Of a stretch of 64,000 nucleotides of DNA, positions 1 to 64,000 are shown piece by piece. Source of the DNA: a virus; the UHGV virus genome UHGV-1332848; one strand, given 5' to 3'. Position numbers and translations under genes: made by a program. The notes under the pieces were generated by a model. The model did not search any database, had not been told where the DNA came from, and worked only from the letters and a program-made list of their open reading frames with translations. Every line of letters begins with the position of its first letter. Positions within the stretch are counted from its first letter, which is position 1.

Positions 1-515
1 TTAGTTTTTTGAGTAACTAAATCCTTCATATTTATTACAGATTGATTGATATTATTTAAATCACCTCGATAAGAATTTAGTAAATTATTTAACTCTCTTA
101 ACGTTTCAATATCTTCTCTGGATTCAACAATTATGCCGGTAGCCATTGATTTAACAACATTAACCACGAATCTTTGGAGATTAATAGATTCATCTCCATC
201 CTCAATTAATAAACAACATATATTTCTACCTTCAACATTGAATATATCAACTCTGGGGTAAAGTTTTACTATACCATTTGGGGCATCAACTATATTTATT
301 TTTTCTATTTGTTCAAAATATTCACCATTAGATTTTACTCCTACAAACCTGCATGTAGCTCCAGTTATATCTTTAGGCAGATTGTTTTCTTCTATATTTA
401 TAGTTATCTCAATGCTGTCGCCTACAACTGCAACAAAATCTTTTATACTTAATATGTTTTGTTTGATTGTATCTAATTTTATATTTAACTTTTTTGCTAT
501 TATATTTTCAGGCAA
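1..515 (-). CDS. hypothetical protein, 3' end beyond window start; TTG start at 515
   Basis: Stop-free minus-strand frame of about 171 codons in AT-rich DNA. RBS GGTGGTGA lies 7 nt upstream of the TTG. It is preceded by a copy of the recurrent TTAATTAA motif at 533-549, the same motif+RBS layout seen at 49296. It is absent from the ORF track because it runs off the window. Confidence 0.35.
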   Translation of the reverse strand, partial: MPENIIAKKLNIKLDTIKQNILSIKDFVAVVGDSIEITINIEENNLPKDITGATCRFVGVKSNGEYFEQIEKINIVDAPNGIVKLYPRVDIFNVEGRNICCLLIEDGDESINLQRFVVNVVKSMATGIIVESREDIETLRELNNLLNSYRGDLNNINQSVINMKDLVTQKT

Positions 516-546
516 TGTTAAATCACCACCTTTCTTTTAATTAATT

Positions 547-1413
547 TTACCTATTTATAGTTGCATTTTTTCTTATATATGCTCTAGTTCCATCTATATC
601 TAAAGCATAATATCCGCTCATTTCAAATCTTGCAGTTATTAATTCATCTTTATAGAAAGGTTTAATTTCTTTTTCCCAAACCCTACAAGGATAGTCTATT
701 ACTTGAAGTCTAAACCTTCTATATCTTTCATCAGTTCGTCCTAATAACTCTACATTAGCCTTTTCTACCCAACAGCGTTTCCCATCAAACTCTATAGCAT
801 ATGCCCATTGATTTTCTGCATCAGAAGTTAATAAATCGCCCTTATTGAATATCTTAACTTCTCCATCATATGACATTGCATCTGAACTCATTTTCAAAGG
901 TAGCGGGAAACTAGATTTAACATCTGTATCAAGTTTATTTAACTCAGCTTGAATCATATTTAAGAATCTTTGCCACCCCATATCCAAAGTTCTGTGAGGA
1001 CAGTACTTTCCACTAAAATCTTGATGTTTCTTTACTTTATCTATTCCCCAACCTCTTTCCTTTAGTATTTCAGCAACCAATTCAGCACAATTCCTTTCAG
1101 CTTTATCAAACCTTTCTCCGCCTGATCTTGAATAACAAATTTCTATACCTATGTATTTTCTATTACCTCTTCCACTTCCACCATCGCCAGTATGCCAAGC
1201 ATTTCTATTAAGTGGCAACCCTTGAATAGCACACACATCATCTACTGCAATATGAAAGCTTACTTCGTTATTATTGCTTTGCATATAAGCTATTTCATTT
1301 TCAGCACTTGCATCATTGGCTGTGTTATGAATTGCTATACCTTCAGCTTCCATTGGATAAGGGCACTTTATGTCGTACCTATTTGATGATATAAGTTTTT
1401 GTATTATTTTCAT
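547..1413 (-). CDS. endolysin, N-acetylmuramoyl-L-alanine amidase (amidase_2/PGRP-type catalytic domain plus C-terminal binding domain)
   Basis: N-terminal block AIHNTANDASAENEIAYMQ...FHIAVDD...HTGDGGSG...GIEICY matches the zinc amidase_2 signature of Clostridium phage lysins. It is the last gene of the late operon. RBS AAAGGAGAGAG. Confidence 0.85.
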   Translation of the reverse strand: MKIIQKLISSNRYDIKCPYPMEAEGIAIHNTANDASAENEIAYMQSNNNEVSFHIAVDDVCAIQGLPLNRNAWHTGDGGSGRGNRKYIGIEICYSRSGGERFDKAERNCAELVAEILKERGWGIDKVKKHQDFSGKYCPHRTLDMGWQRFLNMIQAELNKLDTDVKSSFPLPLKMSSDAMSYDGEVKIFNKGDLLTSDAENQWAYAIEFDGKRCWVEKANVELLGRTDERYRRFRLQVIDYPCRVWEKEIKPFYKDELITARFEMSGYYALDIDGTRAYIRKNATINR

Positions 1414-1594
1414 AAAACTCTCTCCTTTTTATATAATTTTTCTATATTCAAACATAATATTAATATCCAAAAAAGTATTTCCAAATACAATTTATTAGTT
1501 ACTTTTTTATATAAATATGGATATGATTCACACAATTTATTCTGCCAGAATTATCATTTTAATATATAATAGTTATGGGAAATAAACCATAAAT

Positions 1595-2407
1595 CTAATA
1601 GCCATACTTGTTCCACCTCCCAATAGCCCTTATATGTATATCAAAAGAAAGTGGAGTTGTTGTAGCTGTGCCTCTAAAAAATATTATCTTCCCGGGTGAC
1701 GTTTTAGTTGGTAAAGATTTTAGACTAGACATAAAAGACCAATCTTCGGTGTTAAAAACACTTACCTGTACTGTAGGCGGTTCTGTGAATTCTACGGGGT
1801 AATTTGATAGATTATATGTTTCACTTCCAAATATTTGCCCCCATGCCCCCTTTATTTCAACATTATTCAACCTTTGTGTCATATTTATTTCCATAAGACC
1901 ATTGTCGTATCTTATAATACTACTGTTTGAATATATGTCTGAGTTACTATATTTTGAATCCACAGTAATTACTACGTTTCTGAGCTTATACTCTCCTATC
2001 TCGCCTTGTGACAATCCAATAACACAAGAAGTATATTTGGAATTATTTTTAGATATAAAATTAAATGTTATAGTTTCCCAAACACCTGAACTGTTTATAG
2101 ATTCTAAACCACTCGTGTCAAAATTAGTACCCACATAACTTTGGTTAGAATAGTCTATTGAAAAATGAGGTTTGATTCCACTTACACACATTATCTCTGC
2201 TTGTACCTTTATCTTATCACCAATGCCAATTTCTCCAAGGGCAATTCGAAAATAACCTCTATTGCAATTTGCGTGAACGTACTTACCATTATCATTCCAT
2301 ATGTATTGATTAACATTTGGTGCAACGCCCTCTGTATATGTTAAATCTCTAGTTATACAGTTTTGAAATTCTTCTTTTTTTACTAAACTAAAAACCCTAA
2401 TATTCAT
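1595..2407 (-). CDS. hypothetical tail fibre/receptor-binding associated protein
   Basis: Beta-rich, Asn/Ser-rich 270-aa protein immediately downstream of the tail-tip genes. No recognisable catalytic motif. Confidence 0.3.
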   Translation of the reverse strand: MNIRVFSLVKKEEFQNCITRDLTYTEGVAPNVNQYIWNDNGKYVHANCNRGYFRIALGEIGIGDKIKVQAEIMCVSGIKPHFSIDYSNQSYVGTNFDTSGLESINSSGVWETITFNFISKNNSKYTSCVIGLSQGEIGEYKLRNVVITVDSKYSNSDIYSNSSIIRYDNGLMEINMTQRLNNVEIKGAWGQIFGSETYNLSNYPVEFTEPPTVQVSVFNTEDWSFMSSLKSLPTKTSPGKIIFFRGTATTTPLSFDIHIRAIGRWNKYGY

Positions 2408-4360
2408 TTAAAAATCACCACCTTCTATTAAAAAATCAGTTGTCATTAAATCAACACCCAAATCCATTTGATCTCTAAATTGCATTATTGATGTGGCACT
2501 GTAAGATATTATTGCAACATTATTATTGTGGGCATACTTAATTAAATCTTCAGTTACATAATTGGTTGGAGTTGATATGAATGAGTTTCCTAAAACTATA
2601 CAATTATCAATATTTGAGTTGCTAATGTTTGCATTATAACCCAACATTATGTTTTTATCTTTATTTCTTATCTCACTCAATAATGTGTAGTTAAAGGATA
2701 AAAATACTACTTTATCTCTAACTTTATATTTGTCTATAATAGCGAAAAGTTTATCGTAATTATATATAGTCCCTTTTAGTTCTAAAAATAAATATTTATT
2801 ATATCTTTGAAGTATTTTTAATAAATCTTCTATTTTGGGTATTCTTAAATCAGTATAATAGGAAGGATTGCCATCGCCCCCATCTATTTTTAGGCTACTT
2901 ATATAATCATAATTTAAATTCTCAACTCTACCAGTTCCATTAGTTGTTCTATCTAACGTATCGTCATGTATTATTACAAATTCGCCATCTCTCGTTTGAT
3001 ATATATCAACTTCAACCCCGAACATCCCAATTTCAAAAGCCTTCTCTACTGCAAATGCTGTATTTTCTGGATATATATGACCTAATCCCCTATGTCCTAT
3101 TAATTTAGATTTGGAATTTTTTATAATATTAAAAAAATCTTTTTTATTTTTTTCATTTATTATATTACCAATCTCAATAGTATTTTCATTGATTCTCTTA
3201 TCAATATCATCAATCTTTTTAGTTAATTTTGTAGTTCCATCCTGCATAAATACTGCATCTGAATCAGTAACTGGATTTTCTAACAAACCATTCCCATCTT
3301 TTAATCTAACTTTTTTTGTATCAACGCCTATACTATCACTAGCAAATTCTTCAACATTAGTTCCAAATAAAGCATTACCTTGATAATAACTAGCCGAAAG
3401 TACCACTTTTATATTTGGGTGTTCAGCACTATTCCTTATTAAAATATTGTTTTTATCAATTATCTTACAATCTGGGAACAACAATTCATCCAAAACACTA
3501 TCATACATAACTACATGTAGTTCTTTACTATTCATATTATGTGTCCAAGTATATTCATTATTTACAAATTGAGATGCTCCAATAATTAAACTTTTATTTC
3601 CTGTTGCATTAATTTTATCTACAGAATCTTTTCCACTCGCAATTGTTTGTTGTAATACCAAGTTTGTCTGTGTTGCCGATTGATTTGTATTTGATAAGGT
3701 TGTGTTTGTATCCGTAGCACTGTCTATAGATTGGTCTAAATCTTTTTTCTTTTGTGTAGCGGTATTGTTTGCATCAACTAGACTAGGTAACAAAGTATTG
3801 CCTTCTTGTATATTTTCTTTCAAATTTGTATTTAATGGTGTTCCTACCCTTATGTCTTCAAGCAAATTTTCATGTAATATAGTACCAGTTTCTATATCTT
3901 TCTCTAATCTTTTTAATATAGTTACAGAATCTCCAAAGAGTTCCAAAGCTCTTAATCCCTCGTATCCTTTATCTATCAACTCTTGAAGTATTCTAACCAC
4001 GTTATCTTTATTTTTATAGAATATTCTATTGGTTGAAAGTAAAGTTACTCCTAATGAGTTGTATCTAAATTCCAGCGTTCTTCCCTTTAAATTAGGATGA
4101 AAATAAATTAGCCCATCTTTTGTTATATAATAATTATTTTCACTCTTATATACATCATCCAAGTTGTCGACTTCCATCATATTATCTCCATCAACTATTG
4201 TCACCCCTTGATATGTTTCTGGTGTACCAGTTAATTGTACGAGGTTTTTATCAGATGAAACTTGTTGTTGTTCCACCATTAATTTAGCATAAGGTCTATC
4301 GTTTTCATCTAAGAACCATCTGCTTATAATGGAGTTTTCATATCTATCCTCTATACTCAC
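2408..4360 (-). CDS. tail protein with glycerophosphodiester phosphodiesterase (GDPD) domain
   Basis: C-terminal HRGLGHIYPENTAFAVEKAFEIGMFGVEVDIYQTRDGEFVIIHDDTLDRTTNG is a canonical GDPD active-site region. The N-terminal part is tail-fibre like. Confidence 0.7.
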   Translation of the reverse strand: MSIEDRYENSIISRWFLDENDRPYAKLMVEQQQVSSDKNLVQLTGTPETYQGVTIVDGDNMMEVDNLDDVYKSENNYYITKDGLIYFHPNLKGRTLEFRYNSLGVTLLSTNRIFYKNKDNVVRILQELIDKGYEGLRALELFGDSVTILKRLEKDIETGTILHENLLEDIRVGTPLNTNLKENIQEGNTLLPSLVDANNTATQKKKDLDQSIDSATDTNTTLSNTNQSATQTNLVLQQTIASGKDSVDKINATGNKSLIIGASQFVNNEYTWTHNMNSKELHVVMYDSVLDELLFPDCKIIDKNNILIRNSAEHPNIKVVLSASYYQGNALFGTNVEEFASDSIGVDTKKVRLKDGNGLLENPVTDSDAVFMQDGTTKLTKKIDDIDKRINENTIEIGNIINEKNKKDFFNIIKNSKSKLIGHRGLGHIYPENTAFAVEKAFEIGMFGVEVDIYQTRDGEFVIIHDDTLDRTTNGTGRVENLNYDYISSLKIDGGDGNPSYYTDLRIPKIEDLLKILQRYNKYLFLELKGTIYNYDKLFAIIDKYKVRDKVVFLSFNYTLLSEIRNKDKNIMLGYNANISNSNIDNCIVLGNSFISTPTNYVTEDLIKYAHNNNVAIISYSATSIMQFRDQMDLGVDLMTTDFLIEGGDF

Positions 4361-4459
4361 TTATCTCATCACTCCTAACACTTCTATATTTTTACATAAA
4401 TAAAACAGCCATAATATTTTACAAATCCTTTACGATTCGCTTAATAAAATGACTGTTTT

Positions 4460-4693
4460 TTATCGTTCATTCTTTTCTAATTCTTCAATTATTTCTTGGA
4501 ATGTGTTTATTTCGGTTTCTAAATTCTTATTTAGGTTTTTTAAATTTTGATTCATTTCTCCTACTTCTTTTAAATCCTTTTTCATATCATTTATCTTTAT
4601 CTCTCTATTTATCAAATAAACACCAGCTATTAAAATGCAAACTACTATTAAAAAATTTCTTATAGTATCTATTTTGTTAATACTTTTTTTCAT
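4460..4693 (-). CDS. small membrane protein (one TM plus coiled coil); possible holin-like
   Basis: Hydrophobic segment NFLIVVCILIAGVYLI followed by a charged coiled coil. It lies inside the tail module, not adjacent to the endolysin. Confidence 0.3.
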   Translation of the reverse strand: MKKSINKIDTIRNFLIVVCILIAGVYLINREIKINDMKKDLKEVGEMNQNLKNLNKNLETEINTFQEIIEELEKNER

Positions 4694-4763
4694 AATACTC
4701 TCCTCATATAACCTTTATACTATTATAGTATGTCTTTTGGCTATTTATGTCAACTATTACTGA

Positions 4764-7700
4764 TTAAAAACCAACAAACATCTTTGAAAATACTGTTAAT
4801 TGTAATCTTCCTAATGTAGAGCTTGTTATTTTAATTTTATTAGCTTTTCCTATTGTTAAATAATTCTTTATATCAATAGTTATATCAGAATTTATTCCAC
4901 TTCTAACCAATACATCATTTACATAAAGAGAACAATTTGAAGGTTTCGAACCCAGATATATACCCTGAACCAAAGTGTGATTATGTGTTGTGTCTATTGT
5001 TAATGAGTGCCTGTGATCTGGGATAACCACACTATGTTCATGTAGTGGGATTTCTATTTGGATGTCATGCCAGTGCTTTAGAGTTTCCCTAAATATGTAA
5101 TGATAATGCCTTCCATAATAGTCTAAATTCTCGCTTGGAGAATCTATTGCATATGGAGTAGTTGTTGCAATATCTCTATCTGAATTATATTGCAGGTTTT
5201 GCGTTGATCTAGTATCATAGTAATACCCCCCCGCACCACTTGTACCAGTATAACCACCTCCACTGGATGACGTTTGGCTGACAGAAGCCCCCCCGGAATT
5301 TAATGATTTCACTGTCGCTCTAAATTCTTTAAAAGCTAAAGATATTGTTGTTTTTCTAATTTCGTAAACTCCCTCATCCACTATATGCTCAAATTCTAAA
5401 GGATTACTTGAATCCAAATCATTTGAATATATATATTGGTTTGTTTGTATTATACCATTTTCATCCAAAACTACTGAACGTCCAGTCTTATCATATAAAG
5501 TTAACCCAGCTTTTCTATTGCCATTACCATCATCAAATAATCCTAATTTAACTCTAACTCTTTTAAATTCATCATATATAGTTAATCCATCACCAGTTAT
5601 CTCAAAAGCGCCCGTATCAGATGTAGCTATTAGTTTTTCCCCAAATATTATTTCGCCCCATAAATTTTCAGCGAAAATACCATCTGGACTAATAGCAGTC
5701 TTACTGCTTGCAAATCCATCTGTTGATATACATATAAGTCCACTTCCAATATATAAGCATTTATTCATATCACTTTGGTCATATAAATAAATTCCAGCTT
5801 CACTAATGTCTATAAAATTACTAATTCCGCGACCCCTGGCAATATATGCAGATAAATCCAAGCCATTCTTCAATACCTCACCAACAAAGTTATTACTTAA
5901 CATAGCATCATCTATTATTGGTCTTAAACTATTTAATAAATTATTTGATGAATTAGCTTTTTTCCCTAAATCTGCTAAACTTTTCGCAACATTATATCTA
6001 TGTGTTTTATTAGTAAAAATTAGATTGCTTATTGTATTTGTCTTAGGCTCATATTCATAACCAATAAACCTAACTATATCCTCACCTAACTCTTCCTTTA
6101 ATTCAGGTTCATCAAACTTAAATAGACTACCTAACTCCAATATGTAATTCCAGCCACGTTTATTTTGAATTACTTTACATAAATTAACACAATTAATATC
6201 AAAATCAAGTTGAGGTTTAATCATTTCCTCCAAAACCTTTTTAGAAGCATTTAATAATGAAAAACTATTACTATAATAATCATCTTCATATACCCCAAAT
6301 TGTTCTATATCATTTAATTCATCTAAATCATTATCAGTAAATATTTTACCCTGATTATCCACAACAACTTTTCTATCAATAGATGAGCTTATAGCCATTA
6401 ACTCATTATTTAAGTTTTCTATATTATGAGTATAGCTTAATCTTAAAGCTAAACATTGGTTCAATCTCGATTCTAGTCCATCAATTTCGCCCTTTATTCG
6501 AGCTTGGTTAGTTGTATCATTTTTAGACATATAATCTGCCAATATACTCTTTAAATCTTTTACCCTTAATTGTAGAGATTGCACTTCACTATCAATCCTT
6601 ACTTGCTTTTGTTTCTCTGTTATTACATTATTTTTTATTCCCAACCATTCCTGTTGTTTAGTGGTTAGTAGCGTTTCATATCTTTTTAAAGCTAACTGTA
6701 GTTCATCTGACATATTTCCAAGCCTTATATATTCACTATAATTTCTGACTATATCATCCCCATAAATATTTTCAGAAACAATGCTTAAACCATTTTTCCC
6801 CATAACTTTTAATCCAGTTACATAGTCACTATTTTCAGTAACATTAATATCTATAATTGCATTATCATAAGTTAATATATACGGCTTCTCTTCTCCTAGG
6901 TTATCTCTATGTACTACGCTTACTGTTTTATTATAACTATCAAATAAAAATACACTTTTAAAATTATCTTGTAAACTTCTTAACGCTTCATACCAATCCA
7001 TATCAAGATTTTCTATATTTATATATTTTACATTCTCAGTTTCTATAATATTACCCGTTTCCCAAGTCAGTCTTATGTTTTCACAACTAAAAGTTTTATT
7101 AATAATATTTGTAAAAACCGCTATTCTTTCAACTCTAGTATTATCTGTTAAGGTGAATACATATTTAATGCCATATCTATTACCTACATCACTATGATGA
7201 TAAGCTTGTACCTTCTTTATGTTAGTATATAATGCATCAGTTAAAGTATTATAAATAGTAGGAGTATCAATTAACAATTTACCATTATCATATGTCTTAA
7301 AATTACTATACTCAAAAGATATATATAAAGGTCTATTTTCATCTATTGTAGTCGTTATATCTTTCTCAAATAACAATTCACCTTCCGTAACATTAGTTGG
7401 CTTGTTATAATTCTTAAACAAATCTACATTAATCTTTTCAGTAGTAGACATTAGTTCGGTTCTTGATTTTGGATCTACATAATCTACGCCCCAACCAGTT
7501 TCTCTTGCAAATTTATCTAACACTCCCTCAGCTATATGCACATCGTCTTTTTTTAACTGGATAACCTTGCCTTCAAAGCTAGTCCTTTTTTTCTTTAATG
7601 TATATTCAAACGACATAGCCTTAAAGGTTTTAGAGCCATTGTTCTTACTTATACTTTTACTCGGTTGTATTAATACAAATCTTTCTTTCTTTTCAATACC

Positions 7701-7958
7701 ATCCACAACAGTAGTAACTATAACATGTTGCATAGGCTTTATTTTCATGTACAATGGCGTTATCTTTTTCTTATCCTTGACTTGAATATACTTAGGAATA
7801 TTTATTTCAAACTCAGTAATAGATTCTAATTGTCTTTTTACATTTCCTATATAATCATTTGGTATATCATCTATTTTTTCATGTCTATTCCTATATAGCT
7901 CGGCTCTAAAGTCTTCGCCTGTATTCTTTATATTAATCTGCCTAAATATTTCTCTCAC
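4764..7958 (-). CDS. tail-associated lysin / tail tip protein (Tal-like, prophage tail endopeptidase family)
   Basis: 1064 aa, immediately after the Dit-like gene. Gly-rich collagen-like stretch SSSGGGYTGTSGAGGYYY and a His-rich C-terminal module HYHY..HWH..HEH..HRH..HNH. Confidence 0.55.
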   Translation of the reverse strand: MREIFRQINIKNTGEDFRAELYRNRHEKIDDIPNDYIGNVKRQLESITEFEINIPKYIQVKDKKKITPLYMKIKPMQHVIVTTVVDGIEKKERFVLIQPSKSISKNNGSKTFKAMSFEYTLKKKRTSFEGKVIQLKKDDVHIAEGVLDKFARETGWGVDYVDPKSRTELMSTTEKINVDLFKNYNKPTNVTEGELLFEKDITTTIDENRPLYISFEYSNFKTYDNGKLLIDTPTIYNTLTDALYTNIKKVQAYHHSDVGNRYGIKYVFTLTDNTRVERIAVFTNIINKTFSCENIRLTWETGNIIETENVKYINIENLDMDWYEALRSLQDNFKSVFLFDSYNKTVSVVHRDNLGEEKPYILTYDNAIIDINVTENSDYVTGLKVMGKNGLSIVSENIYGDDIVRNYSEYIRLGNMSDELQLALKRYETLLTTKQQEWLGIKNNVITEKQKQVRIDSEVQSLQLRVKDLKSILADYMSKNDTTNQARIKGEIDGLESRLNQCLALRLSYTHNIENLNNELMAISSSIDRKVVVDNQGKIFTDNDLDELNDIEQFGVYEDDYYSNSFSLLNASKKVLEEMIKPQLDFDINCVNLCKVIQNKRGWNYILELGSLFKFDEPELKEELGEDIVRFIGYEYEPKTNTISNLIFTNKTHRYNVAKSLADLGKKANSSNNLLNSLRPIIDDAMLSNNFVGEVLKNGLDLSAYIARGRGISNFIDISEAGIYLYDQSDMNKCLYIGSGLICISTDGFASSKTAISPDGIFAENLWGEIIFGEKLIATSDTGAFEITGDGLTIYDEFKRVRVKLGLFDDGNGNRKAGLTLYDKTGRSVVLDENGIIQTNQYIYSNDLDSSNPLEFEHIVDEGVYEIRKTTISLAFKEFRATVKSLNSGGASVSQTSSSGGGYTGTSGAGGYYYDTRSTQNLQYNSDRDIATTTPYAIDSPSENLDYYGRHYHYIFRETLKHWHDIQIEIPLHEHSVVIPDHRHSLTIDTTHNHTLVQGIYLGSKPSNCSLYVNDVLVRSGINSDITIDIKNYLTIGKANKIKITSSTLGRLQLTVFSKMFVGF

Positions 7959-8759
7959 CTACCTTAATGCCACTGGCAATTGATACTCTACTTTCAATCT
8001 ACAATCACCTATTATTTTAATTCTATTAACTCCATAATCAATATAAGGGAAACTATTGTATTCTAAACTCTTAAACATATTTTTAGTTGGCATAGTCAAT
8101 GACTCTACTTCAAGAACACCATCGCCAAGAATTCTCACCACCTCACCAACTTCCATATCTTTGACCTTAAATTTCCTTCCATTTTTAAGATTTAAAATTT
8201 CTACACTCCCTACATTTTTATGCTTTTCTATATGAATATCCAAATAAACTTTGTCATTTAGATTAGATTTATTTTCTAATTCAATTATTTTTTCACCGAC
8301 TACTTTTATATTGGAAGTCATAATTGGTGTATAAGCATAAGGGCATATACTCTCAAATTCTAATTTAATTATTCCTTGTCTATGAGGATTATGGAATTCA
8401 GTTGCAGATACAAATTTACCATAATGAATTAACCCATCAACCTCTAGTTTGCCAACACCTTTAATCATTAGCCAACCAATTATTCTATCATATTCTTTTT
8501 TACTCATTGGCAACACATCATTCCAACTATTTAGCCTCATTATCTCAACTGGGAAACTATAAGTATTATTCTTTTCATCTATGTATAGTTTTTTATCACC
8601 TATTCCATCTTGAGTTTGTACTGTTTTATTAACACCAAAAATTCTTTCAGTGTTATTACTATCTGTTGTAACTATTGATATTCCAAACATATCTGAACTA
8701 ACGCCATTAAACCTAAAGTAAGAACTATCTATAAATTGTGCCATTATTATCACCTCCAC
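7959..8759 (-). CDS. distal tail protein (Dit-like)
   Basis: 266 aa directly downstream of the tape measure gene. Conserved siphovirus gene order TMP-Dit-Tal. Confidence 0.5.
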   Translation of the reverse strand: MEVIIMAQFIDSSYFRFNGVSSDMFGISIVTTDSNNTERIFGVNKTVQTQDGIGDKKLYIDEKNNTYSFPVEIMRLNSWNDVLPMSKKEYDRIIGWLMIKGVGKLEVDGLIHYGKFVSATEFHNPHRQGIIKLEFESICPYAYTPIMTSNIKVVGEKIIELENKSNLNDKVYLDIHIEKHKNVGSVEILNLKNGRKFKVKDMEVGEVVRILGDGVLEVESLTMPTKNMFKSLEYNSFPYIDYGVNRIKIIGDCRLKVEYQLPVALR

Positions 8760-8791
8760 ATATAAAATAAGGAGGGTATAAACCCCTCCAA

Positions 8792-11700
8792 TTATCTAGT
8801 ACCAGCTAATTCACCTATTTCTCTCATTGTTTCATATTTTGCCTCCTTAATCATCTTTTCCACTTTCGGCAATACATCTTCATTCATATTCCCTTTAACA
8901 ATTAATTTATATTCTAAGTTAATATCACCAATTTGTTGTTTAGAGTTTGCATTACTCATATTTCTATTTACATTTGAATTTAAATTCAAGTCAACCGTAC
9001 TAATGCCTTTCAACTCAGTTATGAATTTATCTAGGTTTCCTAGCCAATCATTTTGAATTATATCTCCAACATTTGTAAATGTAGATGTAATACTTTTGTT
9101 TGCATTACCTACGCTATCTAATACTGAGGATAAATCTCTAACACCATTCTGAACCATTTTAAGAATTTCTTCGTCTGTTAATTTACTATTAATTTCATCA
9201 ATTTTATTTTGAGCATTCTCTTCTATCCTTTCAAGTTCTTCATCGTATCTTTCATTAGCCTTATCTCTTTCATTATCTCTAATGAAGCTATTTATATCTT
9301 GCTGTGCCGATTCAATTTGCTTTTTAATATTAGCTATTAATTCCCCATCCGCCATTCTCATGGCATCTTGAAGTTGAGATTCTAGATCAATTAAACTATC
9401 TTGACGCTTCTTTAACTCGTCTCTATAATCATCTTCGTCCCATTCTTTATTTCTTAAATCTTTCCTTTTTTGAATAGCTTTTTTTAATGCATCAGTTTCT
9501 TTGTTAATGTTTTCTATATATGAATCTTTTTGCTTTTTAATTAACTCTACTATTTCTTTTTGTGTATCTATTGTAGTATTTTTTAAGTCTAATATAGCAT
9601 TGCTAACTTCTGGTATTTGATTAAGTAAAAGGTCATTATATCTTTCTAAACTTTCAGCAATAGCTTTGGCATTCTTTTGTGCATTTTCTCTGGCATCTCC
9701 GCTTAAACTATTAGCCCAGTTAGTAAGAGCGTCAAGCCTGCTATTAGCATTTGTTATCCTGCCACTACCATCAGCATTGAATCCATTGGCAACTAACGAA
9801 TTCTTTAATTCAGATAATTCCTTCTCTTGTTCTTTATTTTTATTTTTATATGCCATTTCTTGTTTTTTAATTAATTCTAATTCTTTCTCTAAGTATTTTA
9901 ATTTTTCTTCATCTGAAGTGTTTTCCATTAAAATTTTATTTCTATCTAATTCATTGTCTAATTCCTTTAATGCATTATTTACATCCCTATATCTATCAGA
10001 TAACTTCTCCATGTTGGCAATTTCTTTTTCAGCCTTATCTTTAGAACCCTTATCCCCTATTAATGAGCTTCCTCGTCCAAACGTTGGCGAAGAAGTGTTA
10101 AAACTGGCGTAAAATTCATTAAAAGCAGTATCTATTTTTGCCTTTTCAGTTTGTATAGTTTTTATTTGTTGTAGTGCTTTGGTTGCAAATTTTTCATTAT
10201 TAAGTGCATCTATAGACGTTGCAGATTCAACAGACTTTTCAGCAAAACTGTTTAACCTACTTTCAGCCTTACTTATCTGTTCGTCTAGTTTTGCAAGAAT
10301 TTTACTCTTCATTTCAGCCCAGCTACGTGCATTAGCTAAGTCATCTCTGTAAGTTTTCGCACTTCCCCCAAGTAAATTTGCTAGAAAATCAGATAAAGGT
10401 TCAGATAGTTTCGTAATAAACCCAGCTTTTGCTTCGTTTAAAGTAGCAAAATTATCTAAATCAAAATCATAACTTTCACTATTTACGTCCACAAATTGAC
10501 TAGCAAATTTATCAAATGCATTTTGAGCCTCAGAGCTATTTTTAATTTTTTCAGCATAGTATTTTTGATCATTACCTATCATTACTTGATATGCTTCTTG
10601 TTGTATTGCCACTTGATCTTGAATCTTGTTATTTAAATACTCTTGAACAGCGTTAATATCTGTAATATTCCCACCTAAATCAGAATAGTTTTTAGCAAGT
10701 TCAGCTACTATATCAGGTGTGAGTTGTTGCTCCTTATTTATCTTCTGTAGTAACGTGTCAAGTTTTTCCACTTCTTCAACTGCTTTACCATAGTTTTGAG
10801 TTGCTTGTTCTATTGATACTTCAGCAAATCCACCAACTTCGGCATCAACATTGTCTTGTTTTGCCTTAGTATTTTCTTTTGTTGCTTCTGTTGCTTTATT
10901 TACAGAATTTATATAATTATTAACAGCACTCGTGTCGAATCCCATTTGAGTTAATTGAGAAGATTTATATCCATTATCTAACAACCATTTTATATGAACT
11001 TGAGCTTGCGATGCTTTTAAGGTTGTATCCTGTATTTCCTGATTGAGCTTGTCTAAATCAGATTGTGTTACTTTTTGAGAATATGTACCAGTTGTAGTTT
11101 TACCTCTTTCAGTGTAAGATACCTGCTTTGTGTATTCTTCTCCTTTTATCATAGCAAGTTTCATTTCTTCATATTGCTTTTTCTTCTGTTCCAAAGCATT
11201 TAGTTCATTAGTCAATCCTCTGTTCGTTTCTATAAACCCTAAAGCTTCAATTTCCATTTGTTCTTTTTTTAATCTGATCTGTTCCTCAATTAACCCATTG
11301 TTTTGACTTATTGCATCTCCCTGTAAGCTAAAACCACTAGCTGACTCAGGGAGTACACTTGCCAGTTGTTTTTCTATCTCAACTAGTTGAGATTCCAAAT
11401 CTTTTCTTTGACTTAAATTTGAAGTATTTGTTATTTGTTGTTCTAGCTTTGTTTTTTCATCAAGTAATTTTTGTGCTTGGGTTATAGCTTTACCACTATC
11501 TGTAATAAAAGCAGTGGATTCAGCATTCATTTCTTTCATCTCTTCTTTTGTTACTATTAATTTGTCTATAAGTTTAGTTACGCCAGTTATTATTCCAGTT
11601 ATAGCAAAACTCAATCCTAAAGTCATAGTTGCTGTAGCCAAAGCAGATGCGACTTCAACAGCTTTAAAACTAACAGCTAACGCTGTATTTTTTGCACTTA

Positions 11701-13957
11701 AAACACTTGCTTTAGCACTAGCATTAGTCATACCATCAGCAAACTTGTTAAAAGCACCAGATATAACTCTACCTATACTCATTTGAGTAGCTTTAGCAAG
11801 ATTGTCTATTTTTAAAGACATTGATCCGACTATGGGAATTCCCTTGGAAATCCCCATATACATCTCTTTATTAAAAAGAACTAATGCGGTTGTAGCAACC
11901 CCTATTGTAGCAGGTAATGCTCCAAACGTATTAGCCATTCCACCGAATACTTCTAGTGAGGTTGTACCTAAATCCACAACGTTTTTTATAGTGTCCGAAT
12001 TAATTGCATTAACCCACACAGACTTCAATGTTTCAGAAAACTGATTCATTTTTCCCTCTATTGAGTCCATGAACCTCTGTTGTTCGTTATAAGCTGAACC
12101 AGAGCTTTCCAGTGCACTATTATAAGCTTCGATACCCTCTTGCATATTTTTCATAGTTCCCGAGAAGACATTCCCCTGTCTCTGACCAGCTATAACATAT
12201 TGCAAGTATGCTCTTTGCCCATCGGTCAATTTAGGATATACCTGTGCAAGTTCAGTCATTTGTTCATAAGTTGATTTAAAAGTATTGTCATCAACCATTA
12301 TGTCAACCATTTGTCCAGCAGAAGCAGTTAGTTGTTTTATTTCATCTCTTAATTTAGAAACTGGAACAGATGTTTCGTCTATCTCTGTTTTCATTCCACG
12401 TAATCTCATAGCGATTGTCTTGAGTGCTGTTCCTGTGACATCAGCATCTTGTATTGAAGCGTTTCCAGCAACAAATATTCCAACAGCTTGTTCATAACTG
12501 TTTCCAGCCTCATAAAGTGCATTACCCATTTTTTGCAATCCGTCAGCTACATCCTTGGTAGAACTTGAAAATTTATTTCCAGTATTATTAGCAACATCAA
12601 TTATTCTAGTAATATCTTCTAATGTGTTTAAATCAAAACCCTTGCTTATAGTAATAAGTGCCTTGGAAGCCTCGTCAATTGACTGGAAATCTCCTACATT
12701 TTTAAAAATTGTCGCTTGAGACGCTCTTTTAGATGCCTCATCAATAGCATATCCTAATTTTGAATAATATTCAGTTGCTTTAATAATATTTTCCGTACTT
12801 GTACCCACTTCTTTAGCCATATTATTAGCAACAGATGTAAACATATCTAACTGTTCTTGTGTAGCCTTAGCCACCTTTGCTAAGTCCCTCATAGCAGTAT
12901 CTAGCGAAATTATATCATTTATTCCTTTTCTTACTTCCGCTATCCCATTGTAAATAATGCTTCCACCAAAGGCATACATTCCCATTCTCTTAAATAAATT
13001 AGAAAATGAGGATTCATATTTAACTAATTCGTTAGTTTGAATCCTCATTTGACTTATTGTTGAATTTATTCTATTTTTTTCAGCAGTACCTAGTAAATTA
13101 TTTTGATTTTTCAAACTCTCTATGTTAGATATTTGTCTAGATATTTCATCATTTAACCGTTTCTGCTCTGTGGGTTTACCTCCACCTTTGTTATTAACAG
13201 CTTGCTGATATATCTTTAATTTTGCTATTGTTTTATCCAAATAATCATTCTGCTTTAATAAATCTTGATTAAATTTATTTATATTGCCAGTTTCAATTTT
13301 AGACTTAGCTATAGCATATTTGTCTTCAAGTATAGACCTTTCTTTTAATAAATTATTATATAAGGTTTCATCAGCTAAGTTGGATTTACTAACACTACTT
13401 ACACTTTCTTTGCTTATTTGTTGAGTATAATTCAATTGTTCTTGTAATACTTTTGCATATTCACCATCAGCAGTTAGTAACTTTGTTTTTAAATCATACT
13501 CAACTTTTTGTAATTGAACTATTTCTGAATAAGCGTTTTTCTTATTCTTGTCTACATCTCCAATAATACTAATATCTGTATTGCCATTGGTTAGATTCTT
13601 AACCGTTCTAACAGTTTCCTTTAACTGATTATTTATATCAGTTACAACTTTAACTTCCCCATCTGACATTAATTGAATTTTATATTTAGACATTCCTTGA
13701 ATTTCTCTTAGTGTTTTCGCTAATTTTTCTAGCGATTTTTCAGATGAGAGCCCGTCAATATCAAGTTTAGAACCACTTAGAGTTTTAATTTTTTTATTTA
13801 TCTTATCAATATTTTTATCAAAATTCATAAAATCTACATTTGTAATTTTTAAGTTTATTTGCTTAGAAACACTATCTAATATTCCTTGTGCTTCTTTCTT
13901 TAATTGATCAATAGAGTCGAACTGAATGCCAGAAGATACCATTAATCGTTTAGCCAT
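8792..13957 (-). CDS. tail tape measure protein
   Basis: 1721 aa, extensive coiled coil, central hydrophobic/Gly-rich segment. Position after chaperone-like genes and before Dit. Confidence 0.85.
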   Translation of the reverse strand: MAKRLMVSSGIQFDSIDQLKKEAQGILDSVSKQINLKITNVDFMNFDKNIDKINKKIKTLSGSKLDIDGLSSEKSLEKLAKTLREIQGMSKYKIQLMSDGEVKVVTDINNQLKETVRTVKNLTNGNTDISIIGDVDKNKKNAYSEIVQLQKVEYDLKTKLLTADGEYAKVLQEQLNYTQQISKESVSSVSKSNLADETLYNNLLKERSILEDKYAIAKSKIETGNINKFNQDLLKQNDYLDKTIAKLKIYQQAVNNKGGGKPTEQKRLNDEISRQISNIESLKNQNNLLGTAEKNRINSTISQMRIQTNELVKYESSFSNLFKRMGMYAFGGSIIYNGIAEVRKGINDIISLDTAMRDLAKVAKATQEQLDMFTSVANNMAKEVGTSTENIIKATEYYSKLGYAIDEASKRASQATIFKNVGDFQSIDEASKALITISKGFDLNTLEDITRIIDVANNTGNKFSSSTKDVADGLQKMGNALYEAGNSYEQAVGIFVAGNASIQDADVTGTALKTIAMRLRGMKTEIDETSVPVSKLRDEIKQLTASAGQMVDIMVDDNTFKSTYEQMTELAQVYPKLTDGQRAYLQYVIAGQRQGNVFSGTMKNMQEGIEAYNSALESSGSAYNEQQRFMDSIEGKMNQFSETLKSVWVNAINSDTIKNVVDLGTTSLEVFGGMANTFGALPATIGVATTALVLFNKEMYMGISKGIPIVGSMSLKIDNLAKATQMSIGRVISGAFNKFADGMTNASAKASVLSAKNTALAVSFKAVEVASALATATMTLGLSFAITGIITGVTKLIDKLIVTKEEMKEMNAESTAFITDSGKAITQAQKLLDEKTKLEQQITNTSNLSQRKDLESQLVEIEKQLASVLPESASGFSLQGDAISQNNGLIEEQIRLKKEQMEIEALGFIETNRGLTNELNALEQKKKQYEEMKLAMIKGEEYTKQVSYTERGKTTTGTYSQKVTQSDLDKLNQEIQDTTLKASQAQVHIKWLLDNGYKSSQLTQMGFDTSAVNNYINSVNKATEATKENTKAKQDNVDAEVGGFAEVSIEQATQNYGKAVEEVEKLDTLLQKINKEQQLTPDIVAELAKNYSDLGGNITDINAVQEYLNNKIQDQVAIQQEAYQVMIGNDQKYYAEKIKNSSEAQNAFDKFASQFVDVNSESYDFDLDNFATLNEAKAGFITKLSEPLSDFLANLLGGSAKTYRDDLANARSWAEMKSKILAKLDEQISKAESRLNSFAEKSVESATSIDALNNEKFATKALQQIKTIQTEKAKIDTAFNEFYASFNTSSPTFGRGSSLIGDKGSKDKAEKEIANMEKLSDRYRDVNNALKELDNELDRNKILMENTSDEEKLKYLEKELELIKKQEMAYKNKNKEQEKELSELKNSLVANGFNADGSGRITNANSRLDALTNWANSLSGDARENAQKNAKAIAESLERYNDLLLNQIPEVSNAILDLKNTTIDTQKEIVELIKKQKDSYIENINKETDALKKAIQKRKDLRNKEWDEDDYRDELKKRQDSLIDLESQLQDAMRMADGELIANIKKQIESAQQDINSFIRDNERDKANERYDEELERIEENAQNKIDEINSKLTDEEILKMVQNGVRDLSSVLDSVGNANKSITSTFTNVGDIIQNDWLGNLDKFITELKGISTVDLNLNSNVNRNMSNANSKQQIGDINLEYKLIVKGNMNEDVLPKVEKMIKEAKYETMREIGELAGTR

Positions 13958-14023
13958 AAATCACTCCTCCTTCCATATTATTTTTAAAATAAAAAGAACC
14001 ACAAGAAGTGATTCAAAATAACA

Positions 14024-14467
14024 TTATTTATTTTTCTTTTCCAAACCATTTATTTCTTTTGCCTTTTTACTCATAGCATTTATTCTTGTTATAGCTTCTA
14101 CTTGAATTAATTTTAATTCGGTATCCATTAACTGTGCTATATTATTCCTCAATACACTTTTGATGCAATCAGAAACAACCTTGCCTATCTCAAAACATAT
14201 GGTTTCCATCTCGGATGTTGGATTATGATAACATTCCATAAATTTAAATTCATTTATATTTTTTACCTCTGGAACATCACTTACTACTAACTTTTTGAAA
14301 AGCATATAAATAGCTTTTGGGTTATCATAATCTATATCTCCAGTTTCAGTCTTGGCAATGCTATTCAGTTTTTTTATTAATTTATTAGTTTCCTCTAAAT
14401 TAGGAATCTTAATTTTAACACCTTCCAAAATCTCTCTTTCTTCCTCTCTTTTTAACATATATTCCAC
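14024..14467 (-). CDS. tail assembly chaperone candidate (positional)
   Basis: 147-aa acidic protein immediately upstream of TMP. Confidence 0.35.
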   Translation of the reverse strand: MEYMLKREEEREILEGVKIKIPNLEETNKLIKKLNSIAKTETGDIDYDNPKAIYMLFKKLVVSDVPEVKNINEFKFMECYHNPTSEMETICFEIGKVVSDCIKSVLRNNIAQLMDTELKLIQVEAITRINAMSKKAKEINGLEKKNK

Positions 14468-14472
14468 TCCCC

Positions 14473-14949
14473 CTATTTTATTTCAAAATCTATATTATTC
14501 TTTATTGTTTTAACAACTATATCACTTTCATCTATTTTCTTTTGAGTTATTTTAGTAAAAGGTCTTGGTAGCTTCTTTTTATATATCTCAGAATTTTTCC
14601 ATGTATATTCTCCATATTCCACCATTTCATCTATATAACCACTAGTGCTATTAGGATAATCAGGGTTCCCTCTTGTATCATTTGTTATATTCACTTGTAT
14701 AGAATCTCTTGTTTCTACATAATCAGCAACCATATTATCTCTTGACATCAAACCTTCCTCGCCATTGCTCTCCTCACTTCTTCTATCATAATAACTTGGA
14801 GTGTAAGTATCTAATACAACTTCCTGAATTGTTTCTTGTTCCACCTCTTTTATTGCTTCCACAACCTCATCCTTCATAACTTCTTTAATTTCTTTTTGTA
14901 CATATTTCCATAAAGATTCTAAATCATTAAAAACCAATTTATATATCAC
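14473..14949 (-). CDS. tail assembly chaperone candidate / hypothetical
   Basis: 158-aa acidic protein ending 5 bp from the next gene. Positional inference only. Confidence 0.3.
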   Translation of the reverse strand: MIYKLVFNDLESLWKYVQKEIKEVMKDEVVEAIKEVEQETIQEVVLDTYTPSYYDRRSEESNGEEGLMSRDNMVADYVETRDSIQVNITNDTRGNPDYPNSTSGYIDEMVEYGEYTWKNSEIYKKKLPRPFTKITQKKIDESDIVVKTIKNNIDFEIK

Positions 14950-15016
14950 CCCACTTATAATTTAAAATAACAAAAAAAAGAGCCTGATAAAATATCAGTC
15001 CCTTAATTAAATAACA

Positions 15017-15457
15017 TTATTTATTTTTAGTTTCTTCAACCATATCAAAAACAACACCAGTACTATCTATAATAAGCAATGGAATCTCTTTATCTGTTTT
15101 TGAACTTTCTTTATCAATTATTACTATTTCATACCCAACGTCTTTTATATTGCTTGAATCTGCAAGGTTTTTAACATCATTATATAAACTCAAAGCATTT
15201 TCCCTTAATATAACCCATTGTTTATACACACTGTCTTTTGAAACAGCATCAATTATCGTGTCTTTACTTAAATAATCTGTAATTCTTATGACATTTCTAT
15301 CTTCTCTATATTCAACATCATACTCCACCATATCTTGTAACACTTTTACAAATTCCGGTATTTTTGTTTTACTACCCGAAGTCGAACAACCTATCATAAA
15401 TACAAAAGTCAAAATAAAGTTAATAAAAATTATTGCATACTTCTTTTGATTCCACAT
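15017..15457 (-). CDS. lipoprotein (moron inside tail operon)
   Basis: Signal peptide with lipobox FMIGC then STSGS. Own extended -10 (TGgTATTAT at 15510-15518, minus) and RBS AAGGGG. A terminator separates it from the upstream major tail gene. Confidence 0.6.
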   Translation of the reverse strand: MWNQKKYAIIFINFILTFVFMIGCSTSGSKTKIPEFVKVLQDMVEYDVEYREDRNVIRITDYLSKDTIIDAVSKDSVYKQWVILRENALSLYNDVKNLADSSNIKDVGYEIVIIDKESSKTDKEIPLLIIDSTGVVFDMVEETKNK

Positions 15458-15562
15458 ATAATTTACCCCTTATATAAAATATTATTTATATTTTATCATA
15501 TATGAGGTTATAATACCATAATTTAACTATGAAAAGAAGTATTTTATCTATTATTTAATCCG

Positions 15563-15614
15563 AAAAAATAAGGGGATAGAAAGGATTTTTTTACTTTTAT
15601 CCCCACTATCCCCT
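15563..15614 (-). terminator. rho-independent terminator after major tail protein gene
   Basis: Minus-strand RNA AAGGGGATA...TATCCCCTT (GC-rich stem) followed by UUAUUUUUU. A second hairpin TGCACA..TGTGCA lies at 15669-15695. Confidence 0.6.
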
Positions 15615-15701
15615 TTCTATATTTTCAATAAAATTCCACTTTTATTTAATTAATTATTATAATAATGCACACCATTTATAGATGTGCATAGGTTTTAATA
15701 A

Positions 15702-16457
15702 TTAAACAGCATCTGGAACTAAAGCCCAGTTAACCATTTTCTCTAAACTATCACCTAATATATCTACTTTTAAGCTGAATGGTGATACATTTTCAGCATC
15801 AAATGTAAATGCATTTTCAGCAAGAGTTGTTACGTTAGGGAATGTTAATTGCATATCAACAAAAGCTCCTTCTGCATGTGTTTTACCCTTACATCTTAAT
15901 ATCATAGTACATGATTCAGATAATTCATTTGTTGCTTTAATAGTAAAGTTTAAGGCTTCTTTTGAAGTGTAGTATGTGGCAACAATTATATCTCCCTTTT
16001 TAGCTCCAGTTAGTGTCGCACTCTTTCCTGATGTAACTTGTGCTGTTGAAAGTTCCCCTATCTTTGTTCTTCTGTCCTTTTGTAATTTATAGAACTTAAC
16101 TACACCAACAGGAGTTTCTTTTAAAGTGACTACTTCGTCATTTGTTGTAACCTCAAACTCATCACGATTATAGAATTTAACTGCTGATGTTTGTAATTGG
16201 CTACCATTAGCAAATGACATAACTTCTAAAGATGTTAATTCTAAATCAAATGTACCCTCACCTTGCTTTGGCTGGTCAAAAGAAACCATGTCGCCACCAT
16301 TACCTTTTGCTTTAACAGTTTCGCCTGTTGCCGAAAATTCAAATTTGTTTGCGAAATTTATATATACTTTCTCTTCATTTGTCTTGTTAGATATAAATGA
16401 AATTCTTCCAACATCTTTTATCGCAAAAATACCTACATTTTCTAATCCACTATACAT
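15702..16457 (-). CDS. major tail protein
   Basis: 251 aa, position upstream of chaperones/TMP, followed by a strong terminator (attenuation typical of major tail genes). RBS AAAGGAGG. Confidence 0.6.
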   Translation of the reverse strand: MYSGLENVGIFAIKDVGRISFISNKTNEEKVYINFANKFEFSATGETVKAKGNGGDMVSFDQPKQGEGTFDLELTSLEVMSFANGSQLQTSAVKFYNRDEFEVTTNDEVVTLKETPVGVVKFYKLQKDRRTKIGELSTAQVTSGKSATLTGAKKGDIIVATYYTSKEALNFTIKATNELSESCTMILRCKGKTHAEGAFVDMQLTFPNVTTLAENAFTFDAENVSPFSLKVDILGDSLEKMVNWALVPDAV

Positions 16458-16503
16458 TCATTTTCCTCCTTTTAATTAATTTTTATAAATATGGCATTAC
16501 CCA

Positions 16504-17313
16504 CTATTCATCAATAATTCTTTCGTTAAACCCTCTAGTGTCCATCTTTTTAACATCGGATAACATTCCACTTGATAGTAACCTCATGTCGTATCTATAC
16601 TTCTCTGCCTTATTTAAAATTATATATGTATTATAAAGTTGATACAGGTTGAAGCTAAGTGGCTTTTCATAATCAACTGAATTTGAAGCATGACAAACAT
16701 AATTAAAGACACTATATAAACTTAGTGCCTTCTTGTTTTTACTATCTTCTTTTTTATTTTTATTATAAATTGCTAACTGATACTCTCTTTCTCTTCTATC
16801 CTTAATATTCATTATCTGTTCGTAAGTTAGCTTTTTTTCTTTCTTATCTTTATTTATATCATTTTCTGTCACTTTTTTTAAATGACACATTTTCTGTATT
16901 ATTTCAGATAACTGTTCAAATTTAATTTTATCCAGCCACAACATATCATCAATAACTATCTCTTTATGAACTTCGTCAGGCTTATCATCATTAGGCATAT
17001 AATTTAACTTTACATTATTAGTTTCAAATACTATTTTTAAAAACTCTATACAATAATCTATTTGAATATCATCAGTTGATAAAATATCTAGTAGAAACCT
17101 TTCCTCTCCAATTGGTGGTTTGCCTAATAATGCATCTGAATTCAACCTAAATGGATTTACTAATGAATTATAGACTTCTTCGCTCATAGTAAAAACATCT
17201 TTAACTTTAATGTGATGTAGATGTTTATTATAGAAAGGTATTGGTAATCCAGTTAAACATAACCCCTTTAAATATTCACAATACTCTTCATCTTCAATAT
17301 TATATAAATCCAT
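16504..17313 (-). CDS. hypothetical virion protein (head-tail joining region)
   Basis: Position between capsid genes and the major tail protein. Confidence 0.3.
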   Translation of the reverse strand: MDLYNIEDEEYCEYLKGLCLTGLPIPFYNKHLHHIKVKDVFTMSEEVYNSLVNPFRLNSDALLGKPPIGEERFLLDILSTDDIQIDYCIEFLKIVFETNNVKLNYMPNDDKPDEVHKEIVIDDMLWLDKIKFEQLSEIIQKMCHLKKVTENDINKDKKEKKLTYEQIMNIKDRREREYQLAIYNKNKKEDSKNKKALSLYSVFNYVCHASNSVDYEKPLSFNLYQLYNTYIILNKAEKYRYDMRLLSSGMLSDVKKMDTRGFNERIIDE

Positions 17314-17319
17314 AATTTA

Positions 17320-17814
17320 TCACCCTATTTCGCCTTTAAAATCACTAAATTTAAACTGTAACTCTATAGCGTAATAATCTTTTCTGCTTGTTATTTCCTG
17401 AAAACCATTCATATAACACTTACCAACCCAATTGCCATATGAACTATCAAAGCTTTTCATAAGTTCATCACAAATACTTATAACCCTTGTGTCACCATTT
17501 TCTAAGGAGTAAATATCATTGTGCGATATTACATAGAAGTACAAATACACATCTGCAAAGGCTGTATTTACCCTATTTGGTGCTACTCTAAAATTAGTTA
17601 ATAAAAATGTCCTGACTTCCTGTATTGTTGAATCCCAAACAACAGGATTTAAGTATATGTAGTTATTAAGCAAGGATTGTGGGTCATCTATGTCTGGTAA
17701 ATCAAACGGATTTTCCTCATTATAAACTATCATTTTTAATAAATTTTGATTTGATAATAACCTTTCTTTTATAATAGATTTTAAATCATTAATTTTTTTA
17801 AATATTGTATCCAT
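17320..17814 (-). CDS. hypothetical head-tail joining / tail completion protein
   Basis: Position. Start overlaps the upstream stop (coupling). Confidence 0.3.
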   Translation of the reverse strand: MDTIFKKINDLKSIIKERLLSNQNLLKMIVYNEENPFDLPDIDDPQSLLNNYIYLNPVVWDSTIQEVRTFLLTNFRVAPNRVNTAFADVYLYFYVISHNDIYSLENGDTRVISICDELMKSFDSSYGNWVGKCYMNGFQEITSRKDYYAIELQFKFSDFKGEIG

Positions 17815-18785
17815 TATTTAGTTAATCCCACCTCCTGACTTACATTAACTACACCATTAGAGAAATTTATAATTATCTTGTTTAAATTTTCACCTTTTAG
17901 ATTTCTCATCTTTATACTATTACTAGCCTTACTTTCCACACTAATATGAGATGAATCAACACCATTGTAATCAATAGATATATCCCAATTTCCTGTATCC
18001 GCAATATTGTCCTTCATTACAGTAAATTTAGACGAACTATATTGTCTCATATCAAAAGCACCTAAACTAGATGATATTGAATAACCATTTTGAGGTCTTA
18101 TCTCAGGTTCTTCTTCACCTGATAAGAATGCATTGTAAGCAATATTGTTTACCAAGTCATCTTTGCCATCGAAATGCTCAACCTTTTTCATTACTATTTT
18201 ATAAATATTAGGTGTAGATACATTCTTAATAGAAATAGTCTCAAACTTCATCATTGGGTTGTGATTAAATATAAATTTCATATTCTGTTTTATTTGATTT
18301 GTGGTAGAATTCACAGGGACAAAACACGCAATCTTCCCATCAACCATCGAGAAGTAATCTAAGTTAATTTCGCCTTTGTCATTATAAGCTGTATCTTCGC
18401 AAACACATGGTATAGGAGCAGATAACCCCTTCCAATTCAATGTTTGGTTACAATATTTTGCGATAGAATACGGAGCAATTGTATTATCACTTTCACACTC
18501 AATTATTAAATATGATTTATCATTATATTTTATATAACTACCAACTTCTATATTGGAATCAGGTAAAAATACTATTCTTTTTTGAGCGGTTGTTCTTTCT
18601 ATGTTGGTAACCCTTACATCCATTATTGTCTCTGTTAAATCTAATTTTTGCAAAGTAGCTTGTCTATATGAAGGGTCATTTTTAAATTCTCTAATAAAAA
18701 GCTCTTTAGAGGTATTTAATCTAGCCTCACTAACATTAGAGCCTTGATTATTCATTTTCTTTTTCCAAATATCATAATATCTCAT
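17814..18785 (-). CDS. hypothetical virion structural protein
   Basis: Position. Overlapping stop/start with neighbours. Confidence 0.3.
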   Translation of the reverse strand: MRYYDIWKKKMNNQGSNVSEARLNTSKELFIREFKNDPSYRQATLQKLDLTETIMDVRVTNIERTTAQKRIVFLPDSNIEVGSYIKYNDKSYLIIECESDNTIAPYSIAKYCNQTLNWKGLSAPIPCVCEDTAYNDKGEINLDYFSMVDGKIACFVPVNSTTNQIKQNMKFIFNHNPMMKFETISIKNVSTPNIYKIVMKKVEHFDGKDDLVNNIAYNAFLSGEEEPEIRPQNGYSISSSLGAFDMRQYSSSKFTVMKDNIADTGNWDISIDYNGVDSSHISVESKASNSIKMRNLKGENLNKIIINFSNGVVNVSQEVGLTK

Positions 18786-19210
18786 TATTTAAACCCAACC
18801 TTAGACAATCTAGTTAAGTTATATCTTCCTATCCAATACTGAAATTCTTTTTCGGCATCAGATTTTAACTCTCTAAGCTCCCTCAAATGATTAGCTTGAC
18901 TATAAAAGTTAAAATCCTTAGAGCTTAATGATTGTTTTAATAATTCTATATTATTTATCTTTGGTGTCAACCAAGACACGACCATCCCATAAGCTAGTAT
19001 TTCTACTTCTAAATCTTCCAATTCTCTATTAAAACATCCCATATCATAATCTGCAACTAAATCATTTCTACTTATAAACTTTGAAATCGAAGTCTTTAAA
19101 AGCATTTTCAGTTCAATATTTAATTCCTCTTCCGTAAGGTTAGTATATTCACTTAAAGTCGTTATCTTTGACAAAAACACAGCAAAAATATCTTCAAAAT
19201 AAGTTCCCAA
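18785..19210 (-). CDS. head-tail connector/adaptor candidate
   Basis: 141 aa, position downstream of capsid genes. Confidence 0.3.
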   Translation of the reverse strand: MGTYFEDIFAVFLSKITTLSEYTNLTEEELNIELKMLLKTSISKFISRNDLVADYDMGCFNRELEDLEVEILAYGMVVSWLTPKINNIELLKQSLSSKDFNFYSQANHLRELRELKSDAEKEFQYWIGRYNLTRLSKVGFK

Positions 19211-19224
19211 TTATATCTCACCAC

Positions 19225-19935
19225 CTATAATAGCAATGTAGTGCCTAAAATTTCTTCCAACTTTCTTATTAAAACAATATCTCTAATTTCGTTGTTATTT
19301 ACTTTTGTAAAAATAACGCCAGCTAAAGTTTTTTTGTATTCATATGGAGCTTTATTTATCACTTCTTCAATTTCATCAACATTCATATCTAACAGGTTAT
19401 CAACATCTTCCATTTGTTCAATTACTTCATATAAGTTCTTTAGCCCCAACGCCTCAATCACTTCTTCATCATCTACAATCAACCAAGGTGTATTTAAGAA
19501 ACGTCTAGATGTACTATCCATAGTTAAAATTTCATCAATAGTTAGCACTTCTTCATCTCCAATTGCCATCCATTTATATAGAGTATTTGTTTTCGGAGAT
19601 TTAAAAGAAACAACTCCCGCTACACTTCTTACAACAACTTCTTTATCTTTAATTGTTCTTAAATATGATTTTGTTATTTTTTTAGGTCTCTCATTGTTTT
19701 TATGTGAAACTTCTATTTCGTTTAATTTATTTTTATCTTGCATTTGCTGAAACATAGCAAACATTTGATTCATTAACTCAGGTGGTATATCATTTATAGT
19801 CAACTCTTTTTTAGAGTTGAGTTCTTCTTTAACTACCTCTTCTTTCTTTTTAGGAGTTGTTTTTCTATTAGTCGTTTTCTTTTTTTGTTCAACTTCCCCT
19901 ATAACATTTATATCCTCTTTTTTCTTTACACCCAT
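19225..19935 (-). CDS. hypothetical protein with basic Lys-rich N-terminus
   Basis: KKKTTNRKTTPKKKEE N-terminal tail. Position after the capsid gene. Confidence 0.3.
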   Translation of the reverse strand: MGVKKKEDINVIGEVEQKKKTTNRKTTPKKKEEVVKEELNSKKELTINDIPPELMNQMFAMFQQMQDKNKLNEIEVSHKNNERPKKITKSYLRTIKDKEVVVRSVAGVVSFKSPKTNTLYKWMAIGDEEVLTIDEILTMDSTSRRFLNTPWLIVDDEEVIEALGLKNLYEVIEQMEDVDNLLDMNVDEIEEVINKAPYEYKKTLAGVIFTKVNNNEIRDIVLIRKLEEILGTTLLL

Positions 19936-19965
19936 TTTATATTCCTCCTACTAGAACTCTTATTA

Positions 19966-20175
19966 TTATGAAAATTTAATGTCATTTAATTTATTTAATT
20001 TTTCATGAAAGTAATCATCTACAAGAAAGCTGTAAGATATCAACCCTTCATCATCAAATTTATAATATTTATATCCTATATAATTCAAAGCATAAGCTAA
20101 TGTTTTACTTTTAGTTTGAAAGTATTTGTTATTCATATTACACCCCATTAAATAAAAAGTAGGGCAGTAAACCAC
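19966..20175 (-). CDS. hypothetical small protein
   Basis: 69-aa ORF in operon context. Confidence 0.25.
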   Translation of the reverse strand: MVYCPTFYLMGCNMNNKYFQTKSKTLAYALNYIGYKYYKFDDEGLISYSFLVDDYFHEKLNKLNDIKFS

Positions 20176-20190
20176 CCTACCTAAAATTCA

Positions 20191-21210
20191 CTATTCTAAT
20201 TCAATAGAACCAATCATTTTATTGTAACCAACTGAACAACCCGCTTTAAAAGTAACAGCAGTTTCTAAACTTCTATCTGCATTATCAGTTCCATCAGAAA
20301 CTTCCTTAACTTCAGTGTCTCCCTCAAGTAACATTTGGACAACCTTTGTATTGTTTCCACAAACAGCATAAACTTTATTTGTAGGCATAGTAAAGTCTAA
20401 TGTTCCAACTTTATGCCCCTGTGCTATTTCCATACAAGTATATCCATTCCAAACTGGTAAAATAAAATCTTCATTTCTTTGGTCTTTCATCTTGTCTGAG
20501 AACTTAGTATCTACAACACCTTGAAGTTTTCTTATTGCGGTAGCTACCCCTACTAATATAGGTTTTTCGCCATTACTAGCTTCTAAATGGGTTAACATAG
20601 TTAATATATTGTCTTCGTTATATGTACCCGTAACCTTAAATGTAGTTGGCAACTTATCAATAGCAACAGCAAAAGTAGCTTGTGCAATTTCAGCTAGTTT
20701 TTTATCAATAGCTATAGCAATTAATGAAACCAACTTATCAATAGAAGCTCTACCACTTGCCACTCTCTCATAGTATTCATAAACTTTTATACCAAAATCC
20801 TTCATAGAAGGAGTGAATGATTGTCCAACATCTACTCTTTGTCTTCTTAAGTCAAAATGTGAACCAGAGAATTCAGAAACAATTAATTCATTTCCCCCTT
20901 CTACATAGAACTCAGGCTTGTCACCCAAAGCTAAATTTCTAACTTCTACAAACTGGTTGAAGAAAGCATTCTTTTGATACTCTCCATCAACCATTACTTG
21001 ATTTGCGACTTCTTCTATAATCGCATAAACCTTGTATTTATTTTCATTCCAAGCCCTTCTAAAAACCTTCTTCTCAAACTTCTCTATTCCCAATGCATTT
21101 AATAATTCCGTCCTAATAGCTTCTTCTCTTTCAGATTTTGAAACTGAAGCATATTTTGCTGGAATTTCACCCTTGTATGTATCATATATAATTTTTACTA
21201 AATCGTTCAT
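20191..21210 (-). CDS. putative major capsid protein
   Basis: 339 aa, position downstream of portal/scaffold-like genes, strong RBS. Confidence 0.4.
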   Translation of the reverse strand: MNDLVKIIYDTYKGEIPAKYASVSKSEREEAIRTELLNALGIEKFEKKVFRRAWNENKYKVYAIIEEVANQVMVDGEYQKNAFFNQFVEVRNLALGDKPEFYVEGGNELIVSEFSGSHFDLRRQRVDVGQSFTPSMKDFGIKVYEYYERVASGRASIDKLVSLIAIAIDKKLAEIAQATFAVAIDKLPTTFKVTGTYNEDNILTMLTHLEASNGEKPILVGVATAIRKLQGVVDTKFSDKMKDQRNEDFILPVWNGYTCMEIAQGHKVGTLDFTMPTNKVYAVCGNNTKVVQMLLEGDTEVKEVSDGTDNADRSLETAVTFKAGCSVGYNKMIGSIELE

Positions 21211-21239
21211 ATTATTTCTTACCTCCTTTTAATTAATTA

Positions 21240-21848
21240 TTAAGCTATAACTCTGACTAATTCTAGTTGAACCATCTTATAATCGGTTGGGAACATTGAA
21301 GCTGTAGCACTACCATCAGTGTAAACATAATTAGCTATGTGCGAATTCACAACTCTAACAACTTTAAAATAGAAACAAGTTTTAGCTAATAATGGTGCAT
21401 CTGTTGAGTATTTTAACTGAGTTCCAGCTACAGCATTTGCTTCTAATGTAAACTTGTCGCCAACCTCGACCTCTTTTGTTTTTCCTGAAACCTTTCCTGT
21501 TAAATCAAAGTAATCGAATGATAAATCTATACCATCTAATTCTTCTAATGGAACAACTGGAAATGCTTTGTTTGCAGGATTCCTAAATATCCCTATCGCA
21601 TTGTCAACTTTTCTATCTTGCTTATAGTTTATTTCTGGTTTCATAACTATGACAGGCATTTTAGCTTTCACCAATTCTTCTGTTGGTGCTAAAAATTGTC
21701 TCACCTCTGTTGAACCCTCAACAAAATCACCTAAATACCCCAATACCCCATTTGGTATTTCTGTATTAAATTTAGCAGAGTGTAATCTTCCCCCTCTGTT
21801 AGTAGCCTTAACTTGTGATAAATCACATCTAAAATATGTTTTAGCCAT
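21240..21848 (-). CDS. hypothetical capsid-associated protein
   Basis: 202 aa between the scaffold-like and capsid genes. Confidence 0.3.
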   Translation of the reverse strand: MAKTYFRCDLSQVKATNRGGRLHSAKFNTEIPNGVLGYLGDFVEGSTEVRQFLAPTEELVKAKMPVIVMKPEINYKQDRKVDNAIGIFRNPANKAFPVVPLEELDGIDLSFDYFDLTGKVSGKTKEVEVGDKFTLEANAVAGTQLKYSTDAPLLAKTCFYFKVVRVVNSHIANYVYTDGSATASMFPTDYKMVQLELVRVIA

Positions 21849-21868
21849 ATATTAATTCCTCCTTTAAT

Positions 21869-23368
21869 TTAATTATTTTTTATATACTTGTCTAAAATAC
21901 ACCATGCAGTGTCAGTATTTGATTCTTTTTCCATATTAACTACAGGAACTCTTACAATATTCTTAGAAAAGTCTCTCTTATTTTTAGAGTTGATATCTAT
22001 ATTGTTATCAAACGCTAAAACTTTAAGTGATTTAATTAATTCTTCTTTTTCTAATTCATATCTTTTTTCAAATAACTCATTATATCCCACAACTTTATTC
22101 AAGGCAGAATATTCAACAAATATTGAATTCAACTCAGCATCCTTTTGTTCTTTTTCTATTTTTAATTTAAATTCAGCAAGTTCCTTGTTTTCTTCTTGCA
22201 ATGATACATATGTAGAATTTAAATCGATATATTTGCCCTTCATATCTCTTAGTTCATCATCCTGCTTCGAATACTTACTATTATATTCTTCTACTTTTTC
22301 TTTATTATGTTTTATTTCTACTTCAAAAACGTTACTAACAACTTCTGATTCACCCTCGATATATTCTCTCCAGTCACCCCTAATATATCTCTTAAACTCA
22401 TCTAAATTTAAAATTATTCCATCACCTTCTAATGTGTAGGGAATCCCATAATATCTATACCAACATTCAGAATCTTCGCATATTGCAATGTTTTCTGTAG
22501 GTAATATATCTATTAAATAGTATTTTTGACACTCATATGTATCTCCCCACCAATCAGTATGAGTATGTGTAATTTCTTTTAATTTTTCTCTTATTTTTTT
22601 GTCTAAATCTTCAACACTTAAAGTAAATAATTTTTCTTTTAAATCATCAAAACTTAAAGATTCATCATTGATTACAGTTTCATATTTTTCAGATTTAAGA
22701 TATGAATATTTTTTTATCAATTCTTTCTTCTCATCCAATTTATTACCCCCTTTACCAAAATTTATATTTTTAACCTCTTCAAGCAACATAGAAAATTCTT
22801 TTTTGTAATCTTCTTTATTAAGAGAATATACTACTTTTGCACTAGGGAAGCATGGTGCAGTATTTTCACCAAGTATACAAATTCCTGTAAAATTAAAATT
22901 ATTTATAACCATTACTTGATTCTCATCCTCTTCGTAGTCTAAAACAGATATCTCCATAGATTGATTATTTAAGTTCTCCATGACCTTTTCTGCTTCAGGA
23001 TATCTGCTAGTCCAAAGTATCCCATCACAAACTAGATATTCAATTCCACTTTTATCAAATTCCCATCTCGGATTACAATTCTCAGGAATAACGCCATATG
23101 CTTTAGTTGTTTCAATAAACTTAATTCCATCATCTGATATTTCTAGCTTTCCACCATGCCCCTTAAAATCCTCGATACTTTCTGACCATTCGCCTAGTAT
23201 TGGAATATTATATAAACTATTCATAGCGTTTTCAAAAGCTTGCTTTGTTATATTAGAGCCATTTGCATTCTCGCCGTAAGTTGCAACCCAAATATTAACC
23301 TTAGTAAAGTCAGGATGTTCAAATTCTTTTACTTGTTCAAATTTAACACTCAAATTTAATTTATTCAC
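21869..23368 (-). CDS. head morphogenesis protein with scaffold-like charged coiled-coil C-terminus (possible protease-scaffold fusion)
   Basis: 499 aa. C-terminal half is K/E-rich coiled coil. Immediately downstream of portal. RBS AAAGGAGGTGA. Confidence 0.35.
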   Translation of the reverse strand: MNKLNLSVKFEQVKEFEHPDFTKVNIWVATYGENANGSNITKQAFENAMNSLYNIPILGEWSESIEDFKGHGGKLEISDDGIKFIETTKAYGVIPENCNPRWEFDKSGIEYLVCDGILWTSRYPEAEKVMENLNNQSMEISVLDYEEDENQVMVINNFNFTGICILGENTAPCFPSAKVVYSLNKEDYKKEFSMLLEEVKNINFGKGGNKLDEKKELIKKYSYLKSEKYETVINDESLSFDDLKEKLFTLSVEDLDKKIREKLKEITHTHTDWWGDTYECQKYYLIDILPTENIAICEDSECWYRYYGIPYTLEGDGIILNLDEFKRYIRGDWREYIEGESEVVSNVFEVEIKHNKEKVEEYNSKYSKQDDELRDMKGKYIDLNSTYVSLQEENKELAEFKLKIEKEQKDAELNSIFVEYSALNKVVGYNELFEKRYELEKEELIKSLKVLAFDNNIDINSKNKRDFSKNIVRVPVVNMEKESNTDTAWCILDKYIKNN

Positions 23369-23384
23369 ATTATCACCTCCTTTG

Positions 23385-23562
23385 CTAAAAATAAAGCTTG
23401 TTTGTCTTATAAACTTTTATGTTTAATTTATTAAAATTTAATTTATTATCATTTTCAAAAACGTAAGCAAATTTATCTCCTATTTGGTTTTTACAAATAA
23501 ATTTATAACCATTTAAAATCAATTTTTCTCTTTCACTCTCGCTGAATACGTAAATAAACATC
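23385..23562 (-). CDS. small hypothetical protein (58 aa)
   Basis: ATG preceded by RBS AGGTGGTGG. Its stop overlaps the RBS of the next gene. Below the ORF-track size cutoff. Confidence 0.35.
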
Positions 23563-23573
23563 TAAACCACCAC

Positions 23574-25118
23574 CTAAATATCTCTATCATTACCATCACT
23601 ATCACGTGTAACTTCACCCTCATCCGATATTTTACTATCATCAACTTTTTCTCTACCACCTTCACCTGAAAGATCTGAACTTGACGTTGTATGAGAACTA
23701 GCTAATGGCTTCCATTCTTCCGATAGATTCAATATATTGTCTTCAAGGAAAGTTAATCCCCTTTCTACCCCCTGAGTAACTCCACATAATGCAGATAGCT
23801 GTAGTTTAACAGGAACACCATATTGTGCAAGTTTTAAAAGTTGAGTAATTGTTTCATCTAAGTTAAATACTGTTACATCTAAAAGCTTTATTGTAAATTT
23901 ACCATTATATTCTCTTTTAAATTTTCTATTTAACCAACGCTCAAACTGCCTATATATCTTAAATATCCTAGCTGAATCAACTAGATTTGATGATTTTAAT
24001 CCTGTACTTGTAGTCGCACCTTTACCAAAGTTTACTGGACTTATACCACTTGATGTAAATACATTATCTTCGGCTCTATTAACGTTATCTTTATCAGATA
24101 CAACTCCACTTCCAAAGTTTATATCTTTAAAATCAGTAACAGATAAAAAAGCACCTATACCTTCAGGTAGATTGTCTAATAACATACTGTAGAATTGTAT
24201 AGCAGTATTTGTATCAACTAAGAAATCATCAACTTTCCCACTATTCTTATTTAATGGTATTTGCATACCTATAAATTTATAGTTATCAACTTGTGTTTTT
24301 GTTTTAGTTAATTCTTTGTATGTTGCTAAATCTGATAAGTCATTAAATAAGCTTGAAAATGGTGGAAATACAAATGGTAATTCCTCAAGCATTTTTATAC
24401 AAATAGTATTTTCTTCACTCAATTCTTGCCACTTCATATTTGTCTTATCTTTTAAATACTTAGAATAACAGCTCCTAAATTCTTCTGGGTATGTTTTAAT
24501 TAATTCTTCATCAACACCTTTTATTTTCTTGTTCTTTTCAAAATAACTGAAATCAAATTGAAAATTAAAAACTCCATCTGTTATAGATGATATTCTACAA
24601 TAATCACTATCAAGTTGCTGTATATAAAAACTATCAGTTGTTTCATGCACATAACCGTAAAATACATCTTCTCTTACATTAATACCTAGTATTCTTTGGA
24701 ATTCATGTGCTATATTTAACTTCTCTAAGTTAGAGATAATTTTAAAATACTCTTTCTTTAGTTTTTTCTTATCTGAAATATCACCATTAGCAGAACTAAA
24801 TTTATCTACATTAGGCACAACAATAGGAATAAACTTACTAATAGAAGGAAGGTAATTCACTACTTGCTGATATTGTGGAGATAATGTCGTTAATACAGTA
24901 GATAAATTTCTTAATTTTGCTTCATGCTCTATTGGGTTCTCTAAGAACTTTTGAACATTCTCTTGAGTAAACTTATCTGAGAATGGTTTCTTTTTTTGAG
25001 CTGTAACAAGAGTGTTAGCAACACTACTATTTAATTTTTGTGCAAATTCTAAGAATAATTTAGTATTAATTTCATCTTTAATTTTATTAACTTGTTCTTC
25101 TGTGTATGTTTTCTCCAT
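23574..25118 (-). CDS. portal protein
   Basis: 514 aa immediately downstream of large terminase, acidic C-terminus. Confidence 0.6.
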   Translation of the reverse strand: MEKTYTEEQVNKIKDEINTKLFLEFAQKLNSSVANTLVTAQKKKPFSDKFTQENVQKFLENPIEHEAKLRNLSTVLTTLSPQYQQVVNYLPSISKFIPIVVPNVDKFSSANGDISDKKKLKKEYFKIISNLEKLNIAHEFQRILGINVREDVFYGYVHETTDSFYIQQLDSDYCRISSITDGVFNFQFDFSYFEKNKKIKGVDEELIKTYPEEFRSCYSKYLKDKTNMKWQELSEENTICIKMLEELPFVFPPFSSLFNDLSDLATYKELTKTKTQVDNYKFIGMQIPLNKNSGKVDDFLVDTNTAIQFYSMLLDNLPEGIGAFLSVTDFKDINFGSGVVSDKDNVNRAEDNVFTSSGISPVNFGKGATTSTGLKSSNLVDSARIFKIYRQFERWLNRKFKREYNGKFTIKLLDVTVFNLDETITQLLKLAQYGVPVKLQLSALCGVTQGVERGLTFLEDNILNLSEEWKPLASSHTTSSSDLSGEGGREKVDDSKISDEGEVTRDSDGNDRDI

Positions 25119-25134
25119 AATAAATTCCTCCTTT

Positions 25135-26976
25135 CTATATAAGTCTATTTGATTGTTTCATTGGTGATTTGTATTGTAGTAGTTGTGAAATGTCAATTTT
25201 AGGTCTTTCCTTATTTACTATCCCGTCTCTTCTCATCTCTTTTAAATACCAAGCCAACATACAAAAAGTATACGCTCTATCATCATGGACTGTGGCTTTT
25301 TTGTCTTGTGGCAAATCATATCTGTATCCACTACCTGTGCTATCAAATCTATATGTCAATACTAATTCTTCTTTAGCTAAATCTATATTTTTTAAAGCTA
25401 ATTCCTCCTCAAAAGCAAGGTTTACCTTATCATAATCAATATTTCCATCATTACCTTCTATTGGTATATTAATAAAACCTTTCATATCGTATGAATCTGT
25501 AAACTCAATAAGACCTAAGTTTAACATTTCTATAAAAGCATCGTACATTTCAGTTCTATATTTTTTAGGAGAAATTAATCTTAGCTTATCTAAAGCATTT
25601 GGGAAGTTTGATAAATAATCAGAAGATTCAACATTATCTATAATCCCTTTATGTGCTACACCTTGTTTGTCAGTCCAATCCTCCATGAAATAATCTGCTA
25701 TATTTACCCCTGCACCACCTGCACCACTATCAATTAATAAACCTTCTATATTTTCATAATCTGCAAAGCCTTTTCCATTATATTTTAAAATCATATCTTT
25801 AACATATTCCACCTGTTCAGGTGTTCTCATAGGAGTTCTATTTTTCTTTCCTATATCAATTAAACTCACACAGTTTTGTATTTTTAATTTTAAGCCTACA
25901 TTTTCATCATTTATTAATTCTCCAACTGATACAATAGAATTGTCATAAGATCTTGCTGGATCATATGCAAGAATAAATCTTCTACTAGAATTGTTATCAT
26001 TACACAAAACTGGTTTTCTTACGCTTGAATTTTTAATTATTTCAGCTCTTTTAATAGGTTGATTACTTCCACCTTCAGTAGTAAATTTATTATAATATTC
26101 TCTAAGTGCTTTTTCTCTATTCTGTCTCATTGCATCATCAACCTTATCTTTAGTTAATAATGGTACGAATAACTTCTTACCCCTATTGGTTGCATTTATT
26201 ATAACTTCACAATCTAAATCTGCAACAAAATGATTTTTACTACCTGCAAACATCATTTTCGAATAATTCTTGTATATATTATAAAAATAAGAATCTACAC
26301 TAGAAGCAGAAGAACAGAATAATAATTGGTTAGGTATATTCCTAGCCAATGTTTCCATATCTAAATCTTTACCAAGTTTAAAGTCAGCATTTTGCAAACA
26401 GAAACCTGCTGTTGTAACTGCATAGTTTTCTGAAATCCAACCACTTTCATCGTATAAATTTAATGACGATCTTTTTCCTCTAATATTATCCTCAACACCT
26501 GATAGTGATGTTACTTTACTACCATTAAACAACTCGTACTTAAAACCTTGTGGAGAATGAGTGAATCCATCTGTATTAGATGCTGATTTAACTATTTCAT
26601 TATAGTAAATATCAGTTAAGCCAGTAAAAGATTCTATCTGCTTTTTTGCTATCTTCTCCATTTTCATAAATGTATCTTGAGATTGTGCAGATGTTGTAGA
26701 AAGTATATAAGATTCAAAATTAGGGAACAACATCATTTTAGTCATAATAAATGGTGCTGAAAGTGTTGATTTTCCACCATTTCTACTCATAAGCCAAAGA
26801 ACAAATTGTTTGTCCCAACTTGACTGAAAACAATATCTCTGATAATCCATGTATTCTACGCCTAGAAACATCTCGCTAAATGCAACAGGATTTTTTCTAC
26901 CCCATTGTACTATTTTTGACCATCTCAAGTAAGATTCTAGTTTCCTTTGTGAGAGATTTTCCTTATTTACACTCAT
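25135..26976 (-). CDS. terminase large subunit
   Basis: 613 aa, N-terminal ATPase region with P-loop-like LMSRNGGKST, C-terminal nuclease-sized domain. Start overlaps the upstream stop. Confidence 0.75.
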   Translation of the reverse strand: MSVNKENLSQRKLESYLRWSKIVQWGRKNPVAFSEMFLGVEYMDYQRYCFQSSWDKQFVLWLMSRNGGKSTLSAPFIMTKMMLFPNFESYILSTTSAQSQDTFMKMEKIAKKQIESFTGLTDIYYNEIVKSASNTDGFTHSPQGFKYELFNGSKVTSLSGVEDNIRGKRSSLNLYDESGWISENYAVTTAGFCLQNADFKLGKDLDMETLARNIPNQLLFCSSASSVDSYFYNIYKNYSKMMFAGSKNHFVADLDCEVIINATNRGKKLFVPLLTKDKVDDAMRQNREKALREYYNKFTTEGGSNQPIKRAEIIKNSSVRKPVLCNDNNSSRRFILAYDPARSYDNSIVSVGELINDENVGLKLKIQNCVSLIDIGKKNRTPMRTPEQVEYVKDMILKYNGKGFADYENIEGLLIDSGAGGAGVNIADYFMEDWTDKQGVAHKGIIDNVESSDYLSNFPNALDKLRLISPKKYRTEMYDAFIEMLNLGLIEFTDSYDMKGFINIPIEGNDGNIDYDKVNLAFEEELALKNIDLAKEELVLTYRFDSTGSGYRYDLPQDKKATVHDDRAYTFCMLAWYLKEMRRDGIVNKERPKIDISQLLQYKSPMKQSNRLI

Positions 26977-28076
26977 TAAATCACCTCACTAATTTCCTCA
27001 TCTTTATTGAATTTTATTTTTAACAACCTTAATTCTTCTTCCAATCTATCTTTTTCTCTACTTAACTTATACAATTCATCCTTTTGCCATGCCACCATAT
27101 CTGCGTAGTCATTTTCATCAAATTGCAGTTGTTCCATAATACTTTTATGTGACATATCAGCTACCTGTTTCATTCCTTCTGAAGTTTGTATATCAAAAAG
27201 GTTTACTTTAGATTCATCTAAATCTAATTCGCCTAATTTTTTAATCATTCCTGTTAATGTTCCTGAGCCTTTAGACTTATTTGTATTAAATTTAGTTGAT
27301 ATTCCATTATCTTCGCAAGTTTTTAATATAGTTGCCATTAGTTTTTGTTTAGTCTCTATTAACGACTTCATGCCACCATTGTTATCACTTAAAGCGTTTA
27401 TATTTGATGTTATTTTAGCTATAGCCATATCAACATATTCAACCTGATTAAAGCTTTTTACAATAGATATAACCGACATTAGTTTCACATTATCCTCTAC
27501 TACAGAATCATCTAACATATCCACAAGCCTATTAAATAAGAATTTTCTATCTCTTTTATTCTCATTCTCAAATGGATCATAACCTATTATTCTTATAACA
27601 TCTTTTTCATTTTGAAAATCTCTTTCATTTACATCAACTTCTACAATGTCATCTTTTATTGCTTCTTCTTTTAAGCCATTATCAATACTATCTCCATTTT
27701 CAAATGTATAAGATGAGTATTGTTTTAAACTATTTATATTTTTTATGTATACCTTAAAAACATTTGCATTACTTTTTTCAGCCTCATCTATTGCTGATTG
27801 GAAAGGAACTTCTAAGTATGGAAAGTCCAATAGTCTACATAATCTATAAGTTGCGATTTGTTCATTGCCACTTGACTGTTCAACAAACTCATCAAATAAT
27901 TGCCAAATACATTCCTTGCATACAGTTTGCTTCCCTATACTTTTATTTAAAATTGAATTGGATACATAAAATCCAATCTTTACATCTTTTTCTTTACCAC
28001 AACAGCTACAAGTCATTTTGGGCTTTTCAACCTTATCCATAGCTTTTGCAGTTTTTCTAGTAGCCATTATGTTCAC
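26976..28076 (-). CDS. zinc-ribbon protein; positional candidate for terminase small subunit
   Basis: CSCCGK...CKEC near N-terminus. Directly upstream of the large terminase, but larger than typical TerS. Confidence 0.3.
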   Translation of the reverse strand: MNIMATRKTAKAMDKVEKPKMTCSCCGKEKDVKIGFYVSNSILNKSIGKQTVCKECIWQLFDEFVEQSSGNEQIATYRLCRLLDFPYLEVPFQSAIDEAEKSNANVFKVYIKNINSLKQYSSYTFENGDSIDNGLKEEAIKDDIVEVDVNERDFQNEKDVIRIIGYDPFENENKRDRKFLFNRLVDMLDDSVVEDNVKLMSVISIVKSFNQVEYVDMAIAKITSNINALSDNNGGMKSLIETKQKLMATILKTCEDNGISTKFNTNKSKGSGTLTGMIKKLGELDLDESKVNLFDIQTSEGMKQVADMSHKSIMEQLQFDENDYADMVAWQKDELYKLSREKDRLEEELRLLKIKFNKDEEISEVI

Positions 28077-28184
28077 CCCTTTTTTTATTTTATTTAACTA
28101 CCTACCCATACAGATAAGCACTAGAAATACAATAAAGACTAGGCAGAAAACCACCTAGTCAATAAAATTACATTTTTATTAAGT

Positions 28185-28817
28185 TTAATTAATTTTTATA
28201 ATTGAATTACTAGCATCAATTACATTATAATCATCAATTCTAAGAGCATCATATACAACTATGCCAAATCCTCTAATATCCATATAAATAGGCACTTCCT
28301 TATTATAATTCAGTATTTCTTTTACTTTATTAGTCATAACGTCAGCATTGTTAACTTTAATTAATATTTTTTCTCCCTTGAAGTAAATACAAACACTATC
28401 TCTATCGACCTCTACATACGCTTTCTCACATTTAGTTATACGTTCCTCATTTTTTATTTCAAATTTTCTATGATTCTTAATTTCAGATCCTTTTTGTTCC
28501 CACACAGCAACATATTCTTTATCTTCAGATGAATATTTACTCCACTGTTGACTCCATTCTTCTCTTTGAACTAAACCTGCAATCTCCTTTAAAGCTAATA
28601 CTAAATTCTTATAAGTTCCTATATTATCATCATCTAAAGCTTTCTTCATCTTTGATAATAATAACTGTTGTTCATTTTTTAATGCTGATAATAAATCTAA
28701 TTGAAATTTGTGTGTATGTATTGGTAATTCGTCATTTGATTCATCAGGAACTTCCCAAGATAGATTTCCATTATATACTTTACTCATATTATATTCTCCT
28801 CCGATGTCAGCCATCAC
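28185..28817 (-). CDS. hypothetical protein
   Basis: 210-aa ORF. Confidence 0.3.
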   Translation of the reverse strand: MMADIGGEYNMSKVYNGNLSWEVPDESNDELPIHTHKFQLDLLSALKNEQQLLLSKMKKALDDDNIGTYKNLVLALKEIAGLVQREEWSQQWSKYSSEDKEYVAVWEQKGSEIKNHRKFEIKNEERITKCEKAYVEVDRDSVCIYFKGEKILIKVNNADVMTNKVKEILNYNKEVPIYMDIRGFGIVVYDALRIDDYNVIDASNSIIKIN

Positions 28818-28924
28818 CTTTAAATTTAAGGACTAAAAACCTTAACAACAATCACCGTTTGAGATGATTGCTATAAGGATTTTATTTAATTTTATACTTA
28901 TTTACGAGTACATCACTTAAGGAA

Positions 28925-30133
28925 CTACAATTTAATTTTATATGTACATTCCCTACCTTCTTCATTGTAAATCATCAAAGTTTGTGAAGGTTTATTACTC
29001 TTTCTAATATGTTTTGCGTATTTATCTACTCCACTTGCTGTTCCGTTTACAACAACAGACATATCATGTTCCTCTTTCTCGTAATGGCTGTGATAATGTC
29101 CCATATGCACTTCCGTTGGGAAAATCTTTAACATATTAGACAAATCATTAATAACTGTTCCGACTTTATCTTCATGTCCATGCACGGCAAATATAGTCTC
29201 ATTTAAAAACTTATAAACGATTATGTTATCATCATACAGATTCTCGCAAAATTCTATATTACCAACACCATCTAATCTTGATTTTAAATACCACGGTATC
29301 ATTCTTTCAAAATTTTCAGTATCAATTGAATCTTTTGCATTAGCCACACATCTTCCATGATTTCCAGTTGCAGAATATATCTTAATTTTATGTATATTTT
29401 CGGCTAGATTTTTAATCATATTGGCTAATATTTCAGCACATATCATGGTCTGTGATATTACATCTTCCTCATTTGATACTCTAGTTCCTAAATGAATTAT
29501 TCCATTAATCATATCTCCCAAAACCTCTAAATGTAACGTAGAGACTTCGTTTTGTTTGCAATATTTAATAATCTTATTCTGTAATTTCTCTATTCTTTCT
29601 CTTAATATTTCTACACTTATCTCATTCCAGTAGTTCTTCTCTTTTATTCCAGTATGCCAATCGCTTACAATTGATACCGCTTCATTATTGCTGTGTTTTT
29701 CAGGTACTCTAAACACTCTCAATGGTCTTATTTCATTTAATTTTTCAATTTCTTCTTTCATCGTTGAAACTAAATGCTCAAATCTTGCATCAGCTCTTAA
29801 GTAGTTTCTATATTCTCTTTTCTGATCTTGGAATCTTATTTTTTCTTTTTCTAATTCAATTTTTTTAGCCTCAATTTCTTTTAATATAGAATCTTCTTCT
29901 ATGTTTTCAATCTTTTCATTATCCAAAATCTCTAATATATTTCTTGCCCCGTAAAACATTCTTCTAGCAACATCACTAGAATATTCTTTACCGAATGCTA
30001 ATAGAGACAACTCGGTATAATCTTCGTCTATTGTTTTATCAACCAACTTTCCATATACTATTCTTCTTATATATTCAAGTCTACTTTCATCATCTCGCTT
30101 CTTTAAAATATCCTCTCTCATAACCCACCTCAT
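28925..30133 (-). CDS. calcineurin-like metallophosphoesterase
   Basis: Motifs GDMINGIIHLG, GNHGRC, VHGHEDK and GHYHSHYE match the MPP metal-binding signature. N-terminal coiled coil. Confidence 0.7.
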   Translation of the reverse strand: MRWVMREDILKKRDDESRLEYIRRIVYGKLVDKTIDEDYTELSLLAFGKEYSSDVARRMFYGARNILEILDNEKIENIEEDSILKEIEAKKIELEKEKIRFQDQKREYRNYLRADARFEHLVSTMKEEIEKLNEIRPLRVFRVPEKHSNNEAVSIVSDWHTGIKEKNYWNEISVEILRERIEKLQNKIIKYCKQNEVSTLHLEVLGDMINGIIHLGTRVSNEEDVISQTMICAEILANMIKNLAENIHKIKIYSATGNHGRCVANAKDSIDTENFERMIPWYLKSRLDGVGNIEFCENLYDDNIIVYKFLNETIFAVHGHEDKVGTVINDLSNMLKIFPTEVHMGHYHSHYEKEEHDMSVVVNGTASGVDKYAKHIRKSNKPSQTLMIYNEEGRECTYKIKL

Positions 30134-30306
30134 TATTTAATCTCTATTAATTGTTCAGCTTCGCACTTTATATTTGGACACATAATTACAAGACCACATT
30201 TTGTCTCCTCAACATAACCTTCTTCCTTTAGTTCTTGTAAGTTATATCTTTTTCCACAATATTTACATGTAAAATCTAAAGCTTTTTTAACTCTCTTTTC
30301 TCCCAT
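30133..30306 (-). CDS. small zinc-ribbon protein (57 aa)
   Basis: MGEKRVKKALDFTCKYCGKRY...KCGLVIMCPNIKCE with four Cys pairs. Its stop overlaps the start of the phosphoesterase gene. Confidence 0.4.
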   Translation of the reverse strand: MGEKRVKKALDFTCKYCGKRYNLQELKEEGYVEETKCGLVIMCPNIKCEAEQLIEIK

Positions 30307-30376
30307 ATGTCATTCTCTCCATTTATTTAATTAATTTTTTATAATAAAAAGAGTGGCAAAACACCACTCATATGTA

Positions 30377-31222
30377 TTAACTAGCTAAATTTACACCATC
30401 TTTATAATGCTTAATCACATCAGAAATATCAATATTCTCTTCATTGCACATAGAAATAATAGTAGCTATTGCATTTGGAATTTCACTATCATCCAACATA
30501 TCAAGTGTTTTTGGTTTAGTTCGCTTTCCAGTTTTATTTAAATAATTCGTAATTCTACTGTTTATATTTATTGAATGGCTATATAATAAATTCTTTTTAT
30601 ATTCAGTCCAAGCACTACCAAAATCACCTTTAGCATATCTTCTAACTAATGCATTTATTAGGTTTCTATTAGCCCAACTAAACACTTCTCCACTCAATAA
30701 TCTTTTTTCAATCGATATAGTTTCATTTTCTAAAAGCAACTTTTCTTTTTCTTCTTCGGCTTCAACAAGCATCAATAGAGCCTCTTTAAAATTGGTCGGA
30801 AGTTTATATTGCTGTTGTTGGATTATTTCTCTCATCCTGAAATATTCTTCTATTATAGAATCCATAACTTCCCACTTCTTATCGTTTGAATTATCCATCA
30901 TTGCAACCAGCTTAGTATATCCTCTTTCAGATAGTAAAAATATATTTTTTGTTCTATTGTTAGTAATTAATCCATTTTCTTTAGCAAAATCTCTTAAACC
31001 TTCTGAAGGTTTTAGAAAATCCTTCAAATCATTATTATTAAATCTGTTGATATTATTGTTTATTAATGTATTTATTTTATCTAGCCTTAAATCATGTTGT
31101 AGTGCAATATCACTAGCTAAAATACATTTTTGATTTTCACCAAAACCACCTTCGACAACTTTTACACTTTTGCCATTAATTTCTTTTGTACCATTAATTT
31201 TGATTAACTCCATATATCTCAT
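30377..31222 (-). CDS. phage regulatory protein, Rha/antirepressor-like
   Basis: N-terminal KINGTKEINGKSVKVVEGGFG..ILASDIALQHDLRLDKINTLI resembles the Rha/ORF6 N-terminal module. Its own promoter region carries the recurrent motif. Confidence 0.4.
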   Translation of the reverse strand: MRYMELIKINGTKEINGKSVKVVEGGFGENQKCILASDIALQHDLRLDKINTLINNNINRFNNNDLKDFLKPSEGLRDFAKENGLITNNRTKNIFLLSERGYTKLVAMMDNSNDKKWEVMDSIIEEYFRMREIIQQQQYKLPTNFKEALLMLVEAEEEKEKLLLENETISIEKRLLSGEVFSWANRNLINALVRRYAKGDFGSAWTEYKKNLLYSHSININSRITNYLNKTGKRTKPKTLDMLDDSEIPNAIATIISMCNEENIDISDVIKHYKDGVNLAS

Positions 31223-32218
31223 TACCCTTTTGACCGTTCATATATTAACTCTTACAACTTAATAAGAAAAGGGCATGCCGTGGTCAATGTAAATTGCCTC
31301 ATCACAACTTACCCGTACAACCAAGTAACATCACTCGGATATTTTAATTAATTATTATTGTTGTCTGTAGCCATTTAATGCACTATAGAGTTGATTTTGA
31401 TAAAGGAGCTATTCTAACTCCTATCTACAGAATGTAGCTATCTATATTCAATTGTTCATACAAAGATACAATCAAATATATCCTTGGATTAACAATTGAT
31501 AAAATAGGTGATTTAATTAATTATTATACTATATGTGCTACTTACGATTGTTCTACAATCCTAAATCGCAGTACGTCTACCACTTGCACATATAGTAACC
31601 ACTATCCCACTCGTGAATAATATCTTTGTCTTTTTAAATGGAGCTATACTCCGTTGTTTTACGCTGTCCCCTTGGACGAAATATATCAATAGTCAAACCT
31701 CATACAAGTGTCTGCTAGCTATTTATTAAAACGATTTTGGTAGGCTTCGCAACCTCTATTAAAACAATTTTGATAGGCTTTGCAACCTCTATTAAACTGA
31801 TTTTATATTCACAAGTCGCTTCAAATCAATCCAGAAGCAATCCGAAATAAAACCCTTCACACTATCAGTAGAGCCCAATAATATTAACGTTAGCACAGCT
31901 AGAATACCTCCAACTTCCATTTATTATTATCTACCCTCACTCGACAACTACGGCGTACCGCCTATTTCCTCTATGTTGTATCAACTACGCCCTCATAAGC
32001 TGAAGAAGTAATTAAACTTGAATTCGCATCAGTAATCCCAATGAGAATTATTTCTCACATTCGGTAAAGAGCGACTTTACCTATCTATTTTTCTTTCCAG
32101 TGGTAATAGAAACCAATTAAATCACTGGCGTAAAGCCTATAATATAAATCAATAGTCAAACCTAATATAAGTGTCTGATATATATTTATTAAAACAATTA
32201 TTTTATGTATTTAATTAA
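31223..32218. other. about 1-kb ORF-free, GC-elevated island with two ~50-bp direct repeats and a 33-bp tandem repeat
   Basis: No ORF of 60 aa or more in any frame. Repeats at 31680-31740 and 32145-32205. Tandem ATTAAAACNATTTTGNTAGGCTTYGCAACCTCT x2 at 31724-31790. Confidence 0.5.
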
Positions 32219-32413
32219 TTATTCTTCACTGGGGAAGTCTTCTACTTTTCCCATTTGTAAAGTAACGCCTTCTATTTCTAAAAATTCATTCAGTTTTTCA
32301 GTTAAATTATATACCTTTTCATTGTCCTTAGTTGTTTCTACTATAATAAAATCTCCATCTTCATTTTTGCTTATACAAGCATTTGCGAATTTTAATGTAG
32401 TTGATTTCTTCAT
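32219..32413 (-). CDS. hypothetical small protein
   Basis: 64-aa ORF immediately downstream of the HU-like gene. Confidence 0.3.
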   Translation of the reverse strand: MKKSTTLKFANACISKNEDGDFIIVETTKDNEKVYNLTEKLNEFLEIEGVTLQMGKVEDFPSEE

Positions 32414-32424
32414 AATTCACACTC

Positions 32425-32700
32425 CTACGCTAAATTTTTCATAAGACTAGTCTTTTTAATTTTAATCTCATCATGTGCTGGAGTTGAATATTCTCTTCCT
32501 AAAGCTACTCCTGTTTTCCCTTCAACGTGTTTCTTTTCTAGCGTAAAGTATTGTCCAATCTTAACTTTTTCATCAACTTCTAAAGCTTCTGCTATTGATT
32601 CAAATGCTAAGTCAATCTTATCTAAAAATTCACCTGCTTCTTTCTTAGTTTCAAAACCAAGTTTTCCCTTTAATAATTCTACTAATTCTTTTTTATCCAT
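32425..32700 (-). CDS. HU/IHF-family histone-like DNA-binding protein (YonN-like)
   Basis: MDKKELVELLKGKLGFETKKEAGEFLDKIDLAFESIAEALEVDEKVKIGQYFTLEKKHVEGKTG...TPAHDEIKIKKTS aligns along its length with HU (MNKTELI..GFGNFEVRER..RNPQTGEEI). Confidence 0.75.
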   Translation of the reverse strand: MDKKELVELLKGKLGFETKKEAGEFLDKIDLAFESIAEALEVDEKVKIGQYFTLEKKHVEGKTGVALGREYSTPAHDEIKIKKTSLMKNLA

Positions 32701-32964
32701 AATTCTTATCTCTCCTTCATTCTCTCTTTATTTTTTAATTAATTATTATATAAAACAGGTTTCTCACGCCTGTATTTAACTTTTTATTCTCATTATCATT
32801 CCCTAATGGACAAGGCTGAATACTCAGCCAAGCCACCAGAGAGATTGTATGAGAGGTGGATATTATTTTCTGATATTCAGAAAATCGGTAGAATTTCCTT
32901 CTCTACCTTATGTAGGAAACTCAACTTTCTCGTTAAGTGGCTATTTTACTAGGTTTCAAATAGA

Positions 32965-35697
32965 TTATAAAATCATTTTTGTGGACTTTTTGTACGTTTT
33001 TTCATATATTTTTAATTTATTATTTAAATTTTCATTATCCTCAGTTAATACTTCAACGTCACCTTTTAACTGTTTGAATAAATTTAAGAATTGATTTTTG
33101 TGTGCTAAGAATAATATATTTAACAAAATAAGTCCTATTCTTTTTAAATTCCCATACTTATCATTATACTCACTCCCCAGCCTATATATAAGTGTTGTAA
33201 AAGTTTCATCTGATATTTTTAACTTAGATATAAAATCAACAATCTTCTCTTTTTTTATTACTGAATACCTGATTTTATCTTCATAACACATGTTACTAGC
33301 CCATACACCATTTATCTCATTATTTAATTTACCAACCTTATTTATTATATTTTGCATCTGTTTCCTATCAGATTTATGATTGTTTCCATCTACTAGTAAA
33401 TCAGTTAAACTAATAGTACTATCTATACTCTCTATTTTAGGCACTTCTTTGTCTATTATTTGTTCTAGGTAATCCATAGGTGTATCTTTTTTAATAAACT
33501 TATAGTTTTTCCCCTCACCTACAAATTTAAAAAAGTAAGGTCTGCACATAGCTTTTCTTTTTCTCTTATCTCTGATGATTTCACCATATGATATATATTC
33601 TCCATCTCTAATTGTTTTAAGCTCTATATCAGAATCAACAACAGATTCTTTTTTTGCTTTATCTATTTCTATACAGCTCATTACATCTAACTGACTTATA
33701 ATTTCATATAATCCTTCTAATGATTTTCCTTTTTTAAACCTATCCCAATATTCACTATTCAATATCTGAGATAAGTTTATGATTTCACCAATAAGATTCT
33801 TACTTGTTTTAATATCTAAATCTATTTTATCTTCAACACTATTAGTCCTATTAACTGTTTTTTTAGGTGTAAAATCTGTAGGCACTAAAAATTTACCATA
33901 TATCTTTTTCGCACTATTAACCAAAATTTCATTATCTGTAATTAATATCTGATCAGAGTCAAAATCAGCCCCTGAGAGTCTTTCTAATAAATTATTACCT
34001 ATGCTGTTTACATGAATTATAAAATTGCTAGTGTTAAAGTATTTATCTAATAATTCATTATATTTGTTTTTACAACACCATACATTACCCATCGTGACAT
34101 GAGGAGACCTTATTCCTATTAAATATATGTTATATCCGAAAGATTTAACACTTACCTCATCTATCCCCAAAGTACTATCACCATAAAACATACCGCAAGA
34201 AGCCTTTAGCATCTCATAACCATTTCCAAATAAAACACTATAATTCCCATTTATTAAAACGTGTCCTTTTCTTATATTGTTCTTGTATGACTGTATTAAA
34301 TTATCTTTGTACTTTCTAAATATCTTTGTATTTGCAAAGTTATCATTAATCATTAGTAATCTATAGACCAGTTCATCGCTATTAGTAAAATCGAACCTTT
34401 CGTCTTCTAAGTCCCATTTCTCAATTTTTTCCAAGCTTATTCCTATATGATTTCTAAGCACTGCCAAATCATCTTTTAATAACTTTATGTAATCTAAGCT
34501 AGGTCTTAACAATTCCCTCATGTCGTCATAGCTTAATGGTAATGTATTTAGTAATTGATAATGTGTTTGAACCATCTCGTGCATATTGGTTGGTGGTTTC
34601 TCATATTTTACCACACCAAACCTTTCATCTGAATTAGTTATCCAATACTCTAAACATTTGTCTCTATCATCACCAAAAGTTTTATAATTTTTGAATTTTA
34701 GATACTTTATGCTACTTGGAGTTGTTATTAGTTTTATATCCTCAACCTTTTTAGCTAAAGTAAAGCCTTTTAACTGATTAATATTATATACTTTGTTATC
34801 TTTAAAAAACTGTTGAATATTAGTATTGAAACAAGCTGATTTAAAAAATCTATTTCTTAACAACAAAAATCCTTTATCTTTATATTTCTCTTCAAAAACA
34901 CTTGCATCTAACAAAGATTGACCATCCCAAATACTATTAGATATTATTGTTTTCTTTTTTGAAGTAATTAATTTTTGTTCTTCCTCACACCATTCTGTAG
35001 CCATTACTATATCCTCAAATTGACTTTTAAAATCTTCAATTACTAATATAGATTTTGGATCTATATGTATGGTGTCTATTATTGATGATGTTGTAAGACT
35101 TATATATGCCTCCATGGAAGCTAAATCCATTTTGTCGTTCTTCCCATACTTTAACCCCATATAAGACCATTCCATCATGTTTTTGTATAAATCTTTTCTT
35201 ATAAATAGGCATTTCCCAACCCTACTTGAGCCACTGCTTCTTTTAAATCTAACATAATGCTTGCCATCTAATTTAAATCCATTTTTATAAAGTTCCTCCC
35301 TAATTTCTTTTGTAGTCATGTCTTTATGTTGATACAATCCAAACGCTATATCACTATCTTCAATCCTTTTACCATTTTCTCTTTTATATGTATAACTAAC
35401 CCTATCGAAATTCTTATTGTTCATATCTTTTTCATCGTTTATGTCTAAATCAATCTTTTTATTTCTATTACCATAGTTAAAAGTAACATTAACAACTGCC
35501 TTAGTATACTGTTTACCCTCTTTTTTATAAAATAATTTATTGTTAATTTCACTTATCTTTATAGCTTCTAGACTATAATCTAAGCTACCTTTAAAAAGAT
35601 TATTTTTATTTTTTGTCTCATAACCTTTTTTATTTTTTTGGGAATTTATAATATCTTTCCCTTCTAAGCTTATTATATAAGTATTAACCTTCTCCAT
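32965..35697 (-). CDS. putative YonO-like single-subunit DNA-dependent RNA polymerase
   Basis: 910 aa. Motif LSGADFDSDQIL (about 33950-33990) matches the universal beta-prime catalytic NADFDGDQ. An HU-like gene lies immediately downstream, as with yonN-yonO in SPbeta. Confidence 0.45.
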   Translation of the reverse strand: MEKVNTYIISLEGKDIINSQKNKKGYETKNKNNLFKGSLDYSLEAIKISEINNKLFYKKEGKQYTKAVVNVTFNYGNRNKKIDLDINDEKDMNNKNFDRVSYTYKRENGKRIEDSDIAFGLYQHKDMTTKEIREELYKNGFKLDGKHYVRFKRSSGSSRVGKCLFIRKDLYKNMMEWSYMGLKYGKNDKMDLASMEAYISLTTSSIIDTIHIDPKSILVIEDFKSQFEDIVMATEWCEEEQKLITSKKKTIISNSIWDGQSLLDASVFEEKYKDKGFLLLRNRFFKSACFNTNIQQFFKDNKVYNINQLKGFTLAKKVEDIKLITTPSSIKYLKFKNYKTFGDDRDKCLEYWITNSDERFGVVKYEKPPTNMHEMVQTHYQLLNTLPLSYDDMRELLRPSLDYIKLLKDDLAVLRNHIGISLEKIEKWDLEDERFDFTNSDELVYRLLMINDNFANTKIFRKYKDNLIQSYKNNIRKGHVLINGNYSVLFGNGYEMLKASCGMFYGDSTLGIDEVSVKSFGYNIYLIGIRSPHVTMGNVWCCKNKYNELLDKYFNTSNFIIHVNSIGNNLLERLSGADFDSDQILITDNEILVNSAKKIYGKFLVPTDFTPKKTVNRTNSVEDKIDLDIKTSKNLIGEIINLSQILNSEYWDRFKKGKSLEGLYEIISQLDVMSCIEIDKAKKESVVDSDIELKTIRDGEYISYGEIIRDKRKRKAMCRPYFFKFVGEGKNYKFIKKDTPMDYLEQIIDKEVPKIESIDSTISLTDLLVDGNNHKSDRKQMQNIINKVGKLNNEINGVWASNMCYEDKIRYSVIKKEKIVDFISKLKISDETFTTLIYRLGSEYNDKYGNLKRIGLILLNILFLAHKNQFLNLFKQLKGDVEVLTEDNENLNNKLKIYEKTYKKSTKMIL

Positions 35698-35735
35698 TAA
35701 TTCACCCCGTCATTTTTAATTAATTATTATATCTA

Positions 35736-35966
35736 TTAAAATACCCTTATTACAAGACAATACCCTTCACTTATTACTTCATAATCTACAAAATAATCAT
35801 AGTTTTCTGTTATGTAATCACACACCATTATAGCTTTTCCTTCTATTTTCTCGACATCTATATATGTATTAAACTTCTCACTAACTAGTTTATCTTCCCT
35901 TATCTCAAAACCTAACTTATAATTTTTATTTAATTCCCCTTTAATTTGTTCTAAATCTTCTCTCAT
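35736..35966 (-). CDS. hypothetical protein
   Basis: 76-aa ORF. Confidence 0.3.
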   Translation of the reverse strand: MREDLEQIKGELNKNYKLGFEIREDKLVSEKFNTYIDVEKIEGKAIMVCDYITENYDYFVDYEVISEGYCLVIRVF

Positions 35967-36057
35967 ATCTCTCTCCTTTTTAATTAATTATTAAAATTCA
36001 AATTTTATCAACTTATTCCGTTATTTATATGTATTTTTTCTGAATTGCGAAATATGG

Positions 36058-36243
36058 TTAAGCCAAATAATATTTACGTTCCTTAAATTTTTCCCACTCT
36101 TTAATGTTATTAAATATTCTTGTATCAATCCCTCTACTTCCCCAACAGATGGTATTAAACGTTACTTTTATCTTATCAATACCATCAATTTTAACACCTT
36201 CAATGCTTATAACATCTTCTATCCAAACCTCTAATAAATTCAT
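36058..36243 (-). CDS. hypothetical protein
   Basis: 61-aa ORF downstream of a motif-associated promoter. Confidence 0.3.
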   Translation of the reverse strand: MNLLEVWIEDVISIEGVKIDGIDKIKVTFNTICWGSRGIDTRIFNNIKEWEKFKERKYYLA

Positions 36244-36496
36244 TTATATTCTCTCCTTCTAATTCGTAATAATTTCAAATAACTATTATAAGACTTTTAA
36301 GCCATTTAAAGCCCCTTATTTTTGATTTCAATTCTTACCCTATAACTTATACCTCTAACCTCCCAACTCTATTCCTAGAGTCAAATTTTGCACTCAAAGT
36401 CTATAATAATAACCTTACATATACTCACCCCCTCAAATATAGCTCTTAACCTTTTTAATTAATTATTTTATGTGTGGAATTTTTATCCACAATCTT

Positions 36497-36544
36497 ATTG
36501 TACATCTTATTCCAAATAATTGCAATAGTTTTTAATTAATTATT
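36497..36544 (-). promoter_or_regulatory. sigma-A-like promoter TTGCAA-17-TACAAT preceded by the AATAATTAATTAAAA motif
   Basis: Read on the minus strand: motif, then TTGCAA (36525-36520), 17-nt spacer, TACAAT (36502-36497). A second motif copy lies at 36454-36470. Confidence 0.45.
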
Positions 36545-37306
36545 TTATAAAGATTTACTAATCAGTTTCCAACCTTGATTTTCCCAATAAAATAAGGATT
36601 GCTTTAATCCATATTTCAATTCATCTTCATTAATAGCATATACATTTGGTGCTTCCATTATAATTTTATCTCTTTTTATTTTACCTATATTGCCATAGTG
36701 TATTAAACCTAACTCCTTTAAGAACTTCAAATATGTATTAAGTGTCTGTTTAGATATACTTAAATCCTTAGATATATTATCTTGTTTCTCCCAAAACACT
36801 TCAGCCATACCACCAGTTATACTAATATTACTTATTCCATCATTTCTTTTTATGATTCTAGCCAATATGTAAAAATATATATTAATTAAAGTCATTTTGT
36901 TTAGTTTAGTTTCACTATCAATTATTTTTAAATAATTATTCATATCTAAAGAAAACCAATTAATTTTATGTCCTTTTTCGTTAAGATCATATGGTAGTAT
37001 TACTCTTCCTTTTAACAATTTTGTCAGATTAATCTTGTCAATGTTAGTATTCAAATTTAATAACTCGTAATCAATCAACTTTCTTATGATATTTTTAAAC
37101 TTTTCATTTGTCCTATTTGCTCCAGTCCTTAAACTACACCCTGATGTTATTATTAAATCTTCTAATGAGAAATAACACTTTTCTAATTTATTTGTTGTAC
37201 ACATTAAATAGCTAATAACATATGGTAATTTGTAGTCAAACTCCTTTAATAAATTTTTATCTAGTATTATCTTCTTTGGTATCATTATAAATCCATCCAT
37301 CAACAC
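36545..37306 (-). CDS. hypothetical protein with winged-helix-like C-terminal region (possible replication/regulatory protein)
   Basis: 253 aa. SKQTLNTYLKFLKELGLIHY is wHTH-like. Confidence 0.25.
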   Translation of the reverse strand: MLMDGFIMIPKKIILDKNLLKEFDYKLPYVISYLMCTTNKLEKCYFSLEDLIITSGCSLRTGANRTNEKFKNIIRKLIDYELLNLNTNIDKINLTKLLKGRVILPYDLNEKGHKINWFSLDMNNYLKIIDSETKLNKMTLINIYFYILARIIKRNDGISNISITGGMAEVFWEKQDNISKDLSISKQTLNTYLKFLKELGLIHYGNIGKIKRDKIIMEAPNVYAINEDELKYGLKQSLFYWENQGWKLISKSL

Positions 37307-37327
37307 ACCTCCTTTTTCTCTTGGAAT

Positions 37328-37404
37328 CTAATTTTGGTATTGTTAGCAGTACATATTTAAAGTAATTTGTAGAATATTTGGTATCCCTAGGAGTACCAAA
37401 ATTA
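37328..37404. repeat. long imperfect palindrome
   Basis: CTAATTTTGGTA (37328-37339) and TACCAAAATTAG (37393-37404) flank the near-palindrome GGTATCCCTAGGAGTACC. Confidence 0.4.
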
Positions 37405-37974
37405 GACTACTAATAATAAAGACTATAACTAAAATAATAAAAACTAAATATTCTACTTGCACCATTAACGATGGCACAAGTAAGTTTTCGCTTTAGCTCC
37501 TTCTCACCCCTTCTTATTTTATTTTAATTAATTATTTTACTATTGTCAATATTTTCTTTTTCTGGTACGGTATATAAAAATAGCAGGAATATTTATCTAC
37601 TCCTGCTAATATAAATATATCAATCCACTATTTTTATTGCATAGCTTTATTTTTCATTTAAAGCCATTCTAAGACGTTTTAATTTTAGACTATAACTTAT
37701 TCGACTTTGTATTTAAAATCATTCCTAAAGCCTTGTAGTGAGTTTTAAGGCTATGTGTGTTTATAAATTATATTATTTTTGTTTTTACTATGCTATGCAA
37801 CTTATTATTCTATGTCCAAATATCTATTTTATACATAAGGCTTTTAATCACATTTAAAGGCTCTATTTTAGTTTTTATTTCTTGATGATAAATTGTGCCT
37901 ATTGAGTGCTAGAAACGATTCTAGGTGACATTTTATGAGTTTTATCCCTATTAAAACCATATTAATATTTTATA

Positions 37975-38237
37975 GTGGTATTGAGTTCTAATCTAGTAAT
38001 CAAATAGTTTGCTAAACTTTATATTTGTAGTACTGAATTATAAAACTATACTCTATACTGAAAATATAAGCTACTTAATCACCATAATTATATCAAGTAA
38101 CCGTGGTATTGAATGATAACTTTATAGTTTTTTGGTGATTAATTAGCTTATCTTTAATAGAAAATAATACGTTTTGTGATTCTTTTTTTATATTCTTGTA
38201 TACCATTTGCTCACTTTTCGAGAATGTGGTATTCAAT
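37975..38237. repeat. three dispersed GTGGTATTGA iteron copies downstream of rep
   Basis: Copies at 37975-37987, 38103-38119 (identical to upstream iteron 2 including the flank) and 38226-38237. Confidence 0.5.
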
Positions 38238-38238
38238 T

Positions 38239-39438
38239 CTAAATAATAACCTCAAATTCAGATACGTCGTATTTACCATATGGTAAACCTGCAAAAGTAT
38301 AAGTTTTTATATTTTCAACAGCCCCTATACTATCTTTGTAGTCCACATATCTTAATAATGCTGAAATATATGACATTGTATCTAATCTGCAATATTTAGT
38401 TATGTCCTCATAATCTATACCAATCTCTCTTAATCTAGCCACAATTTCCTCGTCTGTTGTATATTTGTTAAGTCCTTTGAGTTTAAGTCTAACTGTGGTA
38501 TTGAATACTAAATTTATGCCATCGTTAGAATCTATATTATATGCTTCAAAGAATTTAACTGTCTTTAATTCTTCTAAAGCTTCTTTCAACCTTCTTATCC
38601 AATAGTAAGAATCTTGTTTAGTTTGTATTTGTATTCCCAAATAATCATATAATGTTTGTAATTTTATATATTTTTCATTACCATGTGACCACTGCGTTAA
38701 TATTAATAGCATTTTTTTAGCTATATTATTTTTCAATAACTTATATTTTTTATAATCATATAGCTTAAAGTAATTGCTAACTAAATTACTAAAAAAGAAC
38801 TCATCTATTTGGACACTTTGAAAATCCCTAATATCTTCATGATGTAGAAGTTCTCTACCTTCTAGTTTTCTAGTTTCAACTGAATAACTTTTGTACTTCG
38901 ATATTATCCTACTACTCTCTTCTCCGTTGAAACTACTTACATAAGCACCTTCTTTTTGATTTCTGATTGCCTGTTTGCTATATATAGTTGTTTCAACCAA
39001 ACATTTTATTGACTTTTCAAGTCTTTCTTTTGTTGCCTTTCCAAAACCCTTCAAACCCATCTCTTTTGCAAGTTCTCTATAGGTAAAATTAATAACATTA
39101 CTCATATTTTCAACTTTATTATCACTCGATACCACAATTTTATTATCCATATTTTTTGACTGTATTTTAAATAGAGCCATTAGTACATCCATTTCATATA
39201 TAGTTGGGCATCCTAAGTCAGCAGATCCTTTTACTGTTAGTTCAACTTCTACGCCATTTCTAATCCAACGCCTAACCAGCATCTTTTCTTTTTTTCTTTT
39301 AAGAGATATAAAAGGCAATGTCATTAAGTTGGATTCATTAAACGACTGATGAGGTTTTATAGTTATAACTTTTCCACAATCTGAATCATTGATATTATTA
39401 GCTTCAGCTATGTTTTCCACATTATCCACACCTTTCAA
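38239..39438 (-). CDS. plasmid-type replication initiator (Rep), TTG start
   Basis: 399-aa protein flanked on both sides by iterons. Classic iteron-Rep architecture. TTG start at 39438. Confidence 0.5.
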   Translation of the reverse strand: MKGVDNVENIAEANNINDSDCGKVITIKPHQSFNESNLMTLPFISLKRKKEKMLVRRWIRNGVEVELTVKGSADLGCPTIYEMDVLMALFKIQSKNMDNKIVVSSDNKVENMSNVINFTYRELAKEMGLKGFGKATKERLEKSIKCLVETTIYSKQAIRNQKEGAYVSSFNGEESSRIISKYKSYSVETRKLEGRELLHHEDIRDFQSVQIDEFFFSNLVSNYFKLYDYKKYKLLKNNIAKKMLLILTQWSHGNEKYIKLQTLYDYLGIQIQTKQDSYYWIRRLKEALEELKTVKFFEAYNIDSNDGINLVFNTTVRLKLKGLNKYTTDEEIVARLREIGIDYEDITKYCRLDTMSYISALLRYVDYKDSIGAVENIKTYTFAGLPYGKYDVSEFEVII

Positions 39439-39457
39439 TTAGACTTTAAATATCACC

Positions 39458-39558
39458 GTGGTATTGAGTGTTAATCATCGTGGTATTGAATGATAATGAC
39501 TGTGGTATTGAATGTTATCCACAGTGGTATTGAATACAAACAATTGTGGTATTGAGTG
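39458..39558. repeat. origin iteron array: 5 x GTGGTATTGARTG at exact 22-bp spacing, with embedded DnaA box
   Basis: Copies start at 39458, 39480, 39502, 39524 and 39546. Perfect DnaA box TTATCCACA at 39515-39523 and another at 39422-39430. Confidence 0.7.
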
Positions 39559-39742
39559 TTAAAAAAATTATGTTAAGCCTTATTATGACTTAATTTGACG
39601 ATTTGTGTTACTACGTATATAGTTTCTATAGTTATATATTACATATGTATATAATTACAGGTAAGAGATACTATATATAAAACACTCAACACCATTTCTA
39701 TTCAATTTATATTTAATTATAGCATATTTTTACAAATTATGT

Positions 39743-40477
39743 TTAAATGTTCAATAATTTTCTAAACCAATTCTTTTTATTTTTTAAAGACTCTATTTCT
39801 TCTTTGGTTACATAACTAGTTTTAAAAGTTTCTTTGATTTCATTTAGTGAAGACTTGAAGTCATTTTGACTTTCCTCTAAGTTATTGCTAAAATTATCTA
39901 ATAATTCCAAATCCCTATTTTTCTGATTAGTCTCAATATCATCCAAAAGTTTCTTTGTAGAAGATTCATGTCTTTCTAATTTAGAATCGAGGGATTCATT
40001 AAACTCATCTAATGCGTAATTTAGTTTTTGATTTTGGGCTTCAGCGTAAATTTCCATAAAGGTTTTTAAGCTATCTACTATTTGATTCCTCATAATTTCT
40101 AATTTTTCATCTTGTTTTTGAGTTATTTGAATAGCTAATGCTTCGAATCCCAATGGATCATTAGGATTAATTAAACCACTATTGTATTCACCAAAACTAA
40201 AACCACGTTTAGATATTATCTCCCTTATTTGTGTATAAGAATATTTCTTATCAACCAACTCCTTGATGAATTTCAAATTATCTATATCTTTTTTTGTATA
40301 TTTCCTTCTTCCGTTTTCTCTCTTCAACTCTAATAAATCACCAAATGACTCATCTTTAGCCCAATTTCTAATTGTAGTTACTGGTTCATTTAGTATCTCC
40401 GCTACTTGTACTGCTGTATAATAAATGTCATCTTTTAATTCGGTATATGAAACATCGGTAAAATTTAAATTTTCCAT
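39743..40477 (-). CDS. MerR-type HTH protein with long coiled-coil C-terminus (TubY-like partition modulator candidate)
   Basis: N-terminal YYTAVQVAEILNEPVTTIRNWAK is a MerR-type HTH. The rest is coiled coil. It is divergent from the tubR-tubZ operon across the AT-rich centromere-like region. Confidence 0.45.
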   Translation of the reverse strand: MENLNFTDVSYTELKDDIYYTAVQVAEILNEPVTTIRNWAKDESFGDLLELKRENGRRKYTKKDIDNLKFIKELVDKKYSYTQIREIISKRGFSFGEYNSGLINPNDPLGFEALAIQITQKQDEKLEIMRNQIVDSLKTFMEIYAEAQNQKLNYALDEFNESLDSKLERHESSTKKLLDDIETNQKNRDLELLDNFSNNLEESQNDFKSSLNEIKETFKTSYVTKEEIESLKNKKNWFRKLLNI

Positions 40478-40499
40478 AAGAATTTCCTCCTAATCAAAA

Positions 40500-40950
40500 T
40501 GGAATAAATTATATATATTATAATTTTATATGTAAATTAGAAGAATTACAATAGTTTAATAATTTAATTATATTACTTAAATTTAGTTGAAAAGTTTTGT
40601 TATATAAATTTAGTTAAGTTTATAATATTAATTTGTTTAGTTTAGTTTAATCTAATATATTTTAATTATACTTTAATAATTGTTTAATTACTATTTAATA
40701 ATATATTAATGATAATTTAGTATAAGTTTAATAATATTTTAATAATTAAATATAAATAAAGTTAATATTAATATATATTGAAAAAAATATTAAACTATAA
40801 TGTAACATTTATTAAATGGTTATAATATAATTATGAATATAAGAATAAATACTTATTAATATAATATTGTTTTATATTGACATTATATTTAATTTATAGT
40901 ATTTTATTAATTATGAAGTATAGTTATAGCAACTAAAGTGAGGTGTAAAA
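40500..40950. repeat. extremely AT-rich centromere-like region (tubC-like) with phased TTTAATAAT iterons and tubRZ promoter
   Basis: TTTAATAAT at 40672, 40694, 40727 and 40738, with spacings of 22, 33 and 11 bp. AATTTAGTT repeats at 40579 and 40609. Candidate promoter TTGACA (40874-40879), 17 nt, TATTTT. Confidence 0.45.
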
Positions 40951-40951
40951 A

Positions 40952-41284
40952 GTGGAATATGGTTCTATGTTTAATAAGAATGACTACGTTATACTTGAAA
41001 TGTTAATTGCAGAAGAATGCAATTCGCCATACAAATCATTAACAAAACAATTCATAATAAAACAGTCTGGATTTTCACATGTTAAAGTACAACAAGTTTT
41101 AAAATCTTTTTTGCTTGTTGGATTTGTAAAAGAAGGTACAAAAGATGGTAATAACAAAACATATTATTATACCGACAAGGGGAAAGAACACTATATGCAG
41201 GTTTTTGAGTATTCAAATGAAGATATAGAGATTTTAGTAGAAAATAATAAAGAGAATGAAAATAATAATCAGGAGGAAAGTTAA
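40952..41284 (+). CDS. tubR: TubR-like winged-helix DNA-binding partition protein
   Basis: 110-aa wHTH protein immediately upstream of, and co-oriented with, the tubulin-like GTPase. GTG start with RBS GAGGTG. Confidence 0.5.
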   Translation: MEYGSMFNKNDYVILEMLIAEECNSPYKSLTKQFIIKQSGFSHVKVQQVLKSFLLVGFVKEGTKDGNNKTYYYTDKGKEHYMQVFEYSNEDIEILVENNKENENNNQEES

Positions 41285-42388
41285 ATGTTAAAAGATTCTT
41301 GTGTATTTATAGGTGTAGGACAATGTGGAGGAAATATAGTTAGACAATTAGAATTAAAAGGTGGGTATTCATGCTTTTATATTAACTCATCAACTGAAGA
41401 TTTAGAAACTATAGGTACTGATTATGATAAGCAACATCATATTTCAGAAACAAAAGGAATGGCTAAAGATCAAAAATTAGCTAAAGAAATAATAAACGCT
41501 GAAGAGAGAAATTATATAATTGCAGAAAAGATATATAAGAGATATGCCAATGCTACGATATATACATTTGTATTCTCAACATCTGGGGGAACAGGTGGTG
41601 GAATGTCAAGTTCTATAATGAAAGCTATGAAAGAATGGTATCCAGATAAAATAGTAAATGCCATTGCTGTTAAACCACATTCAAGCGAAGATATGATTAT
41701 GCAATATAATTCATTGGAATGTCTAAAGGAATTAAAAGAGTTAAATAAAGATAACGTAGTAACTAATTTACAAATTGTAGACAATAATAAAAGAGATTTT
41801 AAGGATAAAATGAGAATAAATTCAGAAGTTGCATCTTTATTAGACGGAATAATGGCTTTTAATTCAATAACATCAGAAGGAAATTTAGATGAACAAGAAT
41901 TAGAAGTAATATATTCAACAAAGGGCGTTTCTTTTATATGTGAGTTTGGTGGTACTGATTTTGTAAATGAATTAGATAAAGCAGAGCAAAAAATGGTATA
42001 TGCACAATATTTAAAAAATGGTACTGTGCATGGTCTTATTTTAAATAAAGATTGTAATACAGAAATAAATAGAGCTATAATAAAGGATGCATTTGGATAT
42101 CCTTTAAAAACAATGGATACTGTATGGGATGATGAAAGTAATATTGTTTTTGTAGCTGGAACTGAATTTAATGATGGAATCTTAGAAGAATTAAAAAAAT
42201 CATATATGGAGATTAAAAAGAAAAGAGAAGAAGTTAACGATAAAGCTAAAGAAAAGAGTGAATCTGATATAAGTATAGATTTTAGTGAATTAGAAACAGC
42301 TTCTACAGTGATAAATACAAAAGTTCAAAGACCAGATAGAAGACGTAGAGTAGGCGTAAATGGTGAAATGAGCAGATATAGAAAATAA
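41285..42388 (+). CDS. tubZ: TubZ tubulin/FtsZ-like GTPase (plasmid/phage partition)
   Basis: T1 loop GVGQCGGNI (compare tubulin GQCGNQ) and G-box STSGGTGGGMSS (tubulin signature GGGTGSG). T7-like VDNNKRD. Basic C-terminal tail. RBS AGGAGG. Confidence 0.8.
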   Translation: MLKDSCVFIGVGQCGGNIVRQLELKGGYSCFYINSSTEDLETIGTDYDKQHHISETKGMAKDQKLAKEIINAEERNYIIAEKIYKRYANATIYTFVFSTSGGTGGGMSSSIMKAMKEWYPDKIVNAIAVKPHSSEDMIMQYNSLECLKELKELNKDNVVTNLQIVDNNKRDFKDKMRINSEVASLLDGIMAFNSITSEGNLDEQELEVIYSTKGVSFICEFGGTDFVNELDKAEQKMVYAQYLKNGTVHGLILNKDCNTEINRAIIKDAFGYPLKTMDTVWDDESNIVFVAGTEFNDGILEELKKSYMEIKKKREEVNDKAKEKSESDISIDFSELETASTVINTKVQRPDRRRRVGVNGEMSRYRK

Positions 42389-42418
42389 TTTCAAAGGCTA
42401 GGGTATAACAACCTTAGC

Positions 42419-42955
42419 CTATTTTAAATATCCTAAATATCTCAACACATTGTCAGCATCACATATCTTACACATATCTACAAATCCGTTGATATCAACT
42501 AATTTAATATCAACTTTACTTTTCTCTGCCGTATCAATAGCATCATTTGTATAGCCACTTGTAGTTAAAAACAAACACTTATTAACTCCATCTGAGACCG
42601 CACTCCCAATCAATTTTAAAACCAATGGAGCAGTCACCAGATTTGAACTAGCATACCTTTTAATTTCCACATACATTTTGCCATCCTTAGTACTTAATAT
42701 TAAATCCTTGCCACCATCCCTTGTTTTTGGTGTTTGTTCCGCTTTAAACCCCATTTCTTTAAATATATACTCAACAAAATCCTCAAATTCTGATCCATTC
42801 ATTTTATTTACTGAAGAAATAACTTTATCTATATAGACATTGATTGGATATTCTCTTTGCTCTTTTTTCTTGGTTTTTACTTTGTTTATTCCAAGCCCTA
42901 CATAATAAAGGATTATAGACAATATACATATAGTAAAAAACTGTTTGTTATCCAT
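42419..42955 (-). CDS. membrane-anchored Mrr-cat (restriction endonuclease-like) domain protein
   Basis: N-terminal TM FFTICILSIILYYVGLGI, then FEDFVEYIFKEMGF...DGGKDLI...YVEIKRY, which matches the Mrr catalytic (PD-(D/E)xK) domain pattern. Confidence 0.55.
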   Translation of the reverse strand: MDNKQFFTICILSIILYYVGLGINKVKTKKKEQREYPINVYIDKVISSVNKMNGSEFEDFVEYIFKEMGFKAEQTPKTRDGGKDLILSTKDGKMYVEIKRYASSNLVTAPLVLKLIGSAVSDGVNKCLFLTTSGYTNDAIDTAEKSKVDIKLVDINGFVDMCKICDADNVLRYLGYLK

Positions 42956-43100
42956 AAAATAATCCTCCTGAAATTTTAAAAATATATTTTAACATATATG
43001 TTCACATATATACTGTTAATACATAGTATGTACTATAAATCAAAATAATATTCAAAAGGGAGCAATGAAAAAAAATGAAAAATAATTTAGAGATATTAAA

Positions 43101-43487
43101 ATGTTTATGGTTATTACTAATAAATGGTTTAAAAGATGTCAATACAGAATACAGACATCTAGGATAGGAGAGTGTGTTATGTTAGCAAGAGAAAGAACAT
43201 TGTCAAAAAAAGAAGTTAGTAATATTTTATCAGAAATAAATCAAAAAAAGATTATAAAAACTACCTCAATTGGAATTGTGGGACTAGGAGCTTTTAAGAT
43301 TGTATATAAATATTCAAATGCAGTAGATAATTTTATATTTAGTAATTTTAAAGGGTTTTTATTAAATAGCAATTTCTCATTACTTGGAATAGCAATACCT
43401 AATTGGTTTTCAATAGCGTTATTATTAATGGTTGTAGCTTGTTCATCTGTAGACATATACACAAAGATTATAAAGAAAAGTAGGTGA
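43101..43487 (+). CDS. small membrane protein
   Basis: Two predicted TM segments. Immediately upstream of the FtsK-like gene. Confidence 0.35.
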   Translation: MFMVITNKWFKRCQYRIQTSRIGECVMLARERTLSKKEVSNILSEINQKKIIKTTSIGIVGLGAFKIVYKYSNAVDNFIFSNFKGFLLNSNFSLLGIAIPNWFSIALLLMVVACSSVDIYTKIIKKSR

Positions 43488-43491
43488 GAGT

Positions 43492-45147
43492 ATGATTTTA
43501 GAAAGTTTATTATGTGGAACAACTGGTTATGCATTATATAGAATATTTGCATATGATAAACATGAGGAAAGAAGGCTTAAAAGTAAAGTGAAAAGAAACT
43601 GGAAAGTTTTAATGGATAGTATGGGAAACTCTGCTGAGAACAAGATACATCAAGAATATGAAATTTTAAATATATTCCCAAAGCATTACGGATTTGACAT
43701 GGTTGTATCTATTCCACCAGCAAAGAAATTCTCTGATGTAGTAGATTTATTGCCTCTAATAGAGCATTTTTACCGTGCTAATGTAATGCTGAATATGTCC
43801 GAAAATAAGAATGCTGCTTATGTAAGAGTACATTTTTCAAATTTTGAAATTTCCCCTAAAGACAAACTTAGATTTGATTGGTTTAAAACATTTTATAACA
43901 TGTCAGGCTGTATAACTAAGTCGGGTGAAACTTTGAATATAGATAAAATAAGTGAGATAAAATCACACGACAATGAATTAGTTGGCTATAAAATAATCTC
44001 TAAAATCCCACTAGGATTAAACTACGATAAAATAAAAGATTCTTATGATACTATAACTAAAACAATGGGAAAGTGTTTCTTTAATTTCAACTACAAGGAA
44101 ATGGTACTAGAAACATCTATAATTCATAAAAGGATTGAAGATAATGTTAAGTTTACGCCATATAAAGTTAAACCTTGGGAATTATATATATCTATGGGGT
44201 ATGACTGGAATCCTATTATACTAGATTATAGTATGGTTGCAAACTCATTAATAGGAGGTACTCAAGGTAGCGGTAAAACAAATGCTATATTTTCTGCTTT
44301 TATAAATCTTTGCAATCAATGCAATGGTGATTACTATGAAGATGGATTTGACTTAATGGTATCTAATCTAGGCGAAAAGAATGATCTTAGAGTTTTTAGA
44401 GATACAAAGCAATGTAAATACTATGCTAATAGTCAAGCTGAAGTATTATCTATGCTTAAGTATCTAAAAAAGGAAATGAATAGAAGGAATAAATTATTTG
44501 CTGAACAAGAATCATTTTGTTTCAATATTCACCAATACAATAAATTGATAAAGGACAAATCGAAGCAATTGAAAGTAATACACTTATTAGGTGATGAAAT
44601 AGCAGACTTAATGAGTGAAGATAAAGATGATGGTAAAAAAGAAATTCAGGATATGTTGTGGGATATTATCAGGAAGTCAAGAAGTAGCGGTATATATATT
44701 ACTGTTGCCACTCAACGTGGTAGTTTAGCAAATTTAAGTAGTGAAATTAAAGGACAACTAGCTAATAAGATATGCTTTAGTCAACCTAACACAGCATCCG
44801 CACTTACAATTATGTCTGGTGATGATGTAGCAAAACGTGTTATGTCTTTAGAAAAAAGCAGAGAATGTTTAGTTGATTATGCAGAAGGAATTAAAGTAGC
44901 TAAGACGCTATACCTAGATGAAAGAATGATGGAAAAGTTATTAAAGAATTCTATAACAAAAGAAAATAATAAATTAAATCTTAACCTAGATGGTGATATA
45001 GTCGTTTCAGAACTCCCAAAAACGATAGAAAACTCTGAAAATAATGATAAAAATACTAAAGAACATAAAGAAACTTCGAAAAAATCTAAAAAAAATAGAT
45101 TTACTAATCTTATTGAGAATAAAAGCAAAAAGGGTGAAGAAGAATAA
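43492..45147 (+). CDS. FtsK/SpoIIIE/TraB-family DNA translocase ATPase
   Basis: Walker A GGTQGSGKTNAI, Walker B VIHLLGDEIADL, and TVATQRGS (FtsK ATQRPS motif). N-terminal hydrophobic segment. Lys-rich C-terminus. Confidence 0.75.
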   Translation: MILESLLCGTTGYALYRIFAYDKHEERRLKSKVKRNWKVLMDSMGNSAENKIHQEYEILNIFPKHYGFDMVVSIPPAKKFSDVVDLLPLIEHFYRANVMLNMSENKNAAYVRVHFSNFEISPKDKLRFDWFKTFYNMSGCITKSGETLNIDKISEIKSHDNELVGYKIISKIPLGLNYDKIKDSYDTITKTMGKCFFNFNYKEMVLETSIIHKRIEDNVKFTPYKVKPWELYISMGYDWNPIILDYSMVANSLIGGTQGSGKTNAIFSAFINLCNQCNGDYYEDGFDLMVSNLGEKNDLRVFRDTKQCKYYANSQAEVLSMLKYLKKEMNRRNKLFAEQESFCFNIHQYNKLIKDKSKQLKVIHLLGDEIADLMSEDKDDGKKEIQDMLWDIIRKSRSSGIYITVATQRGSLANLSSEIKGQLANKICFSQPNTASALTIMSGDDVAKRVMSLEKSRECLVDYAEGIKVAKTLYLDERMMEKLLKNSITKENNKLNLNLDGDIVVSELPKTIENSENNDKNTKEHKETSKKSKKNRFTNLIENKSKKGEEE

Positions 45148-45746
45148 TGAGCATTAGATTTACAAAGAAAGTTAGGGACATTTTGGAGCATATAAACACC
45201 TACGGATTTATTACTAACAAACAATGTGCTTTGATTTACTTTAAGGGAGCTAAACAACCATATATACAAGCACAGACAAAAATGAAGTTATTGTATGATA
45301 ATAATATAGTAAAACGGACTGAATACAAGTTAAATAGAGAGTATGTATATAGCATAAATAAAGAAGAAATAAGCGACCACAGAATGTATTTAATGAATTT
45401 ATATGCATATCTATATAGTAAATTTGAAATCATCTATTTTAAAGTTGAAGAATCTTGGCAATGCAAAAAGAGAAATGATGCACATATAATCATTAAAAAG
45501 AATAATGGTGATATGGTTGGCATTCTATGTGAGATAGATTTATACCACAAAACAGGACAAGATAAGTTGGATAAGATGTATGAGAGTGGGGAAGTACACC
45601 AATGGTATAAGATTAATTATGATGCCGACGGTTATTATCCATCTGTATTAATAGTTAATAGTTCTGGTAAGACGACAATTAAATCTAACCAATATGAAGT
45701 AGTTGCTGTTGATTTTGATTTTAATGGGCTAGATAGTATCTTATAG
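45147..45746 (+). CDS. replication-relaxation family protein
   Basis: N-terminus KVRDILEHINTYGFITNKQCALIYF matches the Replic_Relax wHTH pattern (RDLEIL....LT..Q...LFF). Start overlaps the FtsK-like stop (ATGA coupling). Confidence 0.5.
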   Translation: MSIRFTKKVRDILEHINTYGFITNKQCALIYFKGAKQPYIQAQTKMKLLYDNNIVKRTEYKLNREYVYSINKEEISDHRMYLMNLYAYLYSKFEIIYFKVEESWQCKKRNDAHIIIKKNNGDMVGILCEIDLYHKTGQDKLDKMYESGEVHQWYKINYDADGYYPSVLIVNSSGKTTIKSNQYEVVAVDFDFNGLDSIL

Positions 45747-45812
45747 TGGGGAATGTGAAAATATCCCCCGCCCTATACATATAACTAAAGTATATAAAGG
45801 AGGATATTTAAG

Positions 45813-46370
45813 ATGAAGAATTTAAAAAGTTACATGAAAATTATGATAGTACCAATAATTGTAGGACTAGTGCTTTTGATTTGGTTTAGGAATACAGGCT
45901 CTGTATTTGAAAAGCTACTTATTGGATTTATAGCAATTACAGCTCTTATTCCTTTTGTTTTACAGCTATTAGCTATGTTATTAAATGGTGAAGTTAAAGA
46001 TAATAAATTTAACACCTATAAGCAAAAGGAGAGTAAGAAAAGTGAATATATTATAGAGCCAATAAAAAATAAAAATAATACTAAAAATAGCAGTATAAAA
46101 GCACCTTATAAAGTTAAGACTAATAATAATCCAACATACATTGATGTGAGAGATAGATTTAAGGACTTAGTTAAAAATGGTGATTTAGGGAGACAACAAA
46201 TTTTACAATTCAAATCAGAATTAGATCATACTTTAGGTACTCACAAATACACTTATGATACTTTCAGTTTTGAGAATGATATGCATGAGATATATATTAA
46301 ACTGAAGAGTTCTAAACTTACCACAGAAGATTATGTTTACTTAAAAGGTGTTGTAGAAGATTTAATTTAA
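45813..46370 (+). CDS. membrane protein (two TM)
   Basis: N-terminal TM hairpin. RBS AAAGGAGG. Confidence 0.4.
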   Translation: MKNLKSYMKIMIVPIIVGLVLLIWFRNTGSVFEKLLIGFIAITALIPFVLQLLAMLLNGEVKDNKFNTYKQKESKKSEYIIEPIKNKNNTKNSSIKAPYKVKTNNNPTYIDVRDRFKDLVKNGDLGRQQILQFKSELDHTLGTHKYTYDTFSFENDMHEIYIKLKSSKLTTEDYVYLKGVVEDLI

Positions 46371-46911
46371 TATTTTACTTGGCTAGTTTTTATATGTTTT
46401 GTTATATATTTAGTTGTATATATAGAACATATAAAAATTGGCTTTAAAATTAGTGATATCAAGGCTTCATTTTTTCAATAAGAAATGAAAGCAATGGGAG
46501 AGGAATGAGAGTATTAAACACGCCAAAAAGCAAAACAAATCACAGCACACAAATAGTTATGTCTATTCACTTTTAGTATACACACAATCATATAAACTTA
46601 TACATTTAAAAATTTATAGAATATTACAAAACTAATGAATTTAATTATGAAGATAAAACAATAGGACTAGCCTATATACACAGTAGATTGATAAATTAAT
46701 AGTTGATTTTTTGCTTTTGCATTAGCCTATTTTTATCTTTCTACTTTCCTTTTACATAAATTATACTCTTAAAATTATAAAAGACAGGGGTGTACGAATA
46801 GCTAATTGGTGATTAAAACTATTTTTTTGAATTTGACATAGCACCCCTGCCAACATTTTAATTATAGACCATAGTTGGAAATAATATACAAATAAAATAA
46901 ATAATATTTAA

Positions 46912-46952
46912 GTGTTGCGATAGCGAGGTGTCGTGGCACTTATTTTTTTGTC
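46912..46952 (+). terminator. candidate rho-independent terminator
   Basis: GTGTTGCGATA-loop-TGTCGTGGCAC stem with G-U pairs, then TTATTTTTTTG. Confidence 0.35.
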
Positions 46953-47766
46953 TTAAATTATAGTTAGATAAGTATGATATAACCGAGATTGAGCTGATAT
47001 TATTTGGCGATTTAAGATATCATTTTAAAGTAGTAATATTAAAAAAGTAGGAGCATCTCGTTAAGACGTAGTAATTTAGATAGTTTAATCAACTATAATT
47101 GATACCAAGTTTAGATTTTTTAATCGGAAATTATATGTAGACGTTGAGAATAGAGGGCTGAACGATAACGAATACGATAATGTTTCGAGTCGTATTTTTA
47201 AAATATTACATGACTCAATGTGTTATGGCAAACACACGTTCCCTTAATCTCCCCGAAAATGTTTAATATCCCCCTACCTATATAGTACTATTTACTATAT
47301 AATACAATATAAATAACACGTATTAAAGTACGATAATTACATAATTATAATACTTTAAGGCATGAAAACAATGTAAATGATAATAATTGTTGATAGGATA
47401 GCTCCTGGAATTATACAGTTATTGATACTGGATAATATAGTTATTGATACATGAGTTGATGCAGATTGGATGAAGAGTAGTCAAATATATTTTAGTAGTC
47501 AAATGTCGTTATTAAGTTTGGTTTGGACGGGAAACACTTATACAGTTTAATTAAATACAATTATCTAGAACTAAACAATAAATAATTCAATTACCTTCAA
47601 TATTAAATATTGCTATTAATAATTATTTAAAAACTATATACAATATCTACCACATATGATATAATTAATATATATAAATATAAAAGGAGTTGATACAATG
47701 AATAAATTAAATTAGGTTTAAACAAACGATACAATAATTAATTAAATAATACAAAGGAGTGATTAC

Positions 47767-48972
47767 TTGAACAAAGTAACTATAATTGATTCTATAATGG
47801 GAAGTGGTAAAACTTCTTGGAGTGTAGGAAAAATGAATAATGATGATAATAATAACTACATATATATAACACCATATCTGAATGAAGTACAAAGGATTAA
47901 ACAACAATGCAATAATAAAAGATTCTATGAGCCGATAAATGTAGGCAATGGAAAGCTAGACAGTCTACACAACTTGTTATTGAACAGTAAGAATATAGCA
48001 TCTACACATGCATTATTTAAAATGTCTAGTGATGAGACTAGAGAGTTATTAAAGGCTAATAGTTATATATTAATACTGGACGAGGTAATGGACGTGATAG
48101 AACAAGTGCCATTAAAGAAGGATGATTTAAAGCTATTATTAGATAATGAAATGATATATATAGATAAAGACAATAATAATATGGTAATATGGAACAATGA
48201 TAAGCTAGAACTATCTACAAAGTATGACGATATAAAACAAATGTGCTTAAATAGAAATGTCTATATGGTTAATAATACATTGTTTATGTGGACATTTCCA
48301 GTAGATATATTTAAAGCCTTTAAAGAAGTTTATATTCTTACATATCTTTTTGATGGACAAATACAAAGATATTATTATGATTTGTATAATATTAAGTATG
48401 AGTATAAATCTATACATAAAATAAATAACAATTATATTCTAGGTGAGTACATAGCTAATTATGACATGAAGAGTATTAAGGATAGAATAAATATATTAGA
48501 TGATAATATTAATTTAATAGGTGAGAATAAGTTTGCCTTAAGTTCTAGTTGGTTTAAAAATGATAAAAATAAACTATTAATTAACCAACTTAAAAATAAT
48601 ACATATAACTATTTTACTAACAAAATACATGGACAAAGTAAATATAACATGTGGACTACATTTAAAGCAGAAAGAAGTAAGTTGACTGGTAAAGGATATA
48701 TGAGGGGATTTGTAAGCTTAACTGCTAGAGCAACAAATGAATATGCAGATAAATATAATTTAGCTTATTTAGGTAATATATTTCTAAATCCATTAATTAA
48801 ACAGTTTTTTATAGATAGAAATGTAAAAGTCAATGAAGAAATATACGCACTATCTGAGCTATTACAATGGATATGGAGGAGTAGAATAAGAAAGGACGAT
48901 AAAGAATCTATTAATATTTATATACCATCTAAGAGGATGAGAAATTTATTTTTAGACTGGTTAGGAAATTAA
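47767..48972 (+). CDS. P-loop NTPase of unknown function, TTG start
   Basis: Walker A MGSGKTSW near the N-terminus and Walker B ILILDEVMD. RBS AAGGAGTGA. Recurrent motif at 47737. Confidence 0.5.
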   Translation: MNKVTIIDSIMGSGKTSWSVGKMNNDDNNNYIYITPYLNEVQRIKQQCNNKRFYEPINVGNGKLDSLHNLLLNSKNIASTHALFKMSSDETRELLKANSYILILDEVMDVIEQVPLKKDDLKLLLDNEMIYIDKDNNNMVIWNNDKLELSTKYDDIKQMCLNRNVYMVNNTLFMWTFPVDIFKAFKEVYILTYLFDGQIQRYYYDLYNIKYEYKSIHKINNNYILGEYIANYDMKSIKDRINILDDNINLIGENKFALSSSWFKNDKNKLLINQLKNNTYNYFTNKIHGQSKYNMWTTFKAERSKLTGKGYMRGFVSLTARATNEYADKYNLAYLGNIFLNPLIKQFFIDRNVKVNEEIYALSELLQWIWRSRIRKDDKESINIYIPSKRMRNLFLDWLGN

Positions 48973-49331
48973 ACTTCCTAAATCAAATCTGAAAGCTAGT
49001 GATACCAACGGTTTCGAGAGTCTGCCCTTAATATAAAAGAAGAAATAATTAATTAAAAAGATGGATACAAAATAACCATTTATATTATTATATAATAGCG
49101 TTTAATAGCCAACTTTTATTACTTTGCTTATGCGAGCGTTCGCAACGCTTAAATAATATTTATTTCCTAACGTCAATAAAATTATTTAAATTATAATTAG
49201 ATTTAAATAGTCTATAGAATGTATAAAATATACAATAATGATTGTAATAATTAATTAAATACTTTACAAGTGTTGAAAATAAGAGTATAATAAATAGTAT
49301 AATAATTAATTAAAAAGGTGGTAATTTTAAA

Positions 49332-49520
49332 ATGAAAAATAATAAAAGAACAATAACAATTATGTTATTAATATCTATGTTACTTGTATTAGGAGCTAGA
49401 CAATACAAAATAAACGCATTAACAAGGGAATTAAGCACAACAGACAATAATATAAAAACATCTAAAGAAGAGTACAATAAGTTAAATAAAACAGTAAAAG
49501 TTAAAAAAAATATTATATGA
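49332..49520 (+). CDS. small signal-anchor membrane protein
   Basis: ITIMLLISMLLVLGA hydrophobic segment. Motif+RBS AATAATTAATTAAAAAGGTGG immediately upstream. Confidence 0.35.
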   Translation: MKNNKRTITIMLLISMLLVLGARQYKINALTRELSTTDNNIKTSKEEYNKLNKTVKVKKNII

Positions 49521-49975
49521 AACAACTGACAATTTCCACATTGAAGAAGGGGAGATAGGGATTGAATTCACCGACGGGTCATGGGCAAGTATAAACCAAG
49601 CTAAGAATCAATATACTTTCCAACCTTATGCGTTGGGCGATTGGAGTTATGATTTTAACAATATAGAAGGCTTTAAGAACTGTATTACAACTTATTTAAA
49701 CATAATAAACGAGGGAACTTATTAAGAGGTAGAATTATTTCTATCTCTTTTTTATTTATTCAAGAATATATAATAATTATTTAAAAAATAGTTAGCAAAC
49801 ACTAGTAAATTAAAGAAAATAAGAGATAAACAAAGTCAATGTTTAATAATTAATTAAAATAGTTGAAAATAACACTTGTAATTATAATACTTTAAGCGTA
49901 TAATATAATTATAGTAAGAAAACGAACACAGTAACAAATATAGCAAGTCAAATAAATTAATTAAATATTTTCCTT

Positions 49976-50025
49976 AATAATTAATTAAAAAAGTATTGAC
50001 AAATTATAGAAAAGTATGGTATAAT
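49976..50025 (+). promoter_or_regulatory. consensus sigma-A promoter preceded by AATAATTAATTAAAA motif
   Basis: Motif 49976-49990, TTGACA 49996-50001, 18-nt spacer, TGgTATAAT with -10 at 50020-50025. A second motif copy lies at 49951-49966. Confidence 0.6.
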
Positions 50026-50341
50026 AAATTATAAGATAAATTAAAGGGTGGTTAAGTACCTACAACAAACTTAGCTAGACATTTACACATCTACAAAGTA
50101 TATCGGCTTTTTGAAAACTACATATAGAGACATCGAAAAGGCTATCTTTAAGCCTAGTATATTTAAAAATTAATTAAATGTTTTTAGATTTAAGCTTATA
50201 AATAGTAAGTCGCATTATTAACTTAATTCCGAATTGCTTAGCATAGTAGGTTATATGTAATTTTAAGTATAAATTAATAATTCGCATCTTATAAGCTTAT
50301 GTATAAAAATATAAAATAATTTATAAAAGGGGTTTTTAAAA

Positions 50342-50641
50342 ATGGAAAATGTATTCATTCAAGCTTTAGAAAATGAAAAGAAAAGAATTGATAATATGCA
50401 AGGTAATTGGGGATTAAGTCAAGTTAGTAGATTAAATCATATACTAGAAGGAAAAGAAGTCTATATCAGCGATAATCTTTGGGATTTACTTATATTCAAT
50501 GTACAAGATTTATATTGCAATGATGGAAAAATATCAATAGTTTGGAGATTGAACCAAAAAAGTAAGAAAGTTATTAAGTTAATACAAGAAAACTACCAAT
50601 TAATAGTAGATAATTACAAATATATAATGTTTGGTGTGTAG
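50342..50641 (+). CDS. hypothetical early protein
   Basis: RBS AAAGGGG. After a roughly 300-nt leader from the 50020 promoter. Confidence 0.4.
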   Translation: MENVFIQALENEKKRIDNMQGNWGLSQVSRLNHILEGKEVYISDNLWDLLIFNVQDLYCNDGKISIVWRLNQKSKKVIKLIQENYQLIVDNYKYIMFGV

Positions 50642-50653
50642 GAGGATTGGAAA

Positions 50654-50902
50654 ATGGGAAATACAAAAATTATAAAAGTATTAAAAGTTGACAATGATTA
50701 TTTTACAACAAGAATAAATGGATCAGAAAAGGAAATAATTGAATGCTATAATGAGTATAATCTATTATGCGACAATAAAGAAAATATTCAAGTTAAAGAA
50801 ATAGAATTTAATTATAACGATGGCGGTTTTAGTGGTTTAATGGATAGAAAAGTTATTTACAATTTTATGTTTGACAGTAAATTAAATTGTTACCAATATT
50901 AA
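50654..50902 (+). CDS. hypothetical early protein
   Basis: RBS AGGAGG. Confidence 0.4.
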   Translation: MGNTKIIKVLKVDNDYFTTRINGSEKEIIECYNEYNLLCDNKENIQVKEIEFNYNDGGFSGLMDRKVIYNFMFDSKLNCYQY

Positions 50903-50993
50903 TAAATAGGTTCTAAAGGGTTAATCCTAAAAAGCCCTTTTCCAAAAAAAATAATTAAAATAAAAATTTTATAATTAAAGGAGTGTATTAGGT

Positions 50994-51554
50994 ATGTTAA
51001 CATTAAAGGAAAAAGTAGCTCAAATAAGAAAAGAATTAAAGGCTGAAGGGATTACAAATAAAATGGCAAATGTTAGAGGCAAATATGTGTTATATGATGA
51101 ATCTATAACAATTACAATTAAAGATATTACAGTAAGTAGGAAAAAGGTTGAAGAAATAGCGAAAAAATTTGAAGAAATAGAACGGGATTATTATGCAATG
51201 GAAATATTAGCAGGGGGCAACACTTATGTGCACGTAGATTTTGATTGGCAAGTATTAGAAGAAGCAAAAAAAGATTTTATGGAGATAGCAGAAAAAATTT
51301 ATAATGATAGCCAAAATTATGGAGAAAATGAATTATATAGAGTTGCAGAGAATAATAATAAAGTTGCATTTTATCAAGCACACTATAGCAATGGAAATCC
51401 TCCAACGATATCATTAAGCGAAATAAAAGTCATTAAAGATGAGTATGGAGAGTTTAATTCTTATAATAGATTAACAGGAACTATTGCAACATGCACAGAA
51501 GGAATTGCATCAGCTTTAGTATTATTTAAATATCAATATGGATTAGATATATAA
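50994..51554 (+). CDS. hypothetical early protein
   Basis: RBS AAGGAG. Confidence 0.4.
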   Translation: MLTLKEKVAQIRKELKAEGITNKMANVRGKYVLYDESITITIKDITVSRKKVEEIAKKFEEIERDYYAMEILAGGNTYVHVDFDWQVLEEAKKDFMEIAEKIYNDSQNYGENELYRVAENNNKVAFYQAHYSNGNPPTISLSEIKVIKDEYGEFNSYNRLTGTIATCTEGIASALVLFKYQYGLDI

Positions 51555-51670
51555 TTATTGTTAGAGTATATAAGGAAATACTTTATATACTCTATAGAGT
51601 AATTAAAAACAAGTTTAAAATTAAGTCTTGTGTAATACTATACACGAGATATTAAAAGGAGTGTATTATT

Positions 51671-52441
51671 ATGTTACAAAATAGATTTGAAAAAGCCATT
51701 GAAAGAAAAAAATTAGAAATTAAAGAGATTGAGGAAAATATAGAACATGCAGAAAACAAATTAAAGTCATACAATTATAGTGAAATGTTGGTAAGATATT
51801 ATAATAATTTTATAGAGGAATCTTGTAACAACTTAAAAAAAGTTGAAGAAGAAAAGGAATATTTAATCAATGTAAGAATTCCAGAATACATCAAAGAACA
51901 TGAAGAAAAAACAATTGAACATTTCAAAAGACATGGATTTGCAAACTGCCTAGAAATAAGAAATAAAAACTTTTATGTAAGTTATAATAATGGGTGTTTA
52001 GAAATAGATGTAAAAAGCTTAGACGGGGAACAAGTAACAATATTTAGAGAAAAAAACATAAACACACTAGAACAAGCTAAACAGGCTATAGAAAATGAAC
52101 TATCAAAAGAAAACTTTAACATTGAAATTGATATAAGTTTTATAGAATCGTATTATATAGGTTGCAAAAATAATGATGTAGACATAGAGGAATTTTACAC
52201 AATAGATAACAATAAGAGTAAGATAGTTATAAGTAAAGATATGACAATTTTAGAATTATTAAATGATTATAATGTAGACTTAAATAAAACATTAGATAAT
52301 ATATATAGTAACTTTAAAAAGATAAAAGATATATTTAATGTAAGTGATAAAATAAAAGTTAATGAGCTATTCCAATTTATACATGATAATAATTATAAAC
52401 TTGATTTTAGAGAAAAATTTATCGCTGAATATATAAAATAA
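51671..52441 (+). CDS. hypothetical early protein (coiled-coil N-terminus)
   Basis: RBS AAAGGAG. Confidence 0.4.
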   Translation: MLQNRFEKAIERKKLEIKEIEENIEHAENKLKSYNYSEMLVRYYNNFIEESCNNLKKVEEEKEYLINVRIPEYIKEHEEKTIEHFKRHGFANCLEIRNKNFYVSYNNGCLEIDVKSLDGEQVTIFREKNINTLEQAKQAIENELSKENFNIEIDISFIESYYIGCKNNDVDIEEFYTIDNNKSKIVISKDMTILELLNDYNVDLNKTLDNIYSNFKKIKDIFNVSDKIKVNELFQFIHDNNYKLDFREKFIAEYIK

Positions 52442-52445
52442 GTTT

Positions 52446-52493
52446 AATAATTAATTAAAAACTTATTGACTTTTAAATTGTATATGGTATAAT
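52446..52493 (+). promoter_or_regulatory. consensus sigma-A promoter preceded by AATAATTAATTAAAA motif
   Basis: Motif 52446-52460, TTGACT 52466-52471, 16-nt spacer, TGgTATAAT with -10 at 52488-52493. Confidence 0.6.
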
Positions 52494-52584
52494 TATATTA
52501 TAGTAAACGATTAAGAAAACTTTAAAAGTGTTATAATTAAAGTAAATAAAATTAATAATTTAAATATAAAGGAGTATGAGGAAA

Positions 52585-52866
52585 ATGAAAAATTATAAAG
52601 AAATTAAAGAGGAATTATTACAAAATGAGAATATCTATAGAGTCAATATAGATAGTAGCAAAGAAAAGATTTTTATCAAACCAGTTCAAAATAAAGAGTT
52701 TTACTGGATTGGTGAACCTTTAAAGGAGTATGAGGAAGAGGAAGATACTAGAACTATATATAATATAGGTGGGAGAGAATTTAAGATTCATAGCTCAGAG
52801 AATTGTAACACAACTATATATGAAATAGTTTTAAAAGAAATTAAGAAGCCAGTAAAAGCAAAATAA
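52585..52866 (+). CDS. hypothetical early protein
   Basis: ATG at 52585 has better RBS spacing than the track start at 52576. Confidence 0.35.
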   Translation: MKNYKEIKEELLQNENIYRVNIDSSKEKIFIKPVQNKEFYWIGEPLKEYEEEEDTRTIYNIGGREFKIHSSENCNTTIYEIVLKEIKKPVKAK

Positions 52867-53174
52867 AAAGAGGATATACGAATATCCTCCTAATAATAAC
52901 ACTCATGTTACGGGTAATCTTATTATTTAAAATATAATTTAAATACATTAAGTGTTATTAAATCAAGATTATCAAAGCAAACTATAAAAGTCAAGAGAAA
53001 TTATAAATAAATATGGAGAAAAATAAAAGGATTAAGTAGTTAAATACTTTCCAACTAGTTTATACTTTCTAGTCAATAAAAAAGTAGTTACATACATATA
53101 AAAAATAAATGAAATAATTAATTAAAAGAAAAGTTAATGAAATATTAGTTTTAAATAAATTGGAGGTTGTAAAA

Positions 53175-53495
53175 ATGAAAGTTGTTGAAAGAGGATTATT
53201 AAAAGGTGATGTTAAAATTCAAATAGAAAACTGGAAAGAAGAATATCCAAACATATATAAAGAAGAAAATACAACACTTGTTGTATATCCTAAAAGTAAA
53301 GTATCTCTAAAATCTTTATGGGCAGGATATTACCCGAGAGAAAATGAACCTTTTAGATTTGAAATGTCATTTAAGAGTGAAAAAGAGTGTAAAGATGCTT
53401 TTAATTCATTAACAAATAATGAAAAGAAATTAATTGATTATATGGATAATTATTGTGGAACTATTAAAAAAGATGTAGTTGTAAAGTGTATATAA
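53175..53495 (+). CDS. hypothetical early protein
   Basis: RBS GGAGG 8 nt upstream of ATG 53175 (the track start 53160 is a TTG inside the RBS). Confidence 0.35.
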   Translation: MKVVERGLLKGDVKIQIENWKEEYPNIYKEENTTLVVYPKSKVSLKSLWAGYYPRENEPFRFEMSFKSEKECKDAFNSLTNNEKKLIDYMDNYCGTIKKDVVVKCI

Positions 53496-53529
53496 AAGAA
53501 TAATTTTAAATAGTATGGAGGAATGTAAA

Positions 53530-53775
53530 ATGGAATTTAAGCATATGGAAATAAAGGAATTTAATAATAAATATGGATTTAACTTAAAAGAACAATGGAA
53601 TGATAATGGAGAATTTTACGATAACTTATTAAAAACAATTGATAACCAAAACAACACATCTTACTTTAGTGCTAGTTTTTGTGATACAGATGTTATTGAA
53701 GATGTATTTGACTATCAAGATAAATTTAATTTTAACCTAATTGAAATTGAAAATGTATATATAGCGTTATATTAA
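53530..53775 (+). CDS. hypothetical early protein
   Basis: RBS GGAGG then ATG at 53530. Confidence 0.35.
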   Translation: MEFKHMEIKEFNNKYGFNLKEQWNDNGEFYDNLLKTIDNQNNTSYFSASFCDTDVIEDVFDYQDKFNFNLIEIENVYIALY

Positions 53776-53827
53776 ATAAAAGTAACAATTTATAATGAAA
53801 ATTAATTAAAAGAAAGAGGTAATAAAA

Positions 53828-54064
53828 ATGGAAAAATTAGAATTATTAAAAGAAATCTGTAAATGGTACAACTACAATTTAACAATAGCAGGAGAAAAAA
53901 TTATCAATGATAATACCAATAGTGATGAATCTGTTTATAGTTCAGTTGAAGAAGGTTTAAAGGATTGGCTTATAACACTAAAGGAAAGTAATAAATGTTG
54001 CATAGATGAACAAGTGCCTTTATTATGGTCAAATGAGGAAATAGAACTAATTAAAAGTATTTAA
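53828..54064 (+). CDS. hypothetical early protein
   Basis: RBS AAGAGG. Motif at 53799. Confidence 0.35.
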   Translation: MEKLELLKEICKWYNYNLTIAGEKIINDNTNSDESVYSSVEEGLKDWLITLKESNKCCIDEQVPLLWSNEEIELIKSI

Positions 54065-54156
54065 GTAGTTTGAAGAGCCTACATAAAGAAAAAAATTATG
54101 TAGGTTGGTCAAAACATTTAAATAAAAATAAATTAAAAGAAAGAGGGAATTATAAA

Positions 54157-54456
54157 ATGGTAAATATAAAAATATTAAATTCAGAGATTGATTTACAAGA
54201 TGAGGAGTTAACGATTTATCATACAACTTTAGAAATTAATGATAAAAGATATGCCAATATAGGAAAAAATTTAGATAAAGAAAACTTTAATAATAGTTGT
54301 TTTTTAGTTATAACTTCTATGGAGGAAAATAAAGTGCAAAGTATGGATTTAAACTACGTTACTAACAATGGGAATATTGAAGAAATAGAACCTTTATTCA
54401 AAGGTAATGAATTAAGAAAGAGGGTTGTTGAGGATATAGTTAATAACTTATGGTAA
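54157..54456 (+). CDS. hypothetical early protein
   Basis: RBS AGAGGG upstream of ATG 54157. The region upstream at 54087-54113 is a perfect 9-bp stem-loop, not coding. Confidence 0.35.
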   Translation: MVNIKILNSEIDLQDEELTIYHTTLEINDKRYANIGKNLDKENFNNSCFLVITSMEENKVQSMDLNYVTNNGNIEEIEPLFKGNELRKRVVEDIVNNLW

Positions 54457-54525
54457 ATAGTATATAAAATAAGTATTTGATTAAGTATTATGTGAGAAAA
54501 AATAATTATATGGAGAGTGTATGAA

Positions 54526-54807
54526 ATGGTAAAAATGAATAAGGAAATTTTAGAGGTAATCAATACTGTTATAAATTATAAAAAATATTTAGTGGGTTAT
54601 CATGTAAGGATATTAAAAAATGAAGATTATGATTGTATGGCTGAAACAGAAAAGTTTTATTATTCTTTACCTTTGCCAAATGGTATGAAGAAAAATAATC
54701 AAGACTTTGAAATTATCTTGGATTATTCAAGAAATAAAAATTTACTTGATGAATTGAACAAAACTAATTTTGAAGATTTAGACAATTATTACTGGAAGAA
54801 ATTTTAA
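54526..54807 (+). CDS. hypothetical early protein
   Basis: RBS GGAGAG then ATG 54526. Confidence 0.35.
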   Translation: MVKMNKEILEVINTVINYKKYLVGYHVRILKNEDYDCMAETEKFYYSLPLPNGMKKNNQDFEIILDYSRNKNLLDELNKTNFEDLDNYYWKKF

Positions 54808-54865
54808 TTAATAAAACAAGTGATTTAAGTGTTATAGGAAAAAATAATTATATGGAGGTTTTAAA

Positions 54866-55054
54866 ATGAAATCGTTGAGTGAAAGATTAATTGAATTAGC
54901 AAGCAGAGTAGGTAAGTTAGAAGATTTATATGACAATATTGATGAAGGACACGAGGATGAACAAGACTTAGAAATAGAGTTAGGCTCAATTGAAAGCTGT
55001 ATAAATGATTTGGAGAGAGAAATGGAAGATGTAAAAGAAGGATATGGAATTTAA
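54866..55054 (+). CDS. hypothetical acidic coiled-coil protein
   Basis: RBS GGAGG. Confidence 0.35.
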   Translation: MKSLSERLIELASRVGKLEDLYDNIDEGHEDEQDLEIELGSIESCINDLEREMEDVKEGYGI

Positions 55055-55164
55055 TAAAGTACACTAGCCGAAACTACTCCAATGTGGAGTAGTCAATACA
55101 AGGTTACAACTTGTGTTCCGAAGATGGCAAGTTAAAATAATAAATTAAAGAGAGGTGAATGAAA

Positions 55165-55341
55165 ATGGAGGAATTAATTAACTTTCAAAAAGAAATAAAA
55201 GATTGGGATATAGAAAAACTTTTAAAAGAAATTATGTTGTGTTACCATTACAGTATAGGTTCAATAAATGATGGAGTAAAAGAAGAGTATGAGGGAAAAA
55301 TTTTATTATTAAAAATGGAAATAGTGTCAAGAACTAAATAG
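55165..55341 (+). CDS. hypothetical early protein
   Basis: RBS AGAGGTGA then ATG 55165. Confidence 0.3.
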   Translation: MEELINFQKEIKDWDIEKLLKEIMLCYHYSIGSINDGVKEEYEGKILLLKMEIVSRTK

Positions 55342-55349
55342 AAGGATAT

Positions 55350-55514
55350 TATGAAACCTAAGTATAATATTGGCGAATTAGTGAGTGTTAATGGAATTGA
55401 TATGTTTTACTTTATAGTAGAGGAAATACATATACTAAAAGAAAAAATTGTTTATACTTTAAATAATGGTAGCACTATTGGAGAATGGGAAGAAAAATAT
55501 ATTGATGTGATATA
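55350..55514 (+). CDS. hypothetical small protein (about 54 aa)
   Basis: RBS GAAGGA, ATG 55350. Below the ORF-track cutoff. Confidence 0.3.
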
Positions 55515-55552
55515 AAATCAATCTTTTAATAATACATAAGAAAAAATTTTAA

Positions 55553-55786
55553 GTGATGAATAAAAATGATATAATAAATATTATAAAAAAAATAAAAGTG
55601 AGGTATAAGGTTATGGAAGATAGAAAAGTTACATTGTTAAAGGCGTGTAGGGATTTATTAAAGAAACAAGAGGAAACTGGTTATATTATAGATTTACTTA
55701 GTGAAATAGTATTCTATGACGATGCAGAATGTGATGGTACTTGTTTGCTTGAAGATATTGAGGCAGAACTTAAAATGAATGAGTAA
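55553..55786 (+). CDS. hypothetical early protein (start uncertain; alternative ATG near 55613 with RBS AAGTGAGGT)
   Basis: ORF-track frame. The internal start has a better RBS. Confidence 0.3.
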   Translation: MMNKNDIINIIKKIKVRYKVMEDRKVTLLKACRDLLKKQEETGYIIDLLSEIVFYDDAECDGTCLLEDIEAELKMNE

Positions 55787-55844
55787 GAAGTATAGATTTG
55801 ATATTAACTAGAATAAAAAATCTATAAAAGGGAGTTGTTGAGAA

Positions 55845-56021
55845 ATGAATATAGAAATATCAAACGAAATCTATTTGAAATTAAAAAATGAAATATTAGA
55901 ATGTTATCCTAAAATGAATGATGATGAGATAAAAAAATATTTAGTTGATTTTATAAGTGAAGATATGACTGTAAAATACTTTGGTGGATTTGTATCTATG
56001 AAAGAAACAAGAAAAAGATAA
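55845..56021 (+). CDS. hypothetical small protein (58 aa)
   Basis: RBS AAAGGGAG, ATG 55845. Confidence 0.3.
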   Translation: MNIEISNEIYLKLKNEILECYPKMNDDEIKKYLVDFISEDMTVKYFGGFVSMKETRKR

Positions 56022-56123
56022 TAAAACTAGAATTTTAAATGTTAGTATATAGTTGGCGGGGGATTTAAATTCCTATCAATTATATACTAAAAAATTAATC
56101 AAACAATAAAGGGGTTGTTTTAC

Positions 56124-56438
56124 ATGGAATTGTTATTGTTGGAAAAAGATGTTTTAAAAGAAAAATTAAAATTAGGCATAATTAAAAAAATAAGAATAAC
56201 GAATTTAACTTACATTAAAATAGGTAATGACTCCACAATAATAAAGAAGGATGACAGTATATTCATTAAGAATAAAGAAAATAAAGCGTATGAAAAATTA
56301 GGAATTTTATTTCATGATTTTATGGATTATGAAGACGGTGATTATGATTTGATACAAGTAGAATACTCACCTAAAAGTGTAACAAATTATACTGACGCTA
56401 GGAGCTTAACTCTTTACATAAAAGAGAATATATTATAA
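56124..56438 (+). CDS. hypothetical early protein
   Basis: RBS AAAGGGG then ATG 56124. Confidence 0.35.
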   Translation: MELLLLEKDVLKEKLKLGIIKKIRITNLTYIKIGNDSTIIKKDDSIFIKNKENKAYEKLGILFHDFMDYEDGDYDLIQVEYSPKSVTNYTDARSLTLYIKENIL

Positions 56439-56451
56439 TAGGAATAATTGT

Positions 56452-56565
56452 ATGAAAACGAATCTTAAATATATAAGAAAAACTTATGGTTTAACAATGT
56501 GAGAGTTGGCAAAACATATTGTTGCAATGTTAGATGATATAGAAATAAATCAATTAAATGTATAA
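56452..56565 (+). pseudogene. XRE-type HTH ORF interrupted by in-frame TGA at 56500-56502
   Basis: MKTNLKYIRKTYGLTM*ELAKHIVAMLDD reads as the helix2-turn-helix3 of an XRE regulator, with a stop where the conserved Q/E normally sits. Confidence 0.35.
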
Positions 56566-56630
56566 ATATAATGTATAAGTGAAAAATAAAATTGAAAATT
56601 TTGATATGACATATAAAAGGAGTTATTATT

Positions 56631-56852
56631 ATGAAAGTAAAAAATGCAAAAATTGAAAATGCTCTAAGATTAATAAATGAGGATGAAGAAATTTTATTAG
56701 TTGCTGATAGGAGTGAAATAAAAATAGTTACAAACGCGTTAGATTCCAATAAAGTATACACAGGTGAAGTAACATGGATAGGTGAGGATGCTATAGGAAT
56801 AAACGGTGATGAAACGATATTTTTTGAATATATAGATGAAATAGAGATATAA
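56631..56852 (+). CDS. hypothetical early protein
   Basis: RBS AAAAGGAG. Confidence 0.4.
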   Translation: MKVKNAKIENALRLINEDEEILLVADRSEIKIVTNALDSNKVYTGEVTWIGEDAIGINGDETIFFEYIDEIEI

Positions 56853-57162
56853 TTTATATAAAATGGATATTTTAAGTATTAATAAGGGGGATAATAACCC
56901 CTGAACGCACATAAGATAATTAATTAAAAAACAAATGATAAAATATATGATAAGAAAAAAATATTAAAAAGCGAGGAATGATTGTATGTTTTATCTAAGT
57001 GTATCAATTGGATTTATATTAAAAATGACTTGTATATGGTTGCCCTATGTAATAGGTGTAGTTTTATTACTTGTATTCATAACTAGCCTTAAAAAGGATT
57101 CTAACTGGCTTAAAAGAGTAATACATAATTGGTATTTAACTATGCTAGGAGAAAAAATTTTA

Positions 57163-57362
57163 TGAGTATGTTTGAAATAGTGAAACTAATTGTAGAAAAA
57201 TCTTATGATGGAAAACACTTAATGTTTAGTGGATACTTTAGAAAAAGAATGTTTTTTGGATCAAATGAATGTGGAAAATTTAGAATAATAAATAATAATG
57301 ACTTTTATGAATTTGAACAAGAACATATATTAAAATATATCAATAATTATTTAAATAAATAA
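57163..57362 (+). CDS. hypothetical early protein
   Basis: RBS GGAGA, ATG 57163. Confidence 0.3.
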
Positions 57363-57434
57363 GGTTTTCTAAGGGGTGTTTTCCTAAATAAAGCCCTATC
57401 CAGTAAAAATAATTTAAATTAAAAGGAGATAGTA

Positions 57435-57764
57435 ATGAGTAAAAAAATGAATAAAGAGTTTAAGAAAAAAATATTGAACAATAAAGTTAAGGCGGAAAGT
57501 AGGTATAAGAAAAAAATTGAAAATATTAAAGAGAGGAGTATTGTAACAGTAGAATTAGAAGAAAAGAATTTAATAGCAAAAGTAGATAGAGGAAATTTGT
57601 TTGTAAATGGAAACGAAGTAAAAGAACTAATTAAAGATATTTTCTATACAAATGCAGAATTAAAGGAAAATACTATTATAAACTTAGATAATATCTGCGA
57701 TGTTTTCTATAAATTAAGCTATAGAGGGAAAATTGATAATGAATTGTTGTTTAGTTTATGTTAA
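57435..57764 (+). CDS. hypothetical early protein
   Basis: RBS AAAAGGAG. Confidence 0.4.
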   Translation: MSKKMNKEFKKKILNNKVKAESRYKKKIENIKERSIVTVELEEKNLIAKVDRGNLFVNGNEVKELIKDIFYTNAELKENTIINLDNICDVFYKLSYRGKIDNELLFSLC

Positions 57765-57856
57765 AAAAGTTTGAAATATAGGAAAATTTTAGTTGAAATA
57801 ATTAATTAAAAATAATATAATATAATTAAGATAAAAATTAATTGAAAGGAGTAATA

Positions 57857-58807
57857 ATGGATACTGAAATAAGAGATAGATTCTTGATGAAGTTTGATAA
57901 ACAGAATACCGTAAAAACCTATAAGGGTAATATAGATATCTTTTATGAATTTGTATTAGCTAGGAAAACTTTCGATACTGACAAAGATTTATTAGGTACT
58001 ATAGGGTTTAATGATGTTGAAGATTACTTTTATGACATGAAAAAAAATAATAAATACAAAAAAAGTACAATGAATTTAAAAATAGAAGTGTTGAATGAGT
58101 TCTTTGACTTTGCGATAAGAAGAAGAGTCATGGAATTCAATCTAACTGATACAATAGATAAATTTTGTAAAAGTGATATTAAAAAAGAAAAAAAAGAGAA
58201 GTATGTTCCCACTGTAGATGAAATAAAAATGATATTAAATGCGACATATGAAAAAAAAATAGATGCAAGATGTCAAAGTTTTAATAACGCTAGAAACAGG
58301 TTTTTAATATCTTTATTATGTACTACGGGTTTGAGGATAGAGGAAGCTTTGGGAATAAAAATGAATGATGTAGATCAACTGAGTAATGGTTTGTATATGA
58401 TTGACGTGGAAGGAATAAGGGTAAAAAATGGTATAAACAAAAGAGTCCCTATTACAAAAGGAGTATTGAAGTATTTCTATGAATATGAAAAAGAAAGAGA
58501 TTTAAGAAATAAAAAATTCGACACAGATTTATTATTTTTCAGTATTAATGGAAAGAAACTAACTGGAAACAAAACAAATGAGTTGATAAGAGAACTATGT
58601 GCAAGAGCAGGAATAGAAGAAAATATAACAAACCATTGTTTTAGACATTTTTTAACTACATACCTAAGAAGCAAAGGCTATGATAATGGTTTGGTGTATA
58701 AAATTATGGGTTGGAGTGAAAGAGGAATTGATACAGAATATGGCAAGGAAGCAAATAATAAGGAATATGACATATTAAAGTTAAAGATGTGCGATGTTTT
58801 GGGGTAG
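57857..58807 (+). CDS. tyrosine recombinase / integrase (XerC/D-like)
   Basis: TTGLRIEEALGIKMNDVD (catalytic Arg box), HCFRHFLTT (HxxR box), C-terminal LVYKIMGW (Tyr). N-terminal SAM-like domain. RBS AAAGGAG then ATG 57857. Confidence 0.8.
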   Translation: MDTEIRDRFLMKFDKQNTVKTYKGNIDIFYEFVLARKTFDTDKDLLGTIGFNDVEDYFYDMKKNNKYKKSTMNLKIEVLNEFFDFAIRRRVMEFNLTDTIDKFCKSDIKKEKKEKYVPTVDEIKMILNATYEKKIDARCQSFNNARNRFLISLLCTTGLRIEEALGIKMNDVDQLSNGLYMIDVEGIRVKNGINKRVPITKGVLKYFYEYEKERDLRNKKFDTDLLFFSINGKKLTGNKTNELIRELCARAGIEENITNHCFRHFLTTYLRSKGYDNGLVYKIMGWSERGIDTEYGKEANNKEYDILKLKMCDVLG

Positions 58808-58827
58808 CATATAAACTCCTACCCCAA

Positions 58828-59046
58828 TTAATCATTATGCTTGTCACAGTCGCAATATAATAAGTCTAAAGGACATACACCAAGAGCTTTAGCAATTATC
58901 TCTAGGGTTTGCATTGTTGGGTTAGCTATGCTATGTTTGGCTTCTAACTCCGAAATATAAGATTGTGAAAGTCCCGTTTTAAAGGCTAATTCTTCTTGTG
59001 TAACACCCTTTATGCGTCTTATGTTTTTTATGTCGAAATATATCAT
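58828..59046 (-). CDS. XRE/Cro-CI-type HTH transcriptional regulator (repressor candidate)
   Basis: IRRIKGVTQEELAFKTGLSQSYISELE is a canonical XRE HTH. It is divergent from downstream plus-strand genes across a promoter-rich gap. Confidence 0.8.
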   Translation of the reverse strand: MIYFDIKNIRRIKGVTQEELAFKTGLSQSYISELEAKHSIANPTMQTLEIIAKALGVCPLDLLYCDCDKHND

Positions 59047-59173
59047 TAGTTTTAATCACCATATTAATTATAATTAATAATTATATAAAAACAAATGCAT
59101 AAATTTTTCCAAATTGGTTGATTATTAGGGAAAATATCGTTGGTAGTGATAAGTATCTTTTTAATTTCATGTT

Positions 59174-59247
59174 ATAATTAATTAAAAGTATTAAAATACG
59201 TTTTAAATAAAATATGTGTTGACTATTTATGGGAAAGGGTATAAAAT
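59174..59247 (+). promoter_or_regulatory. sigma-A-like promoter with upstream AATAATTAATTAAAA-type motif, in divergent region shared with the XRE gene
   Basis: Motif 59174-59187, TTGACT 59219-59224, 17 nt, TAAAAT 59242-59247. Confidence 0.45.
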
Positions 59248-59319
59248 CATATTACAGTAATCGAACAGATGTTCGATAAGCATAATTCATTTTATTATAA
59301 ATAGCAGGGGGAGAATTTG

Positions 59320-59589
59320 ATGGAGAAAGTGAATATGTCTATGAATGATGAGAAATTATTAATGAATACTTTGGTAAATAAAATGTTTAAAGAGAACAAA
59401 AAAAAGTTTAGAGAATTTATGATTTATAATATTGATACAAATGTAGTTGTAAACGATGGTATAGCTACATATATAGTACAATTAAGAGGAAATTTGATAA
59501 ATGAAGTGGAAAAAGTGTATTATGTAGATGATGATTTAGCAAGTATTTTATTACATAATGGAAGACATATGGAAATAAGAATATTATAA
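59320..59589 (+). CDS. hypothetical protein (first gene opposite XRE repressor)
   Basis: RBS GGGGGAGA then ATG 59320. Confidence 0.35.
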   Translation: MEKVNMSMNDEKLLMNTLVNKMFKENKKKFREFMIYNIDTNVVVNDGIATYIVQLRGNLINEVEKVYYVDDDLASILLHNGRHMEIRIL

Positions 59590-59694
59590 ATAAATTGACG
59601 GTTTTTATTATTTAATTAATTATTTACTTTGCAAATACATACTAAATGTAGTATAATAATAATAAATTAATAAATTGAAAAGGAGTAATAACAA

Positions 59695-61077
59695 ATGTCA
59701 GAGATATCAACTTTACTTCCTATGAAAAAGCTAGATGAAGAATTAATTAAAATAATAAATAAAGAAGTTAATAACAAGGAATTAATAAAAAACATTAATG
59801 CTATTTTCGCTAAAAAGAATCTTACTTTAAAAACAGTTGCTTGTTTATTTAATGGTAGTAAATCAATTAGAGAGATAGACACTATGGAGAAAATAGCATT
59901 TACTTACGGATGTTATGAAACACTTAAAGTTAAAAGAAAAAATAATAAAAGTTTAAAGGATGAGTATATTTATAGAGAAGAATTAGATCCAGGTAATTAT
60001 TTTAGTGACCAAATATTAGTTAGATATGAAATATTCATGAGTGAATCTGATGTTGTGAATATTGTTGAATTCAAGAATTTTATTATGATTGATGACAATA
60101 ATAGTAGAGGTAATGTAAGCCTTTTAGATGTTTACAAGTATAGAAAAAATACATTGTGGTTATATAATAGGTCAACTCAAAGAGCACCAGAAATTGTTCC
60201 TATGGGTAATAGCGGGGAATATACGTATAGAAATAGCGTAGATGAAAAAGCGGTTAAAGAAATGACAGAAGCTATTTTAGATGGTAAATTTGAAGAAACA
60301 GAAGTGATTTTAAACGTTAGGCTTATTCCAGATAAAGAGCCTGATGTAAAGGTAGTTACTAAAGGGAAATCTGAAGGAATTGCAGACATTATTGTAACTC
60401 CTAATTATGATATAAATAGTGAGAATTACACTGTGGTTGAAATATTAGACGGATATCACAGAATATTAGCAATAGAGGAAGCTGTAAGGATTTACCATGA
60501 AAGAACTGGCGAATGGTTAAAGGGTTGCATTGGTGTTAAATTGGTTTTTGCAGATGAGAAAAGAGCTTTAAGAATTGTTAGACAAACATTTAAAAGAACT
60601 GCTACAGATGAGCAATATCTAAAATCTATAGAAGAAGATGATATTTCAATGTTTGTAGATAAGATTATAAATAAGAGTAGTATATTGAAATTAAACGTAG
60701 GTAATGTGTATGAAGAGTGTTTGGCTTTTGGGAAAATAACTTATAAGTCTTTATTAAATGATACAATTAGAAAATTAGGAATAGATGTAACAAAAAGATC
60801 TAGTGCAAATTTCACTTCTGATTTTTTAGCAAAAGGGATAGATGAAATTTACGAAATAATTAATGATATATATAAAGATGACAAGGATATTTTGTGCAAT
60901 CCAAATATAATTGCGGGTTATGTAAAAGCTATTTATGAAATGATAAATAAAGAATTGGATGCTGAAGATATTATAGTAAAAGCTCTAAAATTAAGCAAAA
61001 AAGACATTAGAGATATGAAATTAAATAGTAGAGATTGTATCTTAGATAAGATATTAGAATATTTTGAGGTTATTTAA
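59695..61077 (+). CDS. ParB/sulfiredoxin-superfamily protein with DGYHR motif (DGQHR/DndB-like)
   Basis: VVEILDGYHRILAIEEA matches the D-G-x-H-R ParB-like nuclease/DGQHR signature. Promoter TTTGCA-18-TATAAT and a motif copy lie upstream at about 59603-59660. Confidence 0.45.
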   Translation: MSEISTLLPMKKLDEELIKIINKEVNNKELIKNINAIFAKKNLTLKTVACLFNGSKSIREIDTMEKIAFTYGCYETLKVKRKNNKSLKDEYIYREELDPGNYFSDQILVRYEIFMSESDVVNIVEFKNFIMIDDNNSRGNVSLLDVYKYRKNTLWLYNRSTQRAPEIVPMGNSGEYTYRNSVDEKAVKEMTEAILDGKFEETEVILNVRLIPDKEPDVKVVTKGKSEGIADIIVTPNYDINSENYTVVEILDGYHRILAIEEAVRIYHERTGEWLKGCIGVKLVFADEKRALRIVRQTFKRTATDEQYLKSIEEDDISMFVDKIINKSSILKLNVGNVYEECLAFGKITYKSLLNDTIRKLGIDVTKRSSANFTSDFLAKGIDEIYEIINDIYKDDKDILCNPNIIAGYVKAIYEMINKELDAEDIIVKALKLSKKDIRDMKLNSRDCILDKILEYFEVI

Positions 61078-61089
61078 AAGGAGAAAAGT

Positions 61090-62241
61090 ATGTTTAGAGA
61101 ATTTTATTTTGGGAGAGCTTATGATTTTAAAACAGAAGAGGAAATGAATGAAATGTACTCTAAGTTAATGAGTGAGGCTAATCCTTATGAAATTAACAAA
61201 AATACATTTCTCAACGAATATTACAAGGATGATAGTATTGATACAAAGATAGTATTATATGCATTGTGGAAAGGTGCAATTCAATACATTGAAGAAATGA
61301 AAATGAAAGATTTATATCAGTTTTCACCTTCTGAGATATCTGATTTAATAATATCCACACCAACAACAAGTAGAGTTAGAAAAGAGTCTATATTTAACTT
61401 TATAAAGCAGTATTGTGATTGGGCATTCTCTAAGGAATTAATAAATGTAAATCCTACTGATGGATTAAACAGGGAGGAACTCGTTCAAGTAAATAAAAGA
61501 GCTATTAAAAGAAAAGTAATGGGATTGAGTGAGTTTTATAATTTATGTTATTCAATGTTAGAAAATACGAGTGTTTTTAATGTTTTGCCATTGGTTTTAG
61601 CTAGATATGGAATAACTGGTTCAGAATTAAGTTATATGTCAAATTTAAAATGGAACGACATAGATAGAGAAAACATGATTGTTAATATAGTAAAGCATGA
61701 AACAGGAGAGGTTATTACACAATTAAAAGTAGATAAAAATTTTATTAATTGGATAGATATTGCTAAAGATACTAATGATTATAAAGTTAAGACTAACAAA
61801 GAGAAAAGTGGCATTACTTCTTTTGAAACAGTTAGTAATGGTGGTTATATAGATAGAGGATATGTAAATAAAATTTCTATAAAAACTAGAGAAAGTGAAG
61901 ATGTTTTGAAGGTTGAAAAGTCTTCATTGTATAGTAGAATTAATTTGGCATTTAGAGACAACGAAATGAATGTAATTTCTCTTGGGAGTCTTGAAAAGAG
62001 TAGAAAGATAGAAGTTTTATTAGAAAAAAGAGAAAGTAGAAAGTTAACTACAAGAGACGTTCAAGAAGTAGTGCTAATGTTTAACCCTAATGCAAGTTTG
62101 GGAGCTTATAATTCTCTCAAGAATGATTATCAAAGTATAACTGGAGATACGGTTCTACCTGCTAGAGCTAAAACATATGAGTTAAAAGATGAAAATAGCG
62201 TAGAGTTTGTTAAAAATGTCAAAAAAGAATTGGGTTTATAG
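61090..62241 (+). CDS. hypothetical protein resembling a tyrosine-recombinase fold but lacking the R..HxxR..Y catalytic residues
   Basis: Core-binding-like ESIFNFIKQYCDWA..INVNPTDGL and LVLARYGITGSELSYMSNLKWNDIDREN resemble integrase boxes. No HxxRH or terminal Tyr motif is recognisable. Confidence 0.3.
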   Translation: MFREFYFGRAYDFKTEEEMNEMYSKLMSEANPYEINKNTFLNEYYKDDSIDTKIVLYALWKGAIQYIEEMKMKDLYQFSPSEISDLIISTPTTSRVRKESIFNFIKQYCDWAFSKELINVNPTDGLNREELVQVNKRAIKRKVMGLSEFYNLCYSMLENTSVFNVLPLVLARYGITGSELSYMSNLKWNDIDRENMIVNIVKHETGEVITQLKVDKNFINWIDIAKDTNDYKVKTNKEKSGITSFETVSNGGYIDRGYVNKISIKTRESEDVLKVEKSSLYSRINLAFRDNEMNVISLGSLEKSRKIEVLLEKRESRKLTTRDVQEVVLMFNPNASLGAYNSLKNDYQSITGDTVLPARAKTYELKDENSVEFVKNVKKELGL

Positions 62242-62281
62242 AGAGCATTATCTCTATAAACTCTTTCTTTAAAATAATTTT

Positions 62282-62330
62282 AATAATTAATTAAAAAGAT
62301 GTTGACAATAAAAGCCAGTAATGTTAATAT
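62282..62330 (+). promoter_or_regulatory. consensus sigma-A promoter preceded by AATAATTAATTAAAA motif
   Basis: Motif 62282-62296, TTGACA 62302-62307, 17-nt spacer, TGtTAATAT with -10 at 62325-62330. Confidence 0.6.
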
Positions 62331-62398
62331 ATTATTGAGGGTAGGAAAACATAAGACACCTACTAAGAAATAATAAATTAAAAGAGGTAAAGAGGAAT

Positions 62399-63001
62399 AT
62401 GATAACAAGACAATGTAAAAGAGCATGTATTCACTGGGTTGACTTTGGTGAGACCAAAGGTTCTGAACAAGGAGGAATTAGACCTGCGATAATTATTCAA
62501 AATGATATAGGGAATAAGTATAGTCCAACTGTAATTGTTTGTCCTATATCTTCAGAGATAAAAAAGAAAGAGTTACCAACTCATGTATATTTAGAGAATT
62601 GGAGAACTTATGGTTTAACTAAGCCATCACAAGTAATAACAGAACAAATTAGAACTAGAGATAAGGCACAACTTGGGGATTACATAGGATGCGTAGATGT
62701 GGACACAATGAATAAGATAGATAAGGCAATTGAAATAAGCGTTCAAGTTGGAAGTGCAAAAAACATAATAGAACCTAGAGAAGTAAGAGAGTCAAAAAGA
62801 AAAGCTCAAGAAATTAGAGAAATAGACAGTTTCTTAAGAATGTGGTTTTTAAAAAATGATGATATTAATAAAGTTCAGGAGTATATAAAAGACAGAGAAA
62901 TTATGATAAAGGATTTAGAGTTATATTCAACAAGATATAATTTAGATTATAGAGAATTTTATCAACCTATAAATGGGGTTAATTTAGGAATGGTGGGATA
63001 A
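62399..63001 (+). CDS. MazF/PemK-family endoribonuclease toxin with about 80-aa C-terminal extension
   Basis: IHWVDFGETKGSEQGGIRPAIIIQND...TVIVCPISS closely parallels E. coli MazF IWVDFDPTKGSEQAGHRPAVVLS...CVPCTT. It is about 200 aa versus about 110 typical. No antitoxin ORF lies upstream. Confidence 0.85.
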   Translation: MITRQCKRACIHWVDFGETKGSEQGGIRPAIIIQNDIGNKYSPTVIVCPISSEIKKKELPTHVYLENWRTYGLTKPSQVITEQIRTRDKAQLGDYIGCVDVDTMNKIDKAIEISVQVGSAKNIIEPREVRESKRKAQEIREIDSFLRMWFLKNDDINKVQEYIKDREIMIKDLELYSTRYNLDYREFYQPINGVNLGMVG

Positions 63002-63005
63002 TAAA

Positions 63006-63596
63006 ATGGTTATAAATGGGGCATGGAAAGAAAAAGTGAGAACAATGAGAGCTAATAAGAACAACGAGGGAGCAAAAAGAGAGTTGTTAAAAGCTAAAAT
63101 GACTGGTTATGAAAAGGCTGATTTAAAAAACAAGATATTCGTTGATTATTGTTTGGCACATCATGCGTATACAGAAAAGAATTTTGAACTGGCAAATAAA
63201 TATTTAATGTGTATAAAAAGTATTTTTGATGAAGATGTCAGAAATATTGAAGATATGAATTTAGAGTATTGTAATTATTTATGGCTAAAAGTAAATAATA
63301 ATTACAATAAAATGCAAATTGATGAAATAATTACAGATATGACTTTAGTTTATAATTATTATAAAAGTATGGAAGAGGAAGATAAGGCTTTAAGTGCATT
63401 AGAAAATATTTTTAGATTTAAAGGTGACCATGATAAGATACTAGAAAGTCTAGAAAGGCTTATGCAGTGCAAAGAAATATCAGATTGGAATTTTGTTAAA
63501 AGTATCTTGAATGACTGTGAAGAAGTTAGTCACAGTCTATACATAAAAGCGTTAGGCATAGTTGATAAATACAAAATTTATATAAATGTAGTTTAA
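63006..63596 (+). CDS. all-helical (TPR-like) protein translationally coupled to the MazF-like gene; candidate antitoxin/regulator
   Basis: Start 4 nt after the MazF stop with RBS GGTGGGA. Helical repeat character. No HTH recognised. Confidence 0.35.
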   Translation: MVINGAWKEKVRTMRANKNNEGAKRELLKAKMTGYEKADLKNKIFVDYCLAHHAYTEKNFELANKYLMCIKSIFDEDVRNIEDMNLEYCNYLWLKVNNNYNKMQIDEIITDMTLVYNYYKSMEEEDKALSALENIFRFKGDHDKILESLERLMQCKEISDWNFVKSILNDCEEVSHSLYIKALGIVDKYKIYINVV

Positions 63597-63640
63597 AAGA
63601 GTTTGAATTAGAAACCAATATCTTGAAAGGAGGTGAACAT

Positions 63641-63769
63641 ATGAAAAAAGGAATGAAAATTGCTTTGGTTATTGGAGTAGTGGCTTTAGTTTTAAGTTTG
63701 GGAGCGGTTGGATCTACAACAATTAGACCATTCGGAGATCCACCTTATGGTTTAATCAACCTAAAATAA
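63641..63769 (+). CDS. small secreted peptide precursor (42 aa; Sec signal peptide plus about 18-aa C-terminal region)
   Basis: Strong RBS AAAGGAGGTGA. MKKGMKIALVIGVVALVLSLGAVG signal, then STTIRPFGDPPYGLINLK. Architecture like Phr/AimP-type signalling peptides. Confidence 0.4.
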   Translation: MKKGMKIALVIGVVALVLSLGAVGSTTIRPFGDPPYGLINLK

Positions 63770-63867
63770 TTATTTAAAAACATAATATAAACGTATGATA
63801 AGATAGGCTGGATGATTTATATTGTCTAGCCTAAAATTATAATTAATTTAAAATAAGAGGGTGGGTT

Positions 63868-63993
63868 GTGGAGTTGGTCACAATATTAATACTATTAATT
63901 GGTTTATTGCTAACAATATTTTATAGTTTATTAAAGTCTGCAAGTGATGCAGATGATTACATAGAGAAATTTTTAAATGAGAAAGAGAATTAA
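63868..63993 (+). CDS. small hydrophobic peptide (41 aa, GTG start)
   Basis: RBS AAGAGGGTGGG. VELVTILILLIGLLLTIFYSLL TM segment, then an acidic tail. Confidence 0.3.
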   Translation: MELVTILILLIGLLLTIFYSLLKSASDADDYIEKFLNEKEN

Positions 63994-64000
63994 TACATAT

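Follow-up and report, generated by a model that had tools for sequence, protein, structure and literature searches.

Gene content and the motif array of the window

The window, a 64-kb stretch of the virus genome UHGV-1332848, is part of an SPbeta-like phage-plasmid with a YonO RNA polymerase (RNAP), YonN/HU, TubRZ and a yopP-yopQ-yopR(MrpR)-like operon, its genes lying in the order yopP-yopQ-yopR. Four genes are central to the analysis:

61090–62241 (+), MrpR(YopR)-like protein with a tyrosine-recombinase fold; proposed motif binder
59695–61077 (+), YopQ-like (DGQHR/DndB-like) gene, directly 5' of the mrpR-like gene (SPbeta has the same yopQ-yopR arrangement)
58828–59046 (−), XRE/HTH_3 protein in a YopS-like position; alternative candidate binder
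32965–35697 (−), YonO-like single-chain RNAP; competing candidate for reading the motif

The MrpR-like protein matches Pfam PF22822 (MrpR_N_CB; 38.3 bits, cutoff 27), phrog_5830 over its full length (E = 3e-26) and, as its top PDB match, MrpR (8a0a; E = 0.005). It shares 27% identity with SPbeta YopR over 181 aa, with the N-terminal and central parts aligned and the catalytic region not reliably so. The domain scan did not detect PF22823 in the protein itself, and homologues at 97 to 99% identity have both PF22822 and PF22823 on record. Its predicted structure (pLDDT of 46) is too poor for inference. The YopQ-like protein matches SPbeta YopQ (BLASTP E = 5e-11, 460 aa each; phrog_5732), and the YonO-like protein matches SPbeta YonO with the DFDSD/DNDGD motif aligned (BLASTP E = 2e-9; phrog_8308). 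The yonO-like gene has YonK, YonJ and YonG as neighbours in relatives.

The 15-mer AATAATTAATTAAAA occurs 16 times without mismatch in the 64-kb window. At up to two mismatches there are 57 matches, compared to 10.8 ± 3.2 expected from dinucleotide shuffles (shuffle maximum, 24), and the core TAATTAATTA occurs 24 times versus 2.1 expected. The information content of the motif is restricted to its 15 positions. Apart from one antisense copy, minus-strand copies all lie below 37.6 kb and plus-strand copies above 40 kb, in line with the switch in gene orientation and GC skew. We then defined an intergenic set (10.6 kb of the window), with each stretch oriented by local transcription. This set holds 15 exact sense copies (0.01 to 0.02 expected). 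At up to one mismatch it holds 26 sense copies (0.2 to 0.6 expected) and a single antisense copy (0.1 to 0.16 expected), an orientation bias well above that arising from the sense-strand excess of A over T.

A sequence-only reading of the same DNA had proposed an oriented 15-bp motif repeated about 28 times. The counts above bear this out, since 26 sense copies stand against 1 antisense copy where fewer than one is expected; both the enrichment and the bias are present in the window, and the positions given were correct to within a few bases. That the copies are almost exclusively intergenic is partly trivial: as read from its sequence, the motif carries TAA in all three frames, so sense copies are impossible inside genes. 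This does not apply to the bias in orientation seen among intergenic copies. The interior of the late operon, described as free of the motif, contains an exact copy (21227–21241), two copies with one mismatch (16470 and 15644) and one with two mismatches (535). The copies are as follows:

62282–62296 (+), exact; 5 nt 5' of TTGACA-17-TAATAT, the promoter of a PemK/MazF-like toxin gene; pairs with 62369
62369–62383 (+), 1 mismatch; abuts the Shine-Dalgarno sequence (SD) of gene 62399
59610–59624 (−), 1 mismatch, sole antisense copy; 4 nt 5' of TTGCAA(59629)-17-TATAAT of the yopQ/mrpR-like operon
59173–59187 (+), 1 mismatch; 31 nt 5' of the LexA-box promoter of orf90
57797–57811 (+), exact; within the spacer of TTGAAA(57793)-17-TATAAT, 5' of the yopP-like recombinase gene
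56915–56929 (+), 1 mismatch; intergenic, 3' of a hairpin
53113–53127 (+), exact; start codon 53160 lies 32 nt downstream
52446–52460 (+), exact; 5 nt 5' of TTGACT-16-TGgTATAAT
49976–49990 (+), exact; 5 nt 5' of TTGACA-18-TGgTATAAT (12/12 promoter)
49845–49859 (+), exact; weaker −35 candidates 3 to 16 nt downstream
49301–49315 (+), exact; about 10 nt 3' of the −10 box of TTTACA-17-TATAAT; abuts the SD of gene 49332
49246–49260 (+), 1 mismatch; 2 nt 5' of TTTACA-17-TATAAT; pairs with 49301
49044–49058 (+), exact; intergenic
47733–47747 (+), 1 mismatch; SD of gene 47767 lies 7 nt downstream
47618–47632 (+), 1 mismatch; 4 nt 5' of TATACA-17-TGaTATAAT; pairs with 47733
37522–37536 (−), exact; over the spacer and −10 box of TTGACA(37549)-17-TAAAAT, 5' of the wHTH/initiator-like gene 36545–37306
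36530–36544 (−), exact; immediately after the stop of gene 36545–37306
36453–36467 (−), exact; 77 nt downstream of the preceding copy
35978–35992 (−), exact; abuts the SD of a 76-aa gene directly 5' of yonO (the yonP position in SPbeta)
35714–35728 (−), exact; overlaps the −10 box of TTGTAA-18-TATAAT; yonO-like start 16 nt further on
32733–32747 (−), exact; 5' of the yonN/HU-like gene
32209–32223 (−), 1 mismatch; end of the yonK-like ORF
31511–31525 (−), 1 mismatch; within an ORF-free stretch
31342–31356 (−), exact; ORF6N-domain gene 119 nt downstream
21227–21241 (−), exact; occupies the 29 nt that separate one late structural gene from the next (stop-motif-SD-ATG), a position of the stoperator type
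16470–16484 (−), 1 mismatch; abuts an SD inside the late operon
15644–15658 (−), 1 mismatch; between a stop codon and an intrinsic terminator
535 (−), 2 mismatches; late operon

Placement relative to promoters and Shine-Dalgarno sequences

The motif takes three placements: at the strongest sigma-A-like promoters, ending 2 to 5 nt before the −35 box; within the promoter spacer or −10 box; and abutting the SD. Outside the plasmid-maintenance module (37.6 to 47.6 kb), each of the seven strong sigma-A-like promoters in intergenic DNA on the sense strand has a copy; inside it, none of the four strong promoters does. Relative to the start of the −35 box, the motif starts at −20, −20, −20, −19 and −17 in the upstream placement and at +4 and +13 in the spacer; at the yonO promoter, a further copy overlaps the −10 box. 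About 10 copies lie 0 to 15 nt 5' of SDs, most of them within 0 to 2 nt. Three sets combine placements as motif-promoter-motif-SD pairs (47618/47733, 49246/49301 and 62282/62369). Most copies are in the early region, with only about four in the 28-kb late operon.

For the copies at 49976, 52446 and 62282, the 5-nt distance to a promoter reported earlier is correct; the promoters themselves depart from the single consensus given for them (TTGACA-17-TGnTATAAT), reading TTGACA-18-TATAAT, TTGACT-16-TATAAT and TTGACA-17-TAATAT, respectively, all with TG. The copy near 59607, singled out as an exception, is indeed antisense, and it is located 4 nt 5' of the −35 box of the yopQ/mrpR-like operon promoter. 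An inverted copy at this promoter is kept in a related lineage (L009, position 1847) and is possibly an autoregulatory site.

Copies 5' of the −35 box are not part of the local transcript, so they must be recognized as DNA. The motif-flanked promoters are near consensus with an extended −10 box and need no activator. Sites within the core promoter are repressor positions. A simple repressor does not require the fixed 4- to 5-nt spacing to the −35 box or the tight abutment to the SD, and these features count against reading the copies as a repressor array; they would also suit an UP-element, translation-enhancer or activator role.

An AT-rich word read by the host with no dedicated protein would act as an UP element for the alpha-CTD 5' of −35 boxes; 5' of SDs it would serve as a standby site or as an A/U-rich enhancer of translation. 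The roughly 10 copies before SDs are consistent with this, as are the five that end 2 to 5 nt before the −35 box at strong promoters: these cover positions of about −55 to −41, are A/T-rich and place an A-tract beside the −35 box. This UP-element-like position (−40 to −60) is occupied by 5 of the approximately 29 intergenic copies, the remaining ones lying elsewhere. UP elements, in contrast, are degenerate, are read by the host alpha-CTD without exact variants specific to phage lineages and are not found in spacers, before SDs or before terminators. Host machinery accepts degenerate A/T-rich sequence and would not keep 16 exact copies, nor would it fix a 1- to 3-base variant per phage for both uses (see below). 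Copies in the spacer or −10 box, before terminators and after stops are left unexplained, the strong promoters of the plasmid module lack the motif, and the SDs of the AT-rich relatives L004 and L005 are not preceded by a conserved word. We consider purely host-based recognition improbable.

Lineage-specific variants and candidate binders

Each of seven related lineages has its own variant of the motif, differing by 1 to 3 bases:

window, L001, L009 and L140, AATAATTAATTAAAA
L010, AATAAATAATTAAAA
L012, AATAATAAATTAAAA
L002, AAAAATAAATTRAA
L146, AATAAATTAAAAATA
L147, AAAAATTAACTAAAT
L013, shorter form of the motif

Within a genome, one variant serves the sites upstream of −35 boxes, the SD-abutting sites and the orthologous sites before the yonN-like and yonO genes; the sites orthologous to 32733–32747 in L002, L146 and L147 each have their own lineage variant. 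Since the same variant appears in both promoter and ribosome-binding-site placements, which the host alpha-CTD or ribosomes would not impose, the comparison favors a single DNA binder that is sequence specific and encoded by the phage over host RNAP or ribosomes. The variants do not preserve the palindrome of the window's motif, a pattern that fits a monomeric binder of an asymmetric site. The YorE-family gene is preceded by a motif pair in L009 and by one copy in L010. In other viral contigs, the 15-mer was a singleton in 119 of 120 stretches among the matches listed. No such word precedes the ribosome-binding sites of L004 and L005, distant elements that carry YonO, and they have no array. 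Counting against MrpR as the binder, L011 carries MrpR-like and YopQ-like genes yet has no obvious array in 21 kb.

The variants also bear on the idea that the motif is a recombination linker, providing microhomology at gene-cassette boundaries for module exchange, or a three-frame stop "insulator". Homology blocks shared by the window and L001 do end 2 to 71 nt from motif copies, and the window's version has its TAA in every frame. These breakpoints, however, are gene boundaries, where copies sit anyway, and the AT-rich homology, at 15 bp, is short. Variants D (AATAATAAATTAAAA) and C (AAAAATAAATTGAA) no longer have a stop in all three frames. A linker offers no reason for the strict sense orientation, the fixed −35 spacing or the absence from the plasmid module, and it cannot account for one lineage-specific variant in every copy of a genome. 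The linker, raised by the sequence-only reading, and the insulator are the least probable of the explanations considered here.

A phage-encoded reader need not be the MrpR-like protein. The motif could be the operator of the XRE/YopS-like protein, of an unrecognized small early protein or of the HU-like protein, acting as a repressor or as an activator (e.g., of middle transcription). The lineage variants demand some phage-encoded reader without saying which, and covariation does not single out MrpR because parallel divergence across lineages is seen for the MrpR-like, XRE, YopQ-like and YopP-like proteins alike. The XRE gene lies in the same regulatory cluster, and the fixed position at the strongest promoters, centered near −48, is a classic one for activators or UP elements. 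XRE-type repressors, however, normally bind as dimers to short palindromes at few operators, which is at odds with the unconserved palindrome. HU-type proteins are not sequence specific. No DNA-binding domain was found in the 20 small early ORFs examined. Copies within the spacer or −10 box and before SDs are not in activator positions, and the flanked promoters are already near consensus. Another phage regulator is a minor possibility, if the strongest of the alternatives. Of the binders named earlier (XRE, HU and RNAP), none fits as well as the MrpR-like protein, which was absent from that list.

Comparison with SPBRE and stoperators

MrpR/YopR is the master repressor of the Bacillus subtilis prophage SPbeta, where it binds the 15-bp SPBRE, as determined by ChAP-seq and EMSA (Kohm et al. 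2023, PMC10516654). We located the SPBRE copies in AF020713 for comparison. All are sense oriented and take the same three placements as the window motif: 2 nt 5' of the −35 box (aimR and the first yonX copy), in the spacer or −10 box (yonP, yorE, yorZ and yosX) and abutting the SD (the second yonX copy, yopM and yopV). The yonX copies form a motif-promoter-motif-SD pair like those in the window. In both systems, an asymmetric AT-rich 15-bp word has many intergenic sense copies, lying in or next to sigma-A promoters of early or regulatory genes, with some abutting an SD. The backbone is related (YonO, YonN, YonK/J/G and yopP-yopQ-yopR), an MrpR/YopR-family gene adjoins the yopQ homologue, and the yonP/yonO promoter, the yopM-R operon (yopP to yopR) and yorE are common targets.

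The systems also differ, and the differences in sequence and copy density count against an MrpR operator array. The SPbeta sequence ACAAAWAATATGTATA has no convincing similarity to AATAATTAATTAAAA; the SPBRE consensus AAATAATATGTATA at up to one mismatch occurs 11 times in SPbeta and not at all in the window, and the word family of the window is absent from SPbeta. Copy density is several-fold higher in the window (about 30 per 64 kb versus about 14 per 134 kb in SPbeta), placement upstream of the −35 box is commoner there than placement in the spacer, and copies also occur within the late operon. The window element is a TubZ-partitioned plasmid-prophage of a Clostridium host, whereas SPbeta is integrated. 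The MrpR-like protein shares only 27% identity with its SPbeta counterpart over 181 aa, and binding in the window is putative.

The same comparison weighs on whether the motif is a promoter, or part of one, for the YonO-type single-chain RNAP, with starts in or just after the A-run, so that leaders would be very short and begin at the SD. Like T7-type promoters, the motif is a conserved, asymmetric, sense-oriented word directly 5' of genes, including the yonN-like, yonK-like and several late genes, and its phage-specific variants could track YonO specificity. The promoter sequence of YonO is still undefined, and in SPbeta the enzyme is needed only for 37 late genes and has one start site, upstream of yonK (PMC5467207). 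A single late start site agrees poorly with an array that is mostly early. Moreover, SPBRE has the same architecture and is bound by MrpR, and we found no SPBRE copies in the SPbeta yonN-yonK interval. The window motif is physically coupled to sigma-A promoters, sitting at fixed spacing 2 to 5 nt 5' of them or inside them across the early region, yonO's own promoter included; the late operon has few copies, and the YonO-bearing L004 and L005 have no array. A YonO promoter, suggested earlier, is a poor fit and unlikely.

Stoperators offer a second parallel. In cluster A mycobacteriophages, an L5 gp71-type immunity repressor acts with stoperators and operators (PMC9283540; PMC6550527). These, too, comprise more than 20 asymmetric 13- to 15-bp sites genome-wide, in promoters and short intergenic gaps, with orientation following transcription and with site variants specific to lineage in related phages. 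Unlike the recombinase-fold MrpR-like protein, gp71-type repressors have an HTH and a stoperator domain. The only HTH repressor-like protein recognized in the window is the 72-aa XRE protein. The mycobacteriophage sites are GC-rich and their hosts actinobacteria, and an elongation block in the window is a proposal. Of the three readings offered from the sequence, the best fit is the stoperator-like one, in which a phage repressor has many oriented sites, although the closest precedent, SPBRE/MrpR of SPbeta, was not named there. We infer, with somewhat better than even confidence, that the array consists of SPBRE-type, stoperator-like operators of the MrpR-like protein (61090–62241) and that binding represses.

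In the plasmid-prophage state, repressor monomers would occupy each asymmetric site. Copies 5' of the −35 box, in the spacer or over the −10 box or start would keep strong sigma-A early promoters off, including those of the yonO RNAP and yopP-like genes, and copies between a stop codon and the next SD would act as oriented, stoperator-like roadblocks that keep transcription from running on into lytic and late genes. With no site of its own, the replication/partition module would stay expressed. The inverted copy at the promoter of the repressor operon would allow autoregulation, and induction would probably proceed via the adjacent small gene under LexA-box control. The array in this Clostridium SPbeta-like phage-plasmid is most likely a further member of the already known SPBRE/MrpR kind of system.

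Abundance and placement of the 15-bp word

The word AATAATTAATTAAAA occurs in 16 exact copies in the window, and the motif coordinates of the sequence-only reading were correct to within a few bases. Allowing up to two mismatches raises the count to 57 (10.8 expected), and the 10-mer core is found 24 times against 2.1 expected. Long ORFs were treated as genes (83% coding), which left 10.6 kb between genes; each intergenic stretch was given the orientation of the transcription around it. This intergenic DNA contains 15 exact sense copies, where Markov models of orders 1 and 3 built on it predict 0.01 to 0.02. At up to one mismatch, it contains 26 sense copies and 1 antisense copy (expected, 0.2 to 0.55 and 0.1 to 0.16, respectively), so the over-representation and orientation bias of the sequence-only reading hold against these models. 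The intergenic location of the copies is partly forced: the word has TAA in all three frames, and sense copies are therefore impossible within genes. The approximately 26:1 orientation bias within intergenic DNA is not forced in this way. Outside the 15 positions, information content equals background. Two candidate selected features were rejected, namely, the three-frame stop (lost in variants C and D) and the palindrome (PacI site TTAATTAA), which the variants do not keep.

The window, with 28% GC, belongs to an SPbeta-like phage-plasmid. Its late structural genes lie on the minus strand, and it also encodes a YonN/HU-like gene and a weak YonK-like ORF. The plus-strand early region ends with genes for a yopP-like recombinase, XRE (minus strand), orf90, yopQ-like, MrpR(YopR)-like, and PemK/MazF-like products.

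Genes of the window referred to in the text
32965-35697, minus: YonO-like RNA polymerase (RNAP), 910 aa; DFDSD metal-site motif aligned to DNDGD of YonO
38239-39438: 399-aa ORF with no assigned function, within the maintenance module
40952-42388: TubR-like wHTH gene and TubZ tubulin-like GTPase
58828-59046, minus: XRE protein
59317-59589: 90-aa ORF
59695-61077, plus: yopQ-like gene
61090-62241, plus: MrpR(YopR)-like protein
62399-63001: PemK/MazF-family toxin (200 aa, long C-terminal extension)

Most copies fall into a few placement classes relative to promoters and Shine-Dalgarno (SD) sequences.

Placement of word copies in the window
47618, 49246, 49976, 52446, 62282: end 2 to 5 nt before the -35 of strong sigma-A-like promoters (n = 5)
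57797: within the spacer of TTGAAA-17-TATAAT, upstream of the yopP-like gene
37522: within the spacer of TTGACA-17-TAAAAT
35714: overlaps the -10 of the yonO promoter
About 10 copies: 0 to 15 nt upstream of an SD, several touching it (16470, 21227, 35978, 49301, 62369)
59610, the sole antisense copy: 4 nt upstream of the -35 of the yopQ/mrpR-like operon promoter; kept there in the related contig L009
Remaining copies: after stop codons or ahead of terminators

The interior of the late operon had been described as motif-free; it carries an exact copy at 21227 and near copies at 16470, 15644, and 535. A repeating unit of motif, 5 nt, promoter, motif, SD, and ATG is formed by the window pairs 47618/47733, 49246/49301, and 62282/62369, and the motif-promoter-motif-SD unit recurs in relatives (L002, 6550/6635; L009, 8031/8112; L010, 219/306; L012, 1343/1410). 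Spacings within pairs range from 55 to 115 bp with no shared helical phase. [quoted passage not shown] This copy is probably a coding coincidence (…NNKLK…) and not a site.

Across the window, a motif copy accompanies each of the seven strong, intergenic promoter-like sites on the sense strand that fall outside the plasmid module. None of the four strong promoters within the module (37.6-47.6 kb) has one, in agreement with the sequence-only reading of this region as motif-free. The module contains TubR/TubZ, MerR-like, FtsK-like, and Mrr genes; the TubR-like/TubZ pair is a type III plasmid partition system that, together with the MerR-like, Mrr, and FtsK-like genes close by, forms a motif-free maintenance module.

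An ORF-free stretch (31222-32205) in a minus-strand transcription unit has features of its own. A 33-nt tandem repeat (2.5 copies, 31724-31804) is 93% identical to a 3.2-copy array that immediately precedes a ToxN/AbiQ type III toxin gene on Clostridium perfringens plasmid NZ_CP148656; no ToxN homologue was found in the window. The repeat looks like an orphan antitoxin RNA (pseudo-ToxI type), a putative decoy against abortive infection, and the match hints at a C. perfringens host. A long hairpin (31441-31508) lies between the motif copies at 31511 and 31342, for which Rfam gave only a spurious miRNA-precursor match.

Lineage-specific versions of the word

The relatives of the window are metagenomic contigs and one metagenome-assembled genome (MAG). 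Megablast of 28-50 kb against annotated phages and plasmids gave no close relative, the sole match being an 84-bp RNA repeat, and tblastn with YonO likewise gave no close annotated relative (best identity, 39%). Rfam and tRNA scans had no relevant match. The closely related L001 is 97.7% identical to the window across the maintenance module and mosaic elsewhere.

Versions of the word in the window and related genomes
Window, L001, L009, L140: AATAATTAATTAAAA, 16 exact copies in the window
L010: AATAAATAATTAAAA, 10 copies
L012: AATAATAAATTAAAA, 12 copies
L002/L003: AAAAATAAATTRAA, 10-mer core n = 16 in L002
L146: AATAAATTAAAAATA, 13 copies at up to one mismatch
L147: AAAAATTAACTAAAT, 7 copies
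L013: shorter form, AAAAATTAAAG

Within each genome, one variant serves both the placement before the -35 and that before the SD, and orthologous sites (before the yonN-like, yonO, and PemK genes) carry the variant of the local lineage. Such concerted change over dozens of unlinked short sites points to one phage-encoded, sequence-specific reader. Copies before the -35 lie outside the local transcript, which argues for recognition at the DNA level. L012 has inverted copies ahead of minus-strand HTH genes; orientation thus tracks local transcription and not replication. Taken together, we consider it probable that the word is bound in cis by a DNA-binding protein of the phage itself. A UP element or translation enhancer read purely by the host is hard to reconcile with the lineage-specific variants, and the consensus boxes of the host factors Fur/PerR, CodY, and Spo0A did not match the word. 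The proposal of a recombination linker likewise fits poorly with lineage-wide concerted variants at unlinked sites.

Among the matches listed, the 15-mer elsewhere in viral contigs occurs as unrelated singletons. A doubled-motif pattern scan of viral contigs returned one true relative (L140) and low-complexity giant-virus MAG arrays. In these GVMAG contigs (L143, L136, and others; 18-21% GC), the same letters form low-complexity tandem arrays (AATAATTAATTAAAAAA…), which have nothing to do with the phage sites and can yield false positives when motifs are scanned for.

The sequence-only reading had also offered the word as a promoter of the YonO-like RNAP. Under this explanation, the word would be the recognition element of a two-barrel single-chain polymerase, the variants would be coevolved polymerase-promoter pairs, and copies beside sigma-A promoters would mark a hand-over from host to phage polymerase. 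Its appeal is that the YonO promoter is still undefined (PMC5467207). However, the copies are coupled to early-region sigma-A promoters, including that of yonO itself, and the SPbeta enzyme starts the late operon from a single site. Moreover, no conserved word precedes the ribosome-binding sites of the distant YonO-bearing L004 and L005, and neither has an array. We therefore regard this explanation as improbable. L004, a more distant YonO/TubZ element, has AATTTAAAGTTAA clusters in both orientations (95-260, 856-930, and 6660-6710) beside HTH_3 and MerR-like genes, which look like a conventional palindromic-operator or centromere-type arrangement.

An MrpR-like protein as candidate reader

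The stoperator-like reading is supported in a narrower form, as a putative array of SPBRE-type operators for a master repressor of the MrpR kind. SPBRE is a 15-bp element predicted in 1999 and since identified by ChAP-seq, EMSA, and reporters as the binding site of MrpR (YopR), the SPbeta master repressor, which has a recombinase fold but no recombinase function (PMC10516654). The SPBRE copies that we located in AF020713 are all sense oriented and fall into three placement classes, as in the window. To our knowledge, MrpR and SPBRE have been defined in Bacillus SPbeta alone, and not before 2023.

Placement of SPBRE copies in SPbeta
2 nt upstream of the -35: aimR, first yonX copy
In the spacer or -10: yonP, yorE, yorZ, yosX, yorM
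Abutting the SD: second yonX copy, yopM, yopV

At yonX, the two copies bracket the promoter. The window's MrpR-like gene has the same yopQ-yopR arrangement, and SPBRE targets with motif-bearing counterparts in the window or close relatives include yonP/yonO, the yopP..R operon, and yorE. The word itself is not similar to SPBRE. The lack of sites in the replication and partition module is as the lysogeny repressor of a plasmid-prophage would require. As with L5-type mycobacteriophage stoperators, copies fit tightly into the gap from a stop codon to the following SD, the late operon included; L5-type stoperators are asymmetric, and their orientation matters for the elongation block (PMC9283540).

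We therefore lean toward the MrpR-like protein as the binder and as a repressor. Covariation cannot choose it over the XRE protein or YonO, since all candidate regulators diverge in parallel: MrpR, XRE, YopQ, and YopP identities drop together across lineages, and YonO identities are all ~70%. An AlphaFold2 model of the MrpR-like protein (five sequences) had a pLDDT of 46, and L011 has the MrpR-like/YopQ-like pair with no obvious array. The strict spacing to the -35 and SD is only loosely explained, and the word may also act as an UP-like or A/U-rich element without the repressor. The best explanation is compatible with a catalytically dead, recombinase-fold repressor having independently evolved polar, stoperator-type elongation blocks, which would be new.

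Two neighboring features concern lysis-lysogeny control. A perfect LexA (Cheo) box (CGAACAGATGTTCG, 59262-59275) follows closely on TTGACT(59219)-17-TAAAAT and precedes the 90-aa ORF. GAAC-N4-GTTC recurs at the equivalent position in L009, L010, and L013, as well as between SPbeta yopS and yopT, and SOS induction probably enters through this box. The PemK/MazF-family toxin gene directly follows the mrpR-like gene, is conserved in L009, L010, and L012, and has a promoter bracketed by two motif copies; it is of interest because lysis-lysogeny control in the SPbeta group interacts with host MazEF.

If our reading is true, MrpR-type silencing logic would extend to Clostridium plasmid-prophages, with a higher site density and roadblock-type copies inside operons. 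The word would then be a simple marker for promoter and regulon annotation in an uncharacterized phage-plasmid group, and the operator/repressor pairs would be orthogonal tools for Clostridium genetics. There would be at least seven natural repressor-site specificities only 1 to 3 bases apart, a series suited to studying the evolution of immunity specificity in a recombinase-fold repressor, paralleling Cluster A mycobacteriophages.

Follow-up and report, generated by a model that had tools for sequence, protein, structure and literature searches.

The closest described counterpart of the locus analysed here is the pseudo-ToxI of the Pectobacterium phage phiTE, a phage-encoded mimic, without a toxin, of the ToxI RNA from a host abortive-infection system (ToxIN), whose native locus of 1.5 repeats becomes protective only after expansion (Blower et al. 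2012, PLoS Genet, PMC3475682). In all described type III systems the repeats are located directly upstream of the toxin, in one operon, and the literature holds one toxIN locus on a prophage (PMC5086642). In SPbeta, the gap between yonN and yonK contains the start of the YonO late operon (P_YonO) and an unannotated ncRNA (Forrest et al. 2017, PMC5467207), and the pac site of SPbeta lies between yonR and yonP, upstream of yonO (bioRxiv 10.1101/2021.11.22.469490). Finally, clusters of tRNAs and ncRNAs (GOLLD, ROOL, skipping-rope, drum) have been described for phages, in which co-oriented RNA genes share one ORF-free stretch; GOLLD and ROOL occur near tRNAs in prophages (PMC5737381).

The 64-kb stretch of DNA that was analysed (the window) is part of an SPbeta-like Clostridium phage or phage-plasmid of ~130 kb, on basis of its terminase, YonO, YonJ and YonG homologues. 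The flanking phage proteins carry the source name 'Clostridium sp.' and the host is known to that level. A 910-aa ORF shares 23% identity over 530 aa, the DFDxD motif included, with YonO of a Bacillus SPbeta-like phage (E = 8e-21). The element has plasmid features as well, namely 22-bp iterons at 38-42 kb, beside an ORF in the Rep position and a TubZ-like gene. Positions 31223-32218 contain no ORF of 60 aa or more, the longest ones being 42 aa, as had been pointed out in the initial annotation. All genes that flank this region are on the minus strand and the region reads from right to left, the order being YonO-like phage RNA polymerase, HU gene, 64-aa ORF (32219-32413), ORF-free region and then the block of anti-repressor, YonJ, YonG and terminase. 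The anti-repressor-like gene is the next one downstream (30377-31222) and was assigned by ORF6N and a PHROG anti-repressor; the synteny in relatives is YonO-HU-...-YonK/YonJ/YonG. With its position among homologues of YonO, HU (YonN), YonK, YonJ and YonG, and being long, ORF-poor, richer in GC and provided with RNA motifs, the region resembles the yonN-yonK gap of SPbeta, whereas the Bacillus locus (L030) yields no blastn match to it and differs in RNA content (a DUF3800-VIII RNA in Bacillus phage BUCT082, where the equivalent gap measures 1.7 kb and is ORF-poor).

The elevated G+C content that had been ascribed to the whole region was recovered between 31500 and 32100 (0.34-0.37 versus 0.25-0.32 in the flanks), where it is modest, and is absent from the left 300 nt. 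At gathering thresholds nothing in the window matched Rfam, neither a ribozyme nor any other family, and with E values up to 10 the segment 30900-32600 gave only chance-level matches to microRNA hairpins; ARAGORN recognized no tRNA. Blastn and megablast retrieved no match among the GenBank phages, and the scans of IMG/VR with three DNA patterns and one protein returned nothing. When the PLSDB plasmids were searched with the whole region, the tandem repeat described below was the sole matching part. One of the 42-aa ORFs (31792-31920), which has a hydrophobic N-terminus, was considered as a conserved gene and rejected because only the window and L025 have it intact (L numbers denote individual loci); the start codon is missing in L003 and L019 and a frameshift is present in L015. 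The elements discerned in the region are the following, in the direction of reading:

32208..32222, minus strand: copy 1 of an intergenic motif, (T)ATAATAATTAATTAAA, overlapping the stop codon of the 64-aa ORF
32144..32199, minus strand: B2, upstream 56-nt copy of element B, with a 12-bp interrupted hairpin at 32152-32181
31737..32143, minus strand: cassette C1, holding block X, block Y and the antitoxin-like array
32066-32121: block X, with a hairpin at 32063-32081
31800..31829, minus strand: sigma-70-like promoter candidate TTGATT-N18-TAAAAT, a consensus match only
31789-31914: block Y
31724..31804, minus strand: putative orphan ToxI-like (type III antitoxin) array, period 33, 2.5 copies
31800->31768 and 31767->31735, minus strand: full units 1 and 2 of the array
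31681..31736, minus strand: B1, downstream 56-nt copy of element B, with a hairpin at 31689-31718
31529..31680, minus strand: cassette C2, several hairpins, fold z = -3.0
31514..31528, minus strand: copy 2 of the AATAATTAATTAAA motif, at the boundary of variable cassettes and constant part
31361..31510, minus strand: Z, constant RNA domain of ~150 nt with four hairpins, from the folds of relatives and covariation
31344..31358, minus strand: copy 3 of the AATAATTAATTAAA motif
31223..31343, minus strand: leader of the anti-repressor-like gene

The tandem duplication of 33 bp that had been noticed in the region proved genuine, with 87% matches between its copies; by chance no such repeat was expected. 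In each unit, ACCAAAAU or AUCAAAAU comes after a hairpin of 5 bp (AGGUU-GCRA-AGCCU); both full units are bracketed by three AAAAU sites, and the G.U pair of the hairpin forms solely on the minus strand, which is the strand of the genes. Using a 22-nt core pattern of the unit we retrieved 22 metagenomic contigs with one to three units each at a spacing of 33 nt, among which the invariance of the core is partly built in by the search pattern. A full-length ORF follows the array in 6 of the 22, and the 5 distinct ORFs among these match PF13958 (ToxN_toxin) with E values of 1e-38 to 1e-43, the one from L042 also matching solved ToxN structures. In L036 and L055 what follows the array is a ToxN cut off after its first 53 residues, with 83-85% identity to the ToxN of L042. 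The contigs outside the ToxN-linked set break off at the array or have it without toxN. The C. perfringens plasmid NZ_CP148656.1 has a promoter, then three units and a terminator, and after these an annotated ToxN/AbiQ toxin. In total there are eight ToxN-linked loci, all with the repeats directly upstream of the toxin in one operon; according to TRF their arrays have a period of 33 and 2.1-3.5 copies, and in the metagenomic toxN contigs and on the plasmid the unit occurs in 2-3.5 tandem copies with a promoter before and a terminator after them.

Compared with the arrays that precede the PF13958 ORFs, the array of the window shows 91-97% identity, and compared with the one in front of toxN on the plasmid, 93.8% over 81 nt. 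Unit 2 equals the consensus of the ToxN-linked units at 32 of 33 positions and unit 1 differs from it at four, including a change of GCGA to GCAA in the loop. The ToxIN subfamily with this unit is found on the C. perfringens plasmid and in contigs of gut Firmicutes with a GC content of 26-53%, and the cognate system also occurs in contigs of 26-29% GC, close to the 28% of the phage. Given that the array combines short tandem repeats (roughly 30-50 nt in about 2-6 copies for such antitoxins) with homology to repeats that precede ToxN, it is, as judged by its sequence, a type III antitoxin (ToxI-like) repeat. Its sense orientation agrees with the strand of all flanking genes. The predicted promoter upstream of it ends 9 nt ahead of AGAGG in the first unit (the -35 box is TTGACT in L003) and has the same geometry as that of the toxIN locus on the plasmid, though it is no more than a match to the consensus, of a kind that is not enriched in the region over shuffled sequence. 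A CRISPR-like reading of the GTTTTAATAG... unit, or one as RNA anti-CRISPR, was rejected, as there are no spacers and the linkage is to toxN instead of cas genes.

No toxN was found in the window, either with tblastn of five ToxN proteins (best E 2) or with a Hidden Markov Model of these five run against all stop-to-stop ORFs (best E 0.53), and the related phage loci L001-L030 yielded none in the parts that were sampled. The array can therefore be called an orphan ToxI-like array within the 64 kb, about half of the phage genome, that its sequence context covers. It shares with the ToxIN/AbiQ locus of NZ_CP148656.1 the 33-nt sequence, the period and the copy number, as well as a promoter-like site at equal distance and a hairpin after the array. 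In contrast to such loci, no ToxN/AbiQ gene lies directly downstream, the array resides in the leader of phage late genes, and the place of the Rho-independent terminator is taken by the AU-rich, non-canonical hairpin of B1, a position at which a 13-bp stem forms a clear terminator in the C. perfringens locus. The array is also absent from close relatives with the same backbone (L010, L013, L014, L016, L024 and L032). Orphan units recur elsewhere, on the same strand as tRNA arrays in L037, L041 and L052, and in L038 between tail genes of a phage, where a skipping-rope RNA follows immediately. The phage backgrounds concerned include three or more that are unrelated, and in every case the units share the orientation of the tRNA or ncRNA genes.

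Being phage-encoded, lacking a cognate toxin and resembling a defence antitoxin of potential hosts, the array has the properties of a phage antitoxin mimic, and the suggestion in the initial annotation that an anti-defence RNA might be encoded agrees with this. Like the pseudo-ToxI of phiTE it is an intergenic, toxin-less tandem repeat on a phage, the copy number of which varies and changes by recombination. However, the units of the window are near-identical (32/33) to ToxN-linked units and measure 33 nt, whereas those of phiTE represent a diverged mimic of 36-37 nt. Moreover, the array natively contains two complete units (1.5 repeats, without a full unit, in wild-type phiTE), the host is a Clostridium instead of a Proteobacterium, and the array is embedded in a variable island of ncRNA/tRNA cassettes.

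The surroundings of the array were found to be a mosaic. In phages with an identical 64-aa ORF the gap ranges from 537 to 1722 nt and is built from exchangeable cassettes, with the layout B-C1-B-C2-Z in the window, B-C2-Z in L016 and L014, B-C1-B-C3-Z in L025 and B-C3-Z in L024. Besides, the gaps of relatives hold tRNAs (tRNA-Ser, tRNA-Tyr and tRNA-Trp) and, in the more distant YonO-encoding ones, skipping-rope RNA or drum RNA. The similarity to the phage tRNA/ncRNA clusters lies in the co-oriented RNA genes within one ORF-free stretch, but the window itself has no tRNA or Rfam family and the antitoxin mimic is its only identifiable module. Cassette C1 is missing in L014 and L016 and present in L025 (95% identity) and the identical locus L012 (100%). 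L003 has blocks X and Y in reverse order, and there the hairpin of X changes from GGTAAAG-TCGCT-CTTTACC to GGCAAGG-TCGCT-CCTTGC, which we read as two compensatory changes. An extra 665-nt segment of L003 lies between two copies of CAGTTTAATAG; a group I intron was rejected, since its junction would break the 5'-U / 3'-G rule and exon context is lacking, and the segment is better read as the insertion of a cassette at a junction repeat. Cassette C2 contains a three-way junction closed by a 12-bp stem (31527-31538 / 31586-31597; inverted repeat I5) and a hairpin CUAUU-CACGAGUGG-GAUAG with a conserved loop; the CACGAGTGG hairpin is also found in L004, L006, L011, L018 and L049, with a U-A pair replaced by C-G in L011 and L018.

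The direct repeat of about 50 bp that the initial annotation described corresponds to element B, of which B1 and B2 are 56 nt long, 88% identical and spaced by 463 bp. The 30-nt core pattern given for it occurs exactly twice, with zero occurrences expected by chance, and both copies indeed have TTGACT on the minus strand (AGTCAA on the plus strand). Across 12 distinct copies 96.5% of the cells in the B hairpin are paired, one pair covaries (C-G in six copies, U-A in six) and an invariant G.U would be C.A on the opposite strand, which makes B a predicted conserved, strand-specific RNA hairpin. Most relatives have a single copy; L016 has one, and B1 together with everything left of it is 99% identical to L016. 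By this comparison, the second copy shows where a 463-bp cassette bearing the array was inserted. B1 occupies the place of the terminator in true toxIN loci. The stem of B is not GC-rich, unlike that of a canonical terminator, and the terminator scan, which reported none downstream of the array, did not flag it; B probably acts as a weak terminator or stabilising hairpin at the boundaries of cassettes. A role of B as sigma-70 promoter was considered and rejected: TTGACT is kept, but on reading the 12 variants none has a -10 box 16-18 nt further on. A B-type 19-mer is part of a true TTGACT-N18-TATAAT promoter solely in the unrelated contig L033.

The constant part of the island is domain Z, a conserved RNA modelled with four hairpins. 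It was recovered from 13 relatives of the same clade, representing 12 distinct sequences (L001, L002, L003, L010, L011, L013, L014, L015, L018, L019, L024, L032 and, by blastn, L025), and blastn detected none in L004, L006, L007 and L009. Folding the sequences of the relatives one by one gave the same architecture each time. RNAalifold on MAFFT alignments under-calls helices H2 and H3, because loop lengths vary between relatives, and the per-sequence folds were used instead. In these, 95.8% of the cells are paired versus 25-51% with the partners slid, four pairs show compensatory changes, and the covariation score exceeds those of all 500 shuffles. The arms of the long hairpin are at 31448-31468 and 31479-31499, and a single-stranded UUAUCAAAAUCAAC is nearly invariant. 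A structured ncRNA, another of the options raised initially, is thus borne out by strand-specific hairpins that are kept in relatives with compensatory changes.

Our preferred reading, which we give a probability of roughly 70%, is that the ORF-free kilobase represents an island of RNA genes, consisting of exchangeable cassettes at the head of the late genes, in which the tandem repeat is a toxin-less copy of ToxI that the phage most likely uses to disarm the ToxIN of its host. The array would be transcribed from its own sigma-70-like promoter or within the late leader. In a host carrying ToxIN, the phage-induced shut-off would cause the unstable host ToxI to decay and set the ToxN RNase free, upon which ToxN would release 33-nt units from the phage transcript by cleaving it at the AAAAU sites. 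Such units could re-bind and silence ToxN, and abortive infection would fail. In the plasmid-like prophage state the array RNA could, in addition, protect the cell from killing upon loss of a ToxIN plasmid. Considering that the 1.5 repeats of phiTE do not protect until they are expanded, two units may or may not suffice here.

The absence of toxN beside the array, the mosaic nature of the region and the existence of arrays followed by a truncated ToxN (L036 and L055) could also be explained by a recombination-acquired toxIN locus that lost its toxin gene and left the array as a functionless remnant. We consider this unlikely, as the toxN coding sequence left no trace in the window whereas the array retained complete units with bracketing AAAAU sites and a unit 2 that is identical at 32/33 positions to units in a functional context. 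Likewise, the single unit of L003 is 100% identical over 38 nt despite an RNA polymerase that is only 80% identical, and the recurrence of co-oriented orphan units in at least three unrelated phage backgrounds speaks against a remnant as well. There is only a slim chance that the array serves as antitoxin to a toxN of the phage itself, encoded in the genome half outside the window and used for maintenance of the plasmid-prophage or for phage exclusion. The window covers 64 of about 130 kb, and the TubZ-like gene, the iterons and the one prophage toxIN locus in the literature would fit; yet repeats and toxin form one operon in all described type III systems and all eight loci found here, and the array is missing altogether in the six close relatives with the same backbone, a lack that a toxin would not permit.

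Quite improbable, too, is that the entire kilobase forms one large structured RNA of the GOLLD/ROOL/OLE type with the repeats as internal modules. The predicted fold of the whole region is more stable on the minus strand (-255 kcal/mol, z = -5.6) than on the plus strand (-185 kcal/mol, z = -3.7), and the tRNA-associated occurrence of GOLLD and ROOL in prophages is in line with such an RNA, but not even the permissive Rfam search gave a match to one, and the tandem repeat exists as an independent unit beside toxN genes. Differences by whole blocks between identical flanking genes, together with the reversal of X and Y in L003, do not fit a single co-folding molecule. That the repeats are signals at the level of DNA, i.e. 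replication iterons, a pac site or attP, has a near-negligible probability in our view. Direct and tandem repeats in non-coding DNA are typical of such sites, and a lytic origin, packaging site or attP had been among the initial suggestions, along with an antisense RNA and a ribozyme; of that list the anti-defence and structured RNAs are supported, and the origin, packaging site and attP are not. The genuine iterons, the Rep-position ORF and the TubZ-like gene are situated elsewhere, at 38-42 kb, the pac site of SPbeta is upstream of yonO, and whole cassettes of the region are swapped among phages with identical flanking genes, close relatives being devoid of the repeats. Furthermore, the hairpins are strand-specific with invariant G.U pairs, and the sequence of the tandem unit is that of an RNA antitoxin.

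More tentatively, and with the odds somewhat against it, the island with its toxin-less ToxI copy may exemplify a dedicated, hypervariable 'RNA anti-defence locus' of Firmicutes phages, SPbeta-like ones included, where the head of the late transcript would carry an array of partner-less RNA halves of host immune or toxin-antitoxin systems, plus tRNAs replacing those cut by anticodon nucleases. The RNA halves would be the ToxI-type repeats here and possibly the skipping-rope, drum and DUF3800-associated RNAs in relatives; short junction repeats (AAAAU..GUUUUAAUAG) as well as the B hairpin would be the sites at which cassettes are exchanged. On this view, X, Y, C2 and Z would serve as decoys for, or regulators of, defences that have yet to be recognised. 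So far, RNA-based escape from abortive infection has essentially been one laboratory case, phiTE, in which the array was selected for; here, the antitoxin RNA of a ToxIN subfamily is present ready-made, as a near-identical copy, in a wild Clostridium phage. The recurrence of the orphan unit in the tRNA/ncRNA arrays of other phages suggests that the theft of antitoxin RNA is a common natural counter-defence. The phage array and ToxN WP_195962030.1 (NZ_CP148656.1) form a directly testable pair. The finding is relevant to phage therapy against C. perfringens-like hosts and also to annotation, because such arrays escape gene callers and Rfam. The ORF-free stretch after yonN, long unexplained in SPbeta-like phages, is a place to seek further RNA counter-defences.

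The 121-nt leader of the anti-repressor-like gene contains a TTGACC-N17-TATTAA sequence (31259-31287), which was read by inspection and fails the criteria of the scan tool. The AATAATTAATTAAA motif was found at 32208-32222 on the minus strand, as the initial annotation had it, and around 40 copies are present in the window, co-oriented with the genes and often abutting a ribosome-binding site.

The gap in coding capacity reported in the initial annotation is real: between the start of the 281-aa ORF and the stop of the 64-aa ORF that border it, the longest ORF is 42 aa. Both repeats described there were also recovered, B as a 56-nt direct repeat (31681-31736 and 32144-32199, 88% identity, spacing 463 bp) and A as a 33-nt tandem repeat (31724-31804, 2.5 copies), and such patterns are far commoner in the window than in shuffled sequence (expected 0). 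The GC elevation was confirmed as well, at 0.34-0.37 in 31500-32100 against 0.25-0.32 around it, which is a modest rise. The minus strand carries every gene from 0 to 37 kb. The features of the region and its surroundings are:

30377-31222, minus: 281-aa ORF, ORF6N / anti-repressor-like, left edge of the ORF-free region
32219-32413, minus: 64-aa ORF, right edge of the ORF-free region
32425-32700, minus: HU-family gene, right of the ORF-free region
32965-35697, minus: 910-aa ORF, YonO-like, right of the ORF-free region
39452-39561: four to five 22-bp iterons, beside a 399-aa ORF in the position of the relatives' Rep3
39743-40477: MerR-family gene
41285-42388: TubZ-like tubulin GTPase gene

The 42-aa ORF (31792-31920, minus) has a hydrophobic N-terminus (MEVGGILAVLTLILLGS...) and its stop codon lies within the first repeat junction. 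It was rejected as a conserved gene: only the window phage and the related locus L025 have it intact, L003 and L019 lack its start codon, and L015 has a frameshift.

Read on the minus strand, the A unit is UCGUUUUAAUAG-AGGUU-GCRA-AGCCU-ACCAAAA, which folds as a 5-bp hairpin with a GNRA loop and a U.G pair that is possible on this strand only. A scan of metagenome contigs with a 22-nt core yielded 22 contigs with 1-3 units at a spacing of exactly 33 nt; the search pattern fixed the core sequence in advance but left the 33-nt period, the flanking bases and the toxN linkage free. On L035, L042, L043, L048, L051 and L053 the units come after a promoter-like site, and beyond them lie a hairpin and its T-run, then a ribosome-binding site in front of a full-length ORF. 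The five distinct array-linked ORFs score 1e-38 to 1e-43 with PF13958 (ToxN_toxin), and for one of them there are matches to solved ToxN structures too. On L036 and L055 the array precedes only the first 53 ToxN residues. Within the plasmid collection, the sole match to the window array (93.8% identity over 81 nt) was found on C. perfringens plasmid NZ_CP148656.1, 60 nt upstream of a gene annotated as 'type III toxin-antitoxin system ToxN/AbiQ family toxin', in the order TTGACA-17-TATTCT, three units, terminator (13-bp stem) and toxN. Type III systems are defined by this order of promoter, repeats, terminator and toxN (PMC5086642). Compared to the consensus of the ToxN-linked units, unit 2 of the window (31767->31735) differs at 1 of 33 positions and unit 1 (31800->31768) at 4 of 33. 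Three AAAAU sites bracket the two complete units, and A-rich motifs, such as GAAAU, are the cut sites of ToxN enzymes (PMC10853763). The ToxN partners of the A repeat share only 48-63% identity with one another and reside on contigs of 26-53% GC. Judged from sequence, A is almost certainly a ToxI-type antitoxin array.

There is no toxin gene in the window: ToxN was found neither by tblastn of the 64 kb (best E = 2) nor by searching all 399 stop-to-stop ORFs with an HMM built from five ToxN proteins (best E = 0.53), and it was not found in the related phage loci L001-L030 either. Among the sampled relatives the array is carried only by the window/L012 locus and L025, with a single unit in L003, and A units are absent from the close relatives L010, L013, L014, L016, L024 and L032. 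This patchy distribution fits an accessory function and is at odds with a self-toxin.

The region lies in an SPbeta-like setting. Its left flank comprises the ORF6N / anti-repressor-like gene, a YonJ-like exonuclease, a YonG-like protein and the terminase. To the right, the 910-aa ORF encodes a YonO-like single-chain two-barrel RNA polymerase, a member of PHROG 8308 ('unknown function'). It aligns over 530 aa with YonO, the RNA polymerase of a Bacillus SPbeta-like phage, at 23% identity (E = 8e-21, DFDxD metal motif aligned); the protein itself had no Pfam match and PF05183 was found in one relative. Its homologues number thousands in Clostridia metagenomes, the YonO-HU-...-YonK/YonJ/YonG synteny is kept in relatives (contigs of 127-155 kb), and public sources label the HU-family and 64-aa proteins 'Clostridium sp.'. 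Genes for plasmid-type maintenance lie at 38239-42388, and given the TubZ-like gene and the iterons at 38-42 kb, the element looks like an SPbeta-type phage-plasmid, probably resembling C. botulinum phage c-st. In Bacillus phage BUCT082 (L030) the yonN-yonK gap of 1.7 kb (7243-8962) is nearly ORF-free and carries a Rfam DUF3800-VIII RNA at 8632-8697, near which no DUF3800 protein is annotated. Since this equivalent SPbeta/BUCT082 gap is ORF-poor and contains RNA, the window region is the clostridial counterpart of a known, uncharacterised non-coding stretch that heads the late genes. At about 7290-7430 the BUCT082 gap also has a tRNA-like sequence that includes a long insert; the primers that Forrest et al. 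used for P_YonO primer extension map to about 7523-7770.

An exact lookup of the 64-aa and HU proteins gathered about a dozen phages whose flanking genes are identical and whose gap measures 537 to 1722 nt. According to blastn these share one layout, namely motif AATAATTAATTAAA, B, variable cassettes (C1, C2, C3), the constant domain Z, which opens with a second copy of AATAATTAATTAAA, and a variable anti-repressor gene:

L016 and L014: B-C2-Z
window (100% identical to L012): B2-C1-B1-C2-Z
L024: B-C3-Z
L025: B2-C1-B1-C3-Z

As B2-C1-B1 precedes C2 in the window and C3 in L025, the 463-bp unit (one B plus C1) is an add-on ahead of two different backgrounds. B1 and all sequence to its left are 99% identical to L016. 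The cassettes of relatives carry tRNA-Ser (two), tRNA-Tyr and tRNA-Trp, all on the gene strand. On that strand, a skipping-rope RNA occurs in the homologous island of L006 (10436-10582), and L009 carries a drum RNA that lies outside the equivalent gap, about 2.9 kb downstream of its YonK-like gene; neither a tRNA nor an Rfam family was found in the window's region. L003 differs from the window by a GC-rich, structured-looking insert of about 665 nt (9676-10353) between two copies of CAGTTTAATAG, followed by the single A unit and tRNA-Trp, and cassette insertion appears to happen at this junction repeat.

On the minus strand, B forms a 12-bp interrupted hairpin in 12 distinct copies, with 96.5% of cells paired; sliding the partners lowers this to 31-49%. 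One pair alternates cleanly (C-G in 6 copies, U-A in 6) and one G.U pair is invariant. Most relatives have a single B, about 45 nt after the 64-aa ORF. AAAAU..GUUUUA(AUA), resembling the junction between A units, precedes each B core, and other cassettes were inserted at such AAAAU..GUUUUA-type junctions in L018 and L003. The C1 cassette, with the array at its end, may thus have joined a B-C2 backbone, where recombination at short homology would have duplicated B. B1 holds the position of the toxIN terminator and B2 the expected terminator position of the polymerase-HU-orf64 unit. Because the stem is AU-rich and the terminator scan did not call B, we only infer a role as terminator or stabiliser, at roughly even odds. 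B as a sigma-70 promoter was rejected, as the -10 box is missing after it.

The orphan array would function as a decoy with odds somewhat better than even, and for array identity and decoy function combined we estimate a probability of about 0.7. The array would then be transcribed, its transcript processed by ToxN, and its RNA would neutralise the toxin while the phage infects or while it persists as a plasmid-prophage. Nearest to this among described cases is the pseudo-ToxI of phiTE, a phage that escapes ToxIN by means of ToxI repeats that were expanded or captured (PMC3475682). Both are phage-borne antitoxin RNA mimics, a known kind of which the window array is a new natural member; in contrast to phiTE, it belongs to a Gram-positive host, has another repeat that is near-identical rather than diverged, and sits in a hypervariable ncRNA/tRNA island. 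Our incomplete coverage of the literature turned up no study that surveys phage genomes for orphan type III antitoxin arrays.

The main rival to the decoy is that a toxIN locus was captured and the array is what is left of it, without function. A toxin-antitoxin system of the phage's own, split over the genome, is contradicted by specific results, and so is a single giant RNA. The same holds for the DNA-level signals proposed in the initial annotation (origin, pac site or attP): the iterons lie at 38-42 kb, and in SPbeta the pac site is on the other side of yonO from the yonN-yonK gap (bioRxiv 10.1101/2021.11.22.469490).

Besides the array, the region holds other putative RNA modules. Z (31361-31510) occurs in 13 same-clade relatives as 12 distinct sequences and was not found by blastn in L004, L006, L007 and L009. 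Folded individually, the relatives adopt one four-hairpin architecture, including L001, L002 and L013, whose long hairpin has diverged in sequence. In the two cleanly aligning helices 95.8% of cells pair; compensatory changes are seen at four pairs, and the covariation score is beyond every shuffle. Z is the constant leader element and may be the equivalent of the SPbeta 'unannotated ncRNA'. At 31395-31408 (minus strand) a nearly invariant single-stranded UUAUCAAAAUCAAC after hairpin H3 resembles the hairpin-plus-tail of A (AGCCUAUCAAAAUUG), which may be chance or a second ToxN-recognised site. C2 (31529-31680) folds better than shuffles (z = -3.0), and a hairpin in it, whose CACGAGUGG loop is conserved, also turns up in more distantly related phages with a single compensatory change. 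Within C1, the hairpin of block X shows two compensatory changes relative to L003, and block Y bears a promoter candidate and overlaps the non-conserved 42-aa ORF.

Orphan A units were also found elsewhere, between tRNA-Thr and tRNA-Gln in L037 (a contig with an endolysin-like ORF, PHROG E = 3e-7), upstream of tRNA-Pro in L041 and upstream of tRNA-Thr in L052. In L038 (1583-1727) two units directly precede a skipping-rope RNA (RF02924, 59 bits) between phage structural and tail-fibre genes, which together with the L006 case hints that skipping-rope RNAs travel with anti-defence RNAs. L034 (2019-2915) and L046 contain a distinct ToxIN-like locus with 36-nt repeats (2.9 copies) and a ToxN homologue (26% identity); the single orphan 33-nt unit about 230 nt downstream may be a cross-acting antitoxin beside this second system. 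What comes after the promoter and the A units (one or two) in L039 (10045-10274), L040 and L047 is not toxN; instead there is a 49-nt repeat (2.2 copies) and a truncated 76-aa ORF like a type III toxin N-terminus, and the whole looks like a composite or decayed multi-antitoxin array.

Finally, an 18-nt motif, (T)ATAATAATTAATTAAAA, fills most intergenic gaps of the window (about 40 sites), always oriented with the downstream gene, for example at 15656(-), 21239(-), 35990(-), 36542(-), 49303(+), 52448(+) and 62284(+). Every frame of either strand contains a TAA, a TATAAT lies at the 5' end of the motif, and the motif is found sometimes 6 nt ahead of a TTGAC -35 box, sometimes flush against the ribosome-binding site. 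Possible readings are a promoter specific to the phage, perhaps served by the YonO-like polymerase, a site bound by a regulator, or a signal for punctuation or termination.

Follow-up and report, generated by a model that had tools for sequence, protein, structure and literature searches.

Comparison with related phages suggests that, in a large Clostridium phage, a switch responding to a peptide acts directly on a toxin, a wiring that has not been described previously. The genes concerned form a three-gene operon with its own promoter, encoding a MazF endoribonuclease with a C-terminal extension (MazF-ext), a TPR protein and a propeptide, in a phage that resembles SPbeta and c-st. In the mechanism that we favor, with a probability that we place just short of an even chance, the TPR protein would bind the MazF tail as an antitoxin-like partner, and re-imported peptide would modulate the TPR protein.

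Genomic context and layout of the operon

The features of the window (the whole stretch of DNA analyzed, 64,000 nucleotides) are listed in Table 1. The four ORFs, the promoter and the absence of an upstream MazE gene were all found where the initial annotation had placed them. Its reading of an extended MazF without upstream MazE, a coupled helical gene and a propeptide build was upheld, while its account of precedent, genomic context and the fourth ORF had to be corrected.

Table 1 Features of the MazF-TPR-peptide operon and its upstream repressor module.
Feature	Position	Strand	Description and evidence
Tyrosine-recombinase-like gene (YopP/SroD-like)	57842-58807	+	Pfam Phage_integrase, 5.4e-24
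YopQ/SroE-like protein	59695-61077	+	460 aa; phrog_5732, 3.6e-29; BLASTP 3e-9 to c-st CST029
MrpR/YopR/SroF-like master-repressor homolog	61090-62241	+	383 aa; Pfam MrpR_N_CB, 2.2e-9; BLASTP 8e-11 to c-st CST030
Terminator-like hairpin	62232-62263	+	13-bp stem followed by a T-run; closes the repressor operon
Operon promoter	62302-62330	+	TTGACA, 17 nt, TG-extended TAATAT; 10/12 consensus matches
5' leader stem-loop	62331-62374	+	MFE -8.5 kcal/mol, z = -3.4
MazF-ext	62399-63001	+	200 aa; Pfam PemK and EndoA 4mdx match; AF2 model
MazF nuclease domain	62417-62740 (residues 7-114)	+	Pfam PemK
MazF flexible linker	residues ~119-126	+	Part of MazF-ext
MazF helical hairpin	62777-62935 (residues 127-179)	+	~55 aa
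Stand-alone TPR protein	63006-63596	+	196 aa; proposed MazF-tail binder and peptide receptor
Variable "specificity cassette"	63280-63800	+	TPR C-half and propeptide gene; identity of window vs L013
Intergenic motif GAGTTTGAATTAGAAACCAA	63599-63618	+	Between TPR and propeptide genes
Propeptide	63641-63769	+	42 aa; strong Shine-Dalgarno, conservation in 9 diverged loci, signal-peptide descriptors
13-bp hairpin	63804-63833	+	Past the propeptide gene; region z = -2.9
Membrane peptide	63868-63993	+	41 aa, GTG start, single-pass; protein-level conservation

In all main-clade loci examined, the operon lies directly downstream of an SPbeta-type repressor module with YopP-, YopQ- and MrpR-like genes. 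The recombinase-like gene is the first large gene of this module, and its place is unchanged throughout the related loci. CST029, the c-st match of the YopQ-like protein, is annotated as a YopQ homolog. For the MrpR-like protein, SPbeta MrpR (8a0a) was the sole sequence match in the PDB, and MrpR_C_cat is recorded for a protein identical to it. Abortive infection or plasmid addiction had been proposed as the role of the operon; because the repressor module is a constant neighbor, control of lysis versus lysogeny is at least as likely. The phage itself is probably a phage-plasmid, as had been supposed, and a TubZ-like tubulin/FtsZ protein in the window and the relation to the plasmid-prophage c-st make this plausible. 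A megablast search with positions 59600-64000 returned no match among INPHARED phages or PLSDB plasmids, and MazF was the only product of the MazF-TPR-peptide gene set to match a known protein family.

No plus-strand ORF was present between the stop of the upstream gene (62241) and the MazF start; positions 62242-62398 hold only the terminator and promoter elements, which bears out the absence of a MazE/PemI gene upstream of the toxin. Related loci carry a hairpin of differing sequence at the place of the terminator. An alignment of 10 related loci shows the -35 box and -10 region to be kept in most of them; the promoter region of L015, which has an IS605 insertion there, remained unaligned. 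The promoter had been described as a motif-associated sigma-A promoter; the promoter itself was recovered, but repeats of its flanking sequence in the window do not exceed chance. In the 5' leader stem-loop, three pairs are kept by two-sided changes across seven loci. The intergenic motif GAGTTTGAATTAGAAACCAA is retained in 8 of 10 loci, even within the swapped cassette described below; being unstructured and unique in the window, it is neither a hairpin in the RNA nor an operator that recurs. The hairpin past the propeptide gene probably marks the operon end.

The TPR gene is coupled to the toxin gene as initially reported, with its ATG at 63006, 4 nt past the MazF stop. In 10 of 11 loci, 2-6 nt separate its start from the end of the MazF gene, and its Shine-Dalgarno sequence falls within the final MazF codons, indicating translational coupling. 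The propeptide gene follows on the same strand after a 44-nt spacer. A search of related phages for the gene set, which had been put forward as a check, showed that the order MazF-ext, TPR, small downstream ORF is kept in every main-clade locus examined, with TPR identity down to 43%; both order and spacing are conserved over approximately 12 diverged lineages. In a remote branch (L024 and L025), where MazF identity falls to 39-47%, MazF-ext is still paired with a TPR homolog. Neither these two loci nor c-st carry a secreted peptide beside the extended MazF, and the c-st partner is unrelated.

The extended MazF

The claimed MazF/PemK domain with a C-terminal extension of about 80 aa was confirmed. 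The PemK/MazF family (PF02452) matched residues 7-114 with E = 1.8e-30 and 105.8 bits against a Pfam cut-off of 23.1. The best solved relative was Bacillus subtilis EndoA (4mdx, E = 9.5e-29), to which the nuclease domain is approximately 50% identical. Residues R28, S51, S22-E23-Q24, S77 and E82-Q83 align with EndoA R25, T48, S19-E20-Q21, S73 and E78-Q79, the catalytic and RNA-contact residues of the EndoA-RNA structure. Across 34 family members these positions are mostly invariant, with S or T at the S51 position. The first gene encodes an active-looking MazF endoribonuclease.

The extension comprises residues 115-200 (86 aa), is conserved across approximately 50 protein clusters and bears a conserved terminal motif, RMVG. 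We utilized AF2 to model MazF-ext (pLDDT 81, pTM 0.53), and the tail was not docked on the nuclease domain in this model. No MazE/PemI-like sequence was detected in the 64-kb window by tblastn, and neither MazE similarity nor a MazE-like helix was found in the 86-aa extension, both with approximate queries of low sensitivity. PADLOC defense models gave no match for MazF-ext or the TPR protein. Depletion of UACAU sites would be expected if MazF spares the repressor and MazF operons, as in phi3T; TACAT, the assumed cleavage site, is not depleted in these operons (approximately 7 sites in 4.4 kb vs. approximately 1.9 per kb in the window).

The toxin had been called an orphan. It does lack a MazE/PemI gene upstream, but the label can be disputed, since MazF-ext is constantly accompanied by the translationally coupled TPR gene, whose product is its putative neutralizer. 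The arrangement is non-canonical for a toxin-antitoxin system, as had been noted, in that MazE is absent upstream and the TPR gene lies downstream of the toxin; the fourth ORF that had been included in it is not a constant member.

The stand-alone TPR protein

The 196-aa protein had been described as all-helical, and its AF2 model (pLDDT 85) agrees, with 11 helices in a TPR fold. The predicted structure contains four repeats and no DNA-binding or other effector domain. No HTH, RHH or AbrB match was found in Pfam or NCBIfam, so that the DNA-binding domain of the antitoxin type is missing. The best TPR model, TPR_7, hit at a sub-threshold E = 0.0065, and the assignment to TPR is made on the predicted structure. 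A resemblance to TPR proteins of the RRNPP group had been proposed for checking; the fold is borne out by the model, but a sequence relationship is not, as no RRNPP family matched in Pfam, NCBIfam, a PDB profile search or a profile search of 1.84 billion proteins.

The family comprises 37 representatives, all of ≤209 aa, all from metagenomes and never fused to a DNA-binding domain. No homologs were found in IMG/VR or GTDB genomes, tblastn returned nothing from INPHARED or PLSDB, and a scan of JGI metagenomes yielded two fragments only. In the loci examined, family members occur solely beside extended MazF. An "asparagine ladder" (N64, N99 and N134), considered as a peptide-binding signature, was dropped because the three residues are not at equivalent helix positions in the model.

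A conserved propeptide follows the TPR gene

In its build, the 42-aa ORF resembles a propeptide with a Sec signal, as first proposed. Its Shine-Dalgarno sequence, GAAAGGAGGTGA, is strong and conserved, and the predicted signal consists of an n-region MKKGMK (+3), an 18-residue hydrophobic h-region and a small-residue cleavage motif, AVG|S. The predicted exported part is STTIRPFGDPPYGLINLK, with an invariant core DPP[Y/F] and variable flanks; the L013-type exported peptide is GVQILVDPPYGLINLK. The C-terminal ends read ...INLK, ...FMNI or ...STGTV.

A propeptide with a predicted signal lies directly past the TPR gene in nine of the 10 main-clade lineages; in the remaining one, L010, its place is taken by an ORF of 23 aa that lacks any signal sequence. 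In the nine lineages the propeptides measure 40-43 aa, with n-regions of +3 or +4, 15-mer hydropathy of 2.3-3.1 and small residues at -1/-3; one lineage carries a lipobox, LVSC. The ORF has pN/pS of 0.3-0.5 in moderately diverged pairs, indicating purifying selection. Judged from these descriptors, the third gene is predicted to encode a Sec-type propeptide of the RRNPP-type build. The idea that the peptide mimics the MazF tail (P-x4-N-L) was discarded, as the likeness is present in just approximately half of the pairs.

Nested recombination cassettes link the tail, the TPR protein and the peptide

Between the window and L013, the DNA identity is 66-76% across a cassette that spans the TPR C-half and the propeptide gene, whereas both flanks are 95-100% identical, and the borders are sharp. 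The propeptide is thus swapped together with the TPR C-half. Between the window and L007, identity is 92-100% up to MazF codon ~134 and then 53-69% through the tail, the TPR gene and the peptide gene, placing the recombination break at the nuclease/tail junction and not at a gene border. On these alignments there are two nested cassettes, one of the MazF tail plus the TPR gene and one of the TPR C-half plus the peptide.

Mantel tests followed the same division. For the MazF tail, the correlation was much higher with the TPR N-half (r = 0.70, p = 1e-4) than with the nuclease domain of the same protein (r = 0.25); the mature peptide gave r = 0.77 (p = 1e-4) with the TPR C-half and r = 0.29 with the TPR N-half. 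This pattern is what would be expected of a co-diversifying receptor and ligand, although correlations between adjacent segments are in part the outcome of physical linkage alone. One pair departs from it: L005 and L020 have tails that are 99% identical beside TPR N-halves that are only 55% identical.

Proposed mechanism and alternatives

In the mechanism that we favor, the N-half of the TPR protein would bind the MazF hairpin or tail and hold the RNase in check, making the TPR protein the antitoxin of a pair in reversed gene order. The exported peptide would be processed, would build up with phage or lysogen density and would be re-imported, after which it would occupy the groove of the TPR C-half and alter the hold of the TPR protein on MazF. 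By analogy with phi3T, in which MazF is freed and lysogeny favored when the peptide level is high, peptide binding would release MazF, and the ensuing RNA cleavage would bias the cell to a lysogenic or dormant state. Both the way in which the switch turns and its biological readout are guesses; the readout could lie in lysis-lysogeny control, in plasmid addiction or in excluding other phages. A more specific version, in which an effector-less TPR receptor grips the MazF tail as an antitoxin, a secreted strain-specific peptide toggles the grip and the result decides lysogeny or plasmid maintenance in Clostridium phage-plasmids related to c-st, we regard as possible but on balance doubtful. In this version, cell-to-cell signaling would govern the RNase without an intervening transcription factor.

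The MazF-TPR coupling in remote relatives without a secreted peptide would also be expected of a plain type II toxin-antitoxin pair in reversed order, with MazF-ext as the toxin, the TPR protein as a labile antitoxin and a peptide that is no TPR ligand. Such a pair would suit a phage with a TubZ-like partition gene and kinship to c-st, a setting in which addiction modules are common, and c-st-type plasmids pair extended MazF with another downstream partner, as in mix-and-match toxin-antitoxin evolution. We nevertheless consider it unlikely. It does not anticipate that the TPR C-half is swapped along with the peptide gene as one sharply bordered cassette, that their similarities correlate strongly (r = 0.77), or that the peptide gene sits directly past the TPR gene with a conserved strong Shine-Dalgarno sequence in 9/10 main-clade lineages; and type II antitoxins typically have a DNA-binding domain, which is missing from the TPR protein. 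The role that such a pair would have, plasmid-prophage addiction or phage exclusion with the peptide as a co-transcribed surface or membrane factor, is improbable to a similar degree.

The RRNPP-like synteny and fold also fit an autonomous Rap-Phr-like pair of TPR protein and peptide that acts on another target, such as an MrpR-like or YopQ-like repressor or a host regulator, with MazF-ext being independent. Rap proteins likewise act through protein binding without a DNA-binding domain, the operon adjoins lysogeny repressor genes, and the L005/L020 pair combines an almost unchanged tail with diverged TPR N-halves. We give this explanation a low probability, as the TPR Shine-Dalgarno sequence within the last MazF codons couples the two genes in translation, the recombination break separates the nuclease domain from the tail rather than one gene from the next, the tail tracks the TPR N-half far better than its own nuclease domain, and TPR family members were seen only beside extended MazF in the loci examined. 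The accompanying idea that MazF-ext is controlled by its own tail, which could be an autoinhibitory or dimerization element, or by a host MazE, seems to us no more probable than that. Finally, the genes might have no functional link, with the small ORFs being incidental membrane or secreted peptides and the helical protein an unrelated scaffold. Apart from MazF, no product matches a known family, and several lineages do without the fourth ORF; but order and spacing conserved over ~12 diverged lineages, the cassette structure, the coupling of the genes and a peptide ORF under purifying selection make this very unlikely.

If the favored mechanism is true, control of MazF would be a recurrent output of phage peptide communication, extending beyond the SPbeta phages of Bacillus to clostridial phage-plasmids. 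A peptide receptor would be able to act post-translationally as an antitoxin. The TPR protein would define a receptor class (~200 aa, TPR only) that RRNPP length and HMM cut-offs exclude, and the naturally swapped cassettes would be ready-made specificity variants.

Comparison with known systems

Coupling of peptide signaling to MazF, initially presented as novel, has a precedent in phi3T, where arbitrium acts through the host MazF (PMC10769878); the wiring of signaling to MazF, and not the idea itself, is what is new here. In phi3T, MazE is the binding partner of an sro operon product (PMC10769878; bioRxiv 10.1101/2025.11.27.690993). If right, the mechanism proposed here would be a direct analog of the phi3T arbitrium-AimX-MazF axis. 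The two share a secreted peptide (a candidate here) and a TPR protein beside the sro (YopM-R) repressor operon, and a MazF RNase as the output biasing the phage to lysogeny (here proposed). They differ in that the phi3T system employs a host MazF with a normal MazE, whereas MazF here is phage-encoded with an added tail; AimR is an HTH-bearing protein of ~380 aa that acts on aimX transcription, whereas the candidate here has 196 aa and no HTH; and AimX rather than the receptor binds MazF, with no aimX-like step apparent here. The arbitrium genes of SPbeta and phi3T flank the repressor operon on its upstream side, whereas the module here is downstream. Similarity of the TPR protein or the propeptide to AimR or AimP was not detected by the searches run. 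AimP ends in a hexapeptide xxxxG[G/A] and AimR combines an HTH with TPRs over ~380 aa, whereas none of the peptide ends listed above has the xxxxG[G/A] form.

The likeness to Rap-Phr systems, including the Phi105 Rap (8rte), lies in a TPR receptor that lacks a DNA-binding domain and acts by binding a partner protein, in a propeptide gene immediately downstream and co-directional with a (here predicted) Sec signal, and in pherotype diversification. Rap proteins are longer (~350-380 aa), with an N-terminal three-helix bundle contacting Spo0F or ComA, whereas we propose an RNase toxin as the partner in this phage; the 196-aa protein had no Rap match in Pfam or NCBIfam.

RRNPP_detector specifies a propeptide of 10-100 aa and a receptor of 250-500 aa in neighboring genes, and validated RRNPP receptors measure 285-473 aa (PMC10075063). 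With PlcR-PapR and other RRNPP systems, the locus shares a small propeptide, of predicted Sec type here, adjacent to a TPR protein, across the 44-nt spacer; it differs in lacking an HTH and in a receptor candidate that falls below this range and below every validated receptor. Propeptide size, TPRs by structure and direct gene neighborhood thus agree with the RRNPP scheme, whereas receptor length and an effector domain (HTH or Rap N-terminal bundle) or family homology do not. Since the TPR_7 hit is sub-threshold and the length is out of range, searches of the RRNPP_detector type would miss the TPR protein.

With B. subtilis MazEF (EndoAI/EndoA), the operon shares conserved catalytic and RNA-binding residues, a coupled two-gene layout and a putative neutralizing partner. 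It differs by reversed gene order, a TPR protein as partner in place of MazE/PemI and the 86-aa extension of the toxin; the upstream MazE/PemI (AbrB or RHH type) and the DNA-binding, autoregulating antitoxin of canonical type II MazEF are both absent. The EDF peptides (NNWNN in E. coli and RGQQNE in B. subtilis) are extracellular peptides reported to modulate MazF activity; they differ in that direct MazF binding is reported, no TPR receptor is involved and they are not encoded with the toxin.

In C. botulinum c-st (CST027/CST028) and the group III plasmids of ~200 kb, extended MazF also lies by YopQ/YopR homologs on a plasmid-prophage, and the c-st protein is homologous through the tail (hhalign 99%). 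There, the module is upstream of YopQ/YopR, no propeptide is present and the partner differs, as CST028 was rejected as a homolog of the TPR protein at an hhalign probability of 0.1%. As these relatives include botulinum neurotoxin C/D plasmid-prophages, control of their maintenance is of practical interest.

A fourth ORF beyond the operon

The 41-aa membrane ORF, initially counted in the gene set, is real and conserved as a protein (K.AS.AD...EK.L) in 7 of 12 lineages examined, but it is not a constant member, being missing directly past the peptide in L005-7, L010, L022, L024 and L025. The variable cassette does not extend to this ORF, which has 95-99% identity to L013.

An extended MazF opens a compact operon

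Judged by its defining sequence features, the product of ORF 1 is a MazF. The MazF/PemK domain recognized in the initial annotation was confirmed by a Pfam PemK_toxin match over residues 7-114 (E = 1.8e-30), and the closest solved structures were those of B. subtilis EndoA/MazF (4mdx and 1ne8, E about 1e-28). EndoA residues R25, T48, S19-E20-Q21, S73, and E78-Q79, whose roles we take to be those in the EndoA-RNA structure, align with R28, S51, S22-E23-Q24, S77, and E82-Q83 of ORF 1; the majority do not vary across the 34 aligned members of the extended family. In the AF2 model, the C-terminal extension (residues 115-200) comprises a linker modeled at low confidence (119-126), two helices that form a hairpin (127-152 and 160-179), and a disordered tail; with a pTM of only 0.53, the model does not place the extension on the nuclease domain with confidence. 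Low-sensitivity searches with approximate query sequences found no similarity to MazE in the extension.

The ORF scan returned all four genes at exactly the positions first annotated. The 157-nt gap that separates ORF 1 from the upstream gene contains no plus-strand ORF, in agreement with the reported lack of an upstream MazE/PemI gene, and holds the promoter that had been placed directly before the toxin gene. Most of the 10 aligned related loci keep the -35 box and -10 region; locus L015, with an IS605 insertion at this place, does not align. In the leader stem-loop, which could be an mRNA stabilizer or a regulatory element, three base pairs are maintained despite two-sided changes among related loci. 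A 13-bp hairpin lies 3' of the 42-aa ORF. Flanked by the terminator, promoter, leader, and hairpin, genes 1-3 appear to be transcribed as a single unit. ORFs 1 and 2 are translationally coupled: in 10 of 11 loci, the TPR gene starts 2-6 nt past the stop codon of MazF, and its Shine-Dalgarno sequence sits within the conserved final MazF codons (RMVG).

Features of the MazF operon and of the tubulin/FtsZ-family region
Feature	Position	Strand	Details
ORF 1, extended MazF	62399-63001	+	200 aa
ORF 2, TPR protein	63006-63596	+	196 aa
ORF 3, propeptide	63641-63769	+	42 aa
ORF 4, membrane peptide	63868-63993	+	41 aa, GTG start
Terminator hairpin	62232-62263	+	upstream gap
Promoter	62302-62330	+	TTGACA-17-TG-TAATAT, upstream gap
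5' leader stem-loop	62331-62374	+	z = -3.4
Intergenic motif GAGTTTGAATTAGAAACCAA	63599-63618		TPR-peptide gap
P-x4-N-L site, MazF tail	62960-62998		
P-x4-N-L site, exported peptide	63731-63766		
110-aa ORF plus tubulin/FtsZ-family gene	40952-42388	+	
Tubulin/FtsZ-family protein	41285-42388	+	367 aa; PF00091 1e-15, Tubulin_2 1.7e-5
FtsK/SpoIIIE-like protein	43492-45147	+	phrog_1358 4.8e-41

The intergenic motif recurs at the corresponding site of 8 of 10 related loci and is conserved even where the surrounding cassette has diverged. It showed no sign of being a structured RNA (z = 0.44), and no further copies occur in the window.

The partner is a stand-alone TPR protein

No family matches for the 196-aa protein were found in Pfam, NCBIfam, PHROG, or PADLOC searches. 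Its AF2 model, built with 19 homologs, was confident (pLDDT 85, pTM 0.77) and comprises 11 helices, and thus the predicted fold is TPR. This bears out the all-helical description and the suspected TPR similarity; it does not demonstrate a specific relationship to RRNPP receptors. Neither an effector domain nor homology to any known RRNPP family was found. Among 1.84 billion representative proteins, a profile search yielded only 37 relatives, all of 209 aa or less, so the family always stands alone. No homologs were found in IMG/VR, GTDB genomes, INPHARED, or PLSDB, and full-text literature searches returned no description of this TPR family or of any MazF-TPR pairing.

A putative secreted propeptide follows the TPR gene

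A propeptide ORF of 40-43 aa lies about 45 nt past the TPR gene in 9 of 10 main-clade lineages, preceded by the Shine-Dalgarno sequence GAAAGGAGGTGA. The propeptide's n-region carries a charge of +3/+4 and is followed by a hydrophobic core, and small residues occupy the likely cleavage site, where one lineage carries a lipobox. The predicted exported part, about 17 residues, combines an invariant DPP[Y/F] core with variable flanks (IRPFGDPPYGLINLK, IRPFGDPPFLFMNI, ILVDPPYGLINLK, KIDPPYGSTGTV, and LIDPPFSH), and pN/pS was 0.3-0.5 in moderately diverged pairs. RRNPP_detector looks for five properties, of which a small propeptide, adjacency, and, by structure, TPR were found; the 196-aa length lies outside its receptor range, and for Sec export, the descriptors showed a signal-like n-region, a hydrophobic core, and small residues.

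In locus L010, a 23-aa ORF (MAKKEKDDKKRPIGVRPPHGNKK, 6625-6696) with a strong Shine-Dalgarno sequence follows the TPR gene. It lacks a signal sequence, its core RPIGVRPPHG is akin to IRPFGDPPYG, and the peptide is possibly a 'private' form that is not secreted.

Conservation of the gene set

We compared the genomic surroundings in 12 diverged lineages. Every sufficiently long locus has the order integrase-like gene, small ORF, YopQ-like gene, MrpR-like gene, extended MazF, and TPR protein, with IS605/TnpB elements now and then inserted ahead of MazF. Of the four-gene set, the MazF-TPR pair is conserved, and so largely is the propeptide; ORF 4 is conserved as a protein in seven lineages and missing at that position in five. 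The remote branch (L024 and L025) retains the pair without a secreted peptide. In the c-st locus (L001, 4884-6413), the downstream partner is instead CST028, a 218-aa protein unrelated to the TPR family, with no propeptide; extended MazF lies upstream of the YopQ/YopR homologs there, whereas in the window it lies downstream.

The remote-branch TPR homologs are distant ones of 200-209 aa (L025, 1110-1712). A 14-aa hydrophobic ORF (MLALALAVAITLWI, 7288-7332) replaces the propeptide in L024; nothing obvious does so in L025. In one sub-lineage (L005-L007), a 363-aa gene with faint zinc-ribbon matches (8860-9951) directly follows the propeptide gene in the place of ORF 4. MazF is separated from the MrpR-like gene by IS605-family OrfB/TnpB (Cas12f-like) genes in L005 (6639-7112) and L015 (3431-5204, alongside a resolvase-type gene); this intergenic stretch is apparently a hot spot for insertions.

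Two recombination cassettes divide MazF and the TPR protein

Relative to related locus L007, DNA identity of the window is 92-100% between 58,800 and about 62,790 and drops to 53-69% from the first MazF-tail codons onward. At the protein level, the nuclease domain is 100% identical, the tail 39%, and the TPR N-half 38%. That the break falls at the nuclease/tail junction and not at a gene border argues that the tail functionally belongs with the TPR protein. Against locus L013, identity is 95-100% except at 63,280-63,800 (66-76%), an interval that coincides exactly with the C-terminal half of the TPR gene and the propeptide gene, and returns to 95-99% in the membrane-peptide gene just beyond. 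A cassette with such sharp borders, joining half a receptor to its neighboring propeptide, is the pattern of pherotype systems.

Both break points agreed with Mantel tests of pairwise similarity in 9-10 lineages, with the tail following the TPR N-half (r = 0.70, p = 1e-4) rather than its own nuclease domain (r = 0.25, p = 0.06) and the mature peptide following the TPR C-half (r = 0.77, p = 1e-4) rather than the N-half (r = 0.29, p = 0.06), values that are supportive and not decisive because linkage makes adjacent DNA segments correlate anyway.

A proposed peptide-controlled toxin

We propose, at slightly less than an even chance, that the TPR protein restrains MazF through its tail and that a re-imported peptide alters this restraint. 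The TPR protein would be the constant partner of extended MazF, its N-terminal half gripping the helical tail and holding the RNase in check, an antitoxin role in reversed gene order. The peptide, once secreted, processed, and re-imported, would bind the TPR C-terminal half. Rap-Phr receptors act through protein binding; the module would work similarly, joined in logic to a toxin-antitoxin pair. It differs from canonical MazEF in lacking MazE, in its reversed order, and in its TPR partner, and from arbitrium in receptor and peptide features, whereas the adjoining repressor operon is of the same kind.

The remote branch and c-st would also fit a plain reversed toxin-antitoxin pair in which the adjoining peptide is no ligand, a reading that leaves the cassette unexplained and that we regard as unlikely. 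Equally improbable in our judgment is an autonomous Rap-Phr-like pair with another target and an independent MazF: the fold suits it, as does the L005/L020 comparison, where an identical tail stands beside TPR N-halves just 55% identical, but translational coupling and the position of the tail break oppose it. That the genes have no functional link appears very improbable.

About half of the lineages show a P-x4-N-L pattern both in the disordered end of MazF (YQPINGVNL, YNPMIYGNL) and in the exported peptide (DPPYGLINL, DPPFLFMNL). Should the resemblance be more than coincidence, peptide and tail might be rivals for the TPR groove.

The operon adjoins a repressor module on a plausible phage-plasmid

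Just upstream of ORF 1, and absent from the initial annotation, lie an integrase-like gene and genes for 460-aa and 383-aa proteins. The 460-aa protein is a homolog of c-st CST029, whose annotation is YopQ-like. The 383-aa protein is homologous to CST030, annotated as YopR-like; it matches Pfam MrpR_N_CB (2.2e-9), with an MrpR_C_cat match on record, and its single PDB sequence match is SPbeta MrpR (8a0a). In SPbeta-family phages, MrpR/YopR/SroF acts as the master repressor (PMC10516654); the operon that encodes it is called 'sro' and consists of yopMNOPQR (PMC10769878). In phage phi3T, host MazF is inhibited by AimX and YosL during lytic growth, AimX is removed at high AimP levels, and MazE is bound by an sro operon product (PMC10769878; bioRxiv 10.1101/2025.11.27.690993). 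Given this precedent and the position beside the repressor module, control of lysis versus lysogeny is the leading candidate role; the operon may instead serve addiction to the plasmid-prophage or keep out other phages. As a test of a phi3T-like model, depletion of UACAU, the assumed site for this MazF, was sought in the repressor and MazF operons, and none was found.

Tape measure, portal, and terminase genes identify the window as a tailed phage. Clostridium botulinum plasmid-prophage c-st is the sole deposited phage matching extended MazF full-length, which also occurs in nine C. botulinum plasmids in PLSDB, two of about 200 kb (H33 and H34) among the matches listed. Together with the tubulin/FtsZ-family gene, these matches make a phage-plasmid plausible. 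A 110-aa ORF precedes that gene, and we take the two to resemble the TubR-TubZ plasmid-partition pair of c-st, which supports a plasmid-prophage lifestyle. An FtsK/SpoIIIE-like gene adjoins this region.
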